Translations under genes and position numbers: made by a program
Part shown: positions 1 to 64,000 of the stretch, one piece after another
How the letters are laid out: every line of letters begins with the position of its first letter
Position numbering within the stretch: position 1 is the stretch's first letter
Assembly (NCBI GenBank): GCA_044892525.1
Contig: JBJFYX010000144.1
Location: 62,001-126,000, forward strand
From: Schmidtea polychroa
Lineage: Eukaryota
Reading direction: 5' to 3'
Length of the DNA stretch: 64,000 nt
Notes under the pieces: model-generated
Databases searched by the model: none
Told to the model about the DNA's origin: nothing
What the model saw: the letters and a program-made list of their open reading frames with translations, nothing else

Positions 1-920
1 TATTTATTTTGTAAGTTAATTAAAAGAAATACTAATACACACAAAATACACAAAATATTTATTTTATAATAGTAAAACAAATTATAAAATAGTTGTTATA
101 TTAAAACAGAAACATTGAAATTTGTTTATAAAAATAGTTTTACTTGGAATTTGAACCATGTTTATTATTGATGTTTGTTAAATAGATTCCCACTGTGCTA
201 TCTAAGCTGTTGTTTTTTACACTTTAAATTTTTATTAATTTTAAAAATATTTTTTTTTGAAAAGTAGTAGGGAAATTTACCAATAAAGTCATCTCTGTTG
301 ATGAGGTCGTAGACCGAGCTAAACAATATTCTCTCAAATGTTTTTAAGGCGAAGAAAATAAAAATAAAGGAATAAAAAATGTGTAAAACATAAAATAAAA
401 AATAACTCATCAAAATTATTTAGATTGCTTCAAACCATTTTCTGAAAAAAGTATGGATATTATTTATAATTTAAATTCTAAAAATCATGAGATGTTATTA
501 CAAAAATCATAAAAATCTTCTTTGGAAAACTATGATAACAAAAAATGTATTTTGTCTGATTTAACAACAACATTTCCTCATTGAAATGATTTGGTTGAAA
601 TTATACAAGAAAAGAATGATTTGGAAATGTATAATGATTATTATCTCACTTGTTGTAGATCCCACCACATTTTATTTTTTGAACCTTGGGTTCTTTCATG
701 TTTCACTTAATGAGATTTTGAAATATATTTATTAAAAGGTTTGCAAAAATACATTTTTATAGCGATAATATTTGCGCAGGTGCAAATCAGAGAATTTTCC
801 AAGTCTCAAGAAATGGAGTAGTGAAGATATATCTAAGTGACTCAAATAAGTCCCAAAATTTTCCAAGAACTTTTCCCAAATATTTTCCAAGTCAATAAAA
901 TTATTATTTTTTTCCAATTA

Positions 921-1120
921 GTGAGGGTTCTACCTCCTCCAGCCCAAAGCCATTTTCATCAAATTAATAAATTATTTATCGAGTAATTGGTTTTTACTAA
1001 ATACTAGGCAGTAAGTTTTTCATAGGTACTAAGTTTTTTATTTTTTAATTTAATGGTGTACGTGGTCTGACAATGTGATTCTTATCTGGGGTCTTTACGT
1101 TAGAGGGGTAGAACCCTCAG
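921..1120. mobile_element. 200-bp MITE (Tc1/mariner-type, TA-flanked)
   Basis: Imperfect terminal inverted repeats gtgagggttctacctcct / agaggggtagaaccctcag; TA on both sides (919-920, 1121-1122); no ORF. Confidence 0.6.
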
Positions 1121-2787
1121 TACTATTATTTATAATTTGAATCATTACTAAACAATAACAAAATTTAAGGATTTAGTCATTTAATATTTACCAAACTAAC
1201 ATGACAACATTAATATTCAATAATAAATATAAAATAAAGATCAAGGCAATCAAATATCCAATTACAGTTACTTCACAAATGACAATGCACTAATACAAGA
1301 ATTAGGGATGTTAAGACTACACTAGCTATTTGTGTAGATAATTGTTGCGGACTTTGAATTGAAATTTCCTTACTAGGTTTCAAATTTTGTTTATTAATAC
1401 CACTTTATACTTCAATGTCTTCAAATAAAAATATAAAACTTGATCATTGCTATATTTCCAATAGCTTTCTCTTATCTGTTTTAAATGTTTTTTTTCTTTT
1501 TTTATGCAATTATATATAAATACAATTTAAACACAAAATAAAGACAGACTAGAAATAACCAGAGAATTATATCTATACGACTCTTTCGTCTTAAAATCAC
1601 CTGACATACACGTAGCTCAATACCAGTACATCCTTTATAAACTCATTTTCCTATGCCTAGCTTTTATTGCAAAATTAAAAGAATCCTTCCTAGTAAATAA
1701 CTATATATTTAATTAAAAAAGCAAAGTATATTATAAAAAAAATATTCTTACAAGTGTTTGTACAAAGTGTACGAAAAAACATGCTTATCTTGCAATTTTG
1801 GATAACATATTTTATAAAGAACTAGTATCAAAAGAAGCAATATTTCACAAACTTTACAGAAAAATTCGAATAACATAACAAAACCAAAACATTAACAAAC
1901 AGGGAAATATATAAAGTCAATTCCTAATAGAGAGAAAGGCCTACAAAATAAATTCTAATAAAAAAACTGAAAGATATGTCAGAACAGAAAATTTGTCCTT
2001 TTCACAGACAGAAAAGTTTAAAATTTAAAATTCTCCACAAATAACAACAAGAATAATAATTTACCAGATTGGATTGTCTGGCATGGAATGATGAGTTGTT
2101 GGAGGAAATTTTGGGAAATTAATTATTATCCTCCAGAAACCAACATATCAGTAACAACTCAGCCACTGTGTTTGAAAATTTTCAATTAAAAAAAACCCAA
2201 TAATATTGGGGATAAATGCAGCTATAAATAATAGACATGAAGCAATTAAAGTCAAACCGGTAATATCGGAATGTCTCCACATAAAAATAATTCTTTATTT
2301 ATAATAAATTGAATATGACAGCAACTTCTAATTTTAATTTTCAATTAATTACTTTTACTGCTACTCGATTTTTGTAAAATAAATATAAATAAAATAAATA
2401 TATAAATAATTTAATTAATTAATAGTAATGCAAAAATGTGCAGTGCAATACATACAAAAATATACATTAAACTACACGAACTTGAATCAAAGAAATAAAA
2501 TATTATAATTGCTCATAATAAAATTATTAGAAAATAATAATAATAATAATTGTTAATTAGAAACACATCATTATATAGCTCTTCATTGCATGATATCTAA
2601 AAGGAAGTTTATTGGTTTAATAATTATTGATACAAAATATCTGCACAAATACATATATTACAATATTCAAAAACTAGCATCAAACATCATAAATAAACTC
2701 TGATCTTGAAACTACGATTTTGACATGTTATTATGTAACAGGTTTTTTTGATTAATTGTGTAATATTTATTTATTATTCTTCTTTAC

Positions 2788-2832
<45 letters not shown>

Positions 2833-2851
2833 TATTATTATTATTATTATT
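2788..2851. repeat. (AAT)n followed by (ATT)n palindromic microsatellite
   Basis: Seen directly in sequence. Confidence 0.9.
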
Positions 2852-4773
2852 GTTATAAAAATTTTCAAACAAGTAAATTATATGATAATCCCTAATATTA
2901 TGTCCCTTGTTTAACATTTAATTTATGATGCTAACAAGAAATCATTTTAATAAATGAAAATATTTGTTTGTTGAATAATAAATAAATTTATGTAATTAAT
3001 TTTCTGATAAGTAAAGCCTCCGTAAATTTCAGATCTGAATTATTTCGCTATATTTTTTCACTTAACATGATACAAACTTCTTTATAACGAAATGTAGGAG
3101 CATTTTGCACTTAGAACAGTTAGAAATGTAGCAATAACCCAACTTCAATTTGTAATTATTTTAAATTGAATAAAATTACATATTTCTGTTATAATATCAA
3201 AATATTGTTTAATATTAGTAGAGAATATTTCATATTTTGATTGACTTCGTGTATGTTTTGACATTAGGGAAATTTAGGGAAATTCATCCTATCCAAAAGT
3301 GACAATTTAATGAATGGTATAAATAAAAAGTACTTCCAACGCAACTTAAATAAATACAATATTGCAGGGATTGTATAAATTAATGGAAAATGTATAGAGA
3401 ATTTTGTACAAAACAAAAAATGTAAAAATCAATATTTTTTGAGGGAAATGCAGGAGGCAAATGAAAAGACAAAATGAATATAATAATTTCAAATCGATAG
3501 TGGGTCCTTAGTAAAGGTTATATCAAAAATACAAAATAATTAATTAATTAGTTGATATAACAAACAGGCAAAGAGTTAGATGATTTTAGTCAGATAATGC
3601 AATTTAATAAATGCTTGATCCAGAGAGAACCTTATCAAAGGAGGGATAAAATACAGTTAAATCCCAGCAAATTTAAAGGAAGTTAATAATTACAAATTTA
3701 TTAAAAGTATGTATTGAGAATGTATTAAAAGGAGAGTTGTAAAGCGCATCAATTTTGAAATAAAAGGTTGGTGGTGGAGTTACCTACGATAAAGAGGAAA
3801 ATGCAATGTTCTATGTTTTACATGTTATTTGTTATAAAAAAAGAAAAGTCAAAATTCTCTCCTCACAACAATAGTATATGAAAATTATAACAGTATAAGC
3901 TATTATATTTAATGAAAATGGAAAGCCTTCTATGTACCATGTTAAGTGCTACAATGAAAATGACTTTTTCAATCTGAATGATCTCTGTCGGTAATACAAT
4001 TGCTTTCTTTTTCTCTAATTTCATTTTTATTAAAACAAATTATCATTTGTACCCAGAATAAAAATATTATAAAATGAACATTTTCAGAAGTTCTTTTCTT
4101 CATGACTTTCAAATGTCTGGAAAGACCTTTTTAATCTTTATATTAATGTTTCTTGGCATGAAATGAACTCTTTGTTTAAACAAAATAATAACAATTCAAT
4201 TAAGATCGAAAAAATATATATACATACTTAATAAAGTTCTTTGTCCAATGACAATTCACAGTCCCACATAAATATCATTAATTAAAACAAATAAAATTAT
4301 TTTAATTATGAAAATATTTCAAAAAAGCGTCAATTAGATATCCAGCATAAGATACTTATCTCATCAACTTAATTAAAACAAATCTTTTCAGACGAAATTC
4401 TTATAGAAAATTGAAAACTTTTACTAATTAAGTATTTATTACAGAATTTTGCTGTAACTTAATTCTCAACAACCGTTAAAAAAATAACAATTTATCGTAA
4501 CCAAAAACTTTCTTTAAAACGACAACTATAATTGTTTTAATAGAAATAATTTATAAACTGTTNNNNNNNNNNNNNNNNNNNNNNNNNNNNNNNNNNNNNN
4601 NNNNNNNNNNNNNNNNNNNNNNNNNNNNNNNNNNNNNNNNNNNNNNNNNNNNNNNNNNNNNNNNNNNNNNNNNNNNNNNNNNNNNNNNNNNNNNNNNNNN
4701 NNNNNNNNNNNNNNNNNNNNNNNNNNNNNNNNNNNNNNNNNNNNNNNNNNNNNNATACCCAGTGCAAACCCCA

Positions 4774-4812
4774 ATAGTAGAAATTCGAGCTCTTGACTCT
4801 CATCAGTACTAT
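4774..4812 (-). ncRNA. Degenerate minimal type I hammerhead ribozyme motif (copy A)
   Basis: Minus strand reads atagta-CTGATGA-gag tcaagag ctc-GAA-tttc-tactat: stem I, conserved core and stem II are present; the A15.1/stem III segment is altered. Confidence 0.5.
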
Positions 4813-5107
4813 GTAGGAGACGTTAAAGTTTCAAGTGAGACATCCGACAAAAAATGTTACAACATTATTTTATAAGTTAAAAATGCTAAAAGTAATCGGA
4901 TGAACTTGTAAACAGTTTCTGTGTATCGACTAATTTTTTAGTCCGCAGAGGTGATTATGATTTTTCATAGGCCATGCTTACAAGTTTACAGATTTTTTGT
5001 GACCAAGCTAATTTGCAAATGATGTGATTTCCAGTGTACCGGGGAAAGTATGCAATAGAGTTGAATCAGCAATATTGTATACTTACCTGGCGCAAAGAGA
5101 AATCTTG

Positions 5108-5149
5108 ATAGTATTGATGAGAGCCAAAAGCTCTAAACTAGTCTACTGT
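5108..5149 (+). ncRNA. Degenerate minimal type I hammerhead ribozyme motif (copy B)
   Basis: atagta-tTGATGA-gag ccaaaag ctc-tAAA-ctag-TC-tactgt: stem I, stem II, palindromic stem III (actagt) and TC cleavage site; two core substitutions. It is an inverted copy of 4774-4812. Confidence 0.55.
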
Positions 5150-5899
5150 TGGGATTTGCACTGGTTATCACAAAGCTTGTACTGTTTATTTTATTCAAGT
5201 GAGATAATTATAAATTGATGATTACTTGGTAGCAGCATTAATTAAAATTTAAACAATTAAATGATAATTTAAGCCCTTTGCTACGAATAATATATTTAAT
5301 ACAAATGAAAAAATTTCAAATATAAGATAGTCCTTTTCAATTTCATGGATTTTAGCTTCTTTTATTTTCAAAAAAGCTCTTTAATTTTTATTTCCTTTTT
5401 TTTACTTCTCATTGGTCAATAATAATAATAAACTTTTTTCTCAAGCATATAAAATTTCTAAAGATGTTTTAATTAAATATCCTTTAAAATTCAAAACGAC
5501 TAACAAGGAAAAATTTTTAAATTTTTAAAGCTTCTATAATTAGCTCGTAGAAACCTAATTTAATAAATACTATCTTAAAATATTTATAAAATATAGTTTC
5601 CAATAACTATTTATATACGGAATTTAAATATTTAAAAAAATGTTTCTATTTTGATTTTTAAATACTAATGATCTTCTAAAATTATATTTTATCTATTTTT
5701 CTATATTATTTTATATTATTATTTTTAATTTTTAATTTAATTTTTTAAAAACTTTTCTCAAGGTAAGTAACAACAAATCAAACTGATGATTTCAATGATT
5801 TCTTCTTTAGTGTTGATAGTTGGCCGTCTGTTTATTATGAGAATTGCTTCCTTAAATCTGAAATTTTTTGTGATGTTTCCATTGGCTAAGTCTTAGCCG

Positions 5900-7150
5900 C
5901 TAAGATTTTGATTAAATTATTTTTTCTTTCATTTCTTGGTTGACTTTGTTGGAGATATCTGTATACCGAGGATTTTCCACAAGGATCTAGATGTTCTTTA
6001 ACTCTTTGGTACAAGGTCCTGAGCGGGCTTCCAATGTATATTTCCTTTTATACATCGCACGTGAATCAATAGACAATGTTTTTTCGAAAGCACAGATCTT
6101 TCGGTGTCTGAAAGTTTTCCGTTTGCAATTGTTTTTTTGTGTTCTTTTCAAGAGCTTTTCTCAATGTCCAAGATTTATGTGGTATACGAATTGGAAGGCT
6201 AGTGCGTTTCAGTTCATTTAGGATCTTGAAGTCGAGTATGTAATTAATGTATGGGATATTCAGATAAAAATATTTCTTTTTCATTTTGTGTGTTATTTCC
6301 TTAGATATTTCTGGAGTAGAATTCATTCTTTCAATGTCCTTACCTTGATATATGTTTCTGTATAGGATTTCATTGAAGTTTATTTGTTGATTATAGTTTT
6401 AGTTTTCTTCAGTACATCGATTGGGTATCCTTTGTTTCTCGTTTTATAGCACGTGTACTTTCTTTAAGTATGGAAGCGCTGATCTTTGGTGCATAAATAT
6501 TTTTTTGCGAGTTGATTTTCTGTAAAACCCGAATGCTGGAGTATCTACTTCTATTTTAATTTTTAAATCCAGTAGATTGATTAATCCATCTTCTTCCGGA
6601 TATTCGATTTCGAACTTAATATCTCGGTGAGCCGCATTGAATGTATGAAATATTTCCTCCGCTTCTTTTCTGGTTTTGGTCGTGATGAAGATATCATCAA
6701 CATATCTTGCATAGAAACCGATGGGTTGTATGGTACTCAGTGTCTGTCGTTCGAGGTTATCCATAAAGATGATTGCTAGCAATCCTGATATGCTAGAACC
6801 CATAGGCAGACCTTTAGCTTGTTTATAGATATTTTGCTCAGTATTCTCGGTATTCATATCCTTTATTAACAAGTTGCTTTCTCTTATTTTTTTTTATTTT
6901 TTTTAAATTTCTTTTCTAAACATTGAATAGCATCTTTTGGATCGATAGATGTGTATAGTGATACGACATCAAGACTGAATGGGTATCTGAATTCTCTATG
7001 AGAAATTATGTTATTATTTTATCTTGTCATGAGGCAGTCGCCGCTTTGAAAATGATGTGGTATCGTGTCAAATAATGGTTTCAAGATCTTTGCAAGGCGC
7101 CAACTTGTTTCAGATGTTGATCCATTTGTGTTGGACACTTTAGGTTTTAA
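5900..7150 (-). mobile_element. Decayed Penelope-like retroelement (RT + GIY-YIG endonuclease)
   Basis: Fragments in the expected order: VSNTNGSTSETSWRLAKILKPL; YPFSLDVVSLYTSI (about 6940-6990); KGLPMGSSISGLLA, YARYVDDIF, LLDLKI, YRKST (6444-6872); GIY-YIG NIVY*FTCDV*KEIYIGS..RTLYQRVKEH (about 5985-6090) with stops. Confidence 0.85.
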
Positions 7151-7724
7151 AATTTGGACCTTGGACCTTTCAAAAGTATGCCCATAATACTCACCTTTGA
7201 ATAAGCTTTTGTTTGATATATACATATTATAAGGTTTCAAAAAATTCGAAGGTTTTTGACCTATTGAAGGTTGAGGACAAACCATACACCTTCCAGGGTA
7301 TAATTATTTTATAGCGCTCTTCAAGAACTTCCGAATGATAACCATATATATAATTTGACCCTTTCAAATTTGAATATAAGTATTTTGTAATGAGTCACTC
7401 CGTTGAGTCATCGATGCCTTTGTTTACCAATGAGTCATGGAGCACACTTCTCTTTACTCTTATATCAACAAAACTGTCCCATTTCATTTAATCTGTTGAG
7501 TTTTCAATTAAATAAATATTAAAGTCGCTGTTTCTGACTGCACGTGTTCTATAAAAACATTTAGACAAACAAAACAACATATTTATGTATAAAATTCGTT
7601 AAATATACAATTCACAAAACTTCGAATATCGCAATAAATGTCTATTCTGACTGTTCAATAAGTTTTCGCTGTGACCACTTTGGTTCTGCACGTTCTATTT
7701 GAGATGTCGTTTTATTATTGAAAT

Positions 7725-9747
7725 GCTCGCTTTATTTGGTAAATAGAAAATGTAGTAAATAAAACAAATCTTAATTTGAACCAGCAATGCAAATCAATAA
7801 ATCAATAAATCAATAAATCAAAATATTGAAAATCTATAAAATATTTTAAAAAATCTCAATTTTCCACTTCGTTATTTCTTTGACAAAATCTTTCCAAATT
7901 TTGAGTTTATTCATAGCAGCCCTTCAATGTTATCATAATAAAGCATTAAACAATTTGTCTTTTTATTGTAAATTGATTCTACATTAGAGTAAGTCATTGT
8001 GATTAAATTATGATAATTTATTGCTTTAATAGGCTATTTTTACTATTGTAATTTAAAGGAGATTTATAGTTCAATGCCAATGAAGATGTTTTTATAATAA
8101 TAAAATCCTGAGTGGAAAAATATTAATTAAAATATTTTAATTTTATAGAAAATAAATAAATATCAATTTAAAAATAATATTTAATTAATAATTATAAAAA
8201 AATCTAAAAAATTTAATTAGTTCAAAAAAAACAAAAATTCTTTAAAGGGTCTCACAAAACAGTCAAATATTTAATTTTATTCAGATCTAATTTAAACAAA
8301 ATTATCTAAAATTTACTAACAATAGACAAAAATAAAGAAATGTAAAATGAAAGAGTGACAGTCAAATGAATGTCATCAGGTAGAAATTGTCCGCTTATAA
8401 CAGATCTAATTTGGAAATGGTGTAAAATATTATTGCTATATAAATTCTGCCTAAATTGCATTTATTTCATATTTTGTTATAAAAACAAATATTAATTAAA
8501 AAATTTGAATGTAAAAATAAATAAATATTAGTATAAAAATAAACATAAATTACAAAAAACATATGTAAAGCAAATTTATATATATATAAGCCATATTCTT
8601 TCGCTTTGCTTTATTGAGATTTCATTTTAATATAAAATTATTTAAAATTCTTTTACGAATAAAATTCTTTTTAAATAAAACATTTATTTTGGACATTAGA
8701 CAAACATAAAAAAATGTAAAATGAAAGCGTTGACCTTGATGAATCATGTTTTTGTTTAAAAAGTTTTTTTTACCACCGGCGGGAGGTGGGGGTTTGTGAG
8801 CCAGCGGTGACATGATATAGCGGTGACAACCATCTACTATTAAATTATTTTAATATTTTCAGTTAAATAGCTTACGTGAAAATTATGTGAAAATTTTAAA
8901 AAATTTTAAATTTGCATCAAATAAATATCTTAGAAAACTGAAATTCTGTAAAAATAGGCAAAGCCAATCTAAAACCTTTAGAAAATTTGAGAAAAGCTCG
9001 CTTTATTTGGTAAATAGAAAATGTAGCAAATTAAACAAATATTATTTTGAACCAATAGAATAAGCAGAAAATGTATAAAAACAGATTTCATTTTCAACAA
9101 TTTGAACCAGCAATGCAAATCAATAAATCAATAGCTTAGGAAATATTGAAAATCTATAAAATCTTTTAAAAAATCTCAATTTTGCACTTCGTTATTAATT
9201 AATAATTATAAAAAAACTTAAAAAAATTAATTAGTTCAGAAAAAACCAAAATTCTTTAAGGGGTCTCACAAAACAGTCAAATATTTACTTTTATTCAGAT
9301 CTCATTTAAACAAAATTATCTAAAATTCCACTAACAATAGACAAAAATAAAGAAATGTAAAATGAAAGAGTGACAGTCAAATGAATGTCAGGTAGAAATT
9401 GTCCGCTTATAACAGATCTAATTTGGAAATGGTGTAAAATAAATATTTTATTATTGCTACATAAATGCTACCAAAATTGCATTTATTTCGTATTTTGATA
9501 AAAAAACAAATATTAATTAAAAAATTGAATATAAAAATAAATAAATATTAGTATAAAAATAAACATAAATTACAAAAAACATATGTAAAGCCAAATATAT
9601 ATATATAAGCCATATTCTTTCGCTTTGCTTTATTGAGATTTCATTTTAATATAAAATTATTTAAAATTCTTTTCCTAAAAACACATTTAAATAAAACATT
9701 TATTTTGAACATTAGACAAAGATAAAGAAATGTAAAATGAAAGCGTT
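7725..9747 (+). repeat. Local direct duplication (7725-8731 versus 8996-9747)
   Basis: Both copies start gctcgctttatttggtaaatagaaaatgtag and end aaaatgaaagcgtt; the second lacks about 300 bp of the first. Confidence 0.85.
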
Positions 9748-10718
9748 CAAATATTTGATAAACTCAATGAAAATGAGAGATTTTGTGACTCTACAGAAGG
9801 CTTTGATGTTGAAATGTTCAATGTTTCTATGGATATTATTGTTGGGAATGTGATGGAGATTTCAAGGAACTCCTAAAGGTGTAAATTTGGTTGCCGCCTT
9901 GAGCCCAGCAACATGATAATGATAATGATAATTTGGCTGGCCTTCAAGGGATTCTATCAAATGCATTTTCACCATCAATTATAAGAAATGCTCAGTTGCA
10001 ATATTATTATAATAAATTCAAATAAATGATCTGATAGAAATCTAACATGGCTGCCATAATATCTGATCCGCATTGATATAATAGATCAGATAATGACAGC
10101 AATTGTGAGATCCCCTGATGATGTGTGTTGCATGCTCATAATGACAGCTGTTCAATAAATAATTCAATTTCATATCAATATAATGCTAATTTTCATTGAT
10201 TTTCTCATTTATTGGTGGCGGCAATTCCGATATTATTGATATTTGAGGGAAATTGGTTGAGAAATATAAAATAGCAATTGAAATCTCAATTTGTAAACAA
10301 AGCAGCGTAACAATTGAGGGGAAATTAAAATGCAAAAATTTCACTTATCGGAAAGAAAATAAAAATTAAAAATGTTTCCAAATAGAAAATAAATATTTTG
10401 AATATAAAATGAAAAAGTAAAAATTTCAAAATATTTCAATTCAAAATCACGAGCAACAATAAAATTTGATTCAAAACAGCTCAATAAATGGATCTGCACA
10501 GAGCTCATTAAATGCTGATCCGATTTGATCCAATCAGCATTAAATGCGGTTACAGCTGATCCACAGCATCAATAATGTTGCAATCAGTTTATAATTGGGC
10601 AAATGCATCAATAACTGATCCAGACAAATTGATCCACCAGCACAAGGCAAATAATAAATCTGATAAAATCCAAAATAAATCAATTTTTATTGAAATGTTT
10701 TTTGTAATTTTCTCGTAA

Positions 10719-12214
10719 TTATTCAATTCTGCACCTGAGCAGCAATTTATCACTTTTGGCTGCTAATTTATTGATTGAGTAATCACCAAAATAAATCCAA
10801 ATTGGAATATTTCTGTCATTTGACGGTTTCCTCCATCCATTACGCTTGCTCATAAATGTCATTGGCTTGCTCATAAATGTCATTGACTTGCTCATAAATG
10901 TCATTGACTTGCTCATATAAATGCTGCCATTTGCTGGATCGATCACATCGATTGTCACCAATTGTTTGAACGGCCAATCCAATTGCTCATCATTTACCCC
11001 ACGCATGAAACAGAAACCAGCTGAAATACACAAATTACCCCAAATCCACACCGCCAAGCACATTTTGTAACCGATTGGCCCGGAATAAAATGCCTCGCTG
11101 TAAATCGATTCATCTTCCTTTTGTTGTGATAATTTATCGATTTGCCATTCAAAAAATCCATAATTTATATATTTTTTATTTGGTAATTTTCTTTTAATGG
11201 GCCGAATATCATTGGCGCATTTCGCCATTTCAAGCTGCAACTGAATCTCAAATTCAAACATTTCAGTAAATCAATAAATCACCTTTTCATTCTTCTGTTG
11301 CAGCTGCTGGTCGCATTTCTCTTTCATTTCATCAATTTGCTGTTGATATCTTGATTCAATAACCTCAATTTGCTGTCTGATCTGCTTTGCATCAATGAAA
11401 ATTCAATAACAAATCAAATCAATAATCAAACTTGATTGATTGATCCAATATTTGTCTCCATCTCCATTCTCAATGAGCGATTCTCATTCTTCACTGCAAC
11501 CATTTCCTCATTCAATTCTTCTATTTCCTCTCTGTTCTCCACCTCTTTCCTTTCAATATTGCACAATTTCACCTACAATCATAAATATCAATTAAATCAA
11601 TTACAAATAAAATATACATTGATATTATCAAATTGTTGTTTGAATTGCGTCATTTCTCCTTTCAATTCGATAATTTCGTTACGCAATTTCATATTCTCAT
11701 CTCTCATTGCTTGCATCTCATTGCATAAATTACTGATCTGATCAATCAATAATTTGCTGTGGCCTTCATTGTTCTCATTGAGATGGGCTTTCAATTTGTC
11801 TTTTACCACCTCATTCATTTCACATCCAATTCTATTGAATGGGCATCTGATTGGCTGCTTGTTGCATGTTCTCATATGGCTCTCCATCATGCACAACTCG
11901 GTTTTGAATTCACAATTTTGCATTGGACATTTTACAATAACTTCAGATATTTTTAAATTCACTGAATGATCCACAGAAACATCTTTAGTGAAAAGAATCG
12001 TTAGAACTTCACAATATTTTGCTGCTCCTGGACAGAATTTATCTTTTCCTTCCAAATAATGCTCAATGCAATCAGAACAAAAGTGACACCCGCAAGGAGC
12101 TTGGCAAGCTTTTATCATTAAACATTTGCAAATTCTGCACATCAAATCATTGCTGATTTCATTATCAAATTCAAATTTATTTCTCTTCATCATTTCCCAT
12201 ACGCTTGAAAACAT
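10719..12214 (-). CDS. Host TRAF-family protein (RING, TRAF zinc fingers, coiled coil, MATH); 4 exons, about 451 aa
   Basis: Predicted exons 12214-11618, 11572-11432, 11384-11283 and 11234-10719, joined in frame by GT-AG introns of 45, 47 and about 48 nt (alternative in-frame acceptors exist for intron 3). RING CRICKCLMIKACQAPCGCHFCSDC; MATH FEWQID..YSEAFYSGPIGYKMCL..FMRGVNDEQLDWPF. Confidence 0.85.
10848..10917 (-). repeat. 21-bp in-frame tandem repeat (MSKSMTF x about 3.3) inside the TRAF MATH exon
   Basis: gctcataaatgtcattgactt units seen directly. Confidence 0.9.
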
Positions 12215-15200
12215 TTTATCTAAAATAAACAAAATTTTCAACATTTTACAATTTTCACAAATTATACTTATTATATTAATTATTTCTGACGTTTACAATT
12301 TCAATATTTATAATTTGTATTTTAATGTAGATAAACAAACAATTTATAAATATTGTATTTTAGCTTTGAGTGTAATTCGAAATTTTATTAATGTTAATTT
12401 TCATTGTTTTTTTATTTTAAATCTTACAAAATTATTTAAATTAAAATTTGATAACAAAAAGTAAAATTTTGATGGAAATTTAAATAACTTTTTTAAAGAG
12501 AAAATCAAAATTAAAAATAGGTCAAAATATAAAAATTAATATTTTTCATAAAAATTTAAAAAATTTTATCTAAATTTAGAATTTATTTGAACAGATTAGA
12601 AAGAAATTCAAAATCATCAGAGCAAAAATAGAAATTTAACAAAAAATCAATATTTTTAATTCAAATACTTTTTAACAAAATAACAAAAAATTTTCATTCA
12701 ATTTTTAAAAAAAATGATATGAATAAAATTTTACTCTGTAACGCTAAGCAGGTTAATAATGTATTCAGGAATTGTGGGGTTTTAGCCTTTGATCTAATGA
12801 TCTCGTTATGGTTATAAATATTGGGAATGATCCACAATTGGATAAGGATATTTCAATGATCGAAAAGTTAGAATAGAGTAAAATAAATAAATCAATAAAC
12901 CTAATATGTGAAAATGTTAAAAGTCGAAATATTTTGTCAGACTCGAATGTTTCAAATCAATATTTGTGAAAATAAATAAATTATTAAAACATTCATAAAT
13001 CATAATTATAAATAATAATTATTTCCTCTTAATTTTGAAATTTCTATATTTAAAATGTTTTTATAGATAAACAGATATTTTATAAATATTGGTTTTTTAA
13101 TGTTAATTTTTCAGTGTTTTTCGAATTTATTTGTAACTTAATTTCCAAAATTTTGTAAAAAAATAACATTAATATTTTTTTTTAAATCCAAGAAAATTAT
13201 TTAAATCAATATTGTTATTGAAAATGTTTTTGATAAGAATTTTTTAATAGCAAATTTTTAAAAAGATTTTGACTACAAAATGAAATGTGCCCAAATGTCA
13301 TTTATAAGTTAAGTAAACAATCCAACAAACCATAATTAATAACCACCAGAATCTAAGAGATCAATTAAAGAAAAACACGAGATTCATTCATGCGCATCCA
13401 ACAGTAAGGATTTTATTTATGGATTTTATATTTATGTTTGGTAAATCGATATGCAAATTTCTTTAATTTTTACATTTTACTTCCTTGAATTCATACAATT
13501 AATAATTTTCACTAGAGCAGGTCACAGGCATTGAGAGAAGTGAAACATTTAGGTTACGAAACGAACTCATATCATGACCAAAAATTCCGAATTTTGTTTT
13601 TTAATGATATAAAAATGAAACTAAAATTTAGTTTTGAATTTCAGAGTGAGTTGAGATAGAATCGTATGACACTATGAAACCCAGGAATTGTTCACTGAGA
13701 CGCAGAAAATATATGCCAAGAAAGAGTTTAGACTAGAAGAGAGTGAGTTAGATATTGATCGTGAATATAGACGAATGATATTTGGAGGCAGCGGCGTTAA
13801 CATCAATCAGGAATGAGTGGTGCAACTACTGTGATAGCTGATATAGCCGTGCTGTGGGGCCCGACCGACCATAAAAAACAAAAATCATGACAAGTTTAGC
13901 ACGTGCAGCCAGTCAGAAGGACGTGATGAGATGCAATAAATTTCTAGTTACGAAATTAACATTATTGACATTACAAACGAAATTCGATTGTTGTTTAGCT
14001 GTTCTTCATAATATATTATGAATATGTTCTTACTGTACATCCTGTTTTGTGCGTAACATGAAGTCAATTGTTTATTTGGTAAATGCCTGTTATACGATGT
14101 TTTAAATTAATTAAATTAAAAACTCATTAAAATGTTTAAAAGTGCACGCTTCAATTTTCTGTTGTTGTTTTATTATAGGTTGATTAGAATTATTTAGTTT
14201 ACTAGAAACCTTATTTATTGGGCAAATCATTTCCTGAAACCAGTAAAACCCAATTATCAGCCCAATTCACAATAAGTAGAACATCATTTATAACATTAAT
14301 TAAAAATAGAATCATTGAAAGGAACATTGGAATTATCTGATGCATTATCAAAATCAATCCAATGGTAAATTTCATTCTCAACCGAAGCAGGCATCGAAAT
14401 TTCTGCTTTTCATTTGATGTATTTCGCGCTTGAAACTTCGGATTTCGTTTTGGCTGGGCAACAACTTGACCAAGCGGGAATTTTCATTTAAATCATGTTC
14501 AATATTTAAATATTTGAATATTCAAACAAATAAAACAGCTGTTATAGAAAATAGAACATATTTGCTAATCAATCACGCGTTTCTCTTTATTAATTATAAC
14601 AAAGCTGCAATTCATACCGCACTGATATCATTGATCAAGACGGGGAGCGGCAGTAATGGACCCGCAGAGAGCATGATGGGGCGAGTAGGTGTAAGACAGC
14701 AGCTCACCTCCCTCCTTGCTCCCAATGACAATATACAGCACCAACATGGCAGCTGTCATGGTTACATTGATTAGATTCATGACATTTGGATAAGTTTTAT
14801 TTAGTTATATTTATCTTGCTTTTTTAATTGGCTAAGAAATAAATTAAAGTTTATAACAATGATAAATTTGATATTTCTCCTGATTAAAAATAAATATGAG
14901 ATTAGAATAACTTATCTAGTTATTCGGATATAGTCAGATCTGCTGCTGGTGCTCAGGCAATGAAATCAATATCGCTGGAGTTTCAAGTTCATTTAAACAA
15001 GAATTAAGTGCAGCATGGGTTCAATGGGTAAATTTCGCCAGGACGTGACGCGCTACACAGCGAGGTTTTGGTTAGGAAGCGCAGAAGGCTCGAGTGGAGG
15101 AGCAAGGAATCATTCGTGATCGCAAGATCACGATCCCAGAGCAGACACAGCAGGTTATCGAGTTGCGTCGGTGGATCCACACGGGCACAGGAGTTGGTCG

Positions 15201-16334
15201 AGCAGAGCCGGCGCTACTATTAAGGCAAACTAGGCGGTCCCTAGGGCGCTATCCAGAGAGGGGTGATAAAATGTGTAATCGCAATTATTAATTAGGCACA
15301 GGGTAATATAATTAGATAATTATTGTATTTAATATAAACCTTTTAATTTCGAACATTACAGATGGTAAACTAATTTTAATGTTGATTTAGAGATCGCTCC
15401 AGCGCATGACGCGGCGTTCTGAGCCATTTTGATTTTTAATTCTGCCGAGAACCGTTATTGTTTGTGTATCACAATTTGTATCGCACACAGCGAAATACAA
15501 ACAGTCGCAGTAAACACACAACAGTTATAGTTTATTGATAATTACAGGTTTACTGATAAGTGTAATTTTGTGCATTATTAGAAAAATAATTGAGTCAGTG
15601 AAGTTACGTGCAGTAAATTTGATTTTGTTATCCTTCATACGACAAAGCATTAAACACTTCTTTGCTGGTAAGTTTAATAGCAAATATTAATTTGTTGTAT
15701 TAAAATAATTAAATATTATTTATATTGGGACATTAGTGCTTTTAAAATGTCATCAAAAAAGCCATCCGGATTTCAAATTCGTAAGCGCAAAACTCTCAGA
15801 GCTGAAGAGCGTGCGAATGAAAGTGGTTGACTGTTAAAGTGTTTCAAATCAAGTCTTGATGTTTCAGCCAACAGCGACTTGGATAGATGTGTAGGACAAT
15901 CAGATGTACAACAAAATATGTCAGATCACGCGGATGAAGGTATTTCATAAAAAGAAGAAAATAAAAGAGAAGGTGTTTCATAGTTTGATATTTTGATGCA
16001 AACCGAAAGTTCACATGAAATTAAATCCAGTACCAGTGCCAGGATTAATTATGTAGATTACAATGACCCATAAAACTGGGCTGACTATTGTAATGATAAT
16101 TTTCGTCAGATTTTATTACAAAATTCAACAAATCAAATTATTACACATAATTTTCCAAAAGATTCCAAAAATCGAAGATTTTCTCCAATTCACTATAAGG
16201 GAAAACTAGCCAATGGTGAAGAAGTATACCGTTCACAGTTGATATATTCAACTATAAAATATACGGTTTTTTGTTTTTGCTGCAAGTTATTTAACAAAAC
16301 AGCTCGTCAATTCTAGAAAAATCAGGATCAAAAG

Positions 16335-19300
16335 CAGGGGCCTGCCGAAGTGACTTTTTTGCCGAAGTCCGAAGTCGAATCAAATGTCTGGTGCGCGAAA
16401 ATAATTTACGGACCTGTACCTACTGCAATGACCTACGGCGATTCAAGACGCATATTATACCAAGAAAGGAATCAACGCTAACCAAAATTATAATAAATTG
16501 TAATAACTACCTTTTATTATCAACAGTTATTTAAAAAATGTAACATTATTGATAATTTTGATATTATTTTTATTAATAATTAATAAAATGAATCATATCA
16601 ATAAAACTAAAAAAATTATACAATGGGTGATAATACAAGATATTGAGAAGTGTTCATTTTGTTGTCTTTTGAAACATGGATGTAAATTATATAACATAGA
16701 TCTGTTAGCAACAAGCAAAGTAACGTGAAACGAAAAAATAAAAAAATACATGTGTTTATATAAATATATACATCTTGTCCGATGAGTTAATAGAATTCAT
16801 TAGTTTATTAGTAGTCAAAACGGACCACATCGAGATTTTTCATTAAAAATAGAAGCATCTCAGTTTTTGCTGGTGTTAACTTTGATCGACGGTCATCGCA
16901 TATAAGACCAGCCAAACTGAAGGTTCTTTCACTATCCACGCTGGAAGGAGGAGAAGCACAGAATTGTTTGGCGACCAGTGCAAGTTGAGGATATGTGTAT
17001 TGCCTTGATTTCCAATATTCTATTGGATCTTTTGGAGGTGAGTGTCGTTGGTTGCACGCTTCCGTTAAATATGCATCGAGCTGTTGTTGGAGATTACCGG
17101 AATCTGTAAAGTTGGATTGTGTAGCTCCAAGCATGTCGTCGTAGTAGCTATCCAAAGCAGATGTGGCTGATGAAGATGATGTGGAAGGTGTTGGGCCTGC
17201 TGGCACTTCATCACGCGAGTTGTCCGTCGACGATACAGCATTCATTGCATTCGCGTTAAAGAGACGAAGCTTGTACACTAGATCCAAAGCAGTAGATATT
17301 TTCAACGTTAGCATACCTGCGGCTGAGATCCGCAAGCATTTCAGCACGCATTGTTTGAATGCAGAGGTCGTCACCCTCCTTTGCTGGTCTCGTCAAAACT
17401 GCCTGAAGTACACGCACACTTGGAATAATCATTCCACTTGTTGCAGTTGACAAACTAGCATTCCGCGTTTCCTCTTCAAATGGACGCAATGTCGACACGA
17501 CCCTTTCGATTAATTTCCACTGATTGTTTGTCAGATTGGTGACTTCGTTGTCTTGGAGATAGAGAGCTATTGCTTTTCTCTGTTCGATCAAACGTTCCAA
17601 CATATAAAACGTGGAGTTCCTCCTTGTCTGTACATCTTGTATCAGGCGGTGGACGGGATATGGGTTTCCGGCAGCATCCGGCTGAAAAGAATTTTGAATC
17701 TCTTCCAGTCGATCATTGGCTAATGGTGAATGCCGGAAGTGGGTTACAATGTTGCGGGAAGCTGCAACTGCATCAATGACAGCCTTTTGCGTCTTCTTTA
17801 ATCCTGCACCCAACTAACTGAATCGTGTGTATGTAGCAGCCTAGATCTGATAAGCCTGCAACACTAGCGGCCTTCACCATGCTTGACCCGTTATCGCGAA
17901 CGAAGGTTCCACGTCTGCCTGCATCAATGTCCCATTCATTCAACAATTCCAATATGGTATCTCCAATCAGCTTACCGGTGTGATGTCCGTTGATTCCTCG
18001 AAGTGCCAGCACCACAAATTTGCGTTCCCAATTGTTGTCGATCCAGTGTGCTGTCAAAGAGAGGAATCCATTTAGGCTGTTGGTGGTTGTCCACACATCA
18101 CTCGTGAAGCACAGAAGTTTAGCATCTCCGATGAGATTCTTGACTTTCGACTTCACTGCAGCAAACATGTCCGGTATGATTGTTCTTGAGAAATAAGTCT
18201 CGTCTGGAATGACGTATCTGGGCACCAATTGATGCAGAACACGTTGGAATCCTTCGTCACTGACAATCGAAAATGGCTGACTATCCAAGGCTATCATCTC
18301 ACCAATTAGTTTCGTTATGAGGATCTGACGAGGATGGCCCGATTCAAATGGACGTGTACGTTCAATACATGCATCCAGAGTTTGTAGCTTTGGCTTCTTA
18401 GCTGCGGCATTGAGTTGATTTTCTTCCTCTTCAGCTTGTCGTTTCTTTGCAGAATCACACGCCTGTGAATATTCTTTGTACTTGTCCGGATGTTTAGAAC
18501 GTAGGTGGTTGATTAATGTTGTTGTTCCGTATGATCTTGGATCCTTGCCGCCACGTTTCATTTTCATTCTACATGTCCCACAGTTAGCAAAAGATTCATC
18601 CACAGCGTTGATTTCAAAGAAATTCCAAATTTTACTTCTCATAGCATTAGCCATATTTATTTAATTTCATTTATTTTTAATATTTAAATCTAATTTATTA
18701 ATTTTGTTGAAGAAATATATTTAAAATTTTCGATTTCAAATTTGATGGGCTTTTATATATATTATGTACACTGGGGAGGGGTATGGAGCTATGGAGATTT
18801 TCGCATGTGATGATGTGGAAAGTGAATCGGATGCTCAACTGGCAGTTCTGCTCAGTCTAATATTTTACCTAATGAATAAACACACAATTTTATGACAGAA
18901 AAATGACACAATTATTTCTATATAATTTTATAATAAGTATTATTGTCGATAAAGTCGATAGGTACGGTATACGAAAATCATCGTGCATGACATTGACATA
19001 TGCACTCGGTTGAACTGCATACACGCGCGTGGCATCTTGTGCTGCTTCCATCAGGCATGCAATAAGATTGAAGAGTCAACATACAGAGACGATAGATGAC
19101 ATAATAAATTTAAATGTGCTCAACATTAATTTAAATGTGTAGATTATGTGGTATTTCTCTCTTGACAGTAGTCAAGTCTAATAGTGCCCAAGCAATAAAT
19201 TTCGTACAGAGTAAAATTATTATTAGGCCTATTAGATTGCGATCGGTAATTGATTGTGGTATTACAGTAGCCTCAGCCTCGCAAGCCATGCCTATTCAAG

Positions 19301-19723
19301 CGCCTGCCCCCCGATATCGTGGCTCGAATCAATCGAGATTATGCTAAGAATAGTCAGAGATTGACGTATAGGGCTGCTATAGTGTAGAGAATAGAGATGC
19401 ATGAACATGAACGGCTATTGTGTACACAGCGACACAGCCACGGCTAGGCTAGACTTGTCAGTGTTCGTATGACATAGCCGTAGAAAGGAAAATCGATAGT
19501 AAAGAAAAATGAACAACAACAACTAAGATTTTATTTACTTTCATTGTTTGGGTGTCGCCATTAATTTTAATGTAAATAATCACGGAACAATAATAATTTA
19601 TTATCGCTCAAGCAAAATTTCACTATTTGGATCGTACAGGGTCTATTGCCGAAGTCCGAAGTTTCCGAAGTGTTTGAACTTTGGTCCGAATCGAAGTTCA
19701 AATCGAAGTTCGGCAGGCCACTA
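16335..19723 (-). mobile_element. Inner hAT transposon (ZBED1/ZBED4-like), 3.4 kb
   Basis: 15-bp TIRs caggggcctgccgaa / ttcggcaggccacta (13/15 match); subterminal ccgaag/tcgaag repeats; no 8-bp TSD. Confidence 0.85.
16808..18654 (-). pseudogene. hAT transposase with BED finger, split by two frameshifts
   Basis: BED finger (IWNFF..CGTC..TTTLINHLRSKH); FTSDVWTT..LSLTAHWID; DVQTRRNSTFYML (canonical TRWNS); dimerisation domain YW..YPQLALVAKQFCASPPSSVDSERTFS. Spread over three overlapping ORFs. Confidence 0.9.
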
Positions 19724-21007
19724 GCGACAGATTCTATTTACCATTTTCCTTTTCCTCTACGTTTGCTTATATTGTGGCACTCAAGATAATCAAGTGTTTT
19801 CCGACTTTCTTTCTCCTGCTATCCCCGACTGTTTCATTTTTATCTCTGACGGCTGTCAAGTTATTTTCCCTTTTTACTTTTTTGTTCACCCGCCTTTCCG
19901 TAGCAATCTGCTATCACTGACAAGCTGTCGAGATAAGAGTATTGCTGTTTTTTCTATTTTCCCTATTTCGAAATTCCTTTTCCTTTTTGTACTAATTTAT
20001 TAGTACTGACCTTGGTTTTTATTTTCTTGTTCAATTTCTTTTGTTCCCGCAGCCTGTCACCATAAGATGTGCTCCTCTATATAGCACAACATTAAATTGG
20101 AAGATTGTGTACCAAATGTTGTTGTTTCCTTGAGAATATTATTAGCACTTGCAGTGTCCGTAGCTAGTGGAGAACGCAGGTTTTCAAAATTGGAATTAAT
20201 TAAAAGTTGCTTGCGTTCAACTATATCGCAAAGCAGGCTTGTGGACTTGGCAGCAATTTCAATGGAATGTGATTGATTACGCTTTGACACTGGGATTGAA
20301 GGAATTAGTAGAAAATTTGGCGAGGAAGAAGGCAAGGAAAATTAAATTTTAATTTTGCAACATTTATGCAATCGATAATAAATTAATGTGTCACTTTAAA
20401 TTTATTGTTTTCTTATATATATTTATTTCTTTATTAATTTGTGTGAAAGGGGGCGTTTTGATAAGTTTTGCCTAGGTCGATAAATAAGCTGGCGCCGGCC
20501 CTTATCTCAGGAACTCCAGCGGCGCTCCGGTCACCAAGCAGCTATGTAACCCAGGCCCAGCAAGTACGATAGAAATAAGATGGGGAGAATTAAGAACGGA
20601 AAAGAATGTCAAGCATGAGAAATGATAAGGCACCTAATGAAACCTCCTGATTAATATTTATTTATATTTTGCGCTTTCTATCTAAATGGCTTGCTGCAAT
20701 TTATAATTAAGCGTTTAATTTTGCTGTTTTCTTTCATATTTGATTATCTGGGTGAATTTAAGCAACTGATTAAATGTGGCAGATTCCTTCACTGAGAGGC
20801 AGCCATAATAAATTCGATAGGTTACAAACCTATAATCAAGCAAGGTAACGTACCAATTTCTGTTTCGGGGCCAAAGGTAATTTATATTCCTAAAATAATC
20901 TGGAAATCGAATATGAATTGATTTAATATAAAACTCAATGCAATTGTATCAAATGAATAACTGTGTAATATGAACAGCTACAATATAGCATGCTAACGGA
21001 ATCACAG

Positions 21008-21547
21008 CTAATCCAGCAGGAAGCACCAATCAAGGTGGACAGCAACGAGCAACCGATTGGGTAAATCATAAATCAATGAAATGACTGAATATAATTTAGA
21101 AATTCGACCAATAGAAAGAGAGAAACTAGCAAACTTAAATTGGCCTGCATAAATCGGAGCTTCAGTAATCATTCTGTTATTACTGTTTTCCTTCTTGGAA
21201 GCTCTCAGCAGGGAATTGCCAAGGTAAGCAGTAACCGATTTCTGGGTTAGCGCTATTACGGAATGCTTTGGGAAACACGCTCGTGTTACTCTTGTCACCC
21301 AGATCGGGCTGTTGGCGCAAATTATGGCCACCTTGATTATTGGATTAACTGGAATGCCTTGAGCAGTTCCTCGTTCGGGTTCGGCAGTTAGTTGAGTGGG
21401 GTAATAATTGAGGCCCTTTGGTATGCTGGCCTGTGGGCATTTAGGGGTGCGTGCAGGCGGCCCTGTGGCGTGCTGGGACATGATTATGACAGGTTCGGGC
21501 TCCATCTGCATGCCGCAGCATGGATTGAAGCTTTCACCATTCGGCAT
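21008..21547 (-). pseudogene. Possible degraded non-LTR reverse transcriptase fragment
   Basis: RGTAQGIPVNPII resembles RGxxQGxPLSPLL and IYAGQF may be a decayed YADD motif; weak. Confidence 0.3.
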
Positions 21548-22399
21548 GCGGGGGAGGGAGGGAGGGGGACAGATATAGGGCGGGTCCCTTCACCTGAGGC
21601 CCGTACAGCGGAGGCGGGTAACCCGTAAGGCTAGGAAACCCGGATGAGCGACATGGCGACCTGGAGGAGGACCCCACGCGGTAACCATGCTAGAATCTTT
21701 GTGTCACGAGGTGATCTGGATTCTAGCAACTGCTAGCAGGAAAGGCAAATTAAGCCAGCGCATTTTTGTGATAAAACAGCTTGTGGTTACAAATTAATTA
21801 ATAAAAAATTCAATAATTAAAATATTAAATCAAAAATCTAATTACCTAATTATTTAAATGTAATTCTTGAGTAATATTATTGAACATAGAAAATAAATTG
21901 TAGAGAATTTCAGTAAATATTTCCTTTATATTATATTTTAAATAAATAAGTTAACGCTTTGATTTCTCTTTTCTGGAAATCATCTATAACAGCGATTAAA
22001 CCAATAATAAGTATTTTACCATCAGCAAAATCTTCATCCGATCCTGATTCTATATCATCAAATAATTGAAATGCATCTTTATCTACAGGTTTAATCTCTC
22101 TTTTAGAAGGATCTCGTTTAGCTATGATTTTGAGAATATTATATCAATGATTTATTACTGATTGCATTTAAATATAAATTTATTTCTTCATCTTTATTAT
22201 TAGACGTTTAAAAGATTTCACCTAAAATTTAATATATTATGAATATTTAAACAATTTAAATCCAAGGATAATTTAATAAAATTAGAAAAAAGACTTTTAT
22301 AATAAAATTTACCAATTTCAAAATTTACAGATTTCTTATAATTTAATTTAAAGTATGGTGTGTATCACTCCACCAAATACATTCAATCTTAATTCCTGA

Positions 22400-22560
22400 G
22401 ATGCCTCTTTCAAACTTGCTTTAGCCAACAACTGCAACATTAAAACGTATGGTTCAAAGACATTACATTTCAAAATCGCAAACATAGAGCAAAACTTTCG
22501 AACGAACTTCGTTGTAGCAGATATAACTCACTCAATTCCTGGCGCCGATTTCGTAAGAAG
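22400..22560 (+). pseudogene. Gypsy protease fragment
   Basis: LALANNCNIKTYGSKTLH and, after a frameshift, FVVADITHSIPGADF, matching the C-terminal half of Ty3/Gypsy retropepsins. Confidence 0.5.
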
Positions 22561-22734
22561 CTTTTAATTTTTAATTGATAGTAAAAAGGCTAAAATCAAC
22601 AATGCGGGAGAAACGACAGAAACTGGAGAACCGACTGCCCCTGATAAAATTGATTATGACGATGCCATACTTAATAGAGAGATACAAGAAACTTTAACGA
22701 ATGAATCCAAAGGATGAAATAGAAAATATAGCTA

Positions 22735-23910
22735 AAACTAAAGATAGATGCTATGTCATGGATAAAGTTAAAGGGAGGATGGAAAATACTGTATGATGAG
22801 AACTTAGTTGAGAGTACTAAAAAAAGCATAAAAGACTATACCACTACGGAAGTAAATGATAGCGAAGAGACAGTGAAAAATCTAGTAAATCTAGACAACT
22901 ATGAAATCATGTCAAAAAGAGAGAAAATCGACAAAGACATTAGTAATAATAGTAATAAGGTTATTGTTAGAATTTGTTTAAAAGGAATAATGCGATCATA
23001 GCTTATGACTGTCAGAATTCTAAATGGGGACAGAAATATTCACTACTAGATGTGTAAAATTGCCTAGAGCCAAATCCAACAAAATTAATTGTGCCAGATA
23101 AGTCCTTTCGCTATTGGTAAACAAGATTATTGAGAATTGTTATGGAGGAAATTACAACTTTGATGTATTATTATTGAAAGAGCATTTCAAGAATGTTATG
23201 TATAGTGTTATACAGCATATGAGGATATTTTGCGATCGTTGGAAATACGTTCTCAACTATATTAGGAATATATTATACAGTACCATGATTGAAGATGATT
23301 TTTTCATCATTAGTTTCATTTAGACAATTGAGACAAGTTTTTGGTGACTAATATAAAATTATGGCATACTTGTGTTCATTCATAGCCAAATATCCAATCA
23401 CTACGTAGCTCGACAAAGTAATCAAACGGATGAAAAATCGAAGAGATTCGGGTAAAATAATGATCAATAATGAGAAAGATGACGACCCAAACAGATCAGA
23501 AAATATTGAACAGCCACAAATAGTCAAAGAGAACAATTGAGAGAATTGGGAAATAATATTGAAATTATAATCCCATACGAAATGGTAATTGTCATTGTGC
23601 TCCAAAGATAATTTGTTGATGTTACGGATTAGGGCTTGACTATATATTAGAAGGGTTCAATGAAGCAAGGCCAAAACTGAAAATAGTGATAAATAATATA
23701 ATAATAAATGCACTGAGCGATACAGGGAAGCAGCTTCTTTGATTCGTGTAGATCAGTTATCGGAAAATCAAAAGAAAACAATTTTGAGTACGAGAGATAG
23801 AGTAATTTCATCATCATCACATTTTACACCATTAAAAGGCGACATAGAATTAACAGTCCACTTCTCAGGTCGTGGAAGAACATGTTTTCAAGGTAGTAGC
23901 AGAATATAAA
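22735..23910 (+). pseudogene. Decayed relative of the giant element: BH2-like motif, Env N-terminus, aspartic protease
   Basis: SWIKLKGGW (22756-22782); IAYDCQNSKWGQKYSLLDV*NCLEPNPTKL (from 22998); LKIVINNIIINALSDTG..LKGDIELTVHF (about 23677-23870). Stops and frameshifts throughout. Confidence 0.75.
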
Positions 23911-26296
23911 TGTGTATATGTCAGCATTGAAGAAATAGCAAAATTTTAACTATAAGGTTATCTAATTCTACTTTGTTTTAACTTAAATTAATTGCACAAC
24001 CTAATCACGAGAAGCAGCTTTTCGCGTGTCTTACTCGTAGTTTTTAAATTCTAGAAGGGAACTATATTAGAAAACTTTAGATCGTCCTTTATGTAACCGA
24101 TAGCGCAAACTTCAGGAAACCCCTCCATCTTTAACCTAACCAAATATTTAATGCAGCATTCGTTTCTTATTCTGAGGACGGTTTGTACAACCGATTTCTT
24201 TGCTTTATTAAATCAGCTGCATTTTTATGTGTATTACATATATTATTACTGTTAAAACCAATATGAAAAACATATCAACGCTTCTATTACAATACGGTAT
24301 ATCATTAGTCACATTTAACAAATCGTTAACCTTTAAAAATGAATTCTTTAATAGAAAACGTTATGAATGTCCGAGAAAAAATTCAGGAATTTGGTAAATT
24401 TTAATTTATTTATTAATTAATTTATTAATTAATTTAGATAATATTAATGAAGACAATTTAAAATCGAAGATTAAAGGAAATTTGAAAAGAAAAAGTAAAC
24501 AAAATTTTTAATTTATTGATTTAATTAATTAATAATTTAGGTAATACGAATAAATGTGTCAATAAATCGAAATGAAAATTTTCAATGTAAGTATTGATTA
24601 CTTTTTATAATTTAAAAGAAATTAAATTAGATACTTCTTCTTTTGAATCCTAGGACGGCTTAGATCTAGTTGTAAATTTTAAAAACTTATTCTATTAAGT
24701 TTTGGAAAACCTTTCAAAGACAAGTTTCTAAATCATTATAGATTTCTTGAATTATATTTATAAATTCATCTTCAATTTGAGGAATAACTTGATTTAATTT
24801 ATACAAAACATATAAACACAAAACTCCAAATATTTTAGTGTTGTCAGGTTGAACTTGTAGAGTATTCCAAGTGTATTCTTCTCCTAAATATTCCTCGACT
24901 TCTTTTGTTGGTTTAATTCCATAAGGATCAAAATATATATGTGTAAATATTCTTAGAAAATTATTGAAAAAAATTATTTAGTCAAATGCATTACAAAGTC
25001 ATCTAAAATTAAACCTATTACTTGATTATTAACCTAACAGTCATTAAAAATTAATTTTTATTTAAAATTTAAAAAATTTAGCAAATTATCAAGAAATTCA
25101 ATTAAAATCATCATTAAAACTTTAAATTTTTAATCAATCAAAATGAAATTCTTAGAAAATATATGAAAAAAATATTTAGTCAAATTCAATTACATTACAA
25201 AGTCATATCCTATCACTTGATTATTAACCTAACTGTCATTAAAAATAATTTTTTTTTAAATTAAAAAAACCAATCAATAAAAATGCATCCAATTATCAAG
25301 AAATTAATTAAATTTATCTTAGAACTAACTATAAATTTTTAAATTTTCATTTAATCCACATGAAATTAACAAAAATGTTAAATATTTCCTAAAACCATCA
25401 ACTTAAAAAAAATTGCTATTGAATGCCTTAGACATCAAAATTTATCTAAATAATCTTTCAAATTAATTCATTAAAATTGAAGAAAACACGCTCTATTTTG
25501 TCATTAAATTCAATTAAAATTAAATAAATCAAAATAAGAACTTTGATAAAAAATATTATTCTAAAATGGTAAGAATTAACACTGTAGTGTTAAATGGAAA
25601 GGTAATTATTCTTTAAATCTAATTAACTTTGTCATAATTTCTTTAATTATTACTACCAATTCTCATCATCTTTCAAAATTTATTACTTAATTTTAAATTG
25701 CATCATTTAATTTACTTCATTTAAAATTTTTGCATTTAATTTAGCAAATATAGCATTTAATTACTTTTTTTTTAAATATATCTCTTATTATTATTTCATA
25801 AAAAATCTATTTAAATTTATCATTGAAAATTATTTCAAAAAAATTTGCATCTCAAATTGTCAATTCTCATCGTTGATAGTTTTTCAAAATATCTGGCAAT
25901 AAATTATTACTGTAATTTTCAAATTTTTACTTAATTTAAAAGTATTACTATAATTTAAAAATTTTAATTTTAATTTAATTCTATTTAATTTAATTTACTT
26001 AATTTTAAAAATTGGAACTTAAATTACTAATTTGAACCCTTAATTTACTTTAATTTAAAATTTTAGACTTTATTTTAGAAATTAATTTAAAATTTTAGAC
26101 CATAATTTACCTATTTATCAATAATTTACTTTAGTTCAATTTTAGATCCTTGATTAATTCAATTTAAAAATATAGACCATAATTTACTTTAATTTAAAAT
26201 TTAACCATCAATTTACTTAATTGAAAATTTTAGACCATAATTTTCATGTAAAATTGTCATTGAAAAAATTTTCAATTCTCAGGCGCTGTTTAGTAG

Positions 26297-29200
26297 TGTT
26301 GGCATATGTGGGGAAGAGAAAAATTACGCACGCGCAACCTTCACTCATACAAGGCGTCATCGTTCCGCTCAGGCACTTCCCATACATACACCAGATGATC
26401 AAATGCATATTCCCACGTATGAGCCCGTGGTGATGTTCCACGTTGGTGCTGCTCACACGGGTCGGAAAAGGTTAGCAGGTGAGCCTCTGCCTTAAGACTA
26501 CTCCTAACCCTGTCTCGGTTCGGGTTCCATGGCGCCGTAGAAGGTCTTACCCATTCCTCTACACATCATTCGGTCCTTCCCTGGTCCAAGGGGACGACTC
26601 TGTAGTGCTACCTATATCTGATACCGTCCTATTGTTCACTTTTAATCCCATATCATGCATGCCAAAAACAATCACCGAGAGACAATAAAAATTATATTAC
26701 ATCCACAACAATAATTACATTTATAACAAGGAAAAAGGGGCTGTCACAAAAATAAATGTTCAATATTCACAAATACTCAAGTCCGCTTCCGAATCTTGCA
26801 GAATCAAGGCAATGGAAATCTGTCAGTCAAAGGACTCCCCATCAGCAAGCATCTCGTCGATGTCGACCGGCAATCGTTGGTTAGAGACGTATTTGATGCC
26901 CTCTGCGGGAATTACACGGAAAATTTCCTTCGTTGGAATTGAATGGCTGGAAGAGATTTCTTTTATGGTGGATTGGGCTACCGATAGTGACGCTTCGAGT
27001 GCGGCCATCGCATCTCGGCGTTTTTTATTCTTCTCGGCTCGAGTTGGCCGTTTCCGTTTGCGAGTAGACGGAGGGTTTTCTATGTTCGCGGTGCCGATTG
27101 GTGCTACCAAAATTGGAGCCAAGATGGGATCGGTAGGTCCACCGACCAAGGGTTGATGACTCGATAAGGTTGGAGCCGGGACGGGCGGCAGATAGGTACC
27201 ATGCCCTTGGCAGCTTGTTGAAGTTGATTGGGAGGCCTGATGGTGAGGGGGGAAGACATTGGTTTTCTCGATGACGGGAAATTCTCGGACCCGTTTGGCC
27301 AATTCTGCCTCCGTATATACTTTATGGAGGGCTTCCGATTGTGCTTTGATCGTGAGCCGCTGGCAACGGCTTTCCTCCAGCAGGCTGTCCCTGCAATGCT
27401 CTAATCGGAGAATTTTCTTGCGTTCCTCTTTCATTTGTGGCGGGGAGAACCACGTGCCTTCGTAGAGATCAATTCTCTTTTTCAATGCCCCGATATATAG
27501 GTGGAGCTGCGCGATATCTGCGTTTTTATCGGCGCAGGAGAGACATGGGCGAAGATTTTTTCCAGAGCTGGTAGAGGTATTCATCTAAAGAGTTTACAGA
27601 ATTTTTTATTATCAATTTTACAAAATTTATTGGCTAGGATTTTGTTCCTATTTTACATACGAGGTTCACCATTTTCGCAATCAAACCATTCAGTGGTGAT
27701 TCCAACACCCAAATTATCAGTCGGTGCCCCCATTCATCCAATTTCAAGCATTCAAATTCATCCCCTCAACCATCAACACCTAACGAGAAGAAAACGAAAA
27801 TTCTAGACATAATTTATTTGTCATCATTTTACAATCGGTACGTGTTATGAGTTTGACTATTCCCCTTTTCGCACTTGATCAGTCTAGTGCTGACAATACT
27901 AACCCCTTTATTTTATTTATCATTATCTGATGTTTGCGATTTTACTCCTCATTACTACGTTCTACACAACTAAACCGAGTCGTATTATAAAAGAAAAATT
28001 CGACATCCAATGGACCTCGTTATGTTATACTAAAGTAGTTCAAGTAGAGAAAAATAAAATAGAAAAAGAAAAAAAATTAACAGCAGAACATCTTTGGTTC
28101 ACCTTTAGTTTAGTTTATGATGGTTTGATTTTATTTAAATTTTTGCCGTGAGGTTGTCATGACGACGTTACGCAATATGTAGTTGTGTTAAAAGATCGTC
28201 TTTCGTTTACATGTGGCATGTAATTCAACATGTGACAATGCATGCTAAAGTAATGTTAGTTGTCCCTAGCTTATGAATCGGTTTTGGTGACGTGTTTGCT
28301 TCGAATGGTAGTTTAAGAGTGGGTGTCTGCCTTACGCACGTGATCTCTTTCTTTCGCCTGTGCACACAGTATCGTTTTCTCGATTAGCTTCCTCGTTGTT
28401 ACGTCACGATTATGTCACAGAACATGTTAGGACTCAGAACAATTTGTCGTCTACTGAGAAAGAATTTCCAGGTAGTATGTCAATGAGGCGGATTATCAAG
28501 ATTCAGTTGTCTGGGAGATTGATTAGAAGTATCCACCCAATCATTACGCGACAATTCACTAGCGGGTCAGAACTGATGATTTACTCTAGTCGTTATCAAC
28601 TCTTAGACATCTCTCTATCAACGCATTCACTAAACCTATGGCAGAGACGATTATCGCTCCCTCTCTTCGGCGGATTTTCCTCAGTCATACAATCCGGTGA
28701 ATAATAATCTGTCTGAAATTAGTTTGACAGTTTCCGATAAATTCGACTGCGGTTTCTCTAGCATCGATCGTAAATATTCCGATAATTTCTCGTGATTTGT
28801 TTGTTTTATTCTCAGAAAATCTAGGCTTATCAGTGGCCGTATAACCAACAATCTAACTCAAAAGTACACTGACTATGGGTTTCGTCGTAAATGTCCTGGC
28901 GATGTGGATTCTAGAAGATCTCGGGCTCTATGACATTCTCTGCGAACAACATTGGATTTTTTACGCAGCTATAGCTCCCCAATCACCAGATATTCTCGTG
29001 TCAATTTCCCGAGGGATATACGACATAGACTCTAACTTTCCAATGCGATTGATGGCGACTGGATGTAATGTTAAAAGACGTTGATTCGAAAATTTCCTGG
29101 AGTTTCTCATGATTTCATCTTCGCGACTACTCTTTTAAGAAGTGTATTTTCGACGATAGCGGTGGTCGATCGCACTCGATGAAGGAAATTTCACTCTTCA

Positions 29201-30498
29201 GCTATACTTCGACTCACGGAGTTTCCTCACCTCTCATGACCCACCCAAGAACGGCACTCATTTCTGCCGCCGTCCTTGCACCGTCATGGGAGACAATCAA
29301 CTCCTCTCCTCAAGCAATTCAAAATCAACTCCGACATTAATGGAAAAATTTTGTAAAACAAATAAAATGAATAAATCAGATTTACCCGGCGACCCCACCA
29401 TCTGGGTTCCAAGCATGATGTCTTCCGAGCCATTCAGATGCATGTCCCTCCGTACTGGACAATTTCCTCAAATCTTCTTCAACCTCGAAAATCGACTGAT
29501 ATCTTACTCCGTCGCAACGCATACTCGCAAACCCTTTCACAACGTATTTTCGCTCTGCCGCATCATGCCTGAAGGTCCCAGATAGTACAGTGGCCGGTAC
29601 CATGAAGAAAAAGGCTGCTGTTCATTTCAAATTGAATTTATTGAATAAAATTTATTCTACTTTTAATTATTTTCAACATTTTTACAGCAAATAACTATTC
29701 ATAATATCAATCGAATGTATACCTTTGAGTTTAAAACTGGATCGAATAGAATAATAAAGTCGTCTAAGTTCTCGGTACTTTCCGTAGGCTCTTAACCAGT
29801 AGTCTAAACTGGCTTATCGGCTGTAAGTGGTTTTGTAGGATTGCTTCGTAAACGAGTTCTAGTAGCTGCTAAGTGGTCCTGAAGTCCTGTAGAGTTTCGG
29901 GTTAGAATGATGATAATATTTTAAATAAACTTTTACCTGTAGAGTTTCGGGTTAGAATGATACTCTACAGATTTTTGTCGCTCTTTATATATTATTTTCT
30001 GTCCAATCAGGACGCGACCCGTTTGTATTTTTACTCTTTATTATTATTTTTATGTTTTTATCATCGTATATTAAATTTTTTTAATGGCTTGGCTTATTCT
30101 TATTATTATTTTATTTATTTTTTCTTATTTTTATTATTTTCTCTTCTATTTTTCTGCGGACTTATTGTTATTTTATTGTAATATTATTTTTTGTTTTAAT
30201 TAGACTTAAAATGGTTTATTTTTTATTTATTTCTTAAATTTCTCGTTTATTTGTTGTCACTTTTTTACTTATTCTATTTCTATTTTATCCGTTGTGTGTT
30301 TTAACTCGTTTTATTTCTAAATCTTAAGGGATTTATTGGGTTTTATTCAGTTTGTTTTACCTATTCTTATTCTCTTATTGATTTTTTATCGTTCCTTCCT
30401 ATTTACTAGTGAGATTTTTATATTTTTATCTTATTTATTATTCGAGGTTTACTTTTCTATTCGCTCCAGTTTTCTCCACTCTGAAATTTAGCCCAACA
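26297..30498 (-). repeat. 3' LTR (4202 bp)
   Basis: Near-identical to 52716-56916; TG..CA termini. Confidence 0.97.
26823..27584 (-). CDS. LTR-encoded 253-aa protein (Cys pair, coiled coil, Pro-rich segment, basic NLS-like RKRKRP..KNKKRR)
   Basis: Open in the 3' LTR; ATG directly follows an acceptor-like ctctttag. Confidence 0.7.
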   Translation of the reverse strand: MNTSTSSGKNLRPCLSCADKNADIAQLHLYIGALKKRIDLYEGTWFSPPQMKEERKKILRLEHCRDSLLEESRCQRLTIKAQSEALHKVYTEAELAKRVREFPVIEKTNVFPPHHQASQSTSTSCQGHGTYLPPVPAPTLSSHQPLVGGPTDPILAPILVAPIGTANIENPPSTRKRKRPTRAEKNKKRRDAMAALEASLSVAQSTIKEISSSHSIPTKEIFRVIPAEGIKYVSNQRLPVDIDEMLADGESFD

Positions 30499-30756
30499 AA
30501 TCACTCCGGGGCCCGTTAAAATTGCGCCCCGCAATTCACATAATATTATACATTCAAATCATACTTTCTTTCGGTATGACACATAATCTCACAATCAAAA
30601 TCCACACAGACCTAAAATCAAATTAACAACAAAAAAATACTTTAATTAAACAGAGAAAATGACAAATATAAGCAAGCAGTGGTCACTTAAGGTGACCGGT
30701 TTTATCATAAAACAATGAAACATCAAGAATTTTGTCAATAGTTGCAGTTCGAAGTG

Positions 30757-31416
30757 TTATGTGTGTTGTTCAGTTGCCGTTGATGATGGGAGATTTGGTT
30801 GTTGGGGTTCGATGTTGTAGTATATTCGGCGACTTGCGGATGGTCTGACTGTTTCTGCGATGGAGGTTCGTTGACGGAGGTTTTCTTGGATTACTTCAGC
30901 CATGTTAGCTTCTTGGGACCTTCGAGATGATCTTTCTGATACGGGGTGACTTTTCTTCCAAACTTTGCAGAGGTTATAGATTTTTAGCAGGGTGACTATT
31001 GTGATTAAGGTGGTCTCGGCGATTACCACATAGAGGAGTTCATAGGTGTGGTTTATTTCATTCGGGCTTTTTACTTGATCAGGTGGGTTTTGTGTTTCTT
31101 GGTGTTGGACCTGCTGTTCTAATTAATCGACTTGGTGAATTTGGTCCAGAATTCTTTTATCGATGATTTTACACATAGGGTTGTGATTACACATAATTCT
31201 GATGTTGTTGATGTAGTTTCGGGTTGCTCGAAGGTTATTGATAAGATTGGTTCTTATGGCATTTGAGCAGGTGCACGATGGGGTTGTTGGTTCGATTTTC
31301 TGATTGGGTTTTCTGTTGTCTCGAACCCGTTCGATTTGGGGTTTCACTGGCTGTCGTCGTGTTAGATCAAGAATTATCATCATCATCAGCGTTACAATGA
31401 TCGGTTGGCTTCTCAT
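30757..31416 (-). CDS. Small type I membrane protein, interrupted by one in-frame TAA (31123-31125)
   Basis: ORFs 31123..31431 and 30757..31029 are in the same frame, and the 31 codons between them are open. Signal-like MRSQPIIVTLMMMIILDL, 4 Cys, TM LLYVVIAETTLITIVTLLKIY. Confidence 0.55.
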
Positions 31417-31476
31417 GATACTGATATACATTTAGTTATTTTATACATATTTATATACATCGCTTTTTTGTTGGTT

Positions 31477-32199
31477 TTAATTTTGTCGTTTCTTTTTAGG
31501 GTCTCTTTCTCGGATTCTCATTAATTTAGATTCTGCTTTAATGACCCTATGTCGGAGTTCCGGCAACATTTCGAGCTGCCTATCTTTCTCTTGGACCTTG
31601 TCCGTCAAGTGCTTTATCTCTCTTTTCAAGGTTTTTATCTCCTTCTTCTTCTCCTCCAGGTTCCGTTCTAGTTCCAATTGTAGGAAATCATTTTCCTCTG
31701 GGTCGTTCGTCTTTGGACTTTGTTTCTGCCGTTTTATTTCTATTTCTCGGTATTTATTGATCCATTTCTCCATTTCTGCACTTTCCTGTACTTTTACTCC
31801 CAGCTGGTTTTCTAGACCCCTGATAGTTTCTTGTCGTTTCCTCGCTTCCGTTTTCCAGTAATCTTCAATCACTTCATTAGCCTTGAGACTGGCTCTTTCC
31901 TGCCATAATTCTTCCGCGATCTTTTCCCAATTTCTCCCTCGCTTTCTTTGCTCGTGAAGCCATTCATTTTCTTCCTCTACTTCTTTCTTTACTTCTTCTA
32001 GCAAGGTGTATTCTCTTTTCAATACTTTAATCATTTTTCGATTATCTCTCCACCTTTCTACTAATCTTTCGTTTTCTTGTCTCTCTTCTTGTAATTCTTC
32101 TTTGATAGTTTTCTTCCTCTCCACTTCCTCAACTTCAATTTCTCCCTCCTCTAGCTCGATTATCGATGTCATGATGGGTTGTCCGTTTTCAGTATTCAT
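31477..32199 (-). CDS. Accessory Trp-rich coiled-coil protein, 240 aa
   Basis: Long ORF with the element's A-rich codon usage; heptad-like E/K/R/L pattern; acceptor-like tattatag before the ATG. Confidence 0.75.
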   Translation of the reverse strand: MNTENGQPIMTSIIELEEGEIEVEEVERKKTIKEELQEERQENERLVERWRDNRKMIKVLKREYTLLEEVKKEVEEENEWLHEQRKRGRNWEKIAEELWQERASLKANEVIEDYWKTEARKRQETIRGLENQLGVKVQESAEMEKWINKYREIEIKRQKQSPKTNDPEENDFLQLELERNLEEKKKEIKTLKREIKHLTDKVQEKDRQLEMLPELRHRVIKAESKLMRIRERDPKKKRQN

Positions 32200-32374
32200 T
32201 TTCTATAATATATACATAATTAATGATTGCGCTACAGTGCGGCTTATGCTTATACAATTATATGTTATTTATATAATCAGGGCTACAGTCCCTTTCCTAC
32301 TTTTACTGTACCATTAATTTTTTTGTTGGGATATAGGTCCCGATTTTTATATTTTTTATCTTTTCCATTTATCT

Positions 32375-33397
32375 TTATACGAAGGTCTCTTCCTGGCCTA
32401 CATATCCTTCATCGCTGTCTATTGACGTTTGTAGTTGGATTGCGATGGGATCAAATGGGATGTAGTACCGGGGAATCTGCGCTCTAAGTTCCTGAACTTC
32501 GTCTCTTAGTGCTCTTGACGCATTGAGTTCCTCGTCCAACAGGTATGTTAGATACCTGGTTTCGTCGTCCCTTACTTCGATCTGTTTTTCTAACTCTTCC
32601 GCTTTTTCGCCGTTCTCCCATTTTTTGATCTCCTTTTCGAGGTTCTTGATATTTTCGTCATACATCTTCCTCTCGTTTTCCAATTTCTTGTTCTTACCGG
32701 CTAGCACTATATTCCTTTGTTCTAGTGCCCCCTTATAGCCGTTATTGTCTCTTTCAAGATCGAGTTCGACGATTCTACCTGACTGTTGCAGGATCATCTC
32801 TTCCATGGCGGTATTCTCCTGTTCCTTCATGGACAGTTTCATGGCTAGATGCCTTTCAAATTCCATGGCCTTGGTCTGCCAGGTTTGACTTCGTGCCGCT
32901 ATTTTCCTGAGCCTTCTTAGCTCTTCTCTCTGATCAAGGTTTTCCTCCCATTTCCCTTGTTCACTTTCGTATTCCAATCTCTGCGGCAATTCTCTCATCT
33001 CTTTTTGGATTTCTCGATGTTGTTTTTTCCACTTTCTGGCCTCTGCTAGTAGTTGGCGGGTCTTTCTTTCCTCCTTTTGTTTTTCTATTTCCCGCTTCTT
33101 ATTCTCATCCGTTAGTCTTTTTCTTGACTCCTGTACCAGCTGCGTCAGGTAATGCCCGTGCGCCTCTTGCCTGGTATTTTCTAATGCCGACCATTTGGCG
33201 GCTCTTTTGCAGGCCTCGGCCTCCGCCCGTAAATTCTGTACTAACCACTGGAATTGGTGGTTTTCCCATTCTCTCGCTTCTTCGAGGTAATTTCGTGTTT
33301 GGTTTGATAATTGTATCATCACTTTGGCCCATCTTTCTCTATGTATTCTACTGATGTTTATTTCGTTATTTGGGGCTTCCGTTTGATCTTGAGTCAT
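32375..33397 (-). CDS. Accessory Trp-rich coiled-coil protein, 340 aa
   Basis: Long ORF with coiled-coil composition; acceptor-like ttatttag 6 nt before the ATG. Confidence 0.8.
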   Translation of the reverse strand: MTQDQTEAPNNEINISRIHRERWAKVMIQLSNQTRNYLEEAREWENHQFQWLVQNLRAEAEACKRAAKWSALENTRQEAHGHYLTQLVQESRKRLTDENKKREIEKQKEERKTRQLLAEARKWKKQHREIQKEMRELPQRLEYESEQGKWEENLDQREELRRLRKIAARSQTWQTKAMEFERHLAMKLSMKEQENTAMEEMILQQSGRIVELDLERDNNGYKGALEQRNIVLAGKNKKLENERKMYDENIKNLEKEIKKWENGEKAEELEKQIEVRDDETRYLTYLLDEELNASRALRDEVQELRAQIPRYYIPFDPIAIQLQTSIDSDEGYVGQEETFV

Positions 33398-33614
33398 CTT
33401 TGTCTAAATAACGATATCATTAACTCAACGTTGTACGCTTATATTCGGCTTATTTTTTATTTATTTTTACAATTCGTTATAGGAGTTGTTTTAGGAGTTT
33501 TTCGCTTAAGTTTACCTTTATTAGATTCGGGGATTTTTCTACACTACTATATACTATTTTACGGGGTATATATGCCGATATTTACAATTAGTATATACAA
33601 AATTATTCGTCTCT

Positions 33615-35003
33615 CTACTCAGTCCTACTCTTCCCGTCTCGCCTCACCGCTATTTTTATGTATATAGTGTCGTTTCTCGTCATGTCTTCTGCTTTCCGCT
33701 GTAGGATGAAATTCGGTGCTCCAGTTGCTGGTCCTTCTTCTTCCAAGGGCCTTTGGTAACATACGAGGTTTCCCGCTGTATGGAAACTCTGTTCATGTAT
33801 ACTTTGATAGTTCATCATTACGAGGTCTATTTTTGCTTTGAATGACCATTCTATTAACTCGTCGTATAGCCCTTTGCACATCAAGAAGAATACTGAGAAA
33901 TGCGTTCCGTATGCACTTCCATCCCCATTGGGGTATGCTTTCATTTTCATTTTATACCCGTTTTTCCATGAGTAGAATGCTGGACTTAGTAATGTTGTAT
34001 CCTTTCCATTTCTCGCTCTCTGCATCTTCTCTTTTACTCCCGTTATTTTCCATATGTATGGAGCCGTGGGTATTAATTCGTTGAGGTTTAATTCGCTTAC
34101 TTTTTGATGTAGTTCTTTCACCATAATGTTGCTAGTTTCCACTAGATCTGTCTGTATCTTTGTACTTGTTCTCGCCTCTTCAAATGCTTCCTTTTCTTCC
34201 AATAGTTCTTTTACCAACGCTTTTAGCGAGACTATTTCTCTTTCTAAGTTTTCGGTTTTCCTTTCGTTTTCTTGTAATACTGTTGACCATATTTCCGCGT
34301 GTGTTGATACGTTTTCTGCTAGATGTTGGGGTAATTCCCCTCGGTGTAATTGTTTCTGACATCCCCATTTTCCTAGCACACACGTTATCTTTTTTCTTTC
34401 ACATTCTTTTAGATGTTGAGCGAGTTTTATTACTCCGGGTTTATCGCATTTGTTGGGGCATTCTCCTCTGAATTCTGCGCACACTTTCTTCTCTTGTATG
34501 TTGTGATGTTGACTGATTAGTTTTTTCCAGGTGTCGGTTTCTCCGCAATACTCACATTTCTCCAGTCTTTCTTCGCATCGACTTTGATGTTCTGCTTCTT
34601 CATTGACTTTAATCTCTTCTTGGCAACGTTTGCATTGACTGATTTTATACTCACATTGCTCCATATGTTGCCTCACTTCCCATATCACTCCTCGCCAATT
34701 ACATGGGGTGTTTTTACATCCTAGGTTTGCATTCAACATATCTTTTACAGCTGCTTTATCTTCGTTTGTATCTCCCAAACTTGTTATCATTGTTTCTTTG
34801 CATACTGGGCACCATTGTGGTCCCTTCTTTATTATCTCCTCTACACATTCTCTGCACATTCTGCATCCACATCTGGTTTGGTGAGGTTCTCTTAATAAGC
34901 TCTTGCATATTCCACACGTTACATGGTTGTGTATTCGAATTGTGGTGGACTTTCTGACTTGTTCAACAATTTCTTTGAATTCTTCTCGTTGTCGCTTATC
35001 CAT
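33615..35003 (-). CDS. Element-borne intronless TRAF (RING, TRAF zinc fingers, coiled coil, MATH)
   Basis: CGICKSLLREPHQTRCGCRMCRECV..CPVC; several TRAF zinc fingers; MATH YIWKITG..SPAFYSWKNGYKMKMKAYPNGDGSAYGTHFSVFF..KGLYDELIEWSF. Likely start MDKRQ at 35003. Confidence 0.93.
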   Translation of the reverse strand: MDKRQREEFKEIVEQVRKSTTIRIHNHVTCGICKSLLREPHQTRCGCRMCRECVEEIIKKGPQWCPVCKETMITSLGDTNEDKAAVKDMLNANLGCKNTPCNWRGVIWEVRQHMEQCEYKISQCKRCQEEIKVNEEAEHQSRCEERLEKCEYCGETDTWKKLISQHHNIQEKKVCAEFRGECPNKCDKPGVIKLAQHLKECERKKITCVLGKWGCQKQLHRGELPQHLAENVSTHAEIWSTVLQENERKTENLEREIVSLKALVKELLEEKEAFEEARTSTKIQTDLVETSNIMVKELHQKVSELNLNELIPTAPYIWKITGVKEKMQRARNGKDTTLLSPAFYSWKNGYKMKMKAYPNGDGSAYGTHFSVFFLMCKGLYDELIEWSFKAKIDLVMMNYQSIHEQSFHTAGNLVCYQRPLEEEGPATGAPNFILQRKAEDMTRNDTIYIKIAVRRDGKSRTE

Positions 35004-35092
35004 TTCTATAATTATATATATACATATATTCATTACTGGTACAGTTTCGTATTTTTATTTACAGTTATTTACATTGCTATTTTAGGTTATAT

Positions 35093-35452
35093 TTATTGGC
35101 TGGAAGAGTCGGCCTCTTGTCCGCCCTCTTCCCTGCTGGTTAACCATTCTGACCAGTCTTCTATCTCCTCTCGCTCCATCTCTTCCGCGATTCTTATTAA
35201 CTCCTCTTCTTGCACCTGGCTGTATCGTGATATTCGGTCTATCTCTCGCTGCATTTGTTCTATTTTTATTCGTTGGTCTTCGATTATTCTTACATAACTG
35301 AAGCCTTTATTTAAACTTTCGACTAAGCTTCTTTGTACAGCGAGTCCTTGTTCCTGTAAATTCGAAATCACTTGAGTTAACATTGCACATTGTTGTTTCC
35401 ACATCTCCTCGGTTGTCGTACTGTGATTTACTTCCTCGCCTATTCGTTCCAT
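35093..35452 (-). CDS. Accessory coiled-coil protein, about 119 aa
   Basis: ORF with coiled-coil composition; likely ATG at 35452. Confidence 0.6.
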   Translation of the reverse strand: MERIGEEVNHSTTTEEMWKQQCAMLTQVISNLQEQGLAVQRSLVESLNKGFSYVRIIEDQRIKIEQMQREIDRISRYSQVQEEELIRIAEEMEREEIEDWSEWLTSREEGGQEADSSSQ

Positions 35453-35620
35453 TCTTAATTTATATATACTTTTCAATCCTTATCTAATTTTATTTTCATA
35501 TTAATTATCCCCATCATTATATACTATTGATACCGCGCTTATATAAAAATATAGAATACTGTTATATAAATAAATATTACCTACTTACTTTTTACAATCT
35601 ATATACAGTCATAATCCTTT

Positions 35621-38600
35621 CTATATACGTGAGCTTGGAGGGCGCTGAGCATTACAGGCCTCCACCCACTGTTCCTGCTTGATATTACTTGGTCGTTTTA
35701 CACGATGTTGAAAATTTCTTATTCTGGCCATTTCTAGTTCTCCGCGATGCCGTCTATCTTTGATTATTTTTATTGTCCCCCCCGTTATGATTAAAAAGGC
35801 CCCTGTTATTATTATGCCGCTGATCCACATCATCTGTTTTACGCTTATAATTTCCGCTTTTCCCTTGTTCGTTATTGTTGATATTGCTTCTGTGCTTTTT
35901 AGATTACCGTCTTTGCCATTTCCTTTCATCATTCCTCGTATTCTTGCTATTTCCTCGTTCATACCTTCCTTTGCCATTTTTTGTATTTTCTCCATCTCCT
36001 CCTCGGATACATAATTGTCTTGATGTTTCTCACTGTTTTTCTTGCGTTTTCCTTGCTCATCTTTTTCATCATTGATTTTTCTTTTCCTCCCTCTTTTCCC
36101 AGGGTATCGTCGACATTCTCTTTCTGGACCGTTTCTCAGGATACATACCGTATATTCCTTTGGTGGTTGTTGTTGCGTTACATATTGTAGACAATTTTCT
36201 CCTGGGCCTAGCCTCGAAATACACACTTTGTGCTCTTTTCTTGGTTGAAGCTGTGTTATCACTATTTCCCCTCCTTTACTCAGGTGTACCTCTTTCCATT
36301 TGACTTTTGTTATCTTCTTCCCGTTTCGATGTTGGTACGCTTCTTGTATTCCCACTTCCGTTATTGGTTCTGCATCTTCATTTTTTAACACTAGTCTCTG
36401 ATAAGCTCTAGACATACATCTTCCTAATATACACCTTTCTTTTAGATCCCATTCTTCTTTTAGATCCCATTGCTGCTCTTGTACTTGTTTTTTCTTTTCT
36501 TGTTTTAGTTCTTCCTCTTTGTTGTCCTTATTTTCCGTTTCCTTGGCTTCTTTTATCGTTCTCATTCCTCCCTGGGCTGTTATCATTTCCACCATTGTTA
36601 ATACGAGTATCATTATCATCATATTTGTCTCCATTTCTTTGTTGGTAAAAAGTAGGCATACCCTCTGTTTTCCACTATTCGTCTTTTCTTCTTGCTTCCT
36701 TCGGTTTCCCGGGTTATTTTCCTCTTTTTTCCTGCTCGCGTCGTTATTTTCTTGATTATTCTCCTCTGATTTCTCTTTCTCTTTATTCCCGTTTCGACCT
36801 TTTTCATTATTATCGTCGTCTTTATCGTCTTTATCTCCCCCGCTATCGTTTAAAATGTCGTCCTCGACATTTATATCATTCAACAATCTGCGGTATGCCG
36901 TTAGCACTCTGTTTCTTGCTAATTTTGCTTCGAATTCGAACTCCTTTCTGCCTGTTGCTACATGTCTCTTTCTATTCCATTCTTTTACTAATTCTCTTAA
37001 TTGTATCCGACGATGTTTTCCGATTCGCTTTTGTTCGTTTAGATTTTGCGTGAATTTGAGGTCTTCTCTGTTCAATACGATCATTATGATTTTCGGAGTT
37101 CCTCCTTTTGTTAGTGTATTTTTAACCATAGCATTTTCTCCGTTTTCGTAGAACTCATTTATATTTATTGCATATTTATTGGTTTGCGGTATTTTCCATG
37201 TTAGCAATAACTTCATGGCTTCTAAGTTCATCCGTATCGTGTTCCATTGGAACTGTGACGTGTTTTTACAGATATTTTCTACCTCAGTTCTTGTAGCATT
37301 TTTACAAATGAATCTAATCATTTCCAAGTTTGGTTGTATTGTTGCCCAATCCATGGTAGAATTCCCTTCGTTCGATATTTCGTTCAGTCTTGATCCTGAT
37401 TGATGTAGTATATGTAATGTTTTCGGGTGTATATTTGTTATTGCTGCATACATCATTGCTGTTTCTCCTTGTTCATTTTTTGCATTAGATTCTTCCCCGA
37501 AGTCTCTAAGAATTCTTATGATGGTTATGGCTCTGTTTTCTTTTGCTGCTAAGATGGCTTGTTGTAATGGTGTTCTTGAATCTTTCGTCGGTAAGGTGAA
37601 TGCTAGTGGTATGAATGTTTTTATTTTTTCTATGTCTAGATTTGTGGTCTGGTCTCTCGCGTAGGTGTGTACTGTTTTTGTTATTTTTGCTAGTATCGCT
37701 TCATCGGATAGATCTTGCATTTCTTCAAAGAATACTTCTTTAGCCTTACGTATTACTATCTCTTGGTCGGAGTTTATTATCTTTGGTTTACTTGTTGTTG
37801 CTATATATCTTATTATTTGATCGACTCGTTTCTCAGACTCTCTTGCTGTTATTTTCTTGATTTTTATCTTTTTCTTGTTCGAACTGTTAATGCGTTCCTC
37901 TGCCGTTAGAACTTGAATAATGCTTAGGTAAGTTTCTCGAATGTTATTCATATTTTCCATCATATATAATACACTCACGGTTTCCCAAAATTTTACTTGT
38001 ACTTTATCGGTAAATTGAGATATAGCTTTTTCGAAGTTGGTAATTCGGTTTCTGATTAGTTGCTCGTCTTTGTGATTTGAAAACTTTATGCCACGTTGTA
38101 GTAGTTGATTTGGAATTTCGAATAGGTGATGTCCTCTCATCGCTTCCCTCATCAAGGTGTTTTCTCCTTTGGTAAATGTTTCGTTTATATCTACCATATA
38201 ATCGTTTTTGATCGGGTTCCTCCATGCAATTAGTATTCCAGTAATTGTTATTAATTTCTCTTTGATTGCAGTTAATAACCCGTCATACATGTTTCCTATC
38301 TCCCTATTATCCTCGTACGATAATAGATCTACTAAGATTATGAATGCTTCAGTGCTTTTCCCTTCGATTGCATGATGTAGTGCATTTTTATGGTTGTGAT
38401 CTTGTGTGGTTATCTTTGACCCAGTTTCAAGTAATGCGATAATAATATCTTTAGCTTTATCCCGATTGGCTGCTATCATTAGTGGAGTGCAACCTTGGTT
38501 GTTTTCTTGATCTGTCGAAATGTTACAATCGCGAAATGCTTCAATTGTTTCTAATATCTGTTCGTTACTACCCACCTTTAAAAGCTTGTGCAGGGGTGTG

Positions 38601-41600
38601 TCTCCGTAATGGTCTGTGATCGTGAATAATATAGGCCATTGACTTTTAACTACCCTGAGCAATGGGTGTGTTCTTTCTCGATTTGCATAGTTTTCTATCA
38701 TTGTTAGCAGACCTCCCAATATCTCAAAATCTAATCTGTCTTCTGCCCATCCGGGCATTTTAGCTTTCACTTCCTTTATGATTTTCTCGGCTTCTGATGG
38801 TTGTAACCCCAATCGGTTACCTGTTGGTTCGTTTATCTGCTGTAACATATTTATTCTATACGTTTGTGATCTTGTTGTTAATGTTCGCCCTTCCGGCTGG
38901 CTGGTGGCTGTTTTCGGTATTGGCTTACATCGTGCCACATTTACATATATTGGCCTCGTGAAGGGGTTGTTTACCAATCGTACTCTCACATTGGTTTCTC
39001 CGATGAATAGAATCTCATACGGACCTTTACCGTTTCGTTGTAATTTTTTGGTGGTTCCTGGGATTAATTCTGGTGTTTCGATCATCACCCAATCGCCTGT
39101 TTGAAACGTATGCTGTTTGACGTTTTTCTTTCTATCATGTAACTCTTTGTAACTTTCTTGATAAAATTTTATATTCAATCCTGCAGTTTCCCAGATTTCC
39201 TGCATTCTTTCCTTGAACTTGGTTACATAATCGTCTATTTCCATGTATTGTGATATTGGTGGCTGATATTCTAGATCCATTGGCATATTGCATTCTCTGC
39301 CGTACATCAACCTAAACGGACTCATCTTTGTGGACGCGTGAATCGACATTCTGTAAGCCATTAAACATAATTTTATATACTCGTCCCAGTCGCGTTGATG
39401 ACGATCGACATAATTTGATAACATTTGAATCAGTGTTCCATTGAATCTTTCTGTCATACCATTAGTTTGTGGATGGTACGGTGATGTTCTAAATTTTGCG
39501 ATCTTGAAGTAGTTGGTAACTTCGCTCATTATTTCGCTCATGAAATTTGTTCCTTGATCAGTTAATATCTGTTTTGGTGTTCCATATCGACAGCATATCT
39601 CCTCTACTAGTATTTTCGCGATTGTTCTTGCTTTCTGATCTGCCATTGCGAATGCTTCGGGGAATTTTGTCAAATAATCTGTGATTACCAATATATATAT
39701 ATTTCCTCTATCTGATTCTGGTAGTGGACCGACTACGTCCATTGATATCATTGTCATTGGTTCCGCTGGTACTGGCATTGGCTTTAATGGTGCCTTCCAT
39801 TTCGTTCCCGTGTTTTTTCTGGTCGCGCAAGTTATACAGTTCTTTACCCATTCCGTTACATCCTCGGTCAATGTAGGCCAGAAGTATTTTTGTTTCATTC
39901 GTGCCAACGTCTTTTTAGATGACATATGTCCTCCGAGTCTTCCGTCATGGTATTGTGTTAGCAGATCTTTACGTCTATTCTCGGGAATGCACATCAGTCT
40001 TTTCTCGCCATCCATTATCAATAACCAATCTTTCTCTATTATATATCGATGTCGATGTTTATCCATATGCTCCTTCAATTTTTGATCTTTCTCATATACC
40101 TCTGCTTTCCCTGTTTTCACATACTCAATGATTTGCTTCAACTCTGTATCCTCTTGTTGGTCTTTCCGTAATTGGCAAAAATCTAAATCTTCTGCTACCA
40201 TCAGACATATTCGTTGCATTTCGTGATCTACTAAATCTGGAAAGATAAATCTGGACATACAATCTGCATTGGCATTCGCTCTTCCCGCTTTGAATTTTAT
40301 GAACGGTGAATATTCTTGTAACTGCATTGCCCATCGCATCAATCTACTTGAAGCTTCTTTGTGTTGACCAAGCCATACTAGTGGTTGATGATCTGTTGTG
40401 ATACATATTTCGTGTCCCCACAACAAATATCGAAAATGTTTAATCGCTTGTATAATTGCTAACGCTTCTCTCTCGGTTACGGAATAGTTTTTCTCATGCT
40501 TTTTAAACGTTCTGCTGTAGTATCCAATCACTCTTTCTTTTCCTTCTTCATCCAGTTGTCCTAATATTGCTCCGGCTGCATATCCACTTGCATCTGTTGC
40601 TAATAAGAACGGTTTCTTGAAATCAGGATGTACTAGTATTGGGGCTTCAATTAATTTATCTCGCAATGTCTCAAATGCTTTTTGTTGTTCTGCACCCCAA
40701 ATAAATGAAATATCCTTTTTCACTAATTCCTGTATTGGTTTCGCAATACCTGCATAGTTTTTGATGAATTTTCGATAATATCCGCATAATCCGAGAAATT
40801 CTTGAACTTGGGTGACAGTTTTTGGTGCTGGACATGTTTTTATTTTTTCTATGTTTCTTGGATCTGGTTCTTTGCCTTTTGCTGACACTATTTGTCCTAA
40901 GAACGTAACCTTTTCTTTTGCCCAATCACATTTGGATGGTTTGAGTTTCAATTTCCATTGTCGTAATCGGATGAACACGTTTCTAATGTCTTCCAAATGT
41001 TGTTCGAATGTTGCTGAATATATTAATAAATCATCAATATATACCATACACTGCTTGATCCCGTGTGTGACAAAATTCATACATCTCTGGAATGATGCTG
41101 GGGCATTGGTCAGTCCGAACGGCATTTTCCTGAATTGGTATAGATCTCGGCCCAATGTGAATGCTGTTTTCTCTTTGTCTTCCTCCTTGACTTTGATCTG
41201 CCAATATCCGCTTTTCAGATCTAAAGATGTAAAATATGCGGCCCCCTGTAACATAAGTAACATCTCATTGATGTCTGGTAACGGGTATGTGTCTCTTTTT
41301 GTTACTGCATTTAGTTTCCGATAATCGATACAGAATCTCTGAGTACCGTCCTTTTTCTTCACCATGACTACTGGAAATTGCCATGGCGAACAACTTGGTT
41401 CGATCACTTGTGCATCTAGCATTTTTTGTACTTCTGCTTCGGCTATCTCTTTTTGCTTCTCTGCTAGTTTGTATGGACGTAGTGCGATTGGAGTTTCGTC
41501 TATTAATGGTATTGCGTGTAATGTAACATCGCATGCTCCCAAATCTAAATCCGAAATTGCGAATATATCTTTATATTCTATCAATAATTGTTGAAGTCTT

Positions 41601-44600
41601 TCCTTTTCCTTTTCCGTTAGCAATGTGCTATCGATTGTCCATAATTCGTCAGCTTTCGTTGTTTCATTGGTGATTTTTGGTAATTCGATGTCTATCATGG
41701 GTGTCAATCTACCCAATCTTTCATTTTCATATATGATTTTATCTTCTTCCTCGAAATTTGTGATGTTGATTGGTATTTCCCTGTCTTCCTTTATTGTTAT
41801 TATTTCTCTTGCTAATGGTAATTCTCGTCGTTTTTCGAATGATTTACTTGGCTCAAAAATGGCTTCTCCTTCCATTCCTGCATCCACTTTTATTTGACAT
41901 ATCATCTGGGATTTTGCTGGTACAATTATTTTCTCCGGACATCTGATTATTGCGTTCATTTTGCATATTCTACCCATTTTATCTTTTAGGCACATTGTTG
42001 TTAGATCTATTACTACTTCTTTGAACAATTCCGGCATTAAATCCGTTCCGATTATACATGGTTCACTCAGTTTGGGTATCACCGCTAGATACGTTTCAAT
42101 TTCATTATCTTGATATCGTAACGTAGTCCACCATCTTCCTACTACGTCTACGGTTTCTTTACTGCATGCAATAATATGGATAGTTGTTTGTTCGATGTCT
42201 TTCCAACATTTACTGGGTATTTGGTTTATTGCTATTGCTGATACATTTGCTCCGGTATCTATCATTGCGCTCGTCTCTTTCCCGTTGATTTGGATCATGA
42301 CCGTTACTGCTGCTCCTCCTGGTGAACTCATTACTGCTATTGTTCTGACGTCATCAGCTTGGTCTACGCTTTTCGTTCTTCGGGTCGGCATATAGTTCAT
42401 CCCTGGTTGACTTGGTAACTGTGGATACATATTTTGTGTCATGGTCAAAGCTGTTTGTTGTCCAACGATATCTGGTGGTATATAACTTCCGTTGGCTATC
42501 CAGGTATTTGTTTTTTCTTTCTCCCAATATGGCGCTGTTTCCATTGGCTTTTCATTCGGGTTTCTACTTGGATATGGGTATTTGTCATTCCCGTTGTCGT
42601 CATCATCACTATCGCTGCTGTTTGATCGATTTCTAAATCTGTCTAGGAATTTTGGTTTGTTCTTTTTTAGTTGTGCTCTCGTTGCTTCATCATACATGGT
42701 TTTCCGAAATCGTCTACCGACTTCCTCGTCAGTTCCTTTTATTTTCGTCAGTATTTTGATCAATCGTTTTATTCTATGTATGTCTTTAGAATGACCGTGC
42801 AACACCATTGTTTTTGCCAAGAATGGTAGAAAACCTACTATCAATTTCCAATTCACTTTCTTTTCTCGCTTGTATATATCGAAGCATGCCAACATTTGGG
42901 TCAATATTACCCTGACGATCTGAATAATTAAGATGATTCCCAATATTCCTGCCATCATTTGACCGAACACTAGAAATCTTCCCCACATTGCTTTCATCAT
43001 GTTTGACGTGGCTTGTTGAAAATGATCGGGTGACAATAATAGTTCGTAATTGGGGCCTGACTGGAAATTCGTTCCCCCAGTTATGGTAACCATATTCGAT
43101 AGAATGGATTCTCGCCTTGCTGGGAATAGTACGTTTAGTCGTGCTGTTTCTAAATCCTCTGGTGAGTACATACCTGCTTTTGACACATCAATTGGTTTGA
43201 AATCTTGCTCCGTTGCGAGTTCTATTAATCCAAACTTTTTAGGTTCTTGTACTTCGGTTTTTACCGGTAACATTATCCATTTCCCATCGGGTTTTTCATA
43301 TAACGGTCCGTATGCATTTGAACAGTTAAAGGTGTTCGGATAAAATCCAATTGGGTTCATAATTCTAGTGACGGGTTGAACGAATCTGTTTCGCCCTTTG
43401 TAGCTAATTTCTAATTCATTTGCACATTTCCCTGGTGGAATTGTGGGCTTTCTTGGCAGTCGCGCAAATGTCTTGGTACATGCATATGTATACATTACCT
43501 CTCCCACCATTCTACCAAAATGTCCATCCGGTAACGGGAGTGATGGCATTGTGTTATCTGGGTGTGTTATTGCGATGGCTAATTTTGTTTTTAGTATCTC
43601 TTTATTCAATGAACAGTCATTTTGTATAAGATCGTAATACACTTTTTGCATTGTCGTTTGTCCTCGATGAAATAAAAAGTCCATTTTGTTATTGGCGTAC
43701 AGGTACAATTTTACGTCCTCTGTTGCTACCTTTCCCACTGCTCGGTCTATTACTTGCCTTGACATGTAGATACCTGCGTAGTTCGTCCGATATACTATGC
43801 TGTCACATTTGGTGGTCTCTTTTTCTCTGATGAATCTCATACCGATATCTGGATCATCTGTAATTAATGCCGTTGGTGATTTTTGTGTTGTGAGTCTCTT
43901 TTCTTTGGGGGATGGTGGAACTGGTTTCCCATTTCGCATCCTTACGTTTCCATTCTCTTCATCGTCATCCTCGTTTTCGTAAATTTCTCCTTTTACTTCA
44001 TTGAATAGAGCACTTTTTAGCAATTGGAGTCGGCATTTTTGGGTGTTAGCTTCATATATTATAGTCGAAATTCCCGTTCTACACACGTTTTCCGTAGCTC
44101 TGCATGCTGGGTTGGTTTTCATTTGATAGTTGTTTGCGTCGAATTGTGCTTCGTATTCCTTCAACTCCACTGTGTAGGACTCAATTACTACTACTCCCGA
44201 GATCACTTCTCCTCTGATCGTATATGTGCCTCCGTTACATGATCCATCAGTTGATTTTACTCGTCCGGCTACATAGATACTTTCCGTCTTGATCATTCCG
44301 CTTTGTCCGTGTATTGTTACTCCATCCCTGATTCTCATCGCTCCGGTTCTAAAAAGCTCTTTACAGTCTTCCCGTTGTATAGGTACCATTTCTTTATCTA
44401 ATCCAGGTAATATAAGGGTTGAATATGAGTATTGTCCACAGTAGTATGCCAACACTTTCTTCGATACTACGCATTCTCTAGCTTGCGTTCTAATGAAATC
44501 TGATTCTTGGTATACGTGATAGGAGACTTTCTTTTTTACTATATCTAATTTATTCGGAAATGCCTGTCTACATTCCTCTATATCTCTCAGGGAGTATCTT

Positions 44601-45517
44601 TCTCCTATTATCGAATTGTCACAGTCGTAAATGGTAAATCCCGCGGCTCCACTGGTGCAGAGCATCCATATCATCATGGTCATCATTAGTGAATTAATCG
44701 ACGCTTTTCTGCTGGCTGGGTCTTTCAATGGCAATTCCCATTCCAGCTCGTTTAGCAATTTCTTCAACCGAATTTGCATTGATCTCTCTTGCTCGTTTTT
44801 TCGTGGCGCTTGTATGAGTCTTTTCCACCCACCGGCGCGGATAATATGTGGTTCGATTGTATTTTCAATGATTGTAACGGTCATTTCTACATGATTTGCG
44901 AATTGTTTGTTAGGTATTTTCCTTGCTGCTAATCCCATCAAATTGTACATTAGATACGTTAATACTACTAAATGATGTTCGTCGTCGTTTGCGTTTAAAG
45001 TTAATTGTTCAATTACTCTTCTTGTCTCTTCCCAATCGGTTTTAGTGGTTTTTGTCTTCTCTTTGATTAATTTCGGAATTATTCCGGATATTGTATTCCA
45101 TAGCTGTCTGGCATCTACGCTTGCTACTTTTCGTTGCCATAATCGTCGCAATTGTGGGTTCGTTATTATTAGCATATCTTTTACTAGCTCTCGTATCCAT
45201 TTTTCGCCTCTTTCGATTGTTGGCTGGGCCTCTTTTAGATCCCACACTATTTTATCCAGTTTCTCTAATCTGACTTGTCCTTGTTCTTGTTTCAGTTGTT
45301 CTCTGGTTTTGAATTCTGGTTTTTCTCCTTGCTTCCTAGGTCTTCCTTTTGCCCGTTTCTCCATCATTGTTCCAGTTTCTCTGGTTGTTTCGTAACTCGG
45401 GTTTCTCTCATTATCTGTTCTTGGCAATGAGCTATCGTTGTTTCTCAACCACTCATTCCATTCGTCTATTATTTTGTCAGTTTGACCTTCTGATATTGCT
45501 TTCGTTGGTCCTTTTTT
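35621..45517 (-). CDS. pol: Bcl2-Env-Pol-ankyrin polyprotein (3275 aa in the track; frame is open back to a -1 slippery site at 45511-45517)
   Basis: Uninterrupted ORF. Protease MIDTGANVS (about 42255); RT LDLKSGYWQI, MPFGLTNAP, YIDD (41030-41041); RNase H TDASG..TEREALA..TDHQPL; integrase HDGRLGGH..CITC, MDVVGP, TDQG, ERFN, GPY (about 39020). Confidence 0.97.
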   Translation of the reverse strand, partial: KKGPTKAISEGQTDKIIDEWNEWLRNNDSSLPRTDNERNPSYETTRETGTMMEKRAKGRPRKQGEKPEFKTREQLKQEQGQVRLEKLDKIVWDLKEAQPTIERGEKWIRELVKDMLIITNPQLRRLWQRKVASVDARQLWNTISGIIPKLIKEKTKTTKTDWEETRRVIEQLTLNANDDEHHLVVLTYLMYNLMGLAARKIPNKQFANHVEMTVTIIENTIEPHIIRAGGWKRLIQAPRKNEQERSMQIRLKKLLNELEWELPLKDPASRKASINSLMMTMMIWMLCTSGAAGFTIYDCDNSIIGERYSLRDIEECRQAFPNKLDIVKKKVSYHVYQESDFIRTQARECVVSKKVLAYYCGQYSYSTLILPGLDKEMVPIQREDCKELFRTGAMRIRDGVTIHGQSGMIKTESIYVAGRVKSTDGSCNGGTYTIRGEVISGVVVIESYTVELKEYEAQFDANNYQMKTNPACRATENVCRTGISTIIYEANTQKCRLQLLKSALFNEVKGEIYENEDDDEENGNVRMRNGKPVPPSPKEKRLTTQKSPTALITDDPDIGMRFIREKETTKCDSIVYRTNYAGIYMSRQVIDRAVGKVATEDVKLYLYANNKMDFLFHRGQTTMQKVYYDLIQNDCSLNKEILKTKLAIAITHPDNTMPSLPLPDGHFGRMVGEVMYTYACTKTFARLPRKPTIPPGKCANELEISYKGRNRFVQPVTRIMNPIGFYPNTFNCSNAYGPLYEKPDGKWIMLPVKTEVQEPKKFGLIELATEQDFKPIDVSKAGMYSPEDLETARLNVLFPARRESILSNMVTITGGTNFQSGPNYELLLSPDHFQQATSNMMKAMWGRFLVFGQMMAGILGIILIIQIVRVILTQMLACFDIYKREKKVNWKLIVGFLPFLAKTMVLHGHSKDIHRIKRLIKILTKIKGTDEEVGRRFRKTMYDEATRAQLKKNKPKFLDRFRNRSNSSDSDDDDNGNDKYPYPSRNPNEKPMETAPYWEKEKTNTWIANGSYIPPDIVGQQTALTMTQNMYPQLPSQPGMNYMPTRRTKSVDQADDVRTIAVMSSPGGAAVTVMIQINGKETSAMIDTGANVSAIAINQIPSKCWKDIEQTTIHIIACSKETVDVVGRWWTTLRYQDNEIETYLAVIPKLSEPCIIGTDLMPELFKEVVIDLTTMCLKDKMGRICKMNAIIRCPEKIIVPAKSQMICQIKVDAGMEGEAIFEPSKSFEKRRELPLAREIITIKEDREIPINITNFEEEDKIIYENERLGRLTPMIDIELPKITNETTKADELWTIDSTLLTEKEKERLQQLLIEYKDIFAISDLDLGACDVTLHAIPLIDETPIALRPYKLAEKQKEIAEAEVQKMLDAQVIEPSCSPWQFPVVMVKKKDGTQRFCIDYRKLNAVTKRDTYPLPDINEMLLMLQGAAYFTSLDLKSGYWQIKVKEEDKEKTAFTLGRDLYQFRKMPFGLTNAPASFQRCMNFVTHGIKQCMVYIDDLLIYSATFEQHLEDIRNVFIRLRQWKLKLKPSKCDWAKEKVTFLGQIVSAKGKEPDPRNIEKIKTCPAPKTVTQVQEFLGLCGYYRKFIKNYAGIAKPIQELVKKDISFIWGAEQQKAFETLRDKLIEAPILVHPDFKKPFLLATDASGYAAGAILGQLDEEGKERVIGYYSRTFKKHEKNYSVTEREALAIIQAIKHFRYLLWGHEICITTDHQPLVWLGQHKEASSRLMRWAMQLQEYSPFIKFKAGRANANADCMSRFIFPDLVDHEMQRICLMVAEDLDFCQLRKDQQEDTELKQIIEYVKTGKAEVYEKDQKLKEHMDKHRHRYIIEKDWLLIMDGEKRLMCIPENRRKDLLTQYHDGRLGGHMSSKKTLARMKQKYFWPTLTEDVTEWVKNCITCATRKNTGTKWKAPLKPMPVPAEPMTMISMDVVGPLPESDRGNIYILVITDYLTKFPEAFAMADQKARTIAKILVEEICCRYGTPKQILTDQGTNFMSEIMSEVTNYFKIAKFRTSPYHPQTNGMTERFNGTLIQMLSNYVDRHQRDWDEYIKLCLMAYRMSIHASTKMSPFRLMYGRECNMPMDLEYQPPISQYMEIDDYVTKFKERMQEIWETAGLNIKFYQESYKELHDRKKNVKQHTFQTGDWVMIETPELIPGTTKKLQRNGKGPYEILFIGETNVRVRLVNNPFTRPIYVNVARCKPIPKTATSQPEGRTLTTRSQTYRINMLQQINEPTGNRLGLQPSEAEKIIKEVKAKMPGWAEDRLDFEILGGLLTMIENYANRERTHPLLRVVKSQWPILFTITDHYGDTPLHKLLKVGSNEQILETIEAFRDCNISTDQENNQGCTPLMIAANRDKAKDIIIALLETGSKITTQDHNHKNALHHAIEGKSTEAFIILVDLLSYEDNREIGNMYDGLLTAIKEKLITITGILIAWRNPIKNDYMVDINETFTKGENTLMREAMRGHHLFEIPNQLLQRGIKFSNHKDEQLIRNRITNFEKAISQFTDKVQVKFWETVSVLYMMENMNNIRETYLSIIQVLTAEERINSSNKKKIKIKKITARESEKRVDQIIRYIATTSKPKIINSDQEIVIRKAKEVFFEEMQDLSDEAILAKITKTVHTYARDQTTNLDIEKIKTFIPLAFTLPTKDSRTPLQQAILAAKENRAITIIRILRDFGEESNAKNEQGETAMMYAAITNIHPKTLHILHQSGSRLNEISNEGNSTMDWATIQPNLEMIRFICKNATRTEVENICKNTSQFQWNTIRMNLEAMKLLLTWKIPQTNKYAININEFYENGENAMVKNTLTKGGTPKIIMIVLNREDLKFTQNLNEQKRIGKHRRIQLRELVKEWNRKRHVATGRKEFEFEAKLARNRVLTAYRRLLNDINVEDDILNDSGGDKDDKDDDNNEKGRNGNKEKEKSEENNQENNDASRKKEENNPGNRRKQEEKTNSGKQRVCLLFTNKEMETNMMIMILVLTMVEMITAQGGMRTIKEAKETENKDNKEEELKQEKKKQVQEQQWDLKEEWDLKERCILGRCMSRAYQRLVLKNEDAEPITEVGIQEAYQHRNGKKITKVKWKEVHLSKGGEIVITQLQPRKEHKVCISRLGPGENCLQYVTQQQPPKEYTVCILRNGPERECRRYPGKRGRKRKINDEKDEQGKRKKNSEKHQDNYVSEEEMEKIQKMAKEGMNEEIARIRGMMKGNGKDGNLKSTEAISTITNKGKAEIISVKQMMWISGIIITGAFLIITGGTIKIIKDRRHRGELEMARIRNFQHRVKRPSNIKQEQWVEACNAQRPPSSRI
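37100..38620 (-). other. Two ankyrin-repeat clusters fused after integrase
   Basis: DHYGDTPLH, NNQGCTPLMIAA, DHNHKNALHHA, KGENTL (38100-38620); DSRTPLQQA, NEQGETAMMYAA, NEGNSTMDWA, NGENAM (37100-37590). Confidence 0.85.
42800..44702 (-). other. env: Envelope glycoprotein domain, chuvirus-like / class III fusion type
   Basis: Signal segment LMMTMMIWMLCTSGAAG followed by FTIYDC..YSLRDIEEC..YQ..EC..YYCG; Cys-rich ectodomain; end WGRFLVFGQMMAGILGIILIIQIVRVIL. This pattern is typical of chuviral glycoproteins. Confidence 0.8.
44810..45210 (-). other. Bcl-2-like domain of the polyprotein
   Basis: BH2-like TIEPHIIRAGGWKRLI (compare Bcl-2 HLHTWIQDNGGWDAFV), preceded by a helical BH1-position segment RRVIEQLTLNANDDEHHLVVLTYLMYNL. 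Confidence 0.65.
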
Positions 45518-46542
45518 TGTCGTTGAAATTGTTCGTCAATTTCGGTTTCTGTCGTATTATCGGCAATTTCCTCTATGTTCAGCTTATTTGGTTGTTGATA
45601 GCTAGTTGATGGTTGGCTTGTTGTCCATATTTCAGCCCCTGTCGGCCATCTTACCAGAATTGGTGATCTTTCTCCAGCTCCTTCATCGCTGTCTTCCAAT
45701 ATAATTTCCTCGATTTCCTCGGTTTCATTCGATTTACTCGCCACTTTGTTAGGGCTTGGTGTACTCAAGCTACCTTTCGTAGGTTTACTGGATTTGCTCT
45801 TCTTTTTAATCGGTTTTCCCAATGTTTCTGCCATTGTCAATACATTGATCTCCCCCAATCTCATGGGTGTTATTCCGACATCTGCATTATCATCCAACGA
45901 TTTTCCGAATAGTTGTAGGTGAAATGGAGTTTCGTATGCTAATTTCTTTTTTAACTCTCTGATCTTTGTGGTTGGATGTACTTCTGTATCCTCAATGCTT
46001 TTGTCGGGATACTTGACTCGGATACGATACCTTTCCTGGGTATCTTGTGCCCATTCTTGGTTTCTCCATTTCCTAATAATTTGTTCTAGCTGTTCTGGGT
46101 ACCATTCGTTATATTGTCGGTATTCCTCAATCGCTTTCGCCATTTCTCTTAGATTGTGGATATTCTCTGATGTCTTTAGGATGATGTTAGCCAATGCTAT
46201 TACTTGACGTTTTTGATTTTTTGCTCCCGTTGCTAAGATATCACCTAATTGTTTATATCTTTCCTTCTCTTCTCGTTCTCGAGCTTCCATCGCTTCTTCG
46301 CTGTCCATATCGGCATATTCGCGTTCTTTCTTTCTCATCGCATGAATATGTCTAGTTTCCATTTCACTTTCTGACGTAACATCCGTTTCGCTTTCGTCGT
46401 CCGATATCGATTCTATTTCGTCCTCTTCGTATTTTGGAGGTTCATCTTCCTCTTCTTCTGATTCACTTTCTGTCTCACCAATGTCTGTTTCTACGAAAAT
46501 CCCTTTCCTGATTTCCCATTCTTTGTTTTCCGCATTCCACAT
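45469..46542 (-). CDS. ORF2, 357 aa: acidic tract plus ubiquitin-like domain; in frame with gag after a single TGA
   Basis: RYRIRVKYPDKSIEDTEVHPTTKIRELKKKL..HLQLFGKSLDDNADV follows the ubiquitin pattern (QIFVKT..TIENVKAKI..RLIFAGKQLEDGRTL). Confidence 0.8.
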   Translation of the reverse strand: MWNAENKEWEIRKGIFVETDIGETESESEEEEDEPPKYEEDEIESISDDESETDVTSESEMETRHIHAMRKKEREYADMDSEEAMEAREREEKERYKQLGDILATGAKNQKRQVIALANIILKTSENIHNLREMAKAIEEYRQYNEWYPEQLEQIIRKWRNQEWAQDTQERYRIRVKYPDKSIEDTEVHPTTKIRELKKKLAYETPFHLQLFGKSLDDNADVGITPMRLGEINVLTMAETLGKPIKKKSKSSKPTKGSLSTPSPNKVASKSNETEEIEEIILEDSDEGAGERSPILVRWPTGAEIWTTSQPSTSYQQPNKLNIEEIADNTTETEIDEQFQRQKKDQRKQYQKVKLTK

Positions 46543-46548
46543 CCTTTC

Positions 46549-49497
46549 TCATGGGGTTCGTCTGCAGGATCTAGTACTCAGTTTCTTTATTTTCCCTTGA
46601 AGCTCTTTTTCCTTTAGCCATTGTTGATGAATTTCAATTATCTCCACTGATTTTTGGTATAGCGTTTTCATCCTGTCCCGTATCTCTTTCTGGTATGTTA
46701 CATCTCTTGTTCGGAATTCGTCCATGGGTAATATTCTGATGATTTGATGATTATCCCACATTCCCATTTCGCTTAGCGAGGTGTCGTCTTCGGCCCGTAA
46801 TATTATTTTATCGTACATCAGGACTACATCATCTATCATCCCGTCGCTACTCTCGCTTCGTACTTTTTCCGTTACCTCTTGGTTTATCTTGGTTACTAAG
46901 TCATCCACCGTACTCTGATTACTCATCTTTATTCGTCGTTTCTCCTCGTTTGGTAACCATATGGTTATTTCTAATTTCTGCGGTTGCGTTTCTTTCAACC
47001 TTCCATATTTGTGGATCAAATTTATGGTTCTCCAATCACTCATTCGGAGCAGTTCTGTATCTCGCAGTCGGCTCATTAGTTCATGCATGTCTGCAGTTCG
47101 TCTTGTTATGAGCAAATCCCAGTTATCTTCAACTTGTTCTTGGATTTGTTTGATTAATTTATCTAGATTTCGTCGCAAGGTGCATTGTTTTATTTGTTCC
47201 AGCTTCAGCTTGATGTTAAAGTCATACTCGGCCTTGGCGTCTTTAGCCCATTCGTGAATATTTGCTGGTTGCTTCTCTTTATGCAATTTCAATATTTGAG
47301 TTTCTCCTGGCCAGATCAATGCATCTATTAGGTGCATGTCTGGTTTGATTTGTTCTCCTTGATATTGATACAGGTATTCTTTCTTTCTCGAGCTGCCCAA
47401 ATGTTCTCTTATCCAATCGAAAAGATCGTCTGTAACTGCATTTTTTATCCATATTCTCTCGAGTCCTTTACTCGTTCCGATTTTTATTACATAGCGTGTT
47501 GTCTCCGCTTGTTTCATTTTTTCCATATACTTCTTTATTATCGCTTTTTCCTCGTTTGGTATTAGATCTTTTTCGTTTCTTTCTAGTTTCATTATCTTTT
47601 GTATGAAGCGTCTGTATGGTATGATGTCAATGAATTCCTGGTTTCTTACCACCACTGGAAGTATTTCCTTTACTTGTTTTATCGCTTCTTCTCTTTCTTT
47701 TCTCAATTTCATTTCGATATTCTCGTCTTCGCTTTCGCTTGTCACGTCGCTTTCACTTTCATCCTCATCTGCTCCGATCTTTTCTCTTAGTTGGTCGATA
47801 TTTTCATTTAACTGTAACATTTCTCCACCAAGGCTACTCACGTAATCCTCATCGTCATCTGTTGACGACACCTTCTTTGTTGTCCTCATCATATTAATTC
47901 GCAAATTTCTCATTCTTGGTACTTTCTTTAACTTTTTGTTCTCGAATGTCGTTAGCTCCTCTGAGTCTAATTCTTGTATCATATCATGATTTAGATGATT
48001 AATCCGTTTTTTATTTTTGTTATTTTCCGCTTCTGCTTCTGTTTTTGTTTTCTCATTTTCTCTTTCGATTTTATCTTTTATCTTTTTCCAAAATATTTTC
48101 TGAATTCTCTGATTTCCTTTTAGCGGTGTTGTTGAATTTTCCTTTTTTGCTGCTGTAATTGTTTCTTTCGGTTTCTCGGGTTCGCTCATAGGTACAACTC
48201 TTGGATTTTTACCGTAATTGTAACAATATTGCTCTTTTATCTCCCTTACCATTCTCATCATATTTATTCGTAATGGTTGTTCTTGTCGTTGCTGAATTCG
48301 CTCTCTTTTTATCCTTTCTTCTTCAGCTTGTAGTCTTTGCCATTCTTGTGCATGTTGTTGCACTTCATAATTATTAAGATTCTCGGTGCTCCTCATCATG
48401 CGTATATTCTGGGTTTGTTGTGCTACTGGTTCTTGTCTCGGTCTCATCATTTGTTGCATCATCTGTTTCATTTGTGAAATTTCTTGCATCACGTTCATTT
48501 GCTTTCCCTCACTAGGATTACTTTGTCGTTGCGGATTTGATGCATAGTTATTATTTCGCTGTGGTGGTCGTTGTTGTTGGCTCCTTTCTCGACAGTCTCT
48601 TGAGATATGACCTGGTTGACCGCAGTTAAAACATCCTCTCAATTGGCATATATTTTCCGTGTGTCCTCGTCGTCCACACCTATTGCAATTTGCGTTTCGG
48701 TAACAATCTCTATCCCAATGTCCTGGTTTACCGCATATTCGGCATTGTTTGTTATCGTTCATATTTCGTCGATTATTAAAGTTGTTCCCATTGTTCGAGT
48801 TGTTGCGTTCACTGTTATTCCCATTTGATCGTCCTTGTGGTGGTTTGAAGATTTGATGTGCTCCTGGTATAAACTGATTCATCTTGGGTTCATGATTGTT
48901 GTTATCTCCGTTTTCCGTTTTCACCGTTGCTGTAGCGATTCTTCCCTCCTCTTGCATGACATTCATTTGTGCTGGGAGGTGTAGTTCGCATCTTGTGGCC
49001 CAATCTATGGCTTCTTCTAGTGTTTTACACATTTGACATCCCACCGAGGCCCTTACCTCTTCTCGGCGCAGTCCTTCTATGAAGTAACCAATTAGATTTT
49101 CCTCCGGCAAGTTTCCGTTCATGGCCTTTTTTGCCAATCTTCGCAATTCACTCGCATATAACGTTATGGATTCATTTGCTCTTTGTTTTCTACTTGCCAG
49201 TTCACCTAACGCTTGATTTATCGGTTTGCTGGCTCCGAAGGTTTTCCTCAAAAATGTTTTGATGCTTTCCCAATTGTCTAATTTCGTATTTCTTTCTTTT
49301 GCTTCTAGATACACTTCGAGTGCGCTATCGCACAAAAACAGAGGCATTCGTTTACTAATTGCTTCCGCTGTCCATCCGCACACATCGATATAGACTTCAA
49401 AATTTGTTATGAACGTTGCCAACTTGTTCGCATTCCCGTTAAACGGTTCGCCTCTAAATTTTTCTTTATACTCGTCGGTTTTTACCACATTCATCAT
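46549..49497 (-). CDS. gag: Gag, 982 aa: capsid, three CCHC knuckles, C-terminal extension with two ubiquitin-like domains
   Basis: FNGNANKLATFITNFE..W; KQRANESITLYASELRRLA..FIEGL; CRICGKPGHWDRDC, CNRCGRRGHTENIC, CFNCGQPGHISRDC; UBL-like segments at about 47280-47500 and 46725-46980. Confidence 0.93.
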   Translation of the reverse strand: MMNVVKTDEYKEKFRGEPFNGNANKLATFITNFEVYIDVCGWTAEAISKRMPLFLCDSALEVYLEAKERNTKLDNWESIKTFLRKTFGASKPINQALGELASRKQRANESITLYASELRRLAKKAMNGNLPEENLIGYFIEGLRREEVRASVGCQMCKTLEEAIDWATRCELHLPAQMNVMQEEGRIATATVKTENGDNNNHEPKMNQFIPGAHQIFKPPQGRSNGNNSERNNSNNGNNFNNRRNMNDNKQCRICGKPGHWDRDCYRNANCNRCGRRGHTENICQLRGCFNCGQPGHISRDCRERSQQQRPPQRNNNYASNPQRQSNPSEGKQMNVMQEISQMKQMMQQMMRPRQEPVAQQTQNIRMMRSTENLNNYEVQQHAQEWQRLQAEEERIKRERIQQRQEQPLRINMMRMVREIKEQYCYNYGKNPRVVPMSEPEKPKETITAAKKENSTTPLKGNQRIQKIFWKKIKDKIERENEKTKTEAEAENNKNKKRINHLNHDMIQELDSEELTTFENKKLKKVPRMRNLRINMMRTTKKVSSTDDDEDYVSSLGGEMLQLNENIDQLREKIGADEDESESDVTSESEDENIEMKLRKEREEAIKQVKEILPVVVRNQEFIDIIPYRRFIQKIMKLERNEKDLIPNEEKAIIKKYMEKMKQAETTRYVIKIGTSKGLERIWIKNAVTDDLFDWIREHLGSSRKKEYLYQYQGEQIKPDMHLIDALIWPGETQILKLHKEKQPANIHEWAKDAKAEYDFNIKLKLEQIKQCTLRRNLDKLIKQIQEQVEDNWDLLITRRTADMHELMSRLRDTELLRMSDWRTINLIHKYGRLKETQPQKLEITIWLPNEEKRRIKMSNQSTVDDLVTKINQEVTEKVRSESSDGMIDDVVLMYDKIILRAEDDTSLSEMGMWDNHQIIRILPMDEFRTRDVTYQKEIRDRMKTLYQKSVEIIEIHQQWLKEKELQGKIKKLSTRSCRRTP

Positions 49498-50883
49498 GAC
49501 TGGTTCTTGTAACTCTATTGTTTCTTTTAAATTTTCCAGCGATGTCGCTAAATTATAGACGGATAATTCTTCTGTTGACCCGGTTAGGTTGTTTGTTATA
49601 TCGGATAGGCTTTCTCTACTTCTAGATCGACTGGGCGTATGTCCGGCTGTGGGGTTTTCTTGATCGTATATCGGTGTTTTGTGGGGTCTTTTTGCTCCTT
49701 GTGATATTCCTCTCTGCTGCCTAAATGATCGTCCTCTTTTGAGTTGATCTAATTCGTCTCCTGAAAATAATACGTCTCCTGGCTTACTTGAAGATCTAAG
49801 GTTGGGTTTATCCGTGATTTTCTTTTTACTCTTTTCTGTCTTTCCACGTGGGTTTTTCTACGGTTAGCGGCTGCTGAATTGGTCGAGTTCGGTTCTGATA
49901 GTGTTTTCTTCGAGGAATATTCTGCGTAATTTCTCGGCTGATTTCCGGAGGAGATATCTGAGTCCTTGATTGACTTCTGCTAGTACGTCGATGCTAAGTA
50001 TTTCGATAATTCCGTCGTAGATAAAGATGTCGTTGTCGTCCTCCGTATTCGGATTGATTTGTTTTTTCCTTTGTGCGGGTTCTGAATTGCTTTTCCTGGG
50101 TTGTTTGTATATTCTCTAGATTCCTTTTGAGCTGGTTCTGAATTGACTTGGTTGGATAGATATCTACAATGAAAAAATGATATCGTGTTGCATTTGCTTA
50201 CACGAATCAATCATTCCTTTTTACCATATTCAAGCACAGACACCGTTTTTGGGCCTCTGTTATACTTCTCTTCATTTCCCCTCATACACTTCTTCGTGGA
50301 ATATAATTACCCATCAACCCATATTTTTCGTCGATTTTAAATTATCTATTTGGGGTAGTAACAATTATCTATATAGTCGTATAAATTATCTATAGTTAGC
50401 ATTTATAATATCGATAGGTCGTTGTCAGTTACTGCTTATTACCCCCCATATTTTCCTTAATCCTTTTACGCGGTTCCGCTATTTTATTTACTCTTTCGTC
50501 TCTGTTTCCTTTTACTCGGTTCTACTCTGGAACCAAAAACAAAATTCGTTTAACCGGTTTAAACCCAAAAAAAATTCTGTAGAACTTTGTCTACCTATCT
50601 GGGATCCCCTTTAATTAATTAATTATTTCCTCTTTGGTTCATCATCTATTCATACTTATTCATTGTTTCTATTATCTCCTGATTCATTTTCCTTTTCCGT
50701 TTCTCCTTCTTCACTAAAAGAATTTTACTATCATCTTTTACGAGCTCGTTTAATCCTTTCTAAATTCAAATTCCATATTTCAAACTCAATTTGCTTCTAG
50801 CTAGCTTTAATATTCTATCTCACTAGTAATTTAAATGTTATCAACTTGTAGCTTAAATGCTATCTCACTATTACTTTAGGCCT

Positions 50884-51180
50884 TTACGACTGGCTGGCAC
50901 TATTCAACAGCTCAATCTTCCTCTCCTGACCGGTTGGACTATTCAACAACTCGATCTTACGACTGGCTGGCACTATTCAACAGCTCAATCTTCTTCTCCT
51001 GACCGGTTGGACTATTCAACAACTCGATCTTACGACTGGCTGGCACTATTCAACAGCTCAATCTTCTTCTCCTGACCGGTTGGACTATTCAACAACTCGG
51101 CCTTATTATCCCCGACTGGCTGGACTTTTCACAGCTCAGTTTCAATTTCCCTGACCGGCTGGACTTTTCGACAGCTCGGC
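50884..51180. repeat. 73-bp tandem repeat x3 plus a degenerate fourth unit in the element leader
   Basis: Units start at 50884, 50957 and 51030; each unit consists of two related about 36-bp halves. Confidence 0.9.
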
Positions 51181-51772
51181 CCTAATGTCTCTAAACTCTG
51201 CATGCTTCCGTTCCTTTTCTGTCTTTATTCTATACTGTCATCTTCCTATTTTTACTTTTATTTGTCGACCTAATCTGTACCGCTTTGGAATGTTTCCCCT
51301 TTTCCCCTTGCTCAAAACACAAAACGATCGCATTGATCCATTTCTACATTGGTATGGTGATCAGCCATACCGCAGAAACTTTTCAATATTCGCGATGGTA
51401 CCTCGCTTTACATCTCTTACTCGGGGTGATCGGTTGTCCCTCCCCAAACGGTTTCCAACATCGTACCTCCCGAAGGTGGCTCGGTTTATTCCCCCTTTAA
51501 CCCTATGACGGGACTAGTTCCACTTTAAATAATCATTTTAAATTTTAAAATGCCCTTTCTTCATGGTGAAAATTATAACAACACAAATCAATTTATAACT
51601 TCGTATAATGAAATGAATACACAAAAAGGATTTATTAGTTATTTCCTCCACATTACAGATAATATATGCTATCATTATAAAACATTACCGAATTAAATCA
51701 GAACAAAAATATCAAAATGTTTAGTCTAATTGTTAATCATCCAATTTCCTTCACCGAGCGACGATCGCGTAC

Positions 51773-52252
51773 CTAACTGAAATAGATTGTGTGCTTCTCT
51801 TTTATTACACATGTGCACATAGAACAACGGATTAAACTGGCGGCGCATTCGTCACAATGGCTAAGGTGCCCACAAGGTAGAATCAGAGTTTTGACAGGTC
51901 GCATCTTGCAAATGTTACAAGTTCTCAAGGCCGCTGCTTTCTCTACTATTGATGTTCGTATCCGCTGAGACAGAGTTTTGACTTGTTCGCGTATCCTCAC
52001 ATATTCGATGTTCAGAGCGGGGTCGTCGAGTCGTTGCTGCATCCATTGGTAATGGGTAGACAAGTCGGTATCGGTATTTGTTGATCCTAATCTGTCGGTT
52101 AGAAAGTTTTGTTTGGATATCAGCGGTGCGTTGTGGCTTTGTTGTTCTAACAGTTCTATTTGTTTCAGTTTTTCCTTTAATGTTTTTATTGAATCATTTT
52201 CTATTTCGATGAACCGGCTTAGCTGTTGTAGATGTTGTCTAGCTTCCGACAT
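51773..52252 (-). CDS. Coiled-coil + C-terminal IAP/MDM2-type RING protein, 159 aa
   Basis: CNICKMRPVKTLILPCGHLSHCDECAASLIRCSMCTCVIKEKHTIYFS ending at the stop; no BIR domain. Confidence 0.85.
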   Translation of the reverse strand: MSEARQHLQQLSRFIEIENDSIKTLKEKLKQIELLEQQSHNAPLISKQNFLTDRLGSTNTDTDLSTHYQWMQQRLDDPALNIEYVRIREQVKTLSQRIRTSIVEKAAALRTCNICKMRPVKTLILPCGHLSHCDECAASLIRCSMCTCVIKEKHTIYFS

Positions 52253-52690
52253 ATCTAAATGAATGTGTTGTTATTATTTTGTTCCTGCTGGTATTAAAAT
52301 TAATATTATTATGTTTGTATTTAATATTCGTTGACTTTTATGCGTTAGTGTTTTAACTTTTGTATTTTGTTCGGTCTTTGAAATTCCCCTTTCATCTTTT
52401 CGCTTTAATCACTTACTTTCTTTCGTCCCCCCTTTTATTTTAACCAGTTAATATTAACTACAATAACTAATTCCCGTTTTCTTTTCTCATCATGCCTCAT
52501 CACATTCACTCCAACTCATTTAGGTTCGTTTCATTCACCACATGCTCTATTTCAAACTCAGACAGTTCGTATCATTTCATTGCACTATAATTCGTTTCGG
52601 CCCCGATTCCATTTCTATCATAATTAATTAGATTGTTATGCTAACACATCATACCACAGAAATAGACAATCAAATAAATCAATATTCAAT

Positions 52691-52708
52691 ATCCCGGCTG
52701 AGCCCCCA
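52691..52708 (-). other. Primer binding site, tRNA-Pro-like
   Basis: TGGGGGCTCAGCCGGGAT versus the established MLV PBS-Pro TGGGGGCTCGTCCGGGAT (16/18); lies 7 nt inside the 5' LTR boundary. Confidence 0.8.
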
Positions 52709-52715
52709 AAAATCA

Positions 52716-55700
52716 TGTTGGCATATGTGGGGAAGAGAAAAATTACGCACGCGCAACCTTCACTCATACAAGGCGTCATCGTTCCGCTCAGGCACTTCCC
52801 ATACATACACCAGATGATCAAATGCATATTCCCACGTATGAGCCCGTGGTGATGTTCCACGTTGGTGCTGCTCACACGGGTCGGAAAAGGTTAGCAGGTG
52901 AGCCTCTGCCTTAAGACTACTCCTAACCCTGTCTCGGTTCGGGTTCCATGGCGCCGTAGAAGGTCTTACCCATTCCTCTACACATCATTCGGTCCTTCCC
53001 TGGTCCAAGGGGACGACTCTGTAGTGCTACCTATATCTGATACCGTCCTATTGTTCACTTTTAATCCCATATCATGCATGCCAAAAACAATCACCGAGAG
53101 ACAATAAAAATTATATTACATCCACAACAATAATTACATTTATAACAAGGAAAAAGGGGCTGTCACAAAAATAAATGTTCAATATTCACAAATACTCAAG
53201 TCCGCTTCCGAATCTTGCAGAATCAAGGCAATGGAAATCTGTCAGTCAAAGGACTCTCCATCAGCAAGCATCTCGTCGATGTCGACCGGCAATCGTTGGT
53301 TAGAGACGTATTTGATGCCCTCTGCGGGAATTACACGGAAAATTTCCTTCGTTGGAATTGAATGGCTGGAAGAGATTTCTTTTATGGTGGATTGGGCTAC
53401 CGATAGTGACGCTTCGAGTGCGGCCATCGCATCTCGGCGTTTTTTATTCTTCTCGGCTCGAGTTGGCCGTTTCCGTTTGCGAGTAGACGGAGGGTTTTCT
53501 ATGTTCGCGGTGCCGATTGGTGCTACCAAAATTGGAGCCAAGATGGGATCGGTAGGTCCACCGACCAAGGGTTGATGACTCGATAAGGTTGGAGCCGGGA
53601 CGGGCGGCAGATAGGTACCATGCCCTTGGCAGCTTGTTGAAGTTGATTGGGAGGCCTGATGGTGAGGGGGAAGACATTGGTTTTCTCGATGACGGGAAAT
53701 TCTCGGACCCGTTTGGCCAATTCTGCCTCCGTATATACTTTATGGAGGGCTTCCGATTGTGCTTTGATCGTGAGCCGCTGGCAACGGCTTTCCTCCAGCA
53801 GGCTGTCCCTGCAATGCTCTAATCGGAGAATTTTCTTGCGTTCCTCTTTCATTTGTGGCGGGGAGAACCACGTGCCTTCGTAGAGATCAATTCTCTTTTT
53901 CAATGCCCCGATATATAGGTGGAGCTGCGCGATATCTGCGTTTTTATCGGCGCAGGAGAGACATGGGCGAAGATTTTTTCCAGAGCTGGTAGAGGTATTC
54001 ATCTAAAGAGTTTACAGAATTTTTTATTATCAATTTTACAAAATTTATTGGCTAGGATTTTGTTCCTATTTTACATACGAGGTTCACCATTTTCGCAATC
54101 AAACCATTCAGTGGTGATTCCAACACCCAAATTATCAGTCGGTGCCCCCATTCATCCAATTTCAAGCATTCAAATTCATCCCCTCAACCATCAACACCTA
54201 ACGAGAAGAAAACGAAAATTCTAGACATAATTTATTTGTCATCATTTTACAATCGGTACGTGTTATGAGTTTGACTATTCCCCTTTTCGCACTTGATCAG
54301 TCTAGTGCTGACAATACTAACCCCTTTATTTTATTTATCATTATCTGATGTTTGCGATTTTACTCCTCATTACTACGTTCTACACAACTAAACCGAGTCG
54401 TATTATAAAAGAAAAATTCGACATCCAATGGACCTCGTTATGTTATACTAAAGTAGTTCAAGTAGAGAAAAATAAAATAGAAAAAGAAAAAAAATTAACA
54501 GCAGAACATCTTTGGTTCACCTTTAGTTTAGTTTATGATGGTTTGATTTTATTTAAATTTTTGCCGTGAGGTTGTCATGACGACGTTACGCAATATGTAG
54601 TTGTGTTAAAAGATCGTCTTTCGTTTACATGTGGCATGTAATTCAACATGTGACAATGCATGCTAAAGTAATGTTAGTTGTCCCTAGCTTATGAATCGGT
54701 TTTGGTGACGTGTTTGCTTCGAATGGTAGTTTAAGAGTGGGTGTCTGCCTTACGCACGTGATCTCTTTCTTTCGCCTGTGCACACAGTATCGTTTTCTCG
54801 ATTAGCTTCCTCGTTGTTACGTCACGATTATGTCACAGAACATGTTAGGACTCAGAACAATTTGTCGTCTACTGAGAAAGAATTTCCAGGTAGTATGTCA
54901 ATGAGGCGGATTATCAAGATTCAGTTGTCTGGGAGATTGATTAGAAGTATCCACCCAATCATTACGCGACAATTCACTAGCGGGTCAGAACTGATGATTT
55001 ACTCTAGTCGTTATCAACTCTTAGACATCTCTCTATCAACGCATTCACTAAACCTATGGCAGAGACGATTATCGCTCCCTCTCTTCGGCGGATTTTCCTC
55101 AGTCATACAATCCGGTGAATAATAATCTGTCTGAAATTAGTTTGACAGTTTCCGATAAATTCGACTGCGGTTTCTCTAGCATCGATCGTAAATATTCCGA
55201 TAATTTCTCGTGATTTGTTTGTTTTATTCTCAGAAAATCTAGGCTTATCAGTGGCCGTATAACCAACAATCTAACTCAAAAGTACACTGACTATGGGTTT
55301 CGTCGTAAATGTCCTGGCGATGTGGATTCTAGAAGATCTCGGGCTCTATGACATTCTCTGCGAACAACATTGGATTTTTTACGCAGCTATAGCTCCCCAA
55401 TCACCAGATATTCTCGTGTCAATTTCCCGAGGGATATACGACATAGACTCTAACTTTCCAATGCGATTGATGGCGACTGGATGTAATGTTAAAAGACGTT
55501 GATTCGACAATTTCCTGGAGTTTCTCATGATTTCATCTTCGCGACTACTCTTTTAAGAAGTGTATTTTCGACGATAGCGGTGGTCGATCGCACTCGATGA
55601 AGGAAATTTCACTCTTCAGCTATACTTCGAGTCACGGAGTTTCCTCACCTCTCATGACCCACCCAAGAACGGCACTCATTTCTGCCGCCGTCCTTGCACC

Positions 55701-56916
55701 GTCATGGGAGACAATCAACTCCTCTCCTCAAGCAATTCAAAATCAACTCCGACATTAATGGAAAAATTTTGTAAAACAAATAAAATGAATAAATCAGATT
55801 TACCCGGCGACCCCACCATCTGGGTTCCAAGCATGATGTCTTCCGAGCCATTCAGATGCATGTCCCTCCGTACTGGACAATTTCCTCAAATCTTCTTCAA
55901 CCTCGAAAATCGACTGATATCTTACTCCGTCGCAACGCATACTCGCAAACCCTTTCACAACGTATTTTCGCTCTGCCGCATCATGCCTGAAGGTCCCAAA
56001 TAGTACAGTGGCCGGTACCATGAAGAAAAAGGCTGCTGTTCATTTCAAATTGAATTTATTGAATAAAATTTATTCTACTTTTCATTATTTTCAACATTTT
56101 TACAGCAAATAACTATTCATAATATCAATCGAATGTATACCTTTGAGTTTAAAACTGGATCGAATAGAATAATAAAGTCGTCTAAGTTCTCGGTACTTTC
56201 CGTAGGCTCTTAACCAGTAGTCTAAAATGGCTTATCGGCTGTAAGTGGTTTTGTAGGATTGCTTCGTAAACGAGTTCTAGTAAGTTCTAAGTGGTCCTGA
56301 AGTCCTGTAGAGTTTCGGGTTAGAATGATGATAATATTTTAAATAAACTTTTACCTGTAGAGTTTCGGGTTAGAATGATACTCTACAGATTTTTGTCGCT
56401 CTTTATATATTATTTTCTGTCCAATCAGGACGCGACCCGTTTGTATTTTTACTCTTTATTATTATTTTTATGTTTTTATCATCGTATATTAAATTTTTTT
56501 AATGGCTTGGCTTATTCTTATTATTATTTTATTTATTTTTTCTTATTTTTATTATTTTCTCTTCTATTTTTCTGCGGACTTATTGTTATTTTATTGTAAT
56601 ATTATTTTTTGTTTTAATTAGACTTAAAATGGTTTATTTTTTATTTATTTCTTAAATTTCTCGTTTATTTGTTGTCACTTTTTTACTTATTCTATTTCTA
56701 TTTTATCCGTTGTGTGTTTTAACTCGTTTTATTTCTAAATCTTAAGGGATTTATTGGGTTTTATTCAGTTTGTTTTACCTATTCTTATTCTCTTATTGAT
56801 TTTTTATCGTTCCTTCCTATTTACTAGTGAGATTTTTATATTTTTATCTTATTTATTATTCGAGGTTTACTTTTCTATTCGCTCCAGTTTTCTCCACTCT
56901 GAAATTTAGCCCAACA
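52716..56916 (-). repeat. 5' LTR (4201 bp)
   Basis: By eye, differs from the 3' LTR by about 9 substitutions and one G in a homopolymer (G6 at 27247-27252 versus G5 at 53666-53670). Confidence 0.97.
53242..54002 (-). pseudogene. 5' LTR copy of the LTR ORF, frameshifted by 1 nt
   Basis: Split into 159-aa and 108-aa ORFs by G5 versus G6; could be a homopolymer assembly error. Confidence 0.6.
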
Positions 56917-57198
56917 GTAGGTAGTTAGTAGCGCCCTGGGACAATTACCCCCCGGGAGGTGGGGGGGGGTAAATTGTTGCAACTCGTTTTTTTTGCTTTT
57001 TTGATTGCGTAATTGTTTTTACTGATTTATAGTCAAGATTTTAATAAATACAATGTCAATTGTAAAAAAATCAGAGGTTGAAAGAAGTTTCTATTGTTTG
57101 GAGTAATTTATTAATATTTAAATTATTATTCGTTTTAAAATTATTAAATTTAAAGGTTAAAGGGAATTTTTCAAATTTTGAAATGAGATACATTCATT

Positions 57199-57492
57199 TC
57201 ATGTACGGCAAAGCGAATTCTTTTGGAAGGCATATTTATTTGACTCGTCCACTAGAAATCTTAAAATTTCTTCACCGAAAAAATAAGAAAAAAACTGAAA
57301 AGGAGTGTCTAAGTTCATAATTTCTTGTGAATACTCAGTGTTTCCAGCAAAGTGGAAAGCATTTTGGACTATGTCCATATTCTGTACTCTCCACACTAAG
57401 TTTCTAGAGTTGAAAGGTTTAGTTTGCAGGTTGTTCTGGAAGCTAATTGTAGGAGTTGGGCTACGTTCGACAGTGTCTAAATTATGTTGCAT
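57199..57492 (-). pseudogene. piggyBac (PGBD-type) transposase N-terminal fragment
   Basis: TPFQFFSYFFGEEILRFLVDESNKYA matches the conserved piggyBac N-terminal segment; truncated; no TTAA-bounded ends seen. Confidence 0.65.
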
Positions 57493-57689
57493 GTCGGTAT
57501 CTACGTTTGCTGCAGGCTGATCTGCATCAAGTTTGGGTCAGTGGGAAAATTACCTACATCCTCTTCATCTTCTAGCTCCATCAGGCAATCTCATTTGCTC
57601 GAATAATAGTAGTAGTATGATTGGAGCTCCCCAGGCCAGGAGCTCCCCCGGCCACATATACCCCCTCCCCCCCGGGAAATTTTTTTTTT

Positions 57690-58620
57690 AAATAAAAGGT
57701 CAAGGTCATTTATTTTTTTTTAATTTTTTGTTTTAATTAATTCACCGGGAGGGCTCACACTTTTTTTCATCCCAAAAATTAATGTTTCTGCCAACAGATT
57801 TTATTGGACGATACCTCATCTTAAAGCTCAGTCCAAGACCTTTCGAATGAGCTATAGGTATCATATATATCTTTAATAGTTTTAATGTTATTAACAATTG
57901 ATGACCACCTTTTCAACGTTAAATTATTATTATTTTCCAAAATATTATTAATTGGCCGGGAGGGCTCACACTTTTTTTCATCCCAAAAATTAATGTTTCT
58001 GCCAACAGATTTTATTGGACGATAGCTCATCTTAAAGCCCAATGCAAGACCTTTCGAATGAGCTATTGAAGGTATCATCATCATTAACATCGGCAAAGTT
58101 ATTAACGTTTTCCCGAGACCATTTTTCAAGGTCATTTATTATTTTCAAGGTCAAATTTTTAAATAAAAGGTCAAGGTCATTTATTTTCTCAAGGTCATTT
58201 ATTATTTTCAAGGTCATTTATTTTTTCAAGGTCATTTATTTTTTCAAGGTCATTTAATTTTAATTATGTGGCCGGGAGGGCTCACACTTTTTTTCATCCC
58301 AAAAATTAATGTTCCCACCAACAGATTTTATTGGACGATACCTTATTTTAAAGCTCTGTGCAAGACCTTTCTAATGAGATATAGATTTCTATCATACAAT
58401 GACTCATCACATTTTTAGAACAAAGACAATGACTCATACGATGACTCATCACATTTTTAGAACGATGACTCATCAAGGTCAAGGTCAAATTTTTAATAAA
58501 AGGTCAAGGTCAAGGTCATTTATTATTTTCAAGGTCATTTATTTTTTCAAGGTCATTTATTTTTTCAAGGTCATTTAATTTTTCAAGGTCATTTATTTTT
58601 TCAAGGTCATTTATTATTAT
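57690..58620 (+). repeat. Array of TCAAGGTCA motifs, TGACTCA motifs and three about 110-bp repeats; possible Polinton subterminal region
   Basis: At least 15 caaggtca copies; 4 atgactcat (58400-58475); ccgggagggctcacac.. repeats at about 57753, 57955 and 58270. The Polinton link is inference. Confidence 0.7.
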
Positions 58621-58769
58621 TATTATAATTATTATTATTATTATTATTATATATAATCTATCCGACAAAATATTCTGTCCCACTATGGGTACTGCACACA
58701 AATGTACTTCTCACATTCAACAAGTCACAATGGTACTGTTCACAATGCTACTGGTAAATATATTCAAGA

Positions 58770-59007
58770 CAAAACCTAAAATATTTTTTACACACACATG
58801 CACAACCCATTAACAATTATTATTGTAAATATTAGTGAAAAACCTAAAATATTATTTACACACACACACAACCCATTAAACTTTATTATTATTATTATTG
58901 AAAAACCTAAAATATTTTTTACACACACGCAATCCATTAACAATCATTATTATCAATATTAGTGAAAACCTAAAATATTTTCTACACACATATACAACCC
59001 ATTAAAC

Positions 59008-59080
<73 letters not shown>

Positions 59081-59123
59081 GAAAAACCTAAAATATGGTT
59101 TACACACACACAACCCATTAACA

Positions 59124-59183
<60 letters not shown>

Positions 59184-59226
59184 GAAAAACCTAAAATATG
59201 GTTTACACACACACAACCCATTAACA

Positions 59227-59268
<42 letters not shown>

Positions 59269-59440
59269 GCAAATATTAGTCAAAAACATAAAAACACACA
59301 CACAACCCATTAAACTTTATTATTATTATTATTGAAAACCTAAAATATTTTTTACACACACGCAATCCATTAACAATCATTATTATCAATATTAGTGAAA
59401 ACCTAAAATATTTTCTACACACATATACAACCCATTAAAC

Positions 59441-59501
<61 letters not shown>

Positions 59502-59749
59502 GAAAAACCTAAAATATGGTTTACANNNNNNNNNNNNNNNNNNNNNNNNNNNNNNNNNNNNNNNNNNNNNNNNNNNNNNNNNNNNNNNNNNNNNNNNNNN
59601 NNNNNNNNNNNNNNNNNNNNNNNNNNNNNNNNNNNNNNNNNNNNNNNNNNNNNNNNNNCATAAAAACACTCACACAACCCATTAACAATTATTATTATCA
59701 ATATTAGTGAAAACCTAAAACATTTTCCACACACAAAACCCATTAAACT

Positions 59750-59794
<45 letters not shown>

Positions 59795-59820
59795 TTATTA
59801 TTATTATTATAATTAGTCAA
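58770..59820. repeat. Compound minisatellite (aaaacctaaaatat..acacacaacccattaa + variable (ATT)n), spanning an assembly gap
   Basis: Seen directly; flanked by a duplicated ctatccgacaaaatattctgtcc block (about 58657 and 59987). Confidence 0.9.
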
Positions 59821-61572
59821 AAACTTAAAATACTTTTTACACACTAAGTTATGGGGTAGAGAATTATTATATGTTTGCAATATTTTGTGTTTGCCTATAC
59901 AGGAAGTTGTCAATAAGGAGCGATAATTTTATACATACATTCTATATACACATACCTTGTTTAACATGGGTGTATATACTCCTAGTCTATCCGACAAAAT
60001 ATTCTGTCCCCCTATGGGTATTGCTCACAAAGGTACTACTCACACTCAACATATCGCAAGGGTATATCAATTATGGTTAGTAAATAAAACCTATCACACA
60101 CACTTTTATATTTAAACGATAAAAATCAAGACAAGAGAGGACAAGGCAAAGTTTATGCATTTAGTATTGCCAGGCCTAATGAGCAGTGATCAAATATCTG
60201 TGCCTGAAAGACACGGTGGATATTTGTTCGCGTCCACAAGGGTCGTCTGTGCCTCCCCCAAGTGGGGTCAGAAGAACCTGGGCATTATAGTTTTCTGTAT
60301 GGAACATTACGCATAGCATGGGTAGTCAACTACCAGCACATTCGAAACGTATAATTTCAAAATACATGCGTCATTGGCACTATAACCAAATTAATTAATG
60401 TTTTCACTAACACAAATATATATTTACAGAGGCCTCCCACTAGTTGGATTACAACCGCCCACCACGACGATCAGCTTGTAAATATATATTAATTAAGGGA
60501 TAAAGAGGACCCACCCAACCCTATTATATTTAATTTACAAATTTTTCTCGCTCTTCTGCTGGTAATCTATCTCAAAATTATCATCTCCATCGGGCCATTT
60601 GGAATACATCTTGCAAATTGGACGTATTTCTTAGTTTCTGATGCGGCGTCCACTATCATTGCTAAAATTTATATTGATTTAAAAGCAATTAACTTACATT
60701 ATCTAACATTTTATCGTCACAAATTAAATTCTGTCTGACTATTAGGCAACTGTTATTTGTGGTATACTTTTTCAATGTCATTTCCCACCATAAAACACAG
60801 ATACCTAAATATAATATATATATTTTAAAAGATTAATTCATGTCTTACATTAATAATAATATTCTTCAGGTAGTACTTTACAATATCTAATTGCTAAAAC
60901 ATCGGTTTTTCCCATTTTTCTTGACATTCGTTGAAAGTTTACATAATTTAAGTCTGATAATTCATGTTGAAGGACACCCACAATCAGCTAATTCATTTAA
61001 GAAATCCAGAACATAGCAATGTTTCACCATTTTGCCTGGTTCATTTTCTTCTATAATTCATGTTTTAATAAGAAATCTCTAAATCCAGAACATAAGTCAT
61101 TTAGTGTTTCACCATTTTGTTCATCTTCTTCATAATCATATAATTCATTTTCTTCATTACTAAGTAAAATAATTAAAATATTTTAGTAAATTCTTTATTT
61201 ATTTACTTTATGGATACTAAAACGAAAGAAATAACGTTATATCAGAATTATATTTAAATAATTTAAATTTAGTTATTTAAACATATTTAAACACTTTAGT
61301 TATTTAAGCATATTTAAACATTAATATTATTATATAGTATAATTTTATATAATTTTATATAATATTATAATATTATAATTTTATGTACACTTATATATCC
61401 TTAATTTAATTTTTTAAATTCAAAAATTTATAATGAAGATTCTTTGAATTAAAAAATATTCTGTTAGTATTTCCAGGCAGAAAACAACGAATTCAATAAT
61501 TAAAATCTTAATTTTCATGTTGTTAGGGTTGTGGCCAGAAGTTAATCGCCATCTAATCGTTTGTTCTCAGTA

Positions 61573-61811
61573 GTGAGGAATCTATGCACCCCAGCACCCC
61601 CACCCTCAAAAAAAAACAGCTCTATTGACCCATATTTTCCACATTTATATGCTTTTTTACCCCATATTCTTCACTTTTTTTAACTTTTAAACTTTGTCCC
61701 CTATTGCCATTAACCCTTAATTTCTTCCCTTAAAAGTAAAAAAGTTCGGAATAGATGTATTTATAGATTAGTAATTCCGAGAAAAGGTAACGGGGTGCAT
61801 AGATTCCTCAC
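61573..61811. mobile_element. 239-bp MITE, TA-flanked
   Basis: Perfect 24-bp inverted repeat agtagtgaggaatctatgcacccc (61569-61592) / ggggtgcatagattcctcactact (61792-61815); same TA|GTGAGG start as the 921 MITE. Confidence 0.7.
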
Positions 61812-61975
61812 TACTTGGTCTTAAGGATTTAATGTTATAAGGATTTAATGTTATAAGAATATCAGATTACCTAATTCATAATGATCTAGGTCGCCTGATC
61901 ACTTTTAGATTTAAAAAAAATAAAAATTAATATCAAAACCAAAACATCGTATCCAACCAAAAGATTCTTTTAAAA

Positions 61976-64000
61976 ATGGAAGCTATTTTCAATTGTGAAA
62001 TTTGTGAAAAAAATTTTAAAAATAAAACTGCTTTAACATCTCATAAAAAATCAAAAGACCATTTAATAAAAGCTAACACACTAGATGACACTAATTCCAA
62101 AATCTGTACTAAATGTAAGGATAGATATTTATTTTCAGGTTATAAGAAGCATTTTAAAAATTGTATTGGAGTTCCTAAAAACAGAGAAATATTCGAATGT
62201 TCAGCATGTGGAAAAACGATGAGGATAAAATCTTTTTACTTAAGACACATAGAAGATTGTGGTCTTGAAGCAAAAGATTCTGATTCAAACTCAATGACTG
62301 AAAAAGCTGAAAAACTAGAGTTTAATTGGGATGACTTCAATCACACCGATGTAATTGCAGAAGTAAAACGAGGACCCAGATCAATCATGCAATATATAAG
62401 AGAAAATAAAAAAAAAATAATATCATCAATGGATGATGCTATAAAAAAATTTGGTAGATCAAGATTTAATGTTATAAAAGTTAAATTTACAGGAAATGCA
62501 AAATACTGGAGAGGAGATGATTCGATCGCAATGCCTCTAGATGTAAAAATTGAAACCTCATATAAATATTTATTTTCTACAAAAGCAGGAAATAAACTTG
62601 TTAATGATATAGCTAAAGAATTGGAAGAAAAACAAGAACAGGTGGAACAAGAACTAGGAGAATCTAATTTAAGATTCCACTCTTTTCAAAATATAGAGAT
62701 TGAATACTGGAGAGGCGCACCACCAAATCCTAAATCTTTTATTCACACACCATTCACCTCCAACCATGTTATAAATGTACAGAATAAAGATAATAAATGT
62801 TTTCAATGGTCAATACTTGCACACTTACATCCTCAAGCAACTAACCCACAGAGAGTTCAAAAATATGAAGAATATGAATCTGAATTAATTTATCCAAAAG
62901 ATTTTTCCCACCCAATGAAAATTGAAGATGTTCCAGCATTTGAAAAATTAAATAATCTTAAAATTAATATTTATCAATTCATTCCAACCAAAATTACAAA
63001 AACTAGAAAAAATAAAAATTATAAACACATTATTCCTATTTACATTTCTAACATGGAAATCTCAGATGAAAAGAGAGAAGTAGATCTTTTAATATTAGAA
63101 GAAGGTAAACCAGATGAAGACTTTGATGGAGAAGAATATGGTGAAGAGGTTCAAAGCGTTCACCCGAGGAGAGAAGCAGAAGAAGGCATTTCATTAGAAC
63201 CAGAAGCAGAAAGCACTGCGTCCGGAGGCACTATGTTAGATAAAAAACTTCATTATATCTTAATAAAGAATTTTCAAAGTTTTATGAAAGGAAACACACT
63301 CATTCGTGGAGGCATATGTTGTAAAAGATGTTTATATCATTCAAGTTCAAAACTTGCTGCTATTAAACATGAGAGACTCTGTTGTAAGAATCAACCTGCT
63401 TTAATAAAAATGCCACACAAGAAAAATGCTAATATGAGGTTTAAAAACTATTCCAATCTATTAGAAGCATTGGGAGTGGTTTATTGTGATTTTGAAGCTA
63501 TAAATGTAAAACTAAGACGAACAAAAACTAATACTGTAAAACTAACAAAACAATTACCCTCTGCTTATAAAATGTTTTTTAAAAGTAATTATCCAGAACT
63601 TGTAGAATCTAGAGAATATTCATTTAGAGGAACTTCTGACAAAGAGACTCTAGATCATTTTGTTAAAACTTTAAATAATCTAGAACATGAATTATATATA
63701 ATATTAAAATCCAACTTTCCTATGAATTTTTCAGAAGAACAAGAGGAAGAATATAAAAATGCAACACACTGCTGGATGTGTAAACAAGAGTTTGAGGATG
63801 AGGAGCCAAAGGTTGCAGACCATGATCATTTTAAAAGAGAAAATAATTACAGAGGAGCAGCCCATAAAAAATGTAATCTCAATTGTAAAAAACCAACACA
63901 CATACCATTTATATTTCACAATCTTTTTGGCTATGATATTCACCTATTCATTAAGCATCTGGCCGCAAATGCTAAAAACTCTTTCAAGGTTATTGGACTT
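61976..64000 (+). CDS. Polinton/Maverick (adintovirus-type) protein-primed DNA polymerase B, N-terminal 675 codons, runs off the window
   Basis: My translation is open from ATG 61976 to the window end: N-terminal zinc fingers (CEICEKNF..H..SKDH); VINVQNKDNKCFQWSILAHLHP; FEKLNNLKINIY; ExoI VVYCDFEA; CWMC..DHDH..YRGAAHKKCNL; ExoII FHNLFGYDIH. Confidence 0.88.
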   Translation, partial: MEAIFNCEICEKNFKNKTALTSHKKSKDHLIKANTLDDTNSKICTKCKDRYLFSGYKKHFKNCIGVPKNREIFECSACGKTMRIKSFYLRHIEDCGLEAKDSDSNSMTEKAEKLEFNWDDFNHTDVIAEVKRGPRSIMQYIRENKKKIISSMDDAIKKFGRSRFNVIKVKFTGNAKYWRGDDSIAMPLDVKIETSYKYLFSTKAGNKLVNDIAKELEEKQEQVEQELGESNLRFHSFQNIEIEYWRGAPPNPKSFIHTPFTSNHVINVQNKDNKCFQWSILAHLHPQATNPQRVQKYEEYESELIYPKDFSHPMKIEDVPAFEKLNNLKINIYQFIPTKITKTRKNKNYKHIIPIYISNMEISDEKREVDLLILEEGKPDEDFDGEEYGEEVQSVHPRREAEEGISLEPEAESTASGGTMLDKKLHYILIKNFQSFMKGNTLIRGGICCKRCLYHSSSKLAAIKHERLCCKNQPALIKMPHKKNANMRFKNYSNLLEALGVVYCDFEAINVKLRRTKTNTVKLTKQLPSAYKMFFKSNYPELVESREYSFRGTSDKETLDHFVKTLNNLEHELYIILKSNFPMNFSEEQEEEYKNATHCWMCKQEFEDEEPKVADHDHFKRENNYRGAAHKKCNLNCKKPTHIPFIFHNLFGYDIHLFIKHLAANAKNSFKVIGL

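Follow-up and report, generated by a model that had tools for sequence, protein, structure and literature searches.

The window, a 64,000-nucleotide stretch of Schmidtea polychroa contig JBJFYX010000144.1, contains on its plus strand a decayed internal piece of an LTR retroelement resembling Smed_errantivirus_3, a type referred to here as family 2. Local alignments to 25 loci place this piece at 22,643–23,922 (1.28 kb, or ~1.3 kb), somewhat beyond the 22,735–23,910 given in an earlier note on this DNA, and no LTR, gag or reverse transcriptase (RT) is left within it. The fragment begins with the C-terminal half of a Bcl-2-like domain, from after BH1 through BH2 (22,643–22,800), which aligns to residues 159–188 and 197–244 of the family-2 protein P0002 and is interrupted by a 14-bp frameshifting deletion near 22,735. 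The remnant of a hydrophobic internal signal region follows (22,895–22,997; P0002 residues 246–279, with hydropathy assessed on residues 255–273), then the first ~34 codons of the Env ectodomain (IAYDC..., 22,998–23,099) up to a 1,375-bp deletion. Beyond this are the end of the ectodomain, the transmembrane helix and the cytoplasmic part, with stops and frameshifts (23,100–23,522; P0002 residues 773–913), and a retropepsin protease remnant with a DTG motif, its end missing (23,677–23,922; P0002 residues 935–1059, Pfam RVP matching P0002 residues 965–1062). The three strings quoted in the earlier note are all present on the plus strand in different frames, namely SWIKLKGGW (Trp codon at 22,759), IAYDCQNSKWGQKYSLLDV*NCLEPNPTKL (YDC at 23,004) and LKIVINNIIINALSDTG (23,677–23,727). 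These motifs are real, although the note passed over the surviving Env signal region and the Env transmembrane and cytoplasmic part (~23,100–23,520).

Dispersed repeats adjoin the fragment on both sides. The left one (22,295–22,649, plus strand, dispersed matches of 70–81%) is an unrelated decayed repeat whose C-terminal half looks protease-like in the L061 translation; it has no Pfam match, and the protease label was therefore assigned by eye. The right one (23,917–24,244) has matches of 73–84% on several contigs. A young Burro-like element of 30.6 kb, family 1, occupies 26,297–56,916 on the minus strand, 2,375 bp from the fragment, in line with the 2.4 kb noted before. It has 4,202-bp LTRs differing by 9 mismatches, a 4-bp target duplication and an empty site at locus L035, and its Pfam domains comprise gag, a weak Bcl-2 (E = 0.078), Monjiviricetes_fusion, protease, RT, RNase H, integrase, ankyrin, TRAF and RING. 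In the window copy the gag-to-pol frame of this element is split into 1,102, 359 and 3,304 codons; elsewhere it runs unbroken, at 4,730–4,810 codons. Its TRAF ORF lies at 33,615–35,054 and its RING ORF at 51,773–52,270.

Family 2 is still abundant in the genome. Two copies are 13.5 and 14.7 kb long from one LTR end to the other, with ~1.1-kb LTRs that differ within pairs at 4/989 and 5/1,068 positions, TG..CA ends and 4-bp target duplications in both. Two other copies were examined for their coding content, and both have one frame of 3,053 codons with the Pfam order zf-CCHC (residue 352), Bcl-2 (792–859), Monjiviricetes_fusion (912–1562), RVP (1616), RVT (1949), RNase H (2191) and integrase (2405). 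The order protease, RT, RNase H, integrase, together with gag, the TG..CA LTRs and the target duplication, identifies family 2 as a Ty3/gypsy LTR retroelement; of these features the window fragment retains the protease only. The Env matches PF24664 (E = 4.9e-89), which points to a class III, gB-like protein. A protein search with the Bcl-2/Env-start region gave at least 146 matches (144 of 2,107 candidates scored); among the matches listed most show 84–95% identity, with groups near 72% and 50%, and 12 of the at least 146 lie in frames of 3,051–3,090 codons, one of them flagged with a stop. A homologue search with the same region, restricted to longer proteins, returned one protein among 2,661 candidates. 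A weak SUMO-like match (E = 0.05) precedes the Bcl-2-like domain in L022 and L023. Two other copies, L012 and L015, share an Env deletion of their own, corresponding to residues ~510–765 of the neighbour.

The whole interval 22,643–23,922 aligns in order to P0002 (E = 2.8e-42 and 4.8e-54), which bears out the proposal that its parts are collinear remains of one element, and both of its DNA segments are 82–85% identical to young family-2 copies elsewhere in the genome. Very probably, what survives here is a defunct remnant, with an internal deletion, of a single old integration by a compact Ty3/gypsy LTR family. Young copies of that family encode in a single frame Gag, the Bcl-2-like domain, the class III-type Env, protease, RT, RNase H and integrase, and the family is likely the counterpart of Smed_errantivirus_3. 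A DNA search of the same genome with 22,560–23,960 yielded at least 42 matches (best 40 of 352 candidates scored); among the matches listed, five are the window’s own place and its duplicates, 35 cover the 3' segment (82–85%) and two the 5' segment (81%). Comparison with nine family-2 loci revealed no further pieces of the family in the window; the remaining matches were weak RT/integrase resemblance to the 30.6-kb element and short unrelated flank repeats.

A single deletion at 23,099/23,100, amounting to 1,375 bp relative to L022 and L050, removed ~459 of the 532 Env ectodomain residues, and most of Env is indeed gone, as had been noted. Trees were built for each DNA segment from the 25 loci (20 and 19 rows, loci covering <80% of a segment being left out). 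In both, the window copy pairs with an old broken copy, L028, outside the young clade (support 0.78 and 0.92), on terminal branches of 0.139 and 0.126; support for the window branch is modest in the segment A tree. Further copies of the fragment on contig C1 differ from it at 0, 0, 13 and 8 positions, the last covering the 3' part only, and lie inside longer duplicated blocks. One duplicate, L035, holds the fragment together with the empty site of the 30.6-kb element, so that the fragment is the older of the two and their 2.4-kb proximity is meaningless. After insertion, everything outside 1.28 kb was lost along with 1,375 bp of Env, segmental duplication came next, and the 30.6-kb neighbour arrived later. 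The fragment shows that family 2 predates the neighbouring insertion, and it bears out a gene order that was already published; otherwise it adds little. The window region, large element included, matches two places on C1 (6.49–7.20 Mb) at 99.9% identity, and the window’s contig (C144) may redundantly represent one of these places.

The Env-deleted form could also have been mobile itself, spreading by retrotransposition as a non-autonomous element, and other family-2 copies (L012, L015) do bear different Env deletions. However, the 61-mer spanning the deletion junction was found in 11 of 61 loci, all of them the window’s place or its segmental duplicates, and the window copy has no LTR, which makes such spread very improbable.

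Besides the large deletion, the window copy carries eight small frameshifts and eight in-frame stops. Changes unique to it are distributed over the three codon positions as 44/34/41 (chi-squared p = 0.51), compared with 13/4/32 on the reference branch, and synonymous versus nonsynonymous changes number 42/77 in the window and 32/17 on the reference branch (Fisher p = 6e-4), with the same outcome in all three triplets. Since changes are spread over codon positions and accompanied by stops and frameshifts, the copy has decayed neutrally, blind to codon position, and it encodes no protein of the family-2 kind. The description of a decayed, diverged relative was accurate, family 2 being distinct from the neighbouring element. 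Domestication or exonisation of the fragment, for instance as a gene for a Bcl-2-like or membrane protein held by selection, might be read from the survival of BH2 and the transmembrane part and from its presence at five or more places. This is very improbable, given the eight frameshifts, eight stops and codon-blind substitutions, the missing first half of the Bcl-2-like domain, and the fact that the five places are segmental duplicates.

The check proposed in the earlier note, a tBLASTn-type comparison with the neighbour’s 3,304-aa frame, succeeded in part. The Env start was significant (35.4 bits, E = 5e-5 regionally and 0.002 window-wide, with none of 100 triplet shuffles scoring above 25.4 bits). 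No HSP was obtained for the BH2 and protease motifs, and two pieces of the Env transmembrane region matched the neighbour’s polyprotein weakly but in order, at E = 0.049. From this comparison alone, the call made in the note would be suggestive but unproven. That the three motifs stem from unrelated insertions or chance, their collinearity only apparent, might seem in keeping with the unrelated repeats adjoining both ends and with a significance against family 1 limited to the Env start, but two contiguous DNA segments align in order to single family-2 copies at 82–87%, 1,375 bp apart in those copies, which refutes this reading and leaves it practically no probability.

Protein identity between the neighbour and family 2 is 54% for RT, 52% for RNase H and 53% for integrase, 36% for Env, 27% for protease and 25% for the Bcl-2-like domain. 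An origin of the fragment from the neighbouring element was ruled out, with 25–36% protein identity over the domains concerned and, across the fragment, no match at the DNA level. A functional link between the two was likewise rejected, as they lie on opposite strands and the element’s site is empty in L035. The earlier note’s proposal that Env-before-protease is a family-wide order holds, the order standing in unbroken family-2 frames and being common to two deep families. Because both deep families have it, an assembly error is impossible; misassembly was also ruled out by the recurrence of the fragment and its junction on contig C1. Several subfamilies exist, as proposed, with family 2 set against the Burro-like neighbour and six Schmidtea families listed in print (PMC13524379). 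What did not hold is that the fragment preserves the order independently: a decayed copy adds no independent evidence beyond family 2, and young family-2 copies show the order far better.

Both the order and the existence of several families were already in print in 2019 and 2026 (PMC6431247 and PMC13524379). GAG-ENV-POL elements have been described in Nematoda, Bryozoa and Platyhelminthes, where they are not monophyletic across phyla, and the six Schmidtea families are GAG-ENV-POL errantiviruses of the HSV/gB type, with pairwise Env identities of 27–64% among the rows compared (Chary and Hayashi, eLife 2026, PMC13524379). Family 2 resembles them in having an Env, apparently of class III type, between gag and pol. 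Its Env differs from that of Smed_errantivirus_3 at ~42 of 246 residues (~83% identical, counted by eye in one 246-residue ENV_HSV row), and family 2 is likely, on this sequence similarity, the counterpart of that element. The matched part of Env is deleted in the window copy, and the window’s link to Smed_errantivirus_3 therefore runs through family 2. The two differ in copy number, with 3 copies of Smed_errantivirus_3 in S. mediterranea (PMC13524379) versus at least 146 matches for family 2 here (144 candidates scored), and the window copy, unlike Smed_errantivirus_3, is a fossil. The neighbour’s Env looks closest to Smed_errantivirus rows 5 and 6 of the same paper, whose main text does not mention Bcl-2, apoptosis, a polyprotein or a single ORF, so that within the text searched the Bcl-2-like domain of this family has no description.

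A BCL2-like motif was reported in Burro-2, -3 and -4 of S. mediterranea, giant gypsy-like LTR retrotransposons (Burro/GYPSM1) that carry a SUMO-like domain ahead of BCL2 and an in-frame Env between BCL2 and the protease (PR), described as the first such case; a Burro-like element also occurs in D. tigrina and decaying Burro fragments in D. japonica (Arkhipova and Yushenova 2019, PMC6431247, which cites Grohme 2018 and Jurka 2007 for Burro/GYPSM1). Family 2 shares the order BCL2-like, Env, PR in one frame with Burro. However, Burro exceeds 30 kb (PMC6431247), whereas family 2 measures 13.5–14.7 kb, its LTRs ~1.1 kb and its frame ~3,050 aa, and the family-2 stretches compared contain neither a Pfam ankyrin match nor matches to the neighbour’s TRAF and RING ORFs. 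The neighbour fits Burro in size, ankyrin and TRAF, while family 2, by its length and the absence of a Pfam ankyrin match, does not fit the giant type with its multi-kb LTRs and ankyrin/TRAF/BIR cargo. Judged from literature listings, PMC6431247 alone was relevant to Bcl-2 in such elements, and the supplements of Grohme 2018 might cover family 2. As a small addition, the present analysis extends the Bcl-2-like domain to a compact family outside Burro, where it is under purifying selection and without the NWGR of BH1.

The family-2 domain alone matches PF00452 at E = 8e-7 with 29.9 bits, below the curated cut-off of 31.4, and that of the neighbour at E = 0.024. A 13-row family-2 profile found Bcl-xL in the PDB at E = 3e-4, and 59 of the 60 best rows were Bcl-xL/Bcl-2 constructs. 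A structural model built from 13 closely related rows (pLDDT 79.9, pTM 0.70) gave Foldseek matches of which all 40 listed were Bcl-2/Bcl-xL (best E = 8e-4), with TM-scores of only 0.48–0.60 and an rmsd of 4–6.5 Å for most rows. The model, together with the Pfam and PDB profile matches, supports a Bcl-2 fold for this domain. It shares the helical fold and BH2 with the Bcl-2 family (PF00452; Bcl-xL) and departs from it in the loss of NWGR, ~15% identity, the sub-cut-off Pfam score and its polyprotein setting.

Only the second half of the domain remains in the window copy. The BH2 motif WIxxxGGW is present in family 2, with its tryptophan in 17 of 20 aligned rows; of the other rows, one begins with a Trp codon before a gap, one has Ser and one is deleted. 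The tryptophan also occurs in the 50% sublineage, and the neighbour has His in its place. The BH1 sequence of family 2 is G[VI]N[RG]D[KR]V, that of Bcl-xL is GVNWGRI, and NWGR is absent from all 13 family-2 rows. A profile search of the protein library gave eight matches at E < 0.001, one of which, P0006, was dropped from the BH1 count (no Bcl-2/Env match, compositionally biased, likely spurious); none of the other seven has NWGR by eye, one retaining GR and one R. The Gly-Arg of BH1 is needed for BH3 binding. With NWGR lost, the BH2 tryptophan is silent on function, and an anti-apoptotic function is unproven. The tryptophan that the earlier note took to strengthen its Bcl-2 call is thus present, and the fold call holds, but it is an inherited family-2 trait. 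The domain lies directly ahead of the Env start in four of the eight library matches, and a distant relative, P0003, has the same order through the protease. In P0003, BH2 and Env are apparently followed by two or three protease-like repeats.

Values of dN/dS for the BH1–BH2 half were 0.05–0.13 in all four pairs (dS being almost saturated where the pair is distant), indicating purifying selection on this half in family 2. Some poxviral Bcl-2-fold proteins inhibit host innate signalling. By analogy, the Bcl-2-fold domain of flatworm-type GAG-ENV-POL elements might be an old selected module without the BH3-binding signature, a putative membrane-tethered inhibitor of host innate signalling delivered by the Env signal sequence and not a BH3 trap, though we regard this as rather unlikely. 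If the domain does influence death or immune signalling of the host, the persistence of envelope-bearing retroelements in stem-cell-rich animals would be explained.

The long family-2 frame has a hydrophobic stretch on either side of the Env ectodomain, at residues 906 and 1477. The one behind the Bcl-2-like domain would serve as an internal signal sending Env into the ER lumen, and the Env transmembrane helix as a stop-transfer sequence that returns the protease and Pol to the cytosol, where Gag and the Bcl-2-like domain would also remain. Signal peptidase and the element’s own protease would separate the chain, leaving the Bcl-2-like domain at a membrane, on its cytosolic side, where it would likely damp a host death or defence response in element-expressing cells. 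The window fragment performs none of these proposed steps.

Beyond the integrase, the family-2 frame has a further hydrophobic stretch close to its C-terminus (L062:330–9488, residue ~2990). Behind the polyprotein, a further long ORF is present at L022:1–2271 (minus strand, at least 757 aa) and L021:7780–9345 (plus strand), with no Pfam match. Elsewhere in the window, 10,719–12,292 (minus strand) holds a TRAF-like gene outside the large element, ~25% identical to the element’s TRAF, and 16,808–18,660 (minus strand) holds frameshifted ORFs that by eye resemble a hAT transposase with a BED finger.

Follow-up and report, generated by a model that had tools for sequence, protein, structure and literature searches.

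An env-carrying giant Gypsy element of Burro type in Schmidtea polychroa: a broken copy from an abundant family whose cargo appears to be under purifying selection

The window analysed here, a stretch of 64,000 nucleotides from Schmidtea polychroa contig JBJFYX010000144.1, contains a real, env-carrying giant Gypsy element of Burro type that measures 30,620 bp from LTR to LTR. This locus is one broken copy among hundreds, and in the family as a whole env and cargo are, as judged by dN/dS, under purifying selection. Our preferred reading, to which we assign a probability of about 0.62, is that an abundant Burro-type family makes enveloped particles from a giant polyprotein, while a cargo of TRAF, RING, ubiquitin-like (Ubl), Bcl-2-like and ankyrin modules may keep host cells permissive. 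Coordinates are window positions, and all features lie on the minus strand except the target-site duplication (TSD) and the tandem repeat, which carry no strand.

Structure and class of the element

Comparison of the LTR pair delimited a 5' LTR of 4,201 bp (52716..56916) and a 3' LTR of 4,202 bp (26297..30498), which differ by 9 substitutions and 1 indel (99.76% identity) and have the termini TG...CA. The 4-bp TSD, GTAG, was read at the left edge of the element (26293..26296), and the right copy (56917..56920) is identical to it in all four bases. An 18-nt primer-binding site (PBS) situated 7 nt inward from the 5' LTR (52691..52708) complements the 3' end of host tRNA-Pro(TGG). The junction with the 3' LTR is G-rich without a purine run, and no purine-rich PPT was seen there; the leader contains a 73-bp tandem repeat (50884..51181). 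A candidate TATA box at LTR position 3774 was dropped as it is absent from the diverged LTR type. The initial annotation had described a young 30.6-kb element with 4.2-kb LTRs about ten differences apart, a 4-bp TSD, a PBS and a pol with all catalytic motifs, and each of these was recovered. The insertion is recent, yet the copy is already mutated.

Pol (38918..42301) was assigned by domain profiles and motifs as a Ty3-like protease, RT, RNase H and integrase with a GPY motif, and a single open frame of 3,304 codons holds PR DTGA, RT YIDD, RNase H DASG, IN HHCC and D-D-E, and GPY. The PR-RT interval (41666-41956), which is dUTPase-like in Burro, had no Pfam match at E 1 and is kept in the relative P0009. 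The TG...CA LTRs, short TSD, tRNA PBS, PR-RT-RH-IN order and Ty3-like RT are marks of Ty3/Gypsy (Metaviridae) and, with the Burro domain order, agree with the Gypsy/Burro class first proposed. The best solved-structure match of the RT was the Ty3 RT (E 1e-82) and the best retroviral RT scored 2e-28; by these matches the RT is Ty3-like and not retroviral, which places the element outside Retroviridae.

Env and the giant polyprotein

Env (42896..44701) lies between gag and pol and matches the Pfam profile Monjiviricetes_fusion (PF24664; E 7e-72), in keeping with the fusion glycoprotein of the initial annotation. It joins this chuvirus/mononegavirus glycoprotein homology to a predicted internal signal peptide (44639-44701; read by eye and under the hydropathy cut-off used), a cysteine-rich ectodomain with 16 cysteines and an anchor in the form of a transmembrane segment predicted from hydropathy (42896-42982), and these features identify it as an HSV/gB-type (class III) env. 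Over the first 800 bp of env dN/dS was 0.02. A metagenome scan with env as query found no locus.

On the N-terminal side of Env, profiles identified Gag and two Ubl domains in a frame (46549..49857) that is closed by a premature stop. This Gag frame includes a capsid-like region (48970-49497) and CCHC knuckles (48583-48747), and Ubl domains 1 and 2 were placed by profile at 47275-47502 and 46723-46983. The polyprotein continues (45469..46548) with a third Ubl domain recognized by profile (45826-46035), for which a single-sequence PDB search returned no match, and this part ends with a frameshift near 45500. Next comes a diverged domain (44795..45268; dN/dS 0.02) that is Bcl-2-like by profile and has kept the GGW motif; the NWGR motif of BH1 in anti-apoptotic Bcl-2 proteins was not found in its alignments, and the assignment falls under the Pfam cut-off in all seven aligned members, which were picked by their GGW motif. 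A profile-based fold search gave no match at E 0.001 or better, a single-sequence PDB search no match and an atlas search no family, and the single-sequence fold was uninformative (pLDDT 50). The Bcl-2 module of the initial annotation is thus retained as Bcl-2-like only. Behind the integrase, domain profiles identified two fused ankyrin-repeat blocks (37256..38638). The polyprotein C-terminus (35621..36622), for which no family was found, comprises a second hydrophobic signal-like segment, a cysteine-containing region and a transmembrane-like segment, a layout that is the same in P0009. In many sister copies the polyprotein is a single frame of 4,705-4,817 aa, and hydrophobic segments lie at polyprotein residues 852, 2972 and 3232.

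In the copy analysed here this frame is broken twice, by the stop at 46549-46551 and the frameshift near 45500, and with a stop in the last internal ORF and a frameshift in the 5' LTR ORF (both below) the lesions number four. The 'complete' element of the initial annotation therefore stands as an LTR-to-LTR unit and not as an intact one. The stop is present in 3 of 30 loci, which represent one insertion, and the frame change in 5 of 30, namely the three with the stop and one tandem pair; the whole 4.4-kb gag-to-env junction is open in 16 of the 30. Programmed readthrough or frameshifting at the breaks was ruled out, as the breaks are rare and these 16 loci are fully open. The polyprotein of the family therefore cannot be produced from this copy, which would move only with proteins supplied by other copies.

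Separate accessory genes and candidate splicing

Further ORFs lie outside the polyprotein frame. A 159-aa ORF (51773..52252; dN/dS 0.24) combines, by profile, a coiled coil with an IAP-type C-terminal RING; no BIR was found among the 18 ORFs scanned in the element, such that the RING of the IAP-RING module first annotated was upheld and its kinship with a BIR-bearing IAP was not. An intronless full-length TRAF with RING, zinc fingers, coiled coil and MATH was identified by profiles (33615..35033; dN/dS 0.15). Its recent capture from the neighbouring host array is not supported: across 129 residues it shares about 25% identity with the TRAF-like gene found there (10719-12292). Three coiled-coil ORFs have no family: one of about 120 aa (35093..35452; dN/dS 0.19), one of 340 aa (32375..33397; dN/dS 0.06) and one of 240 aa (31477..32199; dN/dS 0.13). 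The last internal ORF (30757..31431) is a predicted small membrane protein that, from comparison with sister copies, is interrupted by a stop at 31123-31125; it has 208-224 aa in those copies and is very divergent between subfamilies (hypervariable). Finally, the 3' LTR contains an open ORF of 253 aa with a basic stretch (26823..27584), to which neither profiles nor an atlas search assigned a family. Comparison of the LTR pair showed its 5' LTR copy (53242..54002) to be frameshifted near 53665, and the ORF is open in 24 of 25 covered LTR copies (dN/dS 0.19). The count of accessory ORFs and domains exceeds the eight or more initially annotated, and the ankyrin, TRAF and Ubl modules (three of the last) were all confirmed by profile.

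How the separate ORFs might be expressed is suggested by acceptor-like sites ahead of them, which point to splicing. A YAG lies 0-6 nt before the start in 6 of 7 cargo ORFs compared with 141 of the element's 684 ATGs, where two of the six sites rest on a second methionine chosen post hoc and exclusion of both leaves 4 of 7 (P about 0.04-0.06). These sites persist in other copies, with exchanges of T for C and A for G. The candidate acceptors of the splicing model lie at about 52254, 35455, 35005, 33403, 32202, 31420 and 27585, and a donor-like GGTAAG(A/T) of inferred use lies near the LTR end (52964..52970) and again near 26550. Among the 15 of 29 joints listed, from a stretch that excluded the LTR, no canonical splice joint was found. 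The joint 31325-34762, present in two putative RNA runs, was rejected as a splice; its ends are non-canonical (CC..CT) and it resembles a microhomology deletion. Contigs of runs presumed to be RNA cover 30, 24 and 15 of 30 bins, which we do not count as evidence of expression because the run type was guessed and there was no silent control stretch; among the sequence holders listed, none is recorded as RNA.

Copy number and selection

The initial annotation had proposed counting genomic copies and checking conservation of the ORF set. Exact LTR-PBS junctions of the family number 559, against 0 for the reversed control, and the ORF order is repeated in sister loci. The assembly contains this insertion three times between identical flanking sequences, which makes local redundancy possible; three independent young insertions were ruled out, as the two closest matches share the flanks of the window. 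This repetition is also what could be said for an assembly artefact joining unrelated pieces, an explanation that we find scarcely credible given that independent loci with TSDs of their own (TGAG, GTTA) agree with it in ends and spacing, and that sister loci share the ORF order.

Across all modules except the last internal ORF dN/dS was 0.02-0.24 at a synonymous divergence of 3-32%, with gag-Ubl at 0.05 and the third Ubl at 0.13, these being values for the modules alone, pooled over pairs that share ancestry. On these values env and cargo are under purifying selection in the family, and for this reason the cargo is probably functional there. The opposite explanation, that env and cargo are passengers without present function, could draw on the higher dN/dS of the last ORF (0.34 and 0.49 for its halves) and on the many broken copies: frames of at least 4,700 aa carry 72 of the best 150 RT matches and frames under 4,700 aa carry 78. 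The low dN/dS of every other module largely refutes it, and we regard it as highly improbable.

Proposed mechanism

We propose that the Gag-Ubl-Ubl-Ubl-Bcl-2-like part of the chain would stay in the cytosol, that the internal signal peptide would direct Env to the secretory pathway and that the Env transmembrane segment would bring the chain back to the cytosol for PR-RT-RH-IN-ankyrin. The second signal and anchor near the polyprotein C-terminus would give a further membrane protein, and the chain would be cut by signal peptidase and the element's own protease. The separate cargo ORFs would be read from spliced RNAs in which a short LTR leader is joined to the acceptors just ahead of their starts. 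Env may let the element spread between the cells of one animal, and the cargo would target ubiquitin-dependent death and innate signalling, probably in another manner than a classical BH3-binding Bcl-2 or a BIR-bearing IAP. A more elaborate scheme, which we put forward tentatively and hold to be rather unlikely, is that of a 'complex' errantivirus: the LTR leader would be spliced to seven accessory mRNAs, the ER-threaded polyprotein would yield two glycoproteins, a fast-evolving third membrane protein would set tropism or block superinfection, enveloped particles would pass between planarian cells, and TRAF, RING and a non-canonical Bcl-2 fold would shut down death and innate signalling.

Another possibility is that most of the cargo works in assembling the particle and in handling the polyprotein. 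The Ubl domains would then be spacers or modules for proteasome handling, the Bcl-2-like domain would be a helix bundle that docks to membranes ahead of the signal peptide of Env, the ankyrins would be an integrase tether, and only TRAF and RING would touch host pathways. The fusion of the Ubl and Bcl-2-like modules within the polyprotein would fit this, as would a Bcl-2-like domain that is without NWGR and, in diverged families, directly precedes the signal peptide of Env, the absence of GGW at that place in several env relatives and the lack of BIR in the scanned ORFs. However, selection maintains a separate TRAF of full length and an IAP-type RING, neither of which has an obvious role in the particle, and we consider this explanation rather unlikely. 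The reading of the initial annotation, an infectious giant retrovirus that would pass between animals and block apoptosis like a large DNA virus, is in our judgement improbable. The 16-cysteine Env under strong purifying selection, the hundreds of young copies and the hypervariable second membrane protein are consistent with it; against it are the Ty3-like RT, the broken state of this copy and the observation that env genes of this type have diverged in step with pol and with the hosts, which fits a mostly vertical descent (PMC13524379).

These data bear on a question open since 2019, namely whether the cargo of Burro has any function. That env, the Bcl-2-like and Ubl domains, TRAF, RING and the LTR ORF are under purifying selection implies that the family depends on them, and points to individual proteins suited to assay. 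If the family is enveloped and modulates cell death, planarian stem-cell and regeneration work would be affected; in transcriptomes the element's TRAF, RING and ankyrin ORFs may pass for host genes.

Comparison with known systems

The Drosophila errantiviruses gypsy and ZAM have a Ty3/Gypsy pol with env and move from soma to germ line within the animal; their env is of F type and is encoded behind pol in an ORF of its own that is expressed by splicing, and they are 7-8 kb long without signalling cargo. They share pol class and possession of env with the S. polychroa family and differ from it in cargo, size, and type and place of env. Complex retroviruses have several accessory ORFs, one of them inside the LTR, which the family resembles in its accessory ORFs, including one in the LTR, whereas the RT differs in being Ty3-like. 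Poxviral Bcl-2-like proteins have a degenerate BH1 and act on innate signalling, and the domain described here is similar in its degenerate BH1. Profile and atlas searches found no homology to complex-retrovirus or poxviral accessory proteins in the element's ORFs.

Among flatworm elements, gag-env-pol errantiviruses were catalogued by Chary and Hayashi, and six from Platyhelminthes, Smed_errantivirus_5 among them, carry HSV/gB-type env (PMC13524379). The Smed_errantivirus elements have the GAG-ENV-POL order and a homologous env in common with the S. polychroa family, and the closest env is that of Smed_errantivirus_5, with about 58% identity over 182 residues (105 matches, counted by hand). 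Near identity by the 98% copy rule to Smed_errantivirus_1 to _6 was not found, the env rows in that source being different. Its table gives Smed_errantivirus_5 one intact copy, compared with hundreds of copies here, and lists the tRNA as 'none' for all six, whereas the S. polychroa family has a tRNA-Pro PBS; the word 'accessory' was not found in its main text (PMC13524379).

The nearest relatives by description are Burro1/GYPSM1 and Burro-2 to -4 of Schmidtea mediterranea and a Burro-like element of Dugesia (Girardia) tigrina (PMC6431247). As described there, Burro is about 30 kb long with a single giant ORF that approaches 4,900 aa (4,705-4,817 aa in our family), contains Gag-CCHC, ubiquitin/SUMO-like, BCL-2-like, PR-RT-RH-IN, ankyrin and MATH/TRAF modules, and has an env with mononegavirus matches in frame between gag and pol. 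Compared with it by description, the S. polychroa family shares the length of about 30 kb, the multi-kb LTRs, the giant ORF with env between gag and pol, and the Ubl, BCL-2-like, ankyrin and MATH/TRAF modules. The full-length TRAF found here occupies an ORF of its own downstream of pol, the TRAF of Burro1 lies inside ORF1 and that of the D. tigrina element upstream (PMC6431247), and BIR is reported for Burro1-4, whereas the S. polychroa element has an IAP-type RING without BIR. In S. mediterranea Burro1 is transcribed under the control of PIWI, and the level of Burro RNA increases when PIWI is lost (PMC8532177). The idea of a provirus and that of a role in apoptosis and ubiquitination were put forward for Burro in 2019 (PMC6431247). 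The initial annotation had stated that prior publication of the full architecture would remove its novelty, and as the Burro description already contains both architecture and hypotheses, that novelty is gone; what is new here is limited accordingly. A literature search on splicing and accessory ORFs of Burro retrotransposons returned only PMC6431247, and the LTR ORF, the second and third predicted membrane proteins, the tRNA-Pro PBS and the acceptor-like sites are absent from its Burro description text. Relative to these published descriptions, our additions are an LTR ORF that appears to be under selection, a hypervariable 3' membrane protein, the acceptor-like sites and a family that matches none of the six catalogued S. 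mediterranea elements.

Results

Self-BLAST of the window gave 26297-30498 and 52716-56916, the 3' and 5' LTRs of the element, as the sole long repeat pair (99.76% identity), differing by 9 substitutions and one 1-bp indel, in line with the roughly ten differences between 4.2-kb LTRs counted in the initial annotation. The LTR termini are TG...CA, GTAG borders the element on each side as the 4-bp target-site duplication reported there, and the minus strand holds every long ORF. The primer-binding site also held up: an 18-nt site, 7 bases inside the 5' LTR, was unchanged in 13/13 loci with the junction, the copies differing beyond these 18 nt. Fifteen of its bases complement the 3' end of host tRNA-Pro(TGG) genes, as called by ARAGORN at one of the two loci scanned, and the other three match the added CCA; by this complementarity, tRNA-Pro(TGG) is the primer tRNA of the family. 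Genomic copies could be counted by the exact LTR-primer site junction, which occurred 559 times in the genome against 0 for a reversed control. The tRNA-Pro(TGG) genes form a tandem array of 475-bp period (C1, the largest contig, ~130.90-130.95 Mb and beyond), and their T-arm/acceptor pattern had 1,602 genome matches.

The element had been called complete, but as an intact copy it is not: the polyprotein is interrupted by a stop at 46549-46551 and a frame change near 45500, and the last ORF (30757-31431) is split. Among the 30 best loci, the stop was found in only two others, both with the window's flanks, and thus counts as one insertion. Element and flanks are present three times (the window's contig, C1:6.9 Mb and C1:7.17 Mb) with small differences, reflecting either segmental duplication or assembly redundancy. 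Within this set, the frame change is confined to the window's insertion plus one tandem pair. Elsewhere the gag-to-env junction is a single open frame in 16 of the 30 best loci, 72 of the 150 best RT matches (each at least 98% identical, out of 10,074 first-look candidates) lie in frames of at least 4,700 aa, and the region 30757-31431, two small ORFs in the window, reads as one ORF of 208-224 aa in 23/27 other loci. Four other copies have 1, 0, 0 and 4 LTR-pair differences over ~1,380 bases, so the family is young. The few lesions in 30 kb are consistent with neutral decay after insertion, at an LTR divergence of ~0.2%. The window's copy is real, young and broken; the family itself is not broken. 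In two pairs of near-identical copies (L011/L012 and L020/L021) the members are separated by 26.4 kb, or one LTR-to-LTR period, which fits tandem elements with a common LTR.

Pfam matched gag, CCHC knuckles, protease, RT, RNase H, integrase, ankyrins, a RING ORF and a RING-MATH ORF. The catalytic motifs noted in pol were all found and its enzymes are Ty3-type, Ty3 being the nearest solved structure to the RT-RNase H, and the proposed envelope glycoprotein matched Monjiviricetes_fusion (E 7e-72). A search of 1.84 billion representatives returned 42 relatives of env with E no higher than 1e-30; env was fused to protease in 13 of the 16 scanned, and in 6 of these to RT too. At least two further env-carrying families occur in the same genome (loci L137-L151), with env ~34-35% identical to the window's; these encode two Ubl domains plus a Bcl-2-like one, placed as in the window's element. 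In a relative on a 29,990-bp contig, P0009, env is 40% identical and has no GGW motif ahead of it; the contig also encodes Ubl, three protease-like domains, C2H2 fingers, RT-RH-IN and, at the C-terminus, a signal/anchor segment.

Among the cargo modules first proposed, the ankyrins (Pfam), the TRAF ORF (full length, with a TRAF2/3-like MATH domain) and the ubiquitin-like domains were all recovered, the last by a profile built on seven segments, of which the window supplied three and two other families of the genome four, that finds ubiquitin, ISG15 and ubiquilin domains. The IAP-RING assignment stood for its RING, which is IAP-type with cIAP1 and XIAP RINGs as top matches, but not for a BIR, none being found in a Pfam scan of 18 ORFs. 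The Bcl-2 assignment was likewise upheld in part. As a single sequence the domain matched weakly (E 0.02-0.05); a seven-member profile found solely the Bcl-2 family among the 60 PDB sequences listed (best E 6e-4), its members having been picked by the GGW motif, which biases toward this result. When a modest model (pLDDT 61) was searched by fold, 41/47 rows were Bcl-xL, Mcl-1 or Bcl-2, none below E 0.001, and the NWGR motif is absent from the alignments of members. Pfam and further searches gave no family match for the three coiled-coil ORFs, the LTR ORF (26823..27584), the polyprotein C-terminal membrane segment or the last ORF.

Pooled pairwise dN/dS was calculated from copies carrying neither a stop nor a frameshift (26 loci per region once 4 duplicates were removed, 7-25 used; pairs non-independent). 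Values were 0.05 for gag-Ubl, 0.13 for the third Ubl, 0.02 for both the Bcl-2-like domain and the env N-part, 0.18 for the polyprotein C-terminus, 0.19 for a 120-aa ORF, 0.15 for TRAF, 0.06 and 0.13 for coiled-coil ORFs, 0.24 for RING (9/11 loci), and 0.34 and 0.49 for the halves of the last ORF, which is ~29% identical across subfamilies where adjoining ORFs are 69-96% identical. The LTR ORF gave 0.19 (24/26 loci), which holds also across LTR types 80% alike. Four loci (L094, L098, L110 and L050) are ~92% identical to the window's copy in their interior and only ~80% in their LTRs, the RING ORF staying close, a pattern of LTR exchange between subfamilies.

At 10719-12292 (minus strand), 14 kb from the element, lies a TRAF-like host gene split into at least two parts (RING, MATH). 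It is a member of an array with no fewer than 150 matches, 150 of 1,113 candidates having been scored; almost all of them fall in C1:2-17 Mb or C1:257-268 Mb, at the two ends of the largest contig; a planarian TRAF expansion has been described (PMC6109357). Pfam also marked, both on the minus strand, a broken hAT transposase with BED finger and dimerisation domain (16808-18660) and a piece of RT from a different retroelement (6066-6893).

Discussion

Hydrophobic segments point to an internal signal peptide ahead of env, a transmembrane segment behind it that would bring Pol back to the cytosol, and, at the polyprotein C-terminus, a further signal with an anchor; the distant relative P0009 shares this layout. 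A YAG lies within 6 nt upstream of 6/7 cargo starts, against 141/684 background ATGs (P ~4e-4, or 0.04 without two second-methionine choices), and is retained across the copies examined, where T/C and A/G swaps occur. Near the LTR end, a donor-like GGTAAG(A/T) occurs 26 times in 26 LTR-bearing loci, in a generally conserved block. These signals suggest that spliced subgenomic RNAs may express the cargo ORFs. A 3.4-kb joint at 31325-34762, in contigs of two runs from different studies whose RNA status was guessed, would connect the RING of the TRAF ORF with the 3' end and looks like a microhomology deletion.

Env would most likely serve spread between cells of one animal, for which the Drosophila errantiviruses are the analogue. 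The cargo would most likely act on ubiquitin-dependent death and innate signalling; the absence of both NWGR and BIR argues against a classical anti-apoptotic pair. That the family is a complex, enveloped, cell-to-cell infectious errantivirus we consider an unlikely but live proposal, with a probability of roughly one in five.

The element belongs to the Burro kind, its kinship to Burro-2 to -4 being by description. Its general architecture is not new: an earlier account of Burro already describes planarian elements of >30 kb with a 4,873-aa ORF1 carrying Gag-CCHC, MATH/TRAF, Ubi/SUMO-like, BCL-2, PR, dUTPase-like, RT, RH, IN, BIR and ankyrins, with an env matching mononegaviruses in frame between gag and pol, and proposes integrated proviruses interfering with apoptosis and ubiquitination (PMC6431247). 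Burro1 RNA was seen in tissues after smedwi-2 knock-down (PMC8532177), and piRNA targets include traf, E3-ligase and ankyrin transcripts (PMC6824462). Six S. mediterranea GAG-ENV-POL elements with a gB-type env have been catalogued (PMC13524379); to judge from its supplement rows, the window's env equals none of them, number 5 being closest at ~58% identity (105/182, hand count), and the family seems, on env sequence, to fall outside these six errantiviruses. Compared with Burro1 as described, the window's TRAF is separate and downstream and BIR is missing, whereas Burro1 ORF1 has both MATH/TRAF and BIR (PMC6431247). To these known systems the present analysis adds evidence that selection acts on the cargo, the identity of the primer tRNA, an ORF under selection within the LTR, a predicted membrane protein that is hypervariable, and a splicing model that can be tested.

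Follow-up and report, generated by a model that had tools for sequence, protein, structure and literature searches.

Giant Gypsy elements of planarians have been described under the name Burro (GYPSM1), and TRAF-domain cargo in Burro is already in print: according to the accessible part of PMC6431247, Jurka 2007 and Grohme 2018 had recognised MATH_TRAF_C, BIR, ankyrin and BCL2-like motifs in these elements, and an element of Dugesia tigrina carries a MATH domain in an accessory open reading frame (ORF). The B-IAP of Burro1 reportedly guards stem cells against apoptosis (accessible part of PMC13465017, on Lee et al. 2026), while for the host, the accessible parts of PMC7586133 and PMC6109357 state, respectively, that Smed-TRAFs are required for cell survival and that planarian TRAF/MATH genes are expanded. 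Our literature search found no report of a full-length, RING-bearing TRAF in Burro and no description of accessory Burro mRNAs that are spliced, although either may appear in the figures or supplements of Grohme 2018, Jurka 2007, Rossi 2014 or Lee 2026.

The locus that we compare with these systems lies in a window of 64,000 nucleotides of Schmidtea polychroa DNA, to which all positions without a chromosome name refer. The element that carries the TRAF gene is 30,620 bp long, has TG...CA termini, and is flanked by 4.2-kb LTRs that are 99.76% identical to each other (5' LTR at 52716..56916 and 3' LTR at 26297..30498, both on the minus strand, as are the ORFs below) and by a 4-bp target-site duplication, GTAG (26293..26296 and 56917-56920). 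Between the LTRs are found an accessory ORF with a C-terminal IAP-type RING (zf-C3HC4_3; 51773..52252), located 5' of gag; the gag ORF (retrotrans_gag with CCHC knuckles; 46549..49857), which is without a MATH domain in this element's family; a 3304-codon frame (35621..45535) with a mononegavirus-type fusion glycoprotein, protease, RT, RNase H, integrase and ankyrin repeats; and, 3' of pol, an accessory cassette of four ORFs (31477..35452), i.e. a 119-aa ORF (35452-35093), the TRAF ORF, and two charged ORFs of 340 aa (33397-32375) and 240 aa (32199-31477). By these features, which match those described for Burro, the element is a young Burro-type Gypsy.

Several further observations concern the same stretch. 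A single TGA separates the gag ORF from a 359-codon ORF that follows it in the same frame (45469-49857), and this 359-codon ORF overlaps, in a different frame, the one that contains pol; in the family that we call B, the corresponding region is one polyprotein of about 4800 aa. The element leader, from the RING ORF to gag, contains a 73-nt tandem repeat at 50884-51181. A 253-aa ORF is present in the 3' LTR (26823-27584), its counterpart in the 5' LTR being split by an indel. Outside the element, the window holds open reading frame pieces at 16808-18660 and 6066-6893, which we take to resemble a hAT/BED-finger transposase and a non-LTR reverse transcriptase.

The TRAF gene of the element occupies 33615..35003 on the minus strand as a single reading frame of 462 aa that no stop interrupts; the preliminary description, which had called it full length from RING to MATH and intronless, was correct in this respect. 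All the domains of a TRAF2/3/5-like member of the TRAF family are present: the N-terminal RING, identified with Pfam (residues 30-68; 34800..34916), is followed by a zinc-finger array at about residues 96-231 (34311..34718), where the conserved Cys/His columns of the alignment form five units as counted by eye, by a coiled coil (TRAF-N, residues 232-304; 34092..34310) that is one long helix in the predicted model (mean pLDDT 91), and by a C-terminal MATH/TRAF-C domain (residues 316-453; 33645..34058), supported by Pfam (8e-24) and by a fold match. The RING has eight Cys ligands and is therefore of the C4C4 type instead of C3HC4; the CGC of its motif, TRCGCRMC, is encoded at 34863-34871. Among PDB entries, the nearest relatives by sequence are human TRAF3 and TRAF2, and a Foldseek search with the predicted model returned TRAF3, TRAF2 and TRAF1 as top matches; a word-index protein search gave 17 distant, unnamed matches.

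The gene is present in many other copies, which we have assigned to three element families, A (that of the window element), A' and B; these labels, like "TRAF4-like" below, were coined in this analysis. In a genome search with the MATH region (1374 candidates), the 150 matches listed comprise at least 123 copies of family A at 85% identity or more and at least 27 copies of family A' at 69-75% identity, both counted by eye; 89 of these family-A matches lie in open frames that are 461-484 aa long, and no stop interrupts the matching part. In another genome search, 141 of the 148 matches listed belong to family B, whose TRAF frame has 487 aa. The position of the TRAF gene is identical in the three families (3' of pol, after a homologous small ORF). 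A family-B copy has a MATH domain in its polyprotein and, 3' of pol, the TRAF followed by a BIR+RING ORF, as is expected of Burro1; these Burro1 hallmarks (polyprotein MATH and BIR ORF) are absent from the window element. The families are much closer in pol than in the cargo, with RT identities of 98% (A vs A') and 88% (A vs B) against TRAF identities of 70% and 32%. One family-A MATH match, at C1:210027599, lies in a 1789-aa open frame, perhaps a deletion fusion with pol.

The element TRAF is under purifying selection, with a dN/dS of about 0.14, and does not evolve neutrally: pooled pN/pS is 0.14 in family A (codons 1-301, which played no part in the choice of the 21 distinct intact copies), 0.15 in family A' (11 intact copies) and 0.17 in family B (14 copies), values that are biased somewhat low by the use of intact, best-scoring copies only. 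Between families A and A', dN/dS is 0.06-0.08, with dS near saturation, and the RING, the fingers and the MATH domain are alike in this; the eight Cys residues of the RING are invariant in the 32 intact copies of the two families. As candidates for domesticated element TRAFs, ten loci (L203-L212), which lie close to C1:152.8-153.5 Mb and C1:183.5 Mb and show 86-87% identity, were considered and rejected: they are copies of one broken, MATH-less 3.4-kb fragment of Burro, and at least eight of the ten adjoin the integrase of another Gypsy.

Since all the TRAF modules are conserved, the element TRAF is likely a trimeric adaptor or a ubiquitin ligase, as far as domain content can tell: it would trimerise through the coiled coil and the MATH domain and bind host signalling partners, and the intact eight-Cys RING would allow it to act as a ligase or adaptor. 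We propose that it tilts TRAF-dependent stress and innate-immune signalling in favour of the survival of the cell that harbours the active element. By analogy with the B-IAP of Burro1 and with the host Smed-TRAFs, a pro-survival or immune-dampening role appears the likeliest one. The best overall explanation of the locus, and one that we consider reasonably probable, is that a selected, full-length TRAF is standard Burro cargo, captured once, long ago, with a pro-survival role.

The main rival to a signalling role would be that of a decoy, in which the element TRAF, much as viral immune antagonists do, would block signalling by entering the trimers of host TRAFs or by sitting on receptor tails. 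The conservation of all the domains needed for trimer formation and partner binding is compatible with a decoy, as is the presence of a fusion glycoprotein and of other death and ubiquitin modules in the element; moreover, the MATH groove departs from that of human TRAF2, in that RIY is replaced by KAY and the SSS stretch is missing from the alignment. We take these positions of human TRAF2 to be important for binding, and thus, binding by the element protein may differ or be lost. However, an invariant RING under a dN/dS of about 0.1 is not obviously needed by a pure decoy, and we regard this role as unlikely.

Located 3' of pol, the TRAF ORF needs an mRNA of its own; we propose that a short leader, made from the LTR promoter, is spliced onto an AG just before the TRAF start, as would also be the case for the other accessory ORFs. 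The putative promoter and leader lie at 56350..56426 on the minus strand (inverted CCAAT, TATA, a short exon and a donor-like CAG/GTAA site about 50 nt past the TATA box), and the same pattern occurs in diverged LTRs (L196, L213, L126 and L122) and in none of 1000 shuffles. The putative 3' splice acceptor, TAG, is located 2 nt before the TRAF ATG (35006..35008, minus strand), and YAG is found 1-2 nt before this ATG in all 26 distinct upstream windows from families A, A' and B. A TAG within 6 nt of the ATG precedes five of six accessory starts of the window element (background 0.21-0.24), a regularity noticed post hoc, the 119-aa ORF being preceded by AAG, not YAG. In a family-B copy, YAG occurs 0-3 nt before a start in 7 of 8 sense accessory ORFs (background 0.07-0.21; binomial p from 1e-5 to 4e-4), with one ORF scored at its second Met and two further frames set aside as continuations. 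Contigs of four runs were compared with 31400-35800: those of one run, which is guessed to be RNA, cover the TRAF ORF, and among the contigs listed there is no join or loose end at the TRAF acceptor; a poly(T) loose end at 32318 sits on a genomic T run and may reflect internal priming, and one contig skips 213 nt between ends that are non-canonical; none of these contig observations is weighed for or against the proposed splicing.

Spliced-leader (SL) trans-splicing, which is known in Schmidtea mediterranea (accessible part of PMC12582326), would resolve the accessory ORFs, including the TRAF, in an operon-like manner instead of the proposed cis-splicing. Acceptors at the ATG and short spacers would suit it, as would the tandem TGTAAATAA motif that precedes the TRAF within the spacer (35053..35073, minus strand; conserved in families A, A' and B), which resembles a 3'-end signal; the leader-donor pattern was, furthermore, not found when searched for in the family-B LTR. 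Against it stands the conservation of the unit of TATA, short exon and donor in A, A' and related LTRs, so that cis-splicing of an LTR leader appears the likelier route from these motifs, and SL trans-splicing an unlikely one.

The origin of the element TRAF was approached with two trees, both from quick searches with SH-aLRT support only, in which the host TRAFs are a sample taken from among the matches listed. The full-length tree (37 rows, 447 columns) unites the TRAFs of families A, A' and B (99) and places them within a triclad clade (97); in the RING+MATH tree (43 rows, 272 columns), the element TRAFs are again united (86), also together with the MATH domain of the Burro1-type polyprotein (94), within a triclad clade (99), where the intron-bearing cluster genes are one derived group (86) and the single-ORF genes occupy deeper branches. 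Within the triclad clade, where support is 80-81, the element TRAFs may be either nested among the host genes or sister to them. Among 1.84 billion representative proteins, the best single-stretch match of the element TRAF is TRAF-2 of Dendrocoelum lacteum (33%). Third-position use of the element TRAF (A3 0.49, T3 0.14) is fully converged on that of pol (0.47 and 0.18), in line with a long residence, compared to A3 of 0.31-0.38 and T3 of 0.30-0.44 in host TRAFs. The TRAFs of the three Burro families thus likely descend, as the trees suggest, from one ancient capture in triclads, and the donor would have been a triclad TRAF2/3/5-like gene in which the Cys of the RING was already present and coding introns were likely already absent.

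Several independent captures by different Burro families, grouped by a long-branch artefact, would be the alternative. The element branches are long (about 1 change per site) and compositionally biased, so the grouping may be partly due to long-branch attraction, and the 32% identity between the TRAFs of families A and B is hardly above that to host genes (31%). The families nevertheless share the place of the gene, after pol and the homologous small ORF, together with the motif upstream of it, and the clade is supported in both trees; repeated capture is, in our judgement, improbable.

Traffic in the reverse direction, or both ways, has also been considered: an ancestral Burro element would have retro-copied a TRAF, this intronless Cys-RING copy would have founded the whole triclad-specific clade, and the cluster genes would have gained introns later and multiplied to hundreds. 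This reading draws on the intronless state of the deepest host members and on a topology in which the host genes together are the sister group of the element TRAFs, which the AU test does not reject (p=0.22); if it were true, the element would be the source of the planarian TRAF explosion, with its own copy still steering host cell survival. Dendrocoelum has members of both host subclades, however, and Burro expansion is reported only for dugesiids and land planarians in the accessible part of PMC13465017; both points speak against an element-to-host origin, which we consider very unlikely.

The route of capture is less evident from gene structure than the preliminary description had held, where the lack of introns was taken to mean that a spliced host mRNA had been acquired. 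Capture via RNA is the usual route for LTR elements; the nearest host relatives of the element TRAF are, however, themselves single-ORF genes. At least nine host TRAFs (including L121-L125, L127 and L164) encode everything from RING to MATH in a single frame, within AT-rich DNA, one of them (L121) being 71% identical to TRAF2-like A of Dugesia japonica; the lack of introns is therefore no proof of mRNA capture, and the donor may already have been intronless. Among the sampled host TRAFs, no single donor and no intron-bearing parent of the element TRAF was found. Whether these single-ORF genes are themselves element-borne was considered and rejected: there are no Burro pol or accessory ORFs in the 10-20 kb examined at these loci (10 kb for L164, L167 and L198), where unrelated RT pieces and short LTR remnants (130-410 bp) are all that was found. 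As a separate observation, the single-ORF genes form small clusters on C2 and C4 (L121-L127, L164 and L167) and have orthologues among the TRAFs of Dugesia and Dendrocoelum, whereas introns and a His RING are retained in the TRAF4-like genes; this is a hint that the triclad TRAF2/3/5 clade arose by an ancient retro-copying event.

The preliminary description had tied the element TRAF to a neighbouring host TRAF (452 aa; 10719..12214, minus strand), a member of a large tandem family, because both share an unusual CGC in the RING (APCGCHFC in the neighbour). In silico splicing upholds the three introns claimed for the neighbour, whose exons (12214-11618, 11572-11432, 11381-11283 and 11240-10719) are separated by GT-AG introns of 45, 50 and 42 nt. 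The CGC is indeed present in both proteins, but is not special to the pair: Cys occupies this ligand position in 56 of the 60 distinct host RING strings sampled (His in three TRAF4-like genes and Val in one; one locus was unparsed, and L113 and L119 were read as CGC by eye), in all 16 element RING strings, and in three named TRAFs of Dendrocoelum lacteum, and thus marks a triclad-wide clade. Outside triclads CGC is unusual, yet it recurs there: among the database TRAFs with a parsable RING (183 of 278 fetched), Cys is found in 17, two of them named echinoderm proteins, and His in 144.

Of ten host proteins scored against the element TRAF, nine, all of them from single-ORF genes, reach 108-250 bits, and the lowest score belongs to the neighbour, at 45.8 bits over 105 aa. 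Its place beside the element is a matter of chance, the element having inserted into a TRAF-dense tandem array: among the 150 relatives of the neighbour listed, 86 (counted by eye) lie within C1:2-17 Mb, where a unit repeated from the window is seen at about 6.9 and 7.2 Mb, and with relatives this dense, adjacency is expected by chance. That the element TRAF belongs to a lineage-specific TRAF clade, as expected by the preliminary description, was borne out, the clade being triclad-specific; a special relation with the neighbour's own subfamily was not. That the element captured a spliced mRNA of the neighbour's intron-bearing, lineage-expanded family, with the CGC as the record of this event, is hardly tenable: CGC, the intronless state of the element TRAF and common membership in the triclad clade are what it can appeal to, but the CGC is widespread as described above, the AU test rejects a joint clade of the element TRAF with the nine genes of the neighbour's subfamily (p=0.006), identity is 24.8% over 105 aa only, with no DNA similarity, and the neighbour has two zinc fingers (also counted by eye) and a degenerate MATH domain, compared to the five fingers and canonical MATH domain of the element TRAF.

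Additional observations were made on the neighbour and its family. Its N-terminal exon is 100% identical at four places on C1, and the unit of element plus TRAF occurs at about C1:6.9 Mb, C1:7.2 Mb and on contig C144, which may be a recent segmental duplication or assembly redundancy. The MATH exon, far more variable than the RING exon among the neighbour's paralogs, contains a threefold 7-aa repeat (10850-10915) and no NGDG loop. Many host cluster TRAFs have a conserved TTAG located 5 nt upstream of the start codon (window position 12220), which suggests a further 5' UTR intron or a trans-splice site.

With regard to gene counts, element copies make up hundreds of the genomic MATH matches among about 1551 first-look candidates, so that unmasked planarian TRAF counts would be inflated, as had been suggested, and these copies need masking before a planarian TRAF census. 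The companion suggestion, that such elements could feed the TRAF expansion, found no support: the sampled host cluster genes bear introns and group apart from the element TRAFs, and in the single tandem cluster of element-derived fragments that was studied, the pieces are broken and truncated. The expansion of host TRAFs is genuine and, judging from the sampled genes, separate from the element copies; for the open question of how it arose, the triclad-wide C4C4 RING and the conserved intronless host TRAFs are useful. The discovery itself is a modest one, as TRAF-domain cargo in Burro has been published and the specific link with the neighbour is not real. If the proposed function holds, the TRAF joins the tested IAP as another intact host signalling gene on board Burro, and is a candidate tool to steer stem-cell survival or immunity, one that can be knocked down separately.

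Lastly, we compare the locus with the known systems. As described in the accessible part of PMC6431247, Burro/GYPSM1 shares with the window element a length of more than 30 kb, 4-kb LTRs, gag, MATH_TRAF_C cargo, and a fusion glycoprotein that precedes the protease, RT, RNase H, integrase and ankyrins; the MATH domain described there belongs to the polyprotein or to an ORF located upstream, whereas here a complete RING-to-MATH TRAF is located downstream of pol. Unlike Burro1 proper, the window element is without the MATH-bearing polyprotein of about 4800 aa and without a BIR ORF after the TRAF. Like the B-IAP of Burro1 (accessible part of PMC13465017), the element TRAF is a host-type cell-death or ubiquitin gene aboard a Burro element; B-IAP has been functionally tested, whereas the role of the TRAF is inferred, and Lee et al. 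2026 may describe the TRAF ORF. In domain order and MATH fold, the element TRAF resembles the planarian TRAF2-like proteins (TRAF2-like A of Dugesia japonica, Smed-TRAF-2A/B, and TRAF-2, TRAF-4 and TRAF-5 of Dendrocoelum) and vertebrate TRAF2/3/5, which are also its best sequence matches; the CGC is common to the element TRAF and the triclad TRAF2-like genes, while vertebrate TRAF2/3/5 have the His ligand, and what sets the element TRAF apart from the known TRAF2/3/5-like proteins is an identity of about 30%, the codon use of the element and the altered groove residues.

What the first reader, a model, noticed from the sequence alone, without database searches (positions are those of the whole stretch)
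41980..44702. Envelope glycoprotein embedded inside Pol, upstream of the protease
Seen: signal-like segment, about 550-aa Cys-rich ectodomain, TM segment and about 150-aa tail, then protease-RT-RNase H-IN, all in one frame. Known: env in retroviruses and errantiviruses lies downstream of pol as a separate ORF; chuvirus-like glycoproteins have been captured by Bel/Pao elements. Inference: signal peptidase would cut after ..GAAG, separating the Gag side from Env and leaving Pol covalently attached to the Env cytoplasmic tail. Enzymes could then be packaged through Env rather than a Gag-Pol fusion, with a flavivirus-like polyprotein topology.
Basis: partly seen in the sequence, partly recalled or inferred. 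Interest (0 to 1): 0.93.

Follow-up and report, generated by a model that had tools for sequence, protein, structure and literature searches.

The report
Burro-type giant retroelement with in-frame Env
The window holds a young 30.6-kb Ty3/gypsy-type endogenous retrovirus whose chuvirus-like (class III) envelope gene lies in the same reading frame as, and upstream of, protease-RT-RNase H-integrase; this odd layout is real and conserved, but it was already described for the planarian 'Burro' elements in 2019.

Summary
On the minus strand, one 3,275-codon open frame encodes, in this order: a weak Bcl-2-like segment, a signal-like hydrophobic segment, a 556-aa Cys-rich ectodomain, a TM, a tail, then PR-RT-RNase H-IN, ankyrin repeats and more.

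- **Env identity:** it matches Pfam PF24664 (6.7e-72). Its AlphaFold model (pLDDT 86) matches herpesvirus gB (Foldseek 2e-14) and, best of all, chu-like virus glycoproteins (7e-39). It is therefore a class III fusogen.
- **The element:** it is an intact LTR element of 30,620 bp, with 4,202-bp LTRs 99.76% identical, TG..CA ends and a 4-bp target duplication. Pol is of Ty3/gypsy type, not Bel/Pao.
- **Conservation:** the order Env-PR-RT-RH-IN within one protein recurs in all 16 divergent relatives checked, including a Caenorhabditis nigoni gene model. All 14 examined for it keep the internal signal-like segment.
- **Novelty:** there is none in kind. [quoted passage not shown] GAG-ENV-POL elements with gB-type Env are also reported for flatworms, nematodes and bryozoans.
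- **Mechanism:** Packaging of Pol through Env is speculation.

The parts
26297..56916 (-). Whole LTR retroelement, 30,620 bp (internal region 22.2 kb)
   Evidence: Self-BLAST found two 4,202-bp direct repeats, 99.76% identical. Ends are TGTTGG...CCAACA and the flanks carry a GTAG duplication.
52716..56916 (-). 5' LTR (in the element's orientation)
26297..30498 (-). 3' LTR
26293..26296 (.). Target-site duplication GTAG; the other copy is at 56917-56920
52692..52708 (-). Candidate primer-binding site: 17 nt starting TGG, 7 nt after the 5' LTR. The matching tRNA was not identified.
   Evidence: Sequence read. No tRNA gene in the window to compare it with. Weak.
51773..52252 (-). Accessory ORF in the leader, 159 aa, with a C-terminal RING (zf-C3HC4_3, the type found in IAP proteins)
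   Evidence: Pfam E 2.5e-8; ORF listed
50884..51181 (.). Tandem repeats in the leader (73-79-bp unit, about 3-4 copies)
35621..49497 (-). gag-to-pol coding region, given as one part. In this copy it is read in three stretches: one in-frame stop and one frame change (-1), both upstream of the Bcl-2-like/Env segment. There are none within the 3,275 codons that hold Env and Pol.
49063..49344 (-). Gag capsid-like domain (Retrotrans_gag)
   Evidence: Pfam 4.2e-10
48592..48744 (-). Three CCHC zinc knuckles of Gag
   Evidence: Pfam zf-CCHC 3e-12; sequence
45847..46152 (-). Segment conserved with relative P0001, ubiquitin-like by eye; no Pfam hit
   Evidence: BLASTP 23% identity, E 2e-5; Pfam negative
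44825..45019 (-). Bcl-2-like segment (aa 144-208), weak
   Evidence: Pfam Bcl-2 E 0.048, below cut-off. Shared with relative P0002 at 28% identity, E 7e-5. A PDB profile search gave a top list of almost only Bcl-xL, at E 0.17-0.6. The AF2 model is unusable.
44639..44686 (-). Internal signal-like hydrophobic segment (aa 255-270)
42971..44638 (-). Env ectodomain (aa 271-826), class III fusion glycoprotein of the chuvirus-like (PF24664) family
42881..42970 (-). Env transmembrane segment (aa about 827-856)
   Evidence: Kyte-Doolittle 2.53; modelled as part of one long helix
42800..42856 (-). Second, moderately hydrophobic juxtamembrane segment (aa 865-883), conserved in the whole glycoprotein family
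42302..42799 (-). Env tail / linker to the protease (aa 884-1049), basic then acidic, no domain hit
42026..42301 (-). Retroviral-type aspartic protease (aa 1050-1141)
   Evidence: Pfam RVP 1.4e-7
40889..41362 (-). Reverse transcriptase (aa 1363-1520)
   Evidence: Pfam RVT_1 9.7e-36
40310..40699 (-). RNase H (aa 1584-1713)
   Evidence: Pfam RT_RNaseH 3.9e-39 and RT_RNaseH_2 7.6e-37
39416..39988 (-). Integrase (zinc-binding H2C2 domain plus catalytic core, aa 1821-2011)
   Evidence: Pfam Integrase_H2C2 1.9e-20, rve 1.1e-12
38327..38551 (-). Ankyrin repeats, first cluster (aa 2300-2374)
   Evidence: Pfam Ank_2
37418..37528 (-). Ankyrin repeats, second cluster (aa about 2641-2677)
   Evidence: Pfam Ank_4
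35759..36634 (-). C-terminal region bounded by two further hydrophobic segments (aa 2939-2962 and 3200-3230), with about 240 aa between them
   Evidence: Hydropathy. No homology to relatives after integrase.
33615..35033 (-). Accessory ORF, 472 aa, RING + MATH (TRAF-like)
   Evidence: Pfam MATH_2 8.4e-24, zf-C3HC4 9.7e-5
31477..33397 (-). Two further accessory ORFs (340 aa and 240 aa) with no family hit

Best explanation
This is a young, essentially intact Burro-type giant Ty3/gypsy LTR retroelement (an endogenous retrovirus of an AT-rich invertebrate genome, most likely a planarian). It carries a captured chuvirus-like class III fusion glycoprotein between its gag side and pol, in one reading frame with PR-RT-RNase H-IN.

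Proposed working, all of it inferred:
1. The long open frame is translated as a membrane-threaded polyprotein.
2. The internal hydrophobic segment acts as a signal sequence. It follows a Bcl-2-like segment and may double as that segment's tail anchor.
3. The ectodomain enters the ER lumen, and host signal peptidase cuts in front of it.
4. The TM stops transfer, so the tail and all enzymes stay on the cytosolic face, tethered to the membrane.
5. The element's own aspartic protease then frees them. Several relatives carry an extra DDI-like protease in the tail.

What is shown: the anatomy, the fold, the family, the conservation of the order and of the hydrophobic segments, and the youth of the copy. 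What is inferred: cleavage by signal peptidase, the existence of an Env-Pol precursor, and where Pol ends up.
For: Anatomy.

Element intact and young:
- 4,202-bp LTRs, 99.76% identical, with TG..CA ends and a 4-bp duplication.
- 3,275 codons without a stop.

Class III, chuvirus-like Env:
- PF24664, 6.7e-72.
- AF2 model pLDDT 86.4.
- Foldseek to gB 2.1e-14, probability 1.0, over about 650 columns.
- Foldseek to chu-like virus glycoproteins 6.8e-39, TM-score up to 0.61.
- 1,024 sequence homologues.

Layout under selection:
- Env-PR-RT-RH-IN in one protein in all 16 divergent relatives checked, with Env identity down to 29%.
- The closest Pol relatives (42-45% identity) nearly all carry PF24664.
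- Gag domains share the ORF with Env-Pol in P0001, P0165, P0172 and P0004.

Internal signal:
- It sits where 89 free-standing homologues have about 19 N-terminal residues.
- It is kept in all 14 embedded relatives examined.
- Flank charges are +2/-2.

Cytosolic Pol:
- Four K/R lie right after the TM.
- The second hydrophobic segment has positive flanks on both sides (+2/+4), is interrupted by two Lys and a Pro, and is not modelled as one helix.

Match to published Burro (PMC6431247): size above 30 kb, gag with CCHC knuckles, MATH/TRAF, ankyrin, BCL2-like segment just before env, and env in frame between gag and pol.
Against: - No transcript or protein data were available, so translation through the Env-Pol junction, signal-peptidase cleavage and protease release are untested.
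- The second hydrophobic segment after the TM is conserved throughout the family. In some relatives, such as P0001, it is as hydrophobic as the TM itself, so a hairpin cannot be ruled out by hydropathy alone.
- In this copy gag, the next segment and Env-Pol are not in one continuous frame: there is one stop and one -1 frame change. The frames overlap by 64 nt and hold a slippery-type heptamer. I estimate about a 1-in-6 chance of that by composition alone, so programmed recoding and decay cannot be told apart.
- The Bcl-2 assignment is below every threshold.
- The host was not identified. The exact proteins are absent from the collection, and the relatives come from metagenome contigs.
- The BIR and dUTPase-like motifs reported for Burro were not found.
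Confidence: 0.6

Rival explanations
1. Env and Pol expression are uncoupled at the RNA level. Cis- or trans-splicing yields a gag-pol message without env and/or a subgenomic env message, as in retroviruses and errantiviruses. The giant fused frame would then be only the genomic-RNA arrangement.
For: The host is a eukaryote, and retroviruses express env from spliced RNA (established knowledge). Both this element and P0001 have a Met about 30 residues upstream of the signal-like segment. The ORFs of relatives were called on metagenome contigs without any intron model.
Against: Env has no stop of its own in any of the 16 relatives checked. A message starting at env would therefore still be read into pol. 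An open junction kept at 29-47% Env identity argues that ribosomes cross it. No splice site was predicted by any tool here.
Confidence: 0.2
2. The internal hydrophobic segment is an uncleaved signal-anchor. The gag side, Env and Pol stay one chain with the ectodomain looped into the lumen, and only the element's protease cuts, on the cytosolic side. Gag and Pol would remain linked until assembly.
For: This would keep the classical Gag-Pol linkage. Four relatives have gag in the same ORF. The residues before the ectodomain are not conserved between this element and P0001, so a cleavage motif is not obviously kept.
Against: In this copy small residues sit at -3/-1. Free-standing homologues have an ordinary short N-terminal signal at that position.
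Confidence: 0.12
3. The TM and the second hydrophobic segment form a two-pass hairpin, so the protease-RT-integrase part would be lumenal.
For: The second segment is conserved in the family and reaches Kyte-Doolittle 1.2-2.1 over 15 residues.
Against: In this copy the loop is only about 6-8 residues and holds four K/R. The flank after the segment is strongly basic at +4. The segment contains two Lys and a Pro and is broken in the model. Lumenal replication enzymes would make no biological sense for an element that is young and intact.
Confidence: 0.05
4. The fused frame is a dead relic or an assembly artefact with no function.
For: The gag side is separated from Env-Pol by one stop and one frame change in this copy.
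Against: The LTRs are 99.76% identical, the target duplication is intact and 3,275 codons are open. The same layout occurs in independent assemblies from several sources. Published work reports Burro as abundant and transcribed (PMC8532177).
Confidence: 0.03

Closest known systems
Burro / GYPSM1 giant gypsy-like LTR retrotransposons of planarians (Grohme et al. 2018; Arkhipova & Yushenova 2019, PMC6431247)
   Same: Total length above 30 kb. Gag with Retrotrans_gag and CCHC knuckles. PR-RT-RH-IN order. MATH/TRAF, ankyrin and a BCL2-like motif directly before env. Env gives hits to mononegavirus fusion glycoproteins and lies in frame between gag and pol. Tandem repeats and accessory ORFs are present.
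   Different: MATH/TRAF is a separate ORF downstream of pol here. It lies inside the polyprotein in S. mediterranea Burro1 and in an upstream ORF in the Dugesia tigrina element. The gag side is not in one continuous frame with Env-Pol in this copy. BIR and dUTPase-like motifs were not detected. Nucleotide identity to Burro-1 to -4 could not be tested.
GAG-ENV-POL 'errantivirus-like' Ty3/gypsy elements of Platyhelminthes, Nematoda and Bryozoa (Chary & Hayashi 2026, PMC13524379; Sacco et al. 2022, as cited there)
   Same: Env of gB/class III type placed between gag and pol. A Caenorhabditis nigoni gene model (P0216) shows the same Env-PR-RT-RH-IN order.
   Different: Those elements were defined as three ORFs with gaps allowed. 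Here Env and Pol are one uninterrupted frame, and the element is several times larger with many accessory domains.
Anakin: mosquito Bel/Pao elements with a captured chuvirus glycoprotein (Dezordi et al. 2020, PMC7642597)
   Same: The same glycoprotein family (chuvirus-like, class III) was captured by an LTR retroelement.
   Different: A different retroelement superfamily (Bel/Pao against Ty3/gypsy), a different host phylum, and no report there of env in frame upstream of the protease.
Glycoproteins of chu-like viruses (Jingchuvirales); herpesvirus gB
   Same: Fold (Foldseek 7e-39 and 2e-14), conserved Cys pattern, TM followed by a conserved juxtamembrane segment.
   Different: Those are free-standing proteins of about 650 aa with an N-terminal signal and a tail of about 60 aa. 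Here 270 residues precede the ectodomain and about 2,400 follow the membrane region. Identity is 17-20% to the chu-like glycoproteins and about 10% to gB.
Membrane-threaded polyproteins of flaviviruses, alphaviruses and bunyaviruses (analogy only, from established knowledge)
   Same: Internal signal and stop-transfer segments would place alternate parts in the lumen and the cytosol, with host signal peptidase and a viral protease sharing the processing.
   Different: No homology. For this element the processing is inferred, not shown.

Membership tests
Burro-type giant Ty3/gypsy LTR retrotransposon | LTR element longer than 30 kb with an internal region up to 25 kb | tested here: met
   30,620 bp in total; 22.2 kb internal; 4,202-bp LTRs
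Burro-type giant Ty3/gypsy LTR retrotransposon | Gag with Retrotrans_gag and 2-3 CCHC knuckles; Pol order PR-RT-RH-IN | tested here: met
   Pfam; three knuckles visible in the sequence
Burro-type giant Ty3/gypsy LTR retrotransposon | env in frame between gag and pol, similar to mononegavirus fusion glycoproteins | tested here: met
Burro-type giant Ty3/gypsy LTR retrotransposon | Accessory motifs: MATH/TRAF, ankyrin, BCL2-like, Ubi2/SUMO-like, BIR, dUTPase-like | tested here: inconclusive
   MATH and ankyrin are clear. BCL2-like is weak. The ubiquitin-like segment rests only on conservation. BIR and dUTPase-like were not found at E up to 1. An IAP-type RING was found.
Burro-type giant Ty3/gypsy LTR retrotransposon | Host is a planarian (Dugesiidae); nucleotide similarity to Burro-1 to -4 / GYPSM1 | not testable with these tools
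   No reference sequence or host genome was on hand. The exact proteins are not in the collection. AT-rich flanks (22-25% GC) fit but do not prove it.
Class III viral fusion glycoproteins (PF24664 Monjiviricetes_fusion; gB-like fold) | Sequence match above the family cut-off | tested here: met
   242.9 bits against a cut-off of 27
Class III viral fusion glycoproteins (PF24664 Monjiviricetes_fusion; gB-like fold) | Fold match to solved class III fusogens | tested here: met
   All 50 listed PDB matches are herpesvirus gB, E down to 2.1e-14, probability 1.0. Model pLDDT 86.4.
Class III viral fusion glycoproteins (PF24664 Monjiviricetes_fusion; gB-like fold) | Type I membrane topology (signal, ectodomain, TM, cytosolic tail) | tested here: inconclusive
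   Hydropathy and charge fit. The second hydrophobic segment and the internal position of the signal leave it unproven.
Class III viral fusion glycoproteins (PF24664 Monjiviricetes_fusion; gB-like fold) | Trimer formation and membrane-fusion activity | not tested
   No tool for it; a functional test is outside what this report may propose.
   No such Pfam hit. RT_RNaseH, RT_RNaseH_2 and Integrase_H2C2 were found instead, and the nearest Pol relatives are gypsy-type.
Bcl-2 family (segment upstream of Env) | Match to the Bcl-2 profile above cut-off; helical-bundle fold; C-terminal hydrophobic anchor | tested here: inconclusive
   14.7 bits against a cut-off of 31.4. PDB profile hits are Bcl-xL at E 0.17-0.6, over the last conserved motif only. 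The model has pLDDT 45.8 and is unusable. A hydrophobic segment follows about 45 residues later.

The most novel reading that the evidence does not exclude
The Env-Pol fusion may be the obligatory translation product. The element would then make a flavivirus-like, membrane-threaded polyprotein with four membrane segments:
- the gag side ends in a Bcl-2-like, tail-anchored protein, and that anchor is at the same time the Env signal peptide;
- the replication enzymes are delivered to assembly sites as the cytosolic tail of a class III fusogen, rather than as a Gag-Pol fusion.

No retroelement has been shown to work this way.
Probability: 0.3. Interest if true: 0.7.

Novelty: already known. Interest (0 to 1): 0.3.

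Why it matters
The layout breaks the textbook gag-pol-env order. It raises a real question about how reverse transcriptase and integrase reach the particle when a membrane glycoprotein sits between Gag and Pol.

That question is still open, because the published descriptions are sequence annotations only.
- a confident class III fold assignment, with chu-like virus glycoproteins as the nearest viral relatives;
- evidence that the Env-Pol frame fusion and the internal signal-like segment are conserved across many divergent elements, including a nematode one;
- a conserved juxtamembrane segment that bears on topology;
- the idea that the Env signal doubles as the anchor of a Bcl-2-like protein.

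As a discovery of a new kind of system it does not count, because the arrangement was explicitly reported in 2019.

Tried and rejected
- **Word-index search with the Env piece alone**: no hit at E <= 1e-5. The exhaustive HMMER search was needed.
- **Viral-contig scan with Env**: nothing confirmed.
- **PDB sequence search** with Env and with the N-terminal segment: no meaningful hit. Only the fold search worked.
- **Exact look-up of the element's six proteins**: none is in the collection, so the host could not be named that way.
- **Other routes to the host:** Rfam and tRNA scans of the window were empty. Primer tables for BURRO1 probes are not held. Sacco et al. 2022 is not held.
- **AF2 of the Bcl-2-like segment** with a two-row alignment: pLDDT 45.8. 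I did not run a fold search on it, because the result would be meaningless.
- **Homology after integrase** between this element and its relatives: none.
- **Bel/Pao membership:** rejected.
- **Programmed frameshift or readthrough at the two interruptions:** could not be decided from one copy.
Full report
**1. What is at the coordinates**

The finding's interval lies on the minus strand, inside a single 3,275-codon open frame. Residues are numbered as in the translation. Pfam gives:

| Domain | Residues | E-value |
|---|---|---|
| PF24664 Monjiviricetes_fusion ("viral fusion glycoprotein") | best stretch 521-860 | 6.7e-72 (243 bits, cut-off 27) |
| RVP (protease) | 1050-1141 | 1.4e-7 |
| RVT_1 (RT) | 1363-1520 | 9.7e-36 |
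| RT_RNaseH | 1609-1713 | 3.9e-39 |
| Integrase_H2C2 / rve | 1821-1993 | 1.9e-20 / 1.1e-12 |
| Ankyrin repeats | about 2300-2374 and 2641-2677 | 2.7e-16 (Ank_2) |

Hydropathy shows five hydrophobic segments:
- a signal-like segment at 255-270;
- a strong TM at about 827-856 (Kyte-Doolittle 2.53);
- a second, weaker segment at 865-883;
- two more near the C-terminus (2939-2962 and 3200-3230).

The ectodomain (271-826) has 15 Cys. Thirteen of these Cys columns are at least 90% conserved across 111 aligned homologues. The wording "inside Pol" is also imprecise: Env lies between the gag side and pol.

**2. The element around it**

A self-comparison finds two 4,202-bp direct repeats that are 99.76% identical, at 26297-30498 and 52716-56916. 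They have TGTTGG...CCAACA ends and a 4-bp GTAG duplication in the flanks. This is a 30,620-bp LTR element on the minus strand, and it inserted recently.

Upstream of the long frame:
- a Gag with Retrotrans_gag and three CCHC knuckles;
- a segment conserved with a relative that looks ubiquitin-like;
- a 159-aa RING ORF and 73-bp tandem repeats in the leader.

Downstream of pol:
- a 472-aa RING+MATH (TRAF-like) ORF;
- two ORFs with no family hit.

The Pol domains are of Ty3/gypsy type, and nothing of Bel/Pao type was hit.

In this copy the gag-to-pol coding region is not one continuous frame. It has one in-frame stop and one -1 frame change, both upstream of the Bcl-2-like/Env segment, and none within Env-Pol. 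The two frames overlap by 64 nt, and the overlap holds a slippery-type heptamer. I estimate that composition alone would give that about one time in six. I therefore cannot tell programmed recoding from decay.

**3. What the Env is**

The exhaustive HMMER search found 1,024 homologues at E <= 0.001. Most are free-standing proteins of about 650 aa. The best hits are long polyproteins.

An AlphaFold2 model of residues 250-900, built on 111 sequences, has mean pLDDT 86.4.
- Against the PDB, all 50 listed matches are herpesvirus gB. The best is 5v2s_A at 2.1e-14, probability 1.0, with about 650 aligned columns.
- Against predicted viral structures, the best matches are glycoproteins of chu-like viruses, at 6.8e-39, with TM-score up to 0.61 for Tacheng Tick Virus 4 and 17-20% identity.

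The Env is thus a class III fusogen of the chuvirus-like family.

**4. Is the layout an accident of this copy?**

It is not.
- P0001 (4,029 aa, from a metagenome contig) is colinear with the window from Gag through Env (40% identity) to integrase (43%), all in one ORF.
- Pfam or phmmer mapping shows Env followed by PR/RT/RH/IN in every one of 16 divergent proteins checked. These include P0216, annotated by NCBI as from Caenorhabditis nigoni.
- In the Pol search, the relatives with the highest identity (42-45%) carry PF24664, apart from one shorter protein (P0164).
- Four relatives also have gag domains in the same ORF (P0001, P0165, P0172, P0004).
- All 14 embedded relatives examined for it keep a hydrophobic segment immediately before the ectodomain, although 150-1,136 residues precede it.
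- In 89 free-standing homologues, a median of 19 residues precedes that point, which is an ordinary N-terminal signal.
- Several relatives carry an extra DDI-like aspartic protease between the Env tail and the retroviral protease.

**5. Topology**

- The signal-like segment has flank charges of +2 on the N side and -2 on the C side, and small residues at -3/-1.
- The TM is followed at once by four K/R.
- The second hydrophobic segment is conserved across the whole glycoprotein family, including the free-standing proteins.
- In this element that segment holds two Lys and a Pro and has positive flanks on both sides (+2/+4). It is not modelled as one helix, although model confidence there is low.

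I read it as a juxtamembrane, membrane-associated segment on the cytosolic side. I cannot exclude a hairpin, and in P0001 the two segments are equally hydrophobic.

The two C-terminal hydrophobic segments would put a further stretch of about 240 aa in the lumen. P0001 has a comparable pair, but without detectable homology.

**6. The segment before Env**

- Residues 144-208 give a weak Bcl-2 Pfam hit: E 0.048, 14.7 bits against a cut-off of 31.4.
- The segment is shared with P0002 at 28% identity, E 7e-5.
- A two-sequence profile searched against the PDB returns almost only Bcl-xL entries at the top, at E 0.17-0.6 and over the last conserved motif only.
- The structure model is unusable, with pLDDT 45.8.
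- A BCL2-like motif directly before env is what the literature reports for Burro.

If the assignment is real, the signal-like segment sits where Bcl-2 proteins have their tail anchor. It could then serve both roles. This is my inference.

**7. Comparison with the literature**

- Arkhipova & Yushenova 2019 (PMC6431247) describe the planarian Burro/GYPSM1 elements. Their features are a total length above 30 kb, gypsy-like Pol, Gag with CCHC knuckles, MATH_TRAF_C, Ubi2/SUMO-like, BCL2-like, ankyrin and BIR motifs, and an env region with hits to arthropod and fish mononegavirus fusion glycoproteins. [quoted passage not shown]
- Chary & Hayashi 2026 (PMC13524379) report GAG-ENV-POL elements with gB-type Env in Nematoda, Bryozoa and Platyhelminthes. 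They cite Sacco et al. 2022 for the nematode elements.
- Dezordi et al. 2020 (PMC7642597) describe the capture of a chuvirus glycoprotein by mosquito Pao elements.
- Li et al. 2021 (PMC8532177) describe BURRO1 as abundant, active, gut-enriched and controlled by SMEDWI-2.

The window's element matches the Burro description in size, gag, env position, MATH, ankyrin and (weakly) BCL2-like. It differs in three ways:
- MATH is a downstream accessory ORF.
- No BIR or dUTPase-like hit was found.
- The gag side is in separate frames.

The host could not be identified. The AT-rich flanks (22-25% GC) fit a planarian genome but do not prove it.

**8. Verdict**

The topology and an Env-Pol precursor are plausible but not shown. 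Packaging of Pol through Env is speculation. The Bel/Pao framing and the implied novelty are wrong. The kind of system is already known. The open question, how such a polyprotein is processed and how Pol reaches particles, remains interesting and could be addressed with descriptive transcript and proteome data.

Noticed in passing
window 35759-36634 (-): Near the C-terminus of the long frame, after integrase and the ankyrin repeats, two more hydrophobic segments bracket about 240 aa with several Cys. This looks like a second small type-I-like membrane module inside the polyprotein. P0001 has a comparable pair of segments but no detectable homology.
   Followed up: partly
window 51773-52252 (-): A 159-aa ORF in the leader between the 5' LTR and gag has a C-terminal RING of the zf-C3HC4_3 (IAP-like) type. 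No BIR domain was found anywhere in the element, although BIR is reported for Burro.
   Followed up: partly
window 33615-35033 (-), 32375-33397 (-), 31477-32199 (-): Three accessory ORFs lie between pol and the 3' LTR. One is a 472-aa RING+MATH (TRAF-like) protein. The other two (340 and 240 aa) have no family hit.
   Followed up: partly
L001 15110-16390, L003 9547-11622: Two relatives carry an accessory ORF with an RNase_T (DEDD exonuclease) domain downstream of the polyprotein (weak in L001). The window's element has nothing like it.
   Followed up: no
P0003 848-940, P0004 1557-1660, P0002 1059-1157, P0001 3354-3446: Relatives carry a second, DDI1-like aspartic protease domain (PF09668). In three of them it lies between the Env tail and the retroviral protease; in P0001 it lies after integrase. 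The window's element lacks it.
   Followed up: partly
window 10719-12244 (-): RING and MATH pieces of another TRAF-like gene lie in the AT-rich flank. The one 63-aa stretch that aligns is 33% identical to the element's MATH ORF, so this is not a copy of it. It could be a host TRAF gene or the remnant of another element.
   Followed up: partly
window 16808-18654 (-): A hAT-type transposase (BED zinc finger plus hAT dimerisation domain) is split over three overlapping ORFs, so it is a decayed DNA transposon.
   Followed up: no
window 8181-8731 and 9195-9747: A pair of direct repeats of about 560 bp, 92% identical and 1 kb apart, of unknown nature.
   Followed up: no
window 57700-59900: Dense satellite-like DNA next to the element: 18-bp units containing AAGGTCA, (ATT)n runs and repeats of about 130-320 bp, interrupted by an assembly gap (59526-59658, left as it is).
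   Followed up: no
window 50884-51181: A 73-79-bp tandem repeat (about 3-4 copies, up to 99% matching) lies in the leader upstream of gag. Tandem repeats are also drawn in the published Burro maps.
   Followed up: no

Follow-up and report, generated by a model that had tools for sequence, protein, structure and literature searches.

What are ubiquitin-like (UBL) domains doing on the Gag side of a giant retroelement, and are they the domains that they appear to be? The question is raised by a 64,000-nucleotide stretch of the Schmidtea polychroa genome (GCA_044892525.1, contig JBJFYX010000144.1, positions 62,001 to 126,000), hereafter the window, to which all coordinates below refer. A sequence-only reading had described three UBL domains spread over a Gag and a separate ORF2. 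Our analysis indicates that they are very probably halves of a composite helix–UBL module, present in three copies inside a single Gag-Env-Pol polyprotein.

A giant element encoding one polyprotein

The domains belong to an LTR element on the reverse strand, with the following principal features:

26297..56916 (-): complete LTR element of Burro type (30.6 kb), with TG...CA ends and a 4-bp target-site duplication
26297-30498 and 52716-56916 (LTR pair of the (-) element): each 4.2 kb, 99.76% mutual identity
51773..52270 (-): upstream RING-finger ORF (Pfam zf-C3HC4_3, E 2.7e-08)
46552..49857 (-): first piece of the polyprotein, with Gag capsid, three CCHC knuckles, linkers and modules 1 and 2 (Pfam Retrotrans_gag, E 4.8e-10; zf-CCHC, E 4.5e-12)
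46549..46551 (-): premature in-frame TGA of this copy, among 10 loci found only in L001-L003
45469..45540 (-): region where this copy shifts frame, separating its second polyprotein piece from the third
44800..45150 (-): Bcl-2-like domain (Pfam Bcl-2, weak, E 0.078), then a signal-peptide-like helix ahead of Env
35624..44650 (-): remainder of the polyprotein, with fusion glycoprotein, protease, RT, RNase H, integrase, ankyrin repeats and a C-terminal membrane protein recognized by its hydrophobic stretches (Pfam Monjiviricetes_fusion, 6.9e-72; RVP; RVT_1; RT_RNaseH; rve; Ank_2, 2.6e-16)
33615..35054 (-): separate TRAF-like ORF with RING, zinc fingers and MATH (Pfam MATH_2, 8.6e-24; zf-C3HC4, 9.9e-05)

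Compared by published description, the element shares with Burro/GYPSM1 its size of about 30 kb, multi-kb LTRs, a giant single ORF (broken in this copy) whose Pfam domains run from Gag through Env to PR-RT-RH-IN, and a cargo of BCL2-like (weakly matched), ankyrin and MATH/TRAF domains; no BIR domain was matched by Pfam in the 11 larger element ORFs scanned. The signal-peptide-like character of the pre-Env helix is supported by the corresponding stretches of relatives, the window's own helix lying under the hydropathy cut-off used. The viral contigs searched held no relatives of Env. Contigs of a presumed RNA run span all 30 bins and are uninformative on transcription.

The apparent division into Gag and ORF2 is local damage. 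The TGA and the frameshift occur in this copy and two identical ones, whereas six of the seven other best-matching copies retain UBL1-3 and carry them in one frame with the Bcl-2-like domain, and many copies have intact frames of 4,724-4,817 aa. Programmed read-through or frameshifting at the supposed Gag/ORF2 borders was rejected. Gag, Env and Pol are encoded as a single polyprotein.

A module of four helices and a ubiquitin-like domain

The repeated unit consists of a four-helix domain of about 70 residues followed by a UBL domain, and the segment between UBL1 and UBL2 is part of one such unit. The modules and the elements between and beyond them are arranged as follows:

47502..47714 (-): H1, the most diverged helical domain, likely belonging to module 1 and placed by its position ahead of UBL1
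47278..47499 (-): UBL1, likely ubiquitin-like domain (profile, residue conservation, Atlas neighbours)
46980..47180 (-): H2, the segment earlier called death-effector-like, likely the helical part of module 2
46726..46977 (-): UBL2, likely ubiquitin-like domain whose loop past helix 1 is longer (profile)
46290..46529 (-): acidic linker with PPKY (PPxY-type) at 46429-46440
46038..46274 (-): H3, four-helix domain of module 3 (predicted model)
45830..46035 (-): UBL3, beta-grasp domain (predicted model, fold searches, family profile)
45329..45358 (-): AT-hook-like motif lying past the last module and ahead of the Bcl-2-like domain, in 20/20 own-family copies

UBL3 is predicted with confidence to have the ubiquitin fold: its model forms a beta-beta-alpha-beta-beta grasp superimposable on ubiquitin and SUMO, and the family profile retrieves ubiquitin and ISG15 chains from the PDB (single-domain E down to 2.4e-06), where UBL3 alone by phmmer has no match. 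The H3 profile score of 15.1 bits was reached by none of 1,000 shuffles, and the H3 model (pLDDT 80-90) comprises helices at residues 2-15, 22-35, 39-55 and 61-75. A lysine-rich stretch follows UBL3.

The helical half falls into no assigned family. The segment between UBL1 and UBL2 had been likened, speculatively, to a death effector domain, which is a six-helix death fold; this likeness finds no support, as the element ORFs and nine members of the helical-domain alignment have no DED Pfam match and the homologous H3 models as four helices. A search for host DEDs in genome G000 gave nothing above the cut-off. A resemblance to TFIIS-N, the fold of the LEDGF integrase-binding domain, did not rise above controls: the helical half can be aligned, in register across 48 columns, to 11 host TFIIS-N/Med26 domains, but its score of 12.25 lies below reversed (13.4, 14.8) and block-shuffled controls. 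Pfam gave the helical half no Med26 match, and the helical stretch of P0022, picked as the most TFIIS-like, found PDB matches no better than E 0.79. The helical profile otherwise met designed helical proteins and chance matches only, an Atlas search with the helical half gave no usable match, and in fold searches with the module model the UBL half took up the listed matches.

Sequence profiles link modules 1 and 2 to the family only weakly. A profile of 8 units recovered only UBL3, one of 17 units UBL2 too, and one of 21 units UBL1 as well; directly compared, the three modules show non-significant likeness (51-108 of 1,000 shuffles). Whole unit 2 was equalled by 0/1000 shuffles and its UBL half by 1/1000; the last helix of H2 falls within the profile match, the helical halves alone scoring non-significantly in both H2 (210/1000) and H1 (56/1000). 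The original count of three UBL domains is partly confirmed, by a confidently predicted fold for UBL3, profile support for UBL2 and modest profile support for UBL1; the latter two lack a confident model and are likely, on sequence grounds, to be ubiquitin-like. A single-sequence AlphaFold model of UBL1-UBL2 reached pLDDT 38, with only beta-beta-alpha starts visible, and a fold search with it returned coiled coils only and is meaningless. Four weak BTB-protein matches of UBL1-UBL2 by phmmer against the PDB (E 0.095 or worse) were rejected, and a homologue search with the same segment among proteins of 502-2000 aa yielded none from 1,608 candidates.

Could UBL1, and perhaps UBL2, be a folded domain of a different kind whose likeness to the module is accidental? 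UBL1 has no beta-grasp Pfam match, no PDB sequence match and no pairwise similarity to ubiquitin, and 11 of 1,000 shuffles equal its half-unit score. Yet whole module 1 was equalled once in 1,000 shuffles and is the third best among all windows of the element, UBL1 keeps equivalents of ubiquitin G47, D53, L56, D58 and P63, its Atlas neighbours belong to the ubiquitin clan, and relatives carry tandem modules. We consider chance resemblance improbable. Modules 1 and 2 are read as upstream copies that tandem duplication produced and that diverged under continuing constraint.

Recurrence and constraint

In eight related lineages, retrieved by way of Env or Bcl-2 and not of the UBL, one or two copies of the module follow the zinc knuckles of Gag. 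It is present in P0001-P0003 (3/3), in loci L011-L018 of G000 (8/8, two families), in 11 of the 13 loci L019-L031 (namely L019-L029) and in L032 (1/1); L030 and L031, picked out by their short Bcl-2 frames, have no module. Full modules of known context sit in Env-bearing or Gag-side proteins. P0001, P0003 and P0052 keep the module yet show no Bcl-2 GGW motif. The module is thus steadier than the Bcl-2 or ankyrin cargo, which points to a part in the core life cycle.

The module is under purifying selection. Across 20 copies picked for long open frames, pN/pS is 0.062, 0.038 and 0.089 for UBL1, UBL2 and UBL3, and 0.13, 0.055 and 0.053 for H1, H2 and H3. The capsid has 0.038, the Q-rich linker 0.28 and two further linkers 0.13-0.14 (acidic linker 0.14); the intervals of UBL3 and H1 overlap those of the acidic and post-UBL3 linkers. 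A tree of 24 units is mostly unresolved (3/21 inner branches starred), so only its branch lengths were used.

The stretch from the last module to Env bears the AT-hook-like motif in 9 of the 12 lineages with sequence reaching that far; the exceptions, L011, L014 and P0001, are young and multi-copy, or long-framed. No such motif lies past the start of Env in 9,825 residues of four long polyproteins. The motif could equally be a nuclear localisation signal or an RNA-binding patch. PPKY is present in 17/20 own-family copies, and no PPxY or PT/SAP stands at the equivalent place in the other families scanned.

Absence of the di-glycine and of the ubiquitin surface patch

Conjugation had been judged unlikely for want of a di-glycine, and this holds more widely: the C-terminal di-glycine is absent from all three units and from 21 relatives' units. 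The L8-I44-V70 hydrophobic patch is also missing in the three units and, broadly, in relatives. Residues aligned with L8/I44 are G/Q, P/M and P/Q in units 1 to 3; among the 21 relatives' units, L8 occurs in one, I44 in two and V70 in none, the alignment near position 70 being less sure. While this surface varies, core positions are kept (L43 15/21, L56 18/21). Relatives also keep an acidic D-D-E at ubiquitin positions 52-54 (15/21, 15/21, 19/21) and basic residues at positions 22, 24 and 27; in ubiquitin itself, K27 and D52 form an internal salt bridge.

With neither di-glycine nor L8/I44 patch, ordinary ESCRT or proteasome recruitment is disfavoured. The proposal of such recruitment by ubiquitin mimicry is weakened by excerpts of PMC2958808, in which budding by Gag-fused ubiquitin requires L8 and I44, here Q, M and Q at position 44. 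The helix–UBL pair is likely a means of docking, or of tethering to DNA, and not a functional ubiquitin tag.

A proposed tether and its rivals

We tentatively favour, at a probability of roughly one in three, a Gag-borne nuclear or chromatin adaptor that, together with the AT-hook, would hold Gag or the entering particle on host chromatin. On this reading, the module block would be cut free of Env by the element's protease or by signal peptidase; the block would enter the nucleus, perhaps by way of the lysine-rich stretch after UBL3; the non-conjugated helix–UBL surface would bind a host or element protein; and the AT-hook would grip AT-rich DNA, a way of tethering comparable to that of MLV p12 or LEDGF/p75. 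The UBL3/H3 model, the lineage-wide recurrence, the purifying selection and the AT-hook-like motif are consistent with this proposal, in which partner and localisation are inferred. A stricter version, in which TFIIS-N-like helices, UBL and AT-hook form a self-encoded LEDGF/p12-like tether docking the pre-integration complex on chromatin or the elongation machinery, with extra diverged modules adding host partners, appears very doubtful.

Signalling offers a somewhat unlikely alternative, whereby the UBL domains would use non-canonical surfaces to bind the host ubiquitin/SUMO machinery and, together with the TRAF-like, RING, Bcl-2-like and ankyrin cargo that the element indeed bears, would dampen innate or cell-death signalling. 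Interference with apoptosis and ubiquitination has been suggested for Burro in section 7 of PMC6431247, and the retained charges of relatives could mark such a surface; these charges may, however, be internal salt bridges, and the module persists in P0001 and P0003, which lack the GGW motif and ankyrins. The module's universal presence, fixed position and variable number (one to three), with the core held and the surface patch free to vary, would also suit a folded spacer, or a layer resembling matrix, whose task is to pack Gag, to connect Gag with the pre-Env membrane anchor or to assist folding and cutting of the huge polyprotein, with no specific host partner. Such a purely structural role is unlikely: it leaves the AT-hook unexplained, and a mere spacer would not need diverged upstream copies constrained like the capsid (UBL2 and capsid both 0.038).

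Less probable still is a built-in late domain, in which the UBLs, like Gag-fused ubiquitin, would join PPKY in recruiting ESCRT for the budding of enveloped particles. The modules are placed on the cytosolic side, between the capsid and the Env signal helix, in the Env-bearing or Gag-side proteins noted above; PPKY is common among own-family copies, and fused ubiquitin can stand in for a late domain according to the same excerpts of PMC2958808. That substitution nevertheless depends on the two residues replaced in all three units and nearly always in relatives, and the other families scanned have no PPxY or PT/SAP there. Were the tether reading true, the element would carry its own equivalent of the integration cofactors that hosts supply; were the module only a spacer or decoy, the outcome would be an annotation-level refinement of a known element.

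Relation to known systems

A ubiquitin fold also sits inside the polyprotein when ubiquitin is artificially fused to retroviral Gag as a late domain (as excerpted from PMC2958808) and in the ubiquitin inserts of pestiviruses (BFVD matches). Those domains are near-intact and keep the hydrophobic patch, whereas the Burro domains share about 20% identity with ubiquitin and have neither patch nor di-glycine. Pestivirus inserts retain the di-glycine cut site.

Functionally, the proposed tether resembles LEDGF/p75, which combines AT-hooks with a helical integrase-binding domain, and MLV p12, a Gag-derived tether connecting pre-integration complexes with mitotic chromosomes (both from parts of PMC4176367). 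No sequence relationship to either is shown; LEDGF is a host protein with a PWWP domain, and neither has a UBL.

Closest in kind is Burro/GYPSM1, which, in section 7 of PMC6431247, shares the ~30 kb size, long LTRs, a single polyprotein (4,873 aa in Burro, 4,724-4,817 aa in many copies here), three CCHC knuckles, an in-frame Env before the protease, ankyrin repeats and MATH/TRAF. TRAF/MATH forms a separate downstream ORF here but lies inside ORF1 or upstream in Burro. That section of the 2019 review names, in passing and without function, one Ubi2/SUMO-like motif (PF11976) before the BCL2-like domain, with no helical partner, repeat number or AT-hook, as against three modules here. The helix–UBL module with AT-hook across the lineage is an arrangement of which the literature searched gave no description, although Grohme 2018, its supplements and Repbase may annotate more. 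The Burro motif is redefined as half of a conserved two-domain module, now with domain boundaries, at a fixed place in an enveloped gypsy-like lineage.

The GAG-ENV-POL errantiviruses of Platyhelminthes have the same gene order and a gB-type Env (PMC13524379, in part). Within the text and supplements of that source that were searched, ‘ubiquitin’ occurs 0 times and the Gag-Env interval is unannotated. The Env stretch of its Smed_errantivirus_2 is, by eye, nearly identical to that of our comparison family L011/L012.

Element architecture and reading frame

The three ubiquitin-like domains (UBLs) lie in a long LTR element whose coding frame is broken twice in the window copy.

26297-56916, minus strand: LTR element of 30.6 kb, bounded by LTRs and a 4-bp target duplication
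46549-46551, minus strand: premature TGA in the window copy, from translation
near 45470-45540, minus strand: frameshift in the window copy, from translation

The 4.2-kb LTRs are 99.76% identical. By Pfam, the polyprotein runs from Gag capsid through CCHC knuckles, a weak Bcl-2 match, fusion glycoprotein, protease, reverse transcriptase (RT), RNase H and integrase to ankyrin repeats, while a RING ORF upstream and a separate TRAF-like ORF downstream lie outside it. The sequence-only reading had assigned the UBLs to two ORFs, Gag and ORF2; most of the other best-matching copies carry the region in one frame. Among the 10 best DNA matches in the genome searched, both breaks are common to three (the window copy and two identical ones), UBL1-3 and the Bcl-2-like domain share one frame in six, and one is broken elsewhere. 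The whole region occupies a single frame in 20 of 20 copies selected for long frames, and of 847 candidates from a protein search, 136 were scored, many within frames of 4,724-4,817 aa. The three UBLs thus recur in other copies, and because these hold the region in one frame, "Gag" and "ORF2" are pieces of one protein.

Downstream lie six ORFs (30757-35479), one encoding the TRAF-like protein and several encoding coiled-coil or small hydrophobic products that match no Pfam family. A 253-aa ORF is present in both LTRs (26823-27584, 53242-54002), intact in the 3′ copy and interrupted by a frameshift in the 5′ copy, and three to four 73-nt tandem repeats occupy the leader that separates the RING ORF from Gag (50884-51181). 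The polyprotein C-terminus (35624-36700) is a second predicted membrane protein, in which residues 2972-2991 and 3232-3259 of the third piece are hydrophobic, and the C-termini of three relatives' proteins (P0001-P0003) resemble it. P0001, P0003 and the further relative P0052 carry multiple retropepsin domains, in three or four stretches at most, and in P0002 the ankyrin repeats precede RT instead of following integrase.

Identity and constraint of the UBLs

Each UBL is paired with a helical half of about 70 residues (H3 and the likely H1 and H2), forming modules 1-3. A profile of 21 relatives' units scored modules 3, 2 and 1 at 43.4, 13.7 and 8.8 bits, matched by 0, 0 and 1 of 1000 shuffles, and when six of the element's ORFs were tiled with 496 windows, the three came out as the best non-overlapping matches. 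In the same order, the UBL halves alone were equalled by 0, 1 and 11 of 1000 shuffles and the helical halves alone by 0, 210 and 56. UBL1 retains counterparts of ubiquitin G47, D53, L56 and D58 together with the family's P63; in the Atlas it neighbours clusters of the ubiquitin clan, under the 0.9 mark. Structure prediction gave no confident model of UBL1 or UBL2, neither showed similarity to ubiquitin directly, and pairwise comparison of the three window units found no significant mutual similarity. With profile scores above nearly all shuffles, the original proposal of three UBLs stands: UBL2 is very probably a diverged copy of the family UBL, and UBL1, the least certain, probably so.

Pairwise counts over 21 copies placed pN/pS far under 1 in every region: 0.062, 0.038 and 0.089 in UBL1, UBL2 and UBL3; 0.13, 0.055 and 0.053 in H1, H2 and H3; 0.038, 0.082 and 0.014 in capsid, Env and RT; and 0.28, 0.14 and 0.13 in three linkers, the intervals of UBL3 and H1 overlapping those of the two better-kept linkers. 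Judged by these counts, the diverged UBLs too are kept as working domains.

The helical domain comprises four helices in the predicted model of module 3, and no Pfam death-effector match was found in the element's ORFs or relatives' helical domains, which leaves the suggested death-effector likeness unsupported. By eye the domain resembles TFIIS N-terminal domains (TFIIS-N); when profiles were compared, the match to 11 host domains scored 12.25, under reversed (13.4, 14.8) and block-shuffled (≤19.1) controls, and the domain is left unassigned to a family. In the host genome, IWS1-like genes bearing a TFIIS-N domain have expanded greatly in tandem (C2, ~164-172.5 Mb; L034, L035, L037-L044), in long uninterrupted frames of 450-520 aa, and both C1 and C2 hold further short TFIIS-N genes. 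In their UBLs, relatives retain basic residues where helix 1 begins and an acidic loop at ubiquitin positions 52-54, features that may be structural.

A module shared across the lineage

On sequence comparison, the real unit is a helical domain plus UBL, present lineage-wide. It occurs once or twice per element in 8 of 8 Env-fetched loci (of which L011 and L014, from other families, have the two-module layout), in 11 of 13 Bcl-2-fetched loci, in all three relatives' proteins searched (P0001-P0003) and in a single metagenome locus. The module-bearing set amounts to eight lineages, two of them closely related and five of which also supplied profile seed units. A search of 1.84 billion representatives returned 1057 matches, and among the 150 listed no cellular protein had the module in full. 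The full module was present in 12 of 153 collected proteins; the eight that have a Pfam match to Gag, CCHC or Env are all retroelement proteins, and the other four are without such context. In a largely unresolved tree, branch lengths were 5.5, 4.1 and 2.6 for window modules 1, 2 and 3, and upstream versus last modules measured 4.0 versus 0.7 in P0002, 2.5 versus 1.2 in P0022 and 2.6 versus 0.9 in P0006. The longer branches are thus mostly upstream copies in multi-module proteins, the L014 end branches not clearly so.

The UBL finding is real, constrained and partly known already. The element matches the planarian Burro/GYPSM1 elements as reviewed, and one "Ubi2/SUMO-like (PF11976)" motif before BCL-2 is in print for Burro (PMC6431247); BURRO1 is expressed in planarians and PIWI-silenced (PMC8532177). 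A sister family's Env (L011/L012) is, by eye, near-identical to that of a published Schmidtea element in a 2026 errantivirus survey, which describes the Gag-Env-Pol order and whose text and seven supplements, as available, lack the word "ubiquitin" (PMC13524379). A planarian host is inferred from this likeness and the Burro/GYPSM1 match. Outside Grohme 2018 and its supplements, we found no account in the literature searched of the three-copy helix-UBL-AT-hook arrangement. Scattered through the host genome are many short frames of 150-180 aa (e.g., L030, L031) that match Bcl-2 and often contain a TAG; other mobile elements may carry them as independent Bcl-2 genes.

Possible functions

In 9 of the 12 lineages with enough sequence, a count that leaves out three shorter proteins ending too early, the last module is followed by an AT-hook-like motif, which is also present in 20 of 20 own-family copies; none was found past the Env start in 9,825 residues of four long polyproteins. 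HIV integrase is tethered by LEDGF/p75, which uses AT-hooks together with a helical domain, and incoming complexes are bound to mitotic chromosomes by MLV p12 (PMC4176367). Because of the motif's position and these analogies, we tentatively favour, at roughly 35%, a reading in which the helix-UBL module and AT-hook would together act as a Gag-borne nuclear adaptor. The gain is a defined, conserved module and a tether hypothesis open to testing.

That the UBLs are signalling decoys, as had also been proposed, seems rather unlikely, and a role as structural spacer unlikely. ESCRT recruitment by the UBLs as late domains is quite improbable: 17 of 20 copies do have PPKY in the stretch separating modules 2 and 3, but it is missing at that site in other families, and the L8/I44/V70 patch is not retained in the units. 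Since budding by Gag-fused ubiquitin needs L8 and I44 (PMC2958808), the recruitment of ESCRT envisaged in the sequence-only reading is unlikely to work by simple ubiquitin mimicry; that reading's view that the UBLs are unlikely to be conjugated agrees with the absence of a di-glycine end from all three window and 21 relatives' units.

Between the Env membrane helix and protease, the window (42982-42300) has a YPQL motif, and motifs of the LYPxnL and PPxY types occur there in P0001 and P0002; these may be late domains of the Env tail. A Y-x-L-R-S/N motif recurs after integrase in P0001-P0003 and before Gag in the related loci L011 and L019, and may resemble the foamy virus Gag chromatin-binding sequence.
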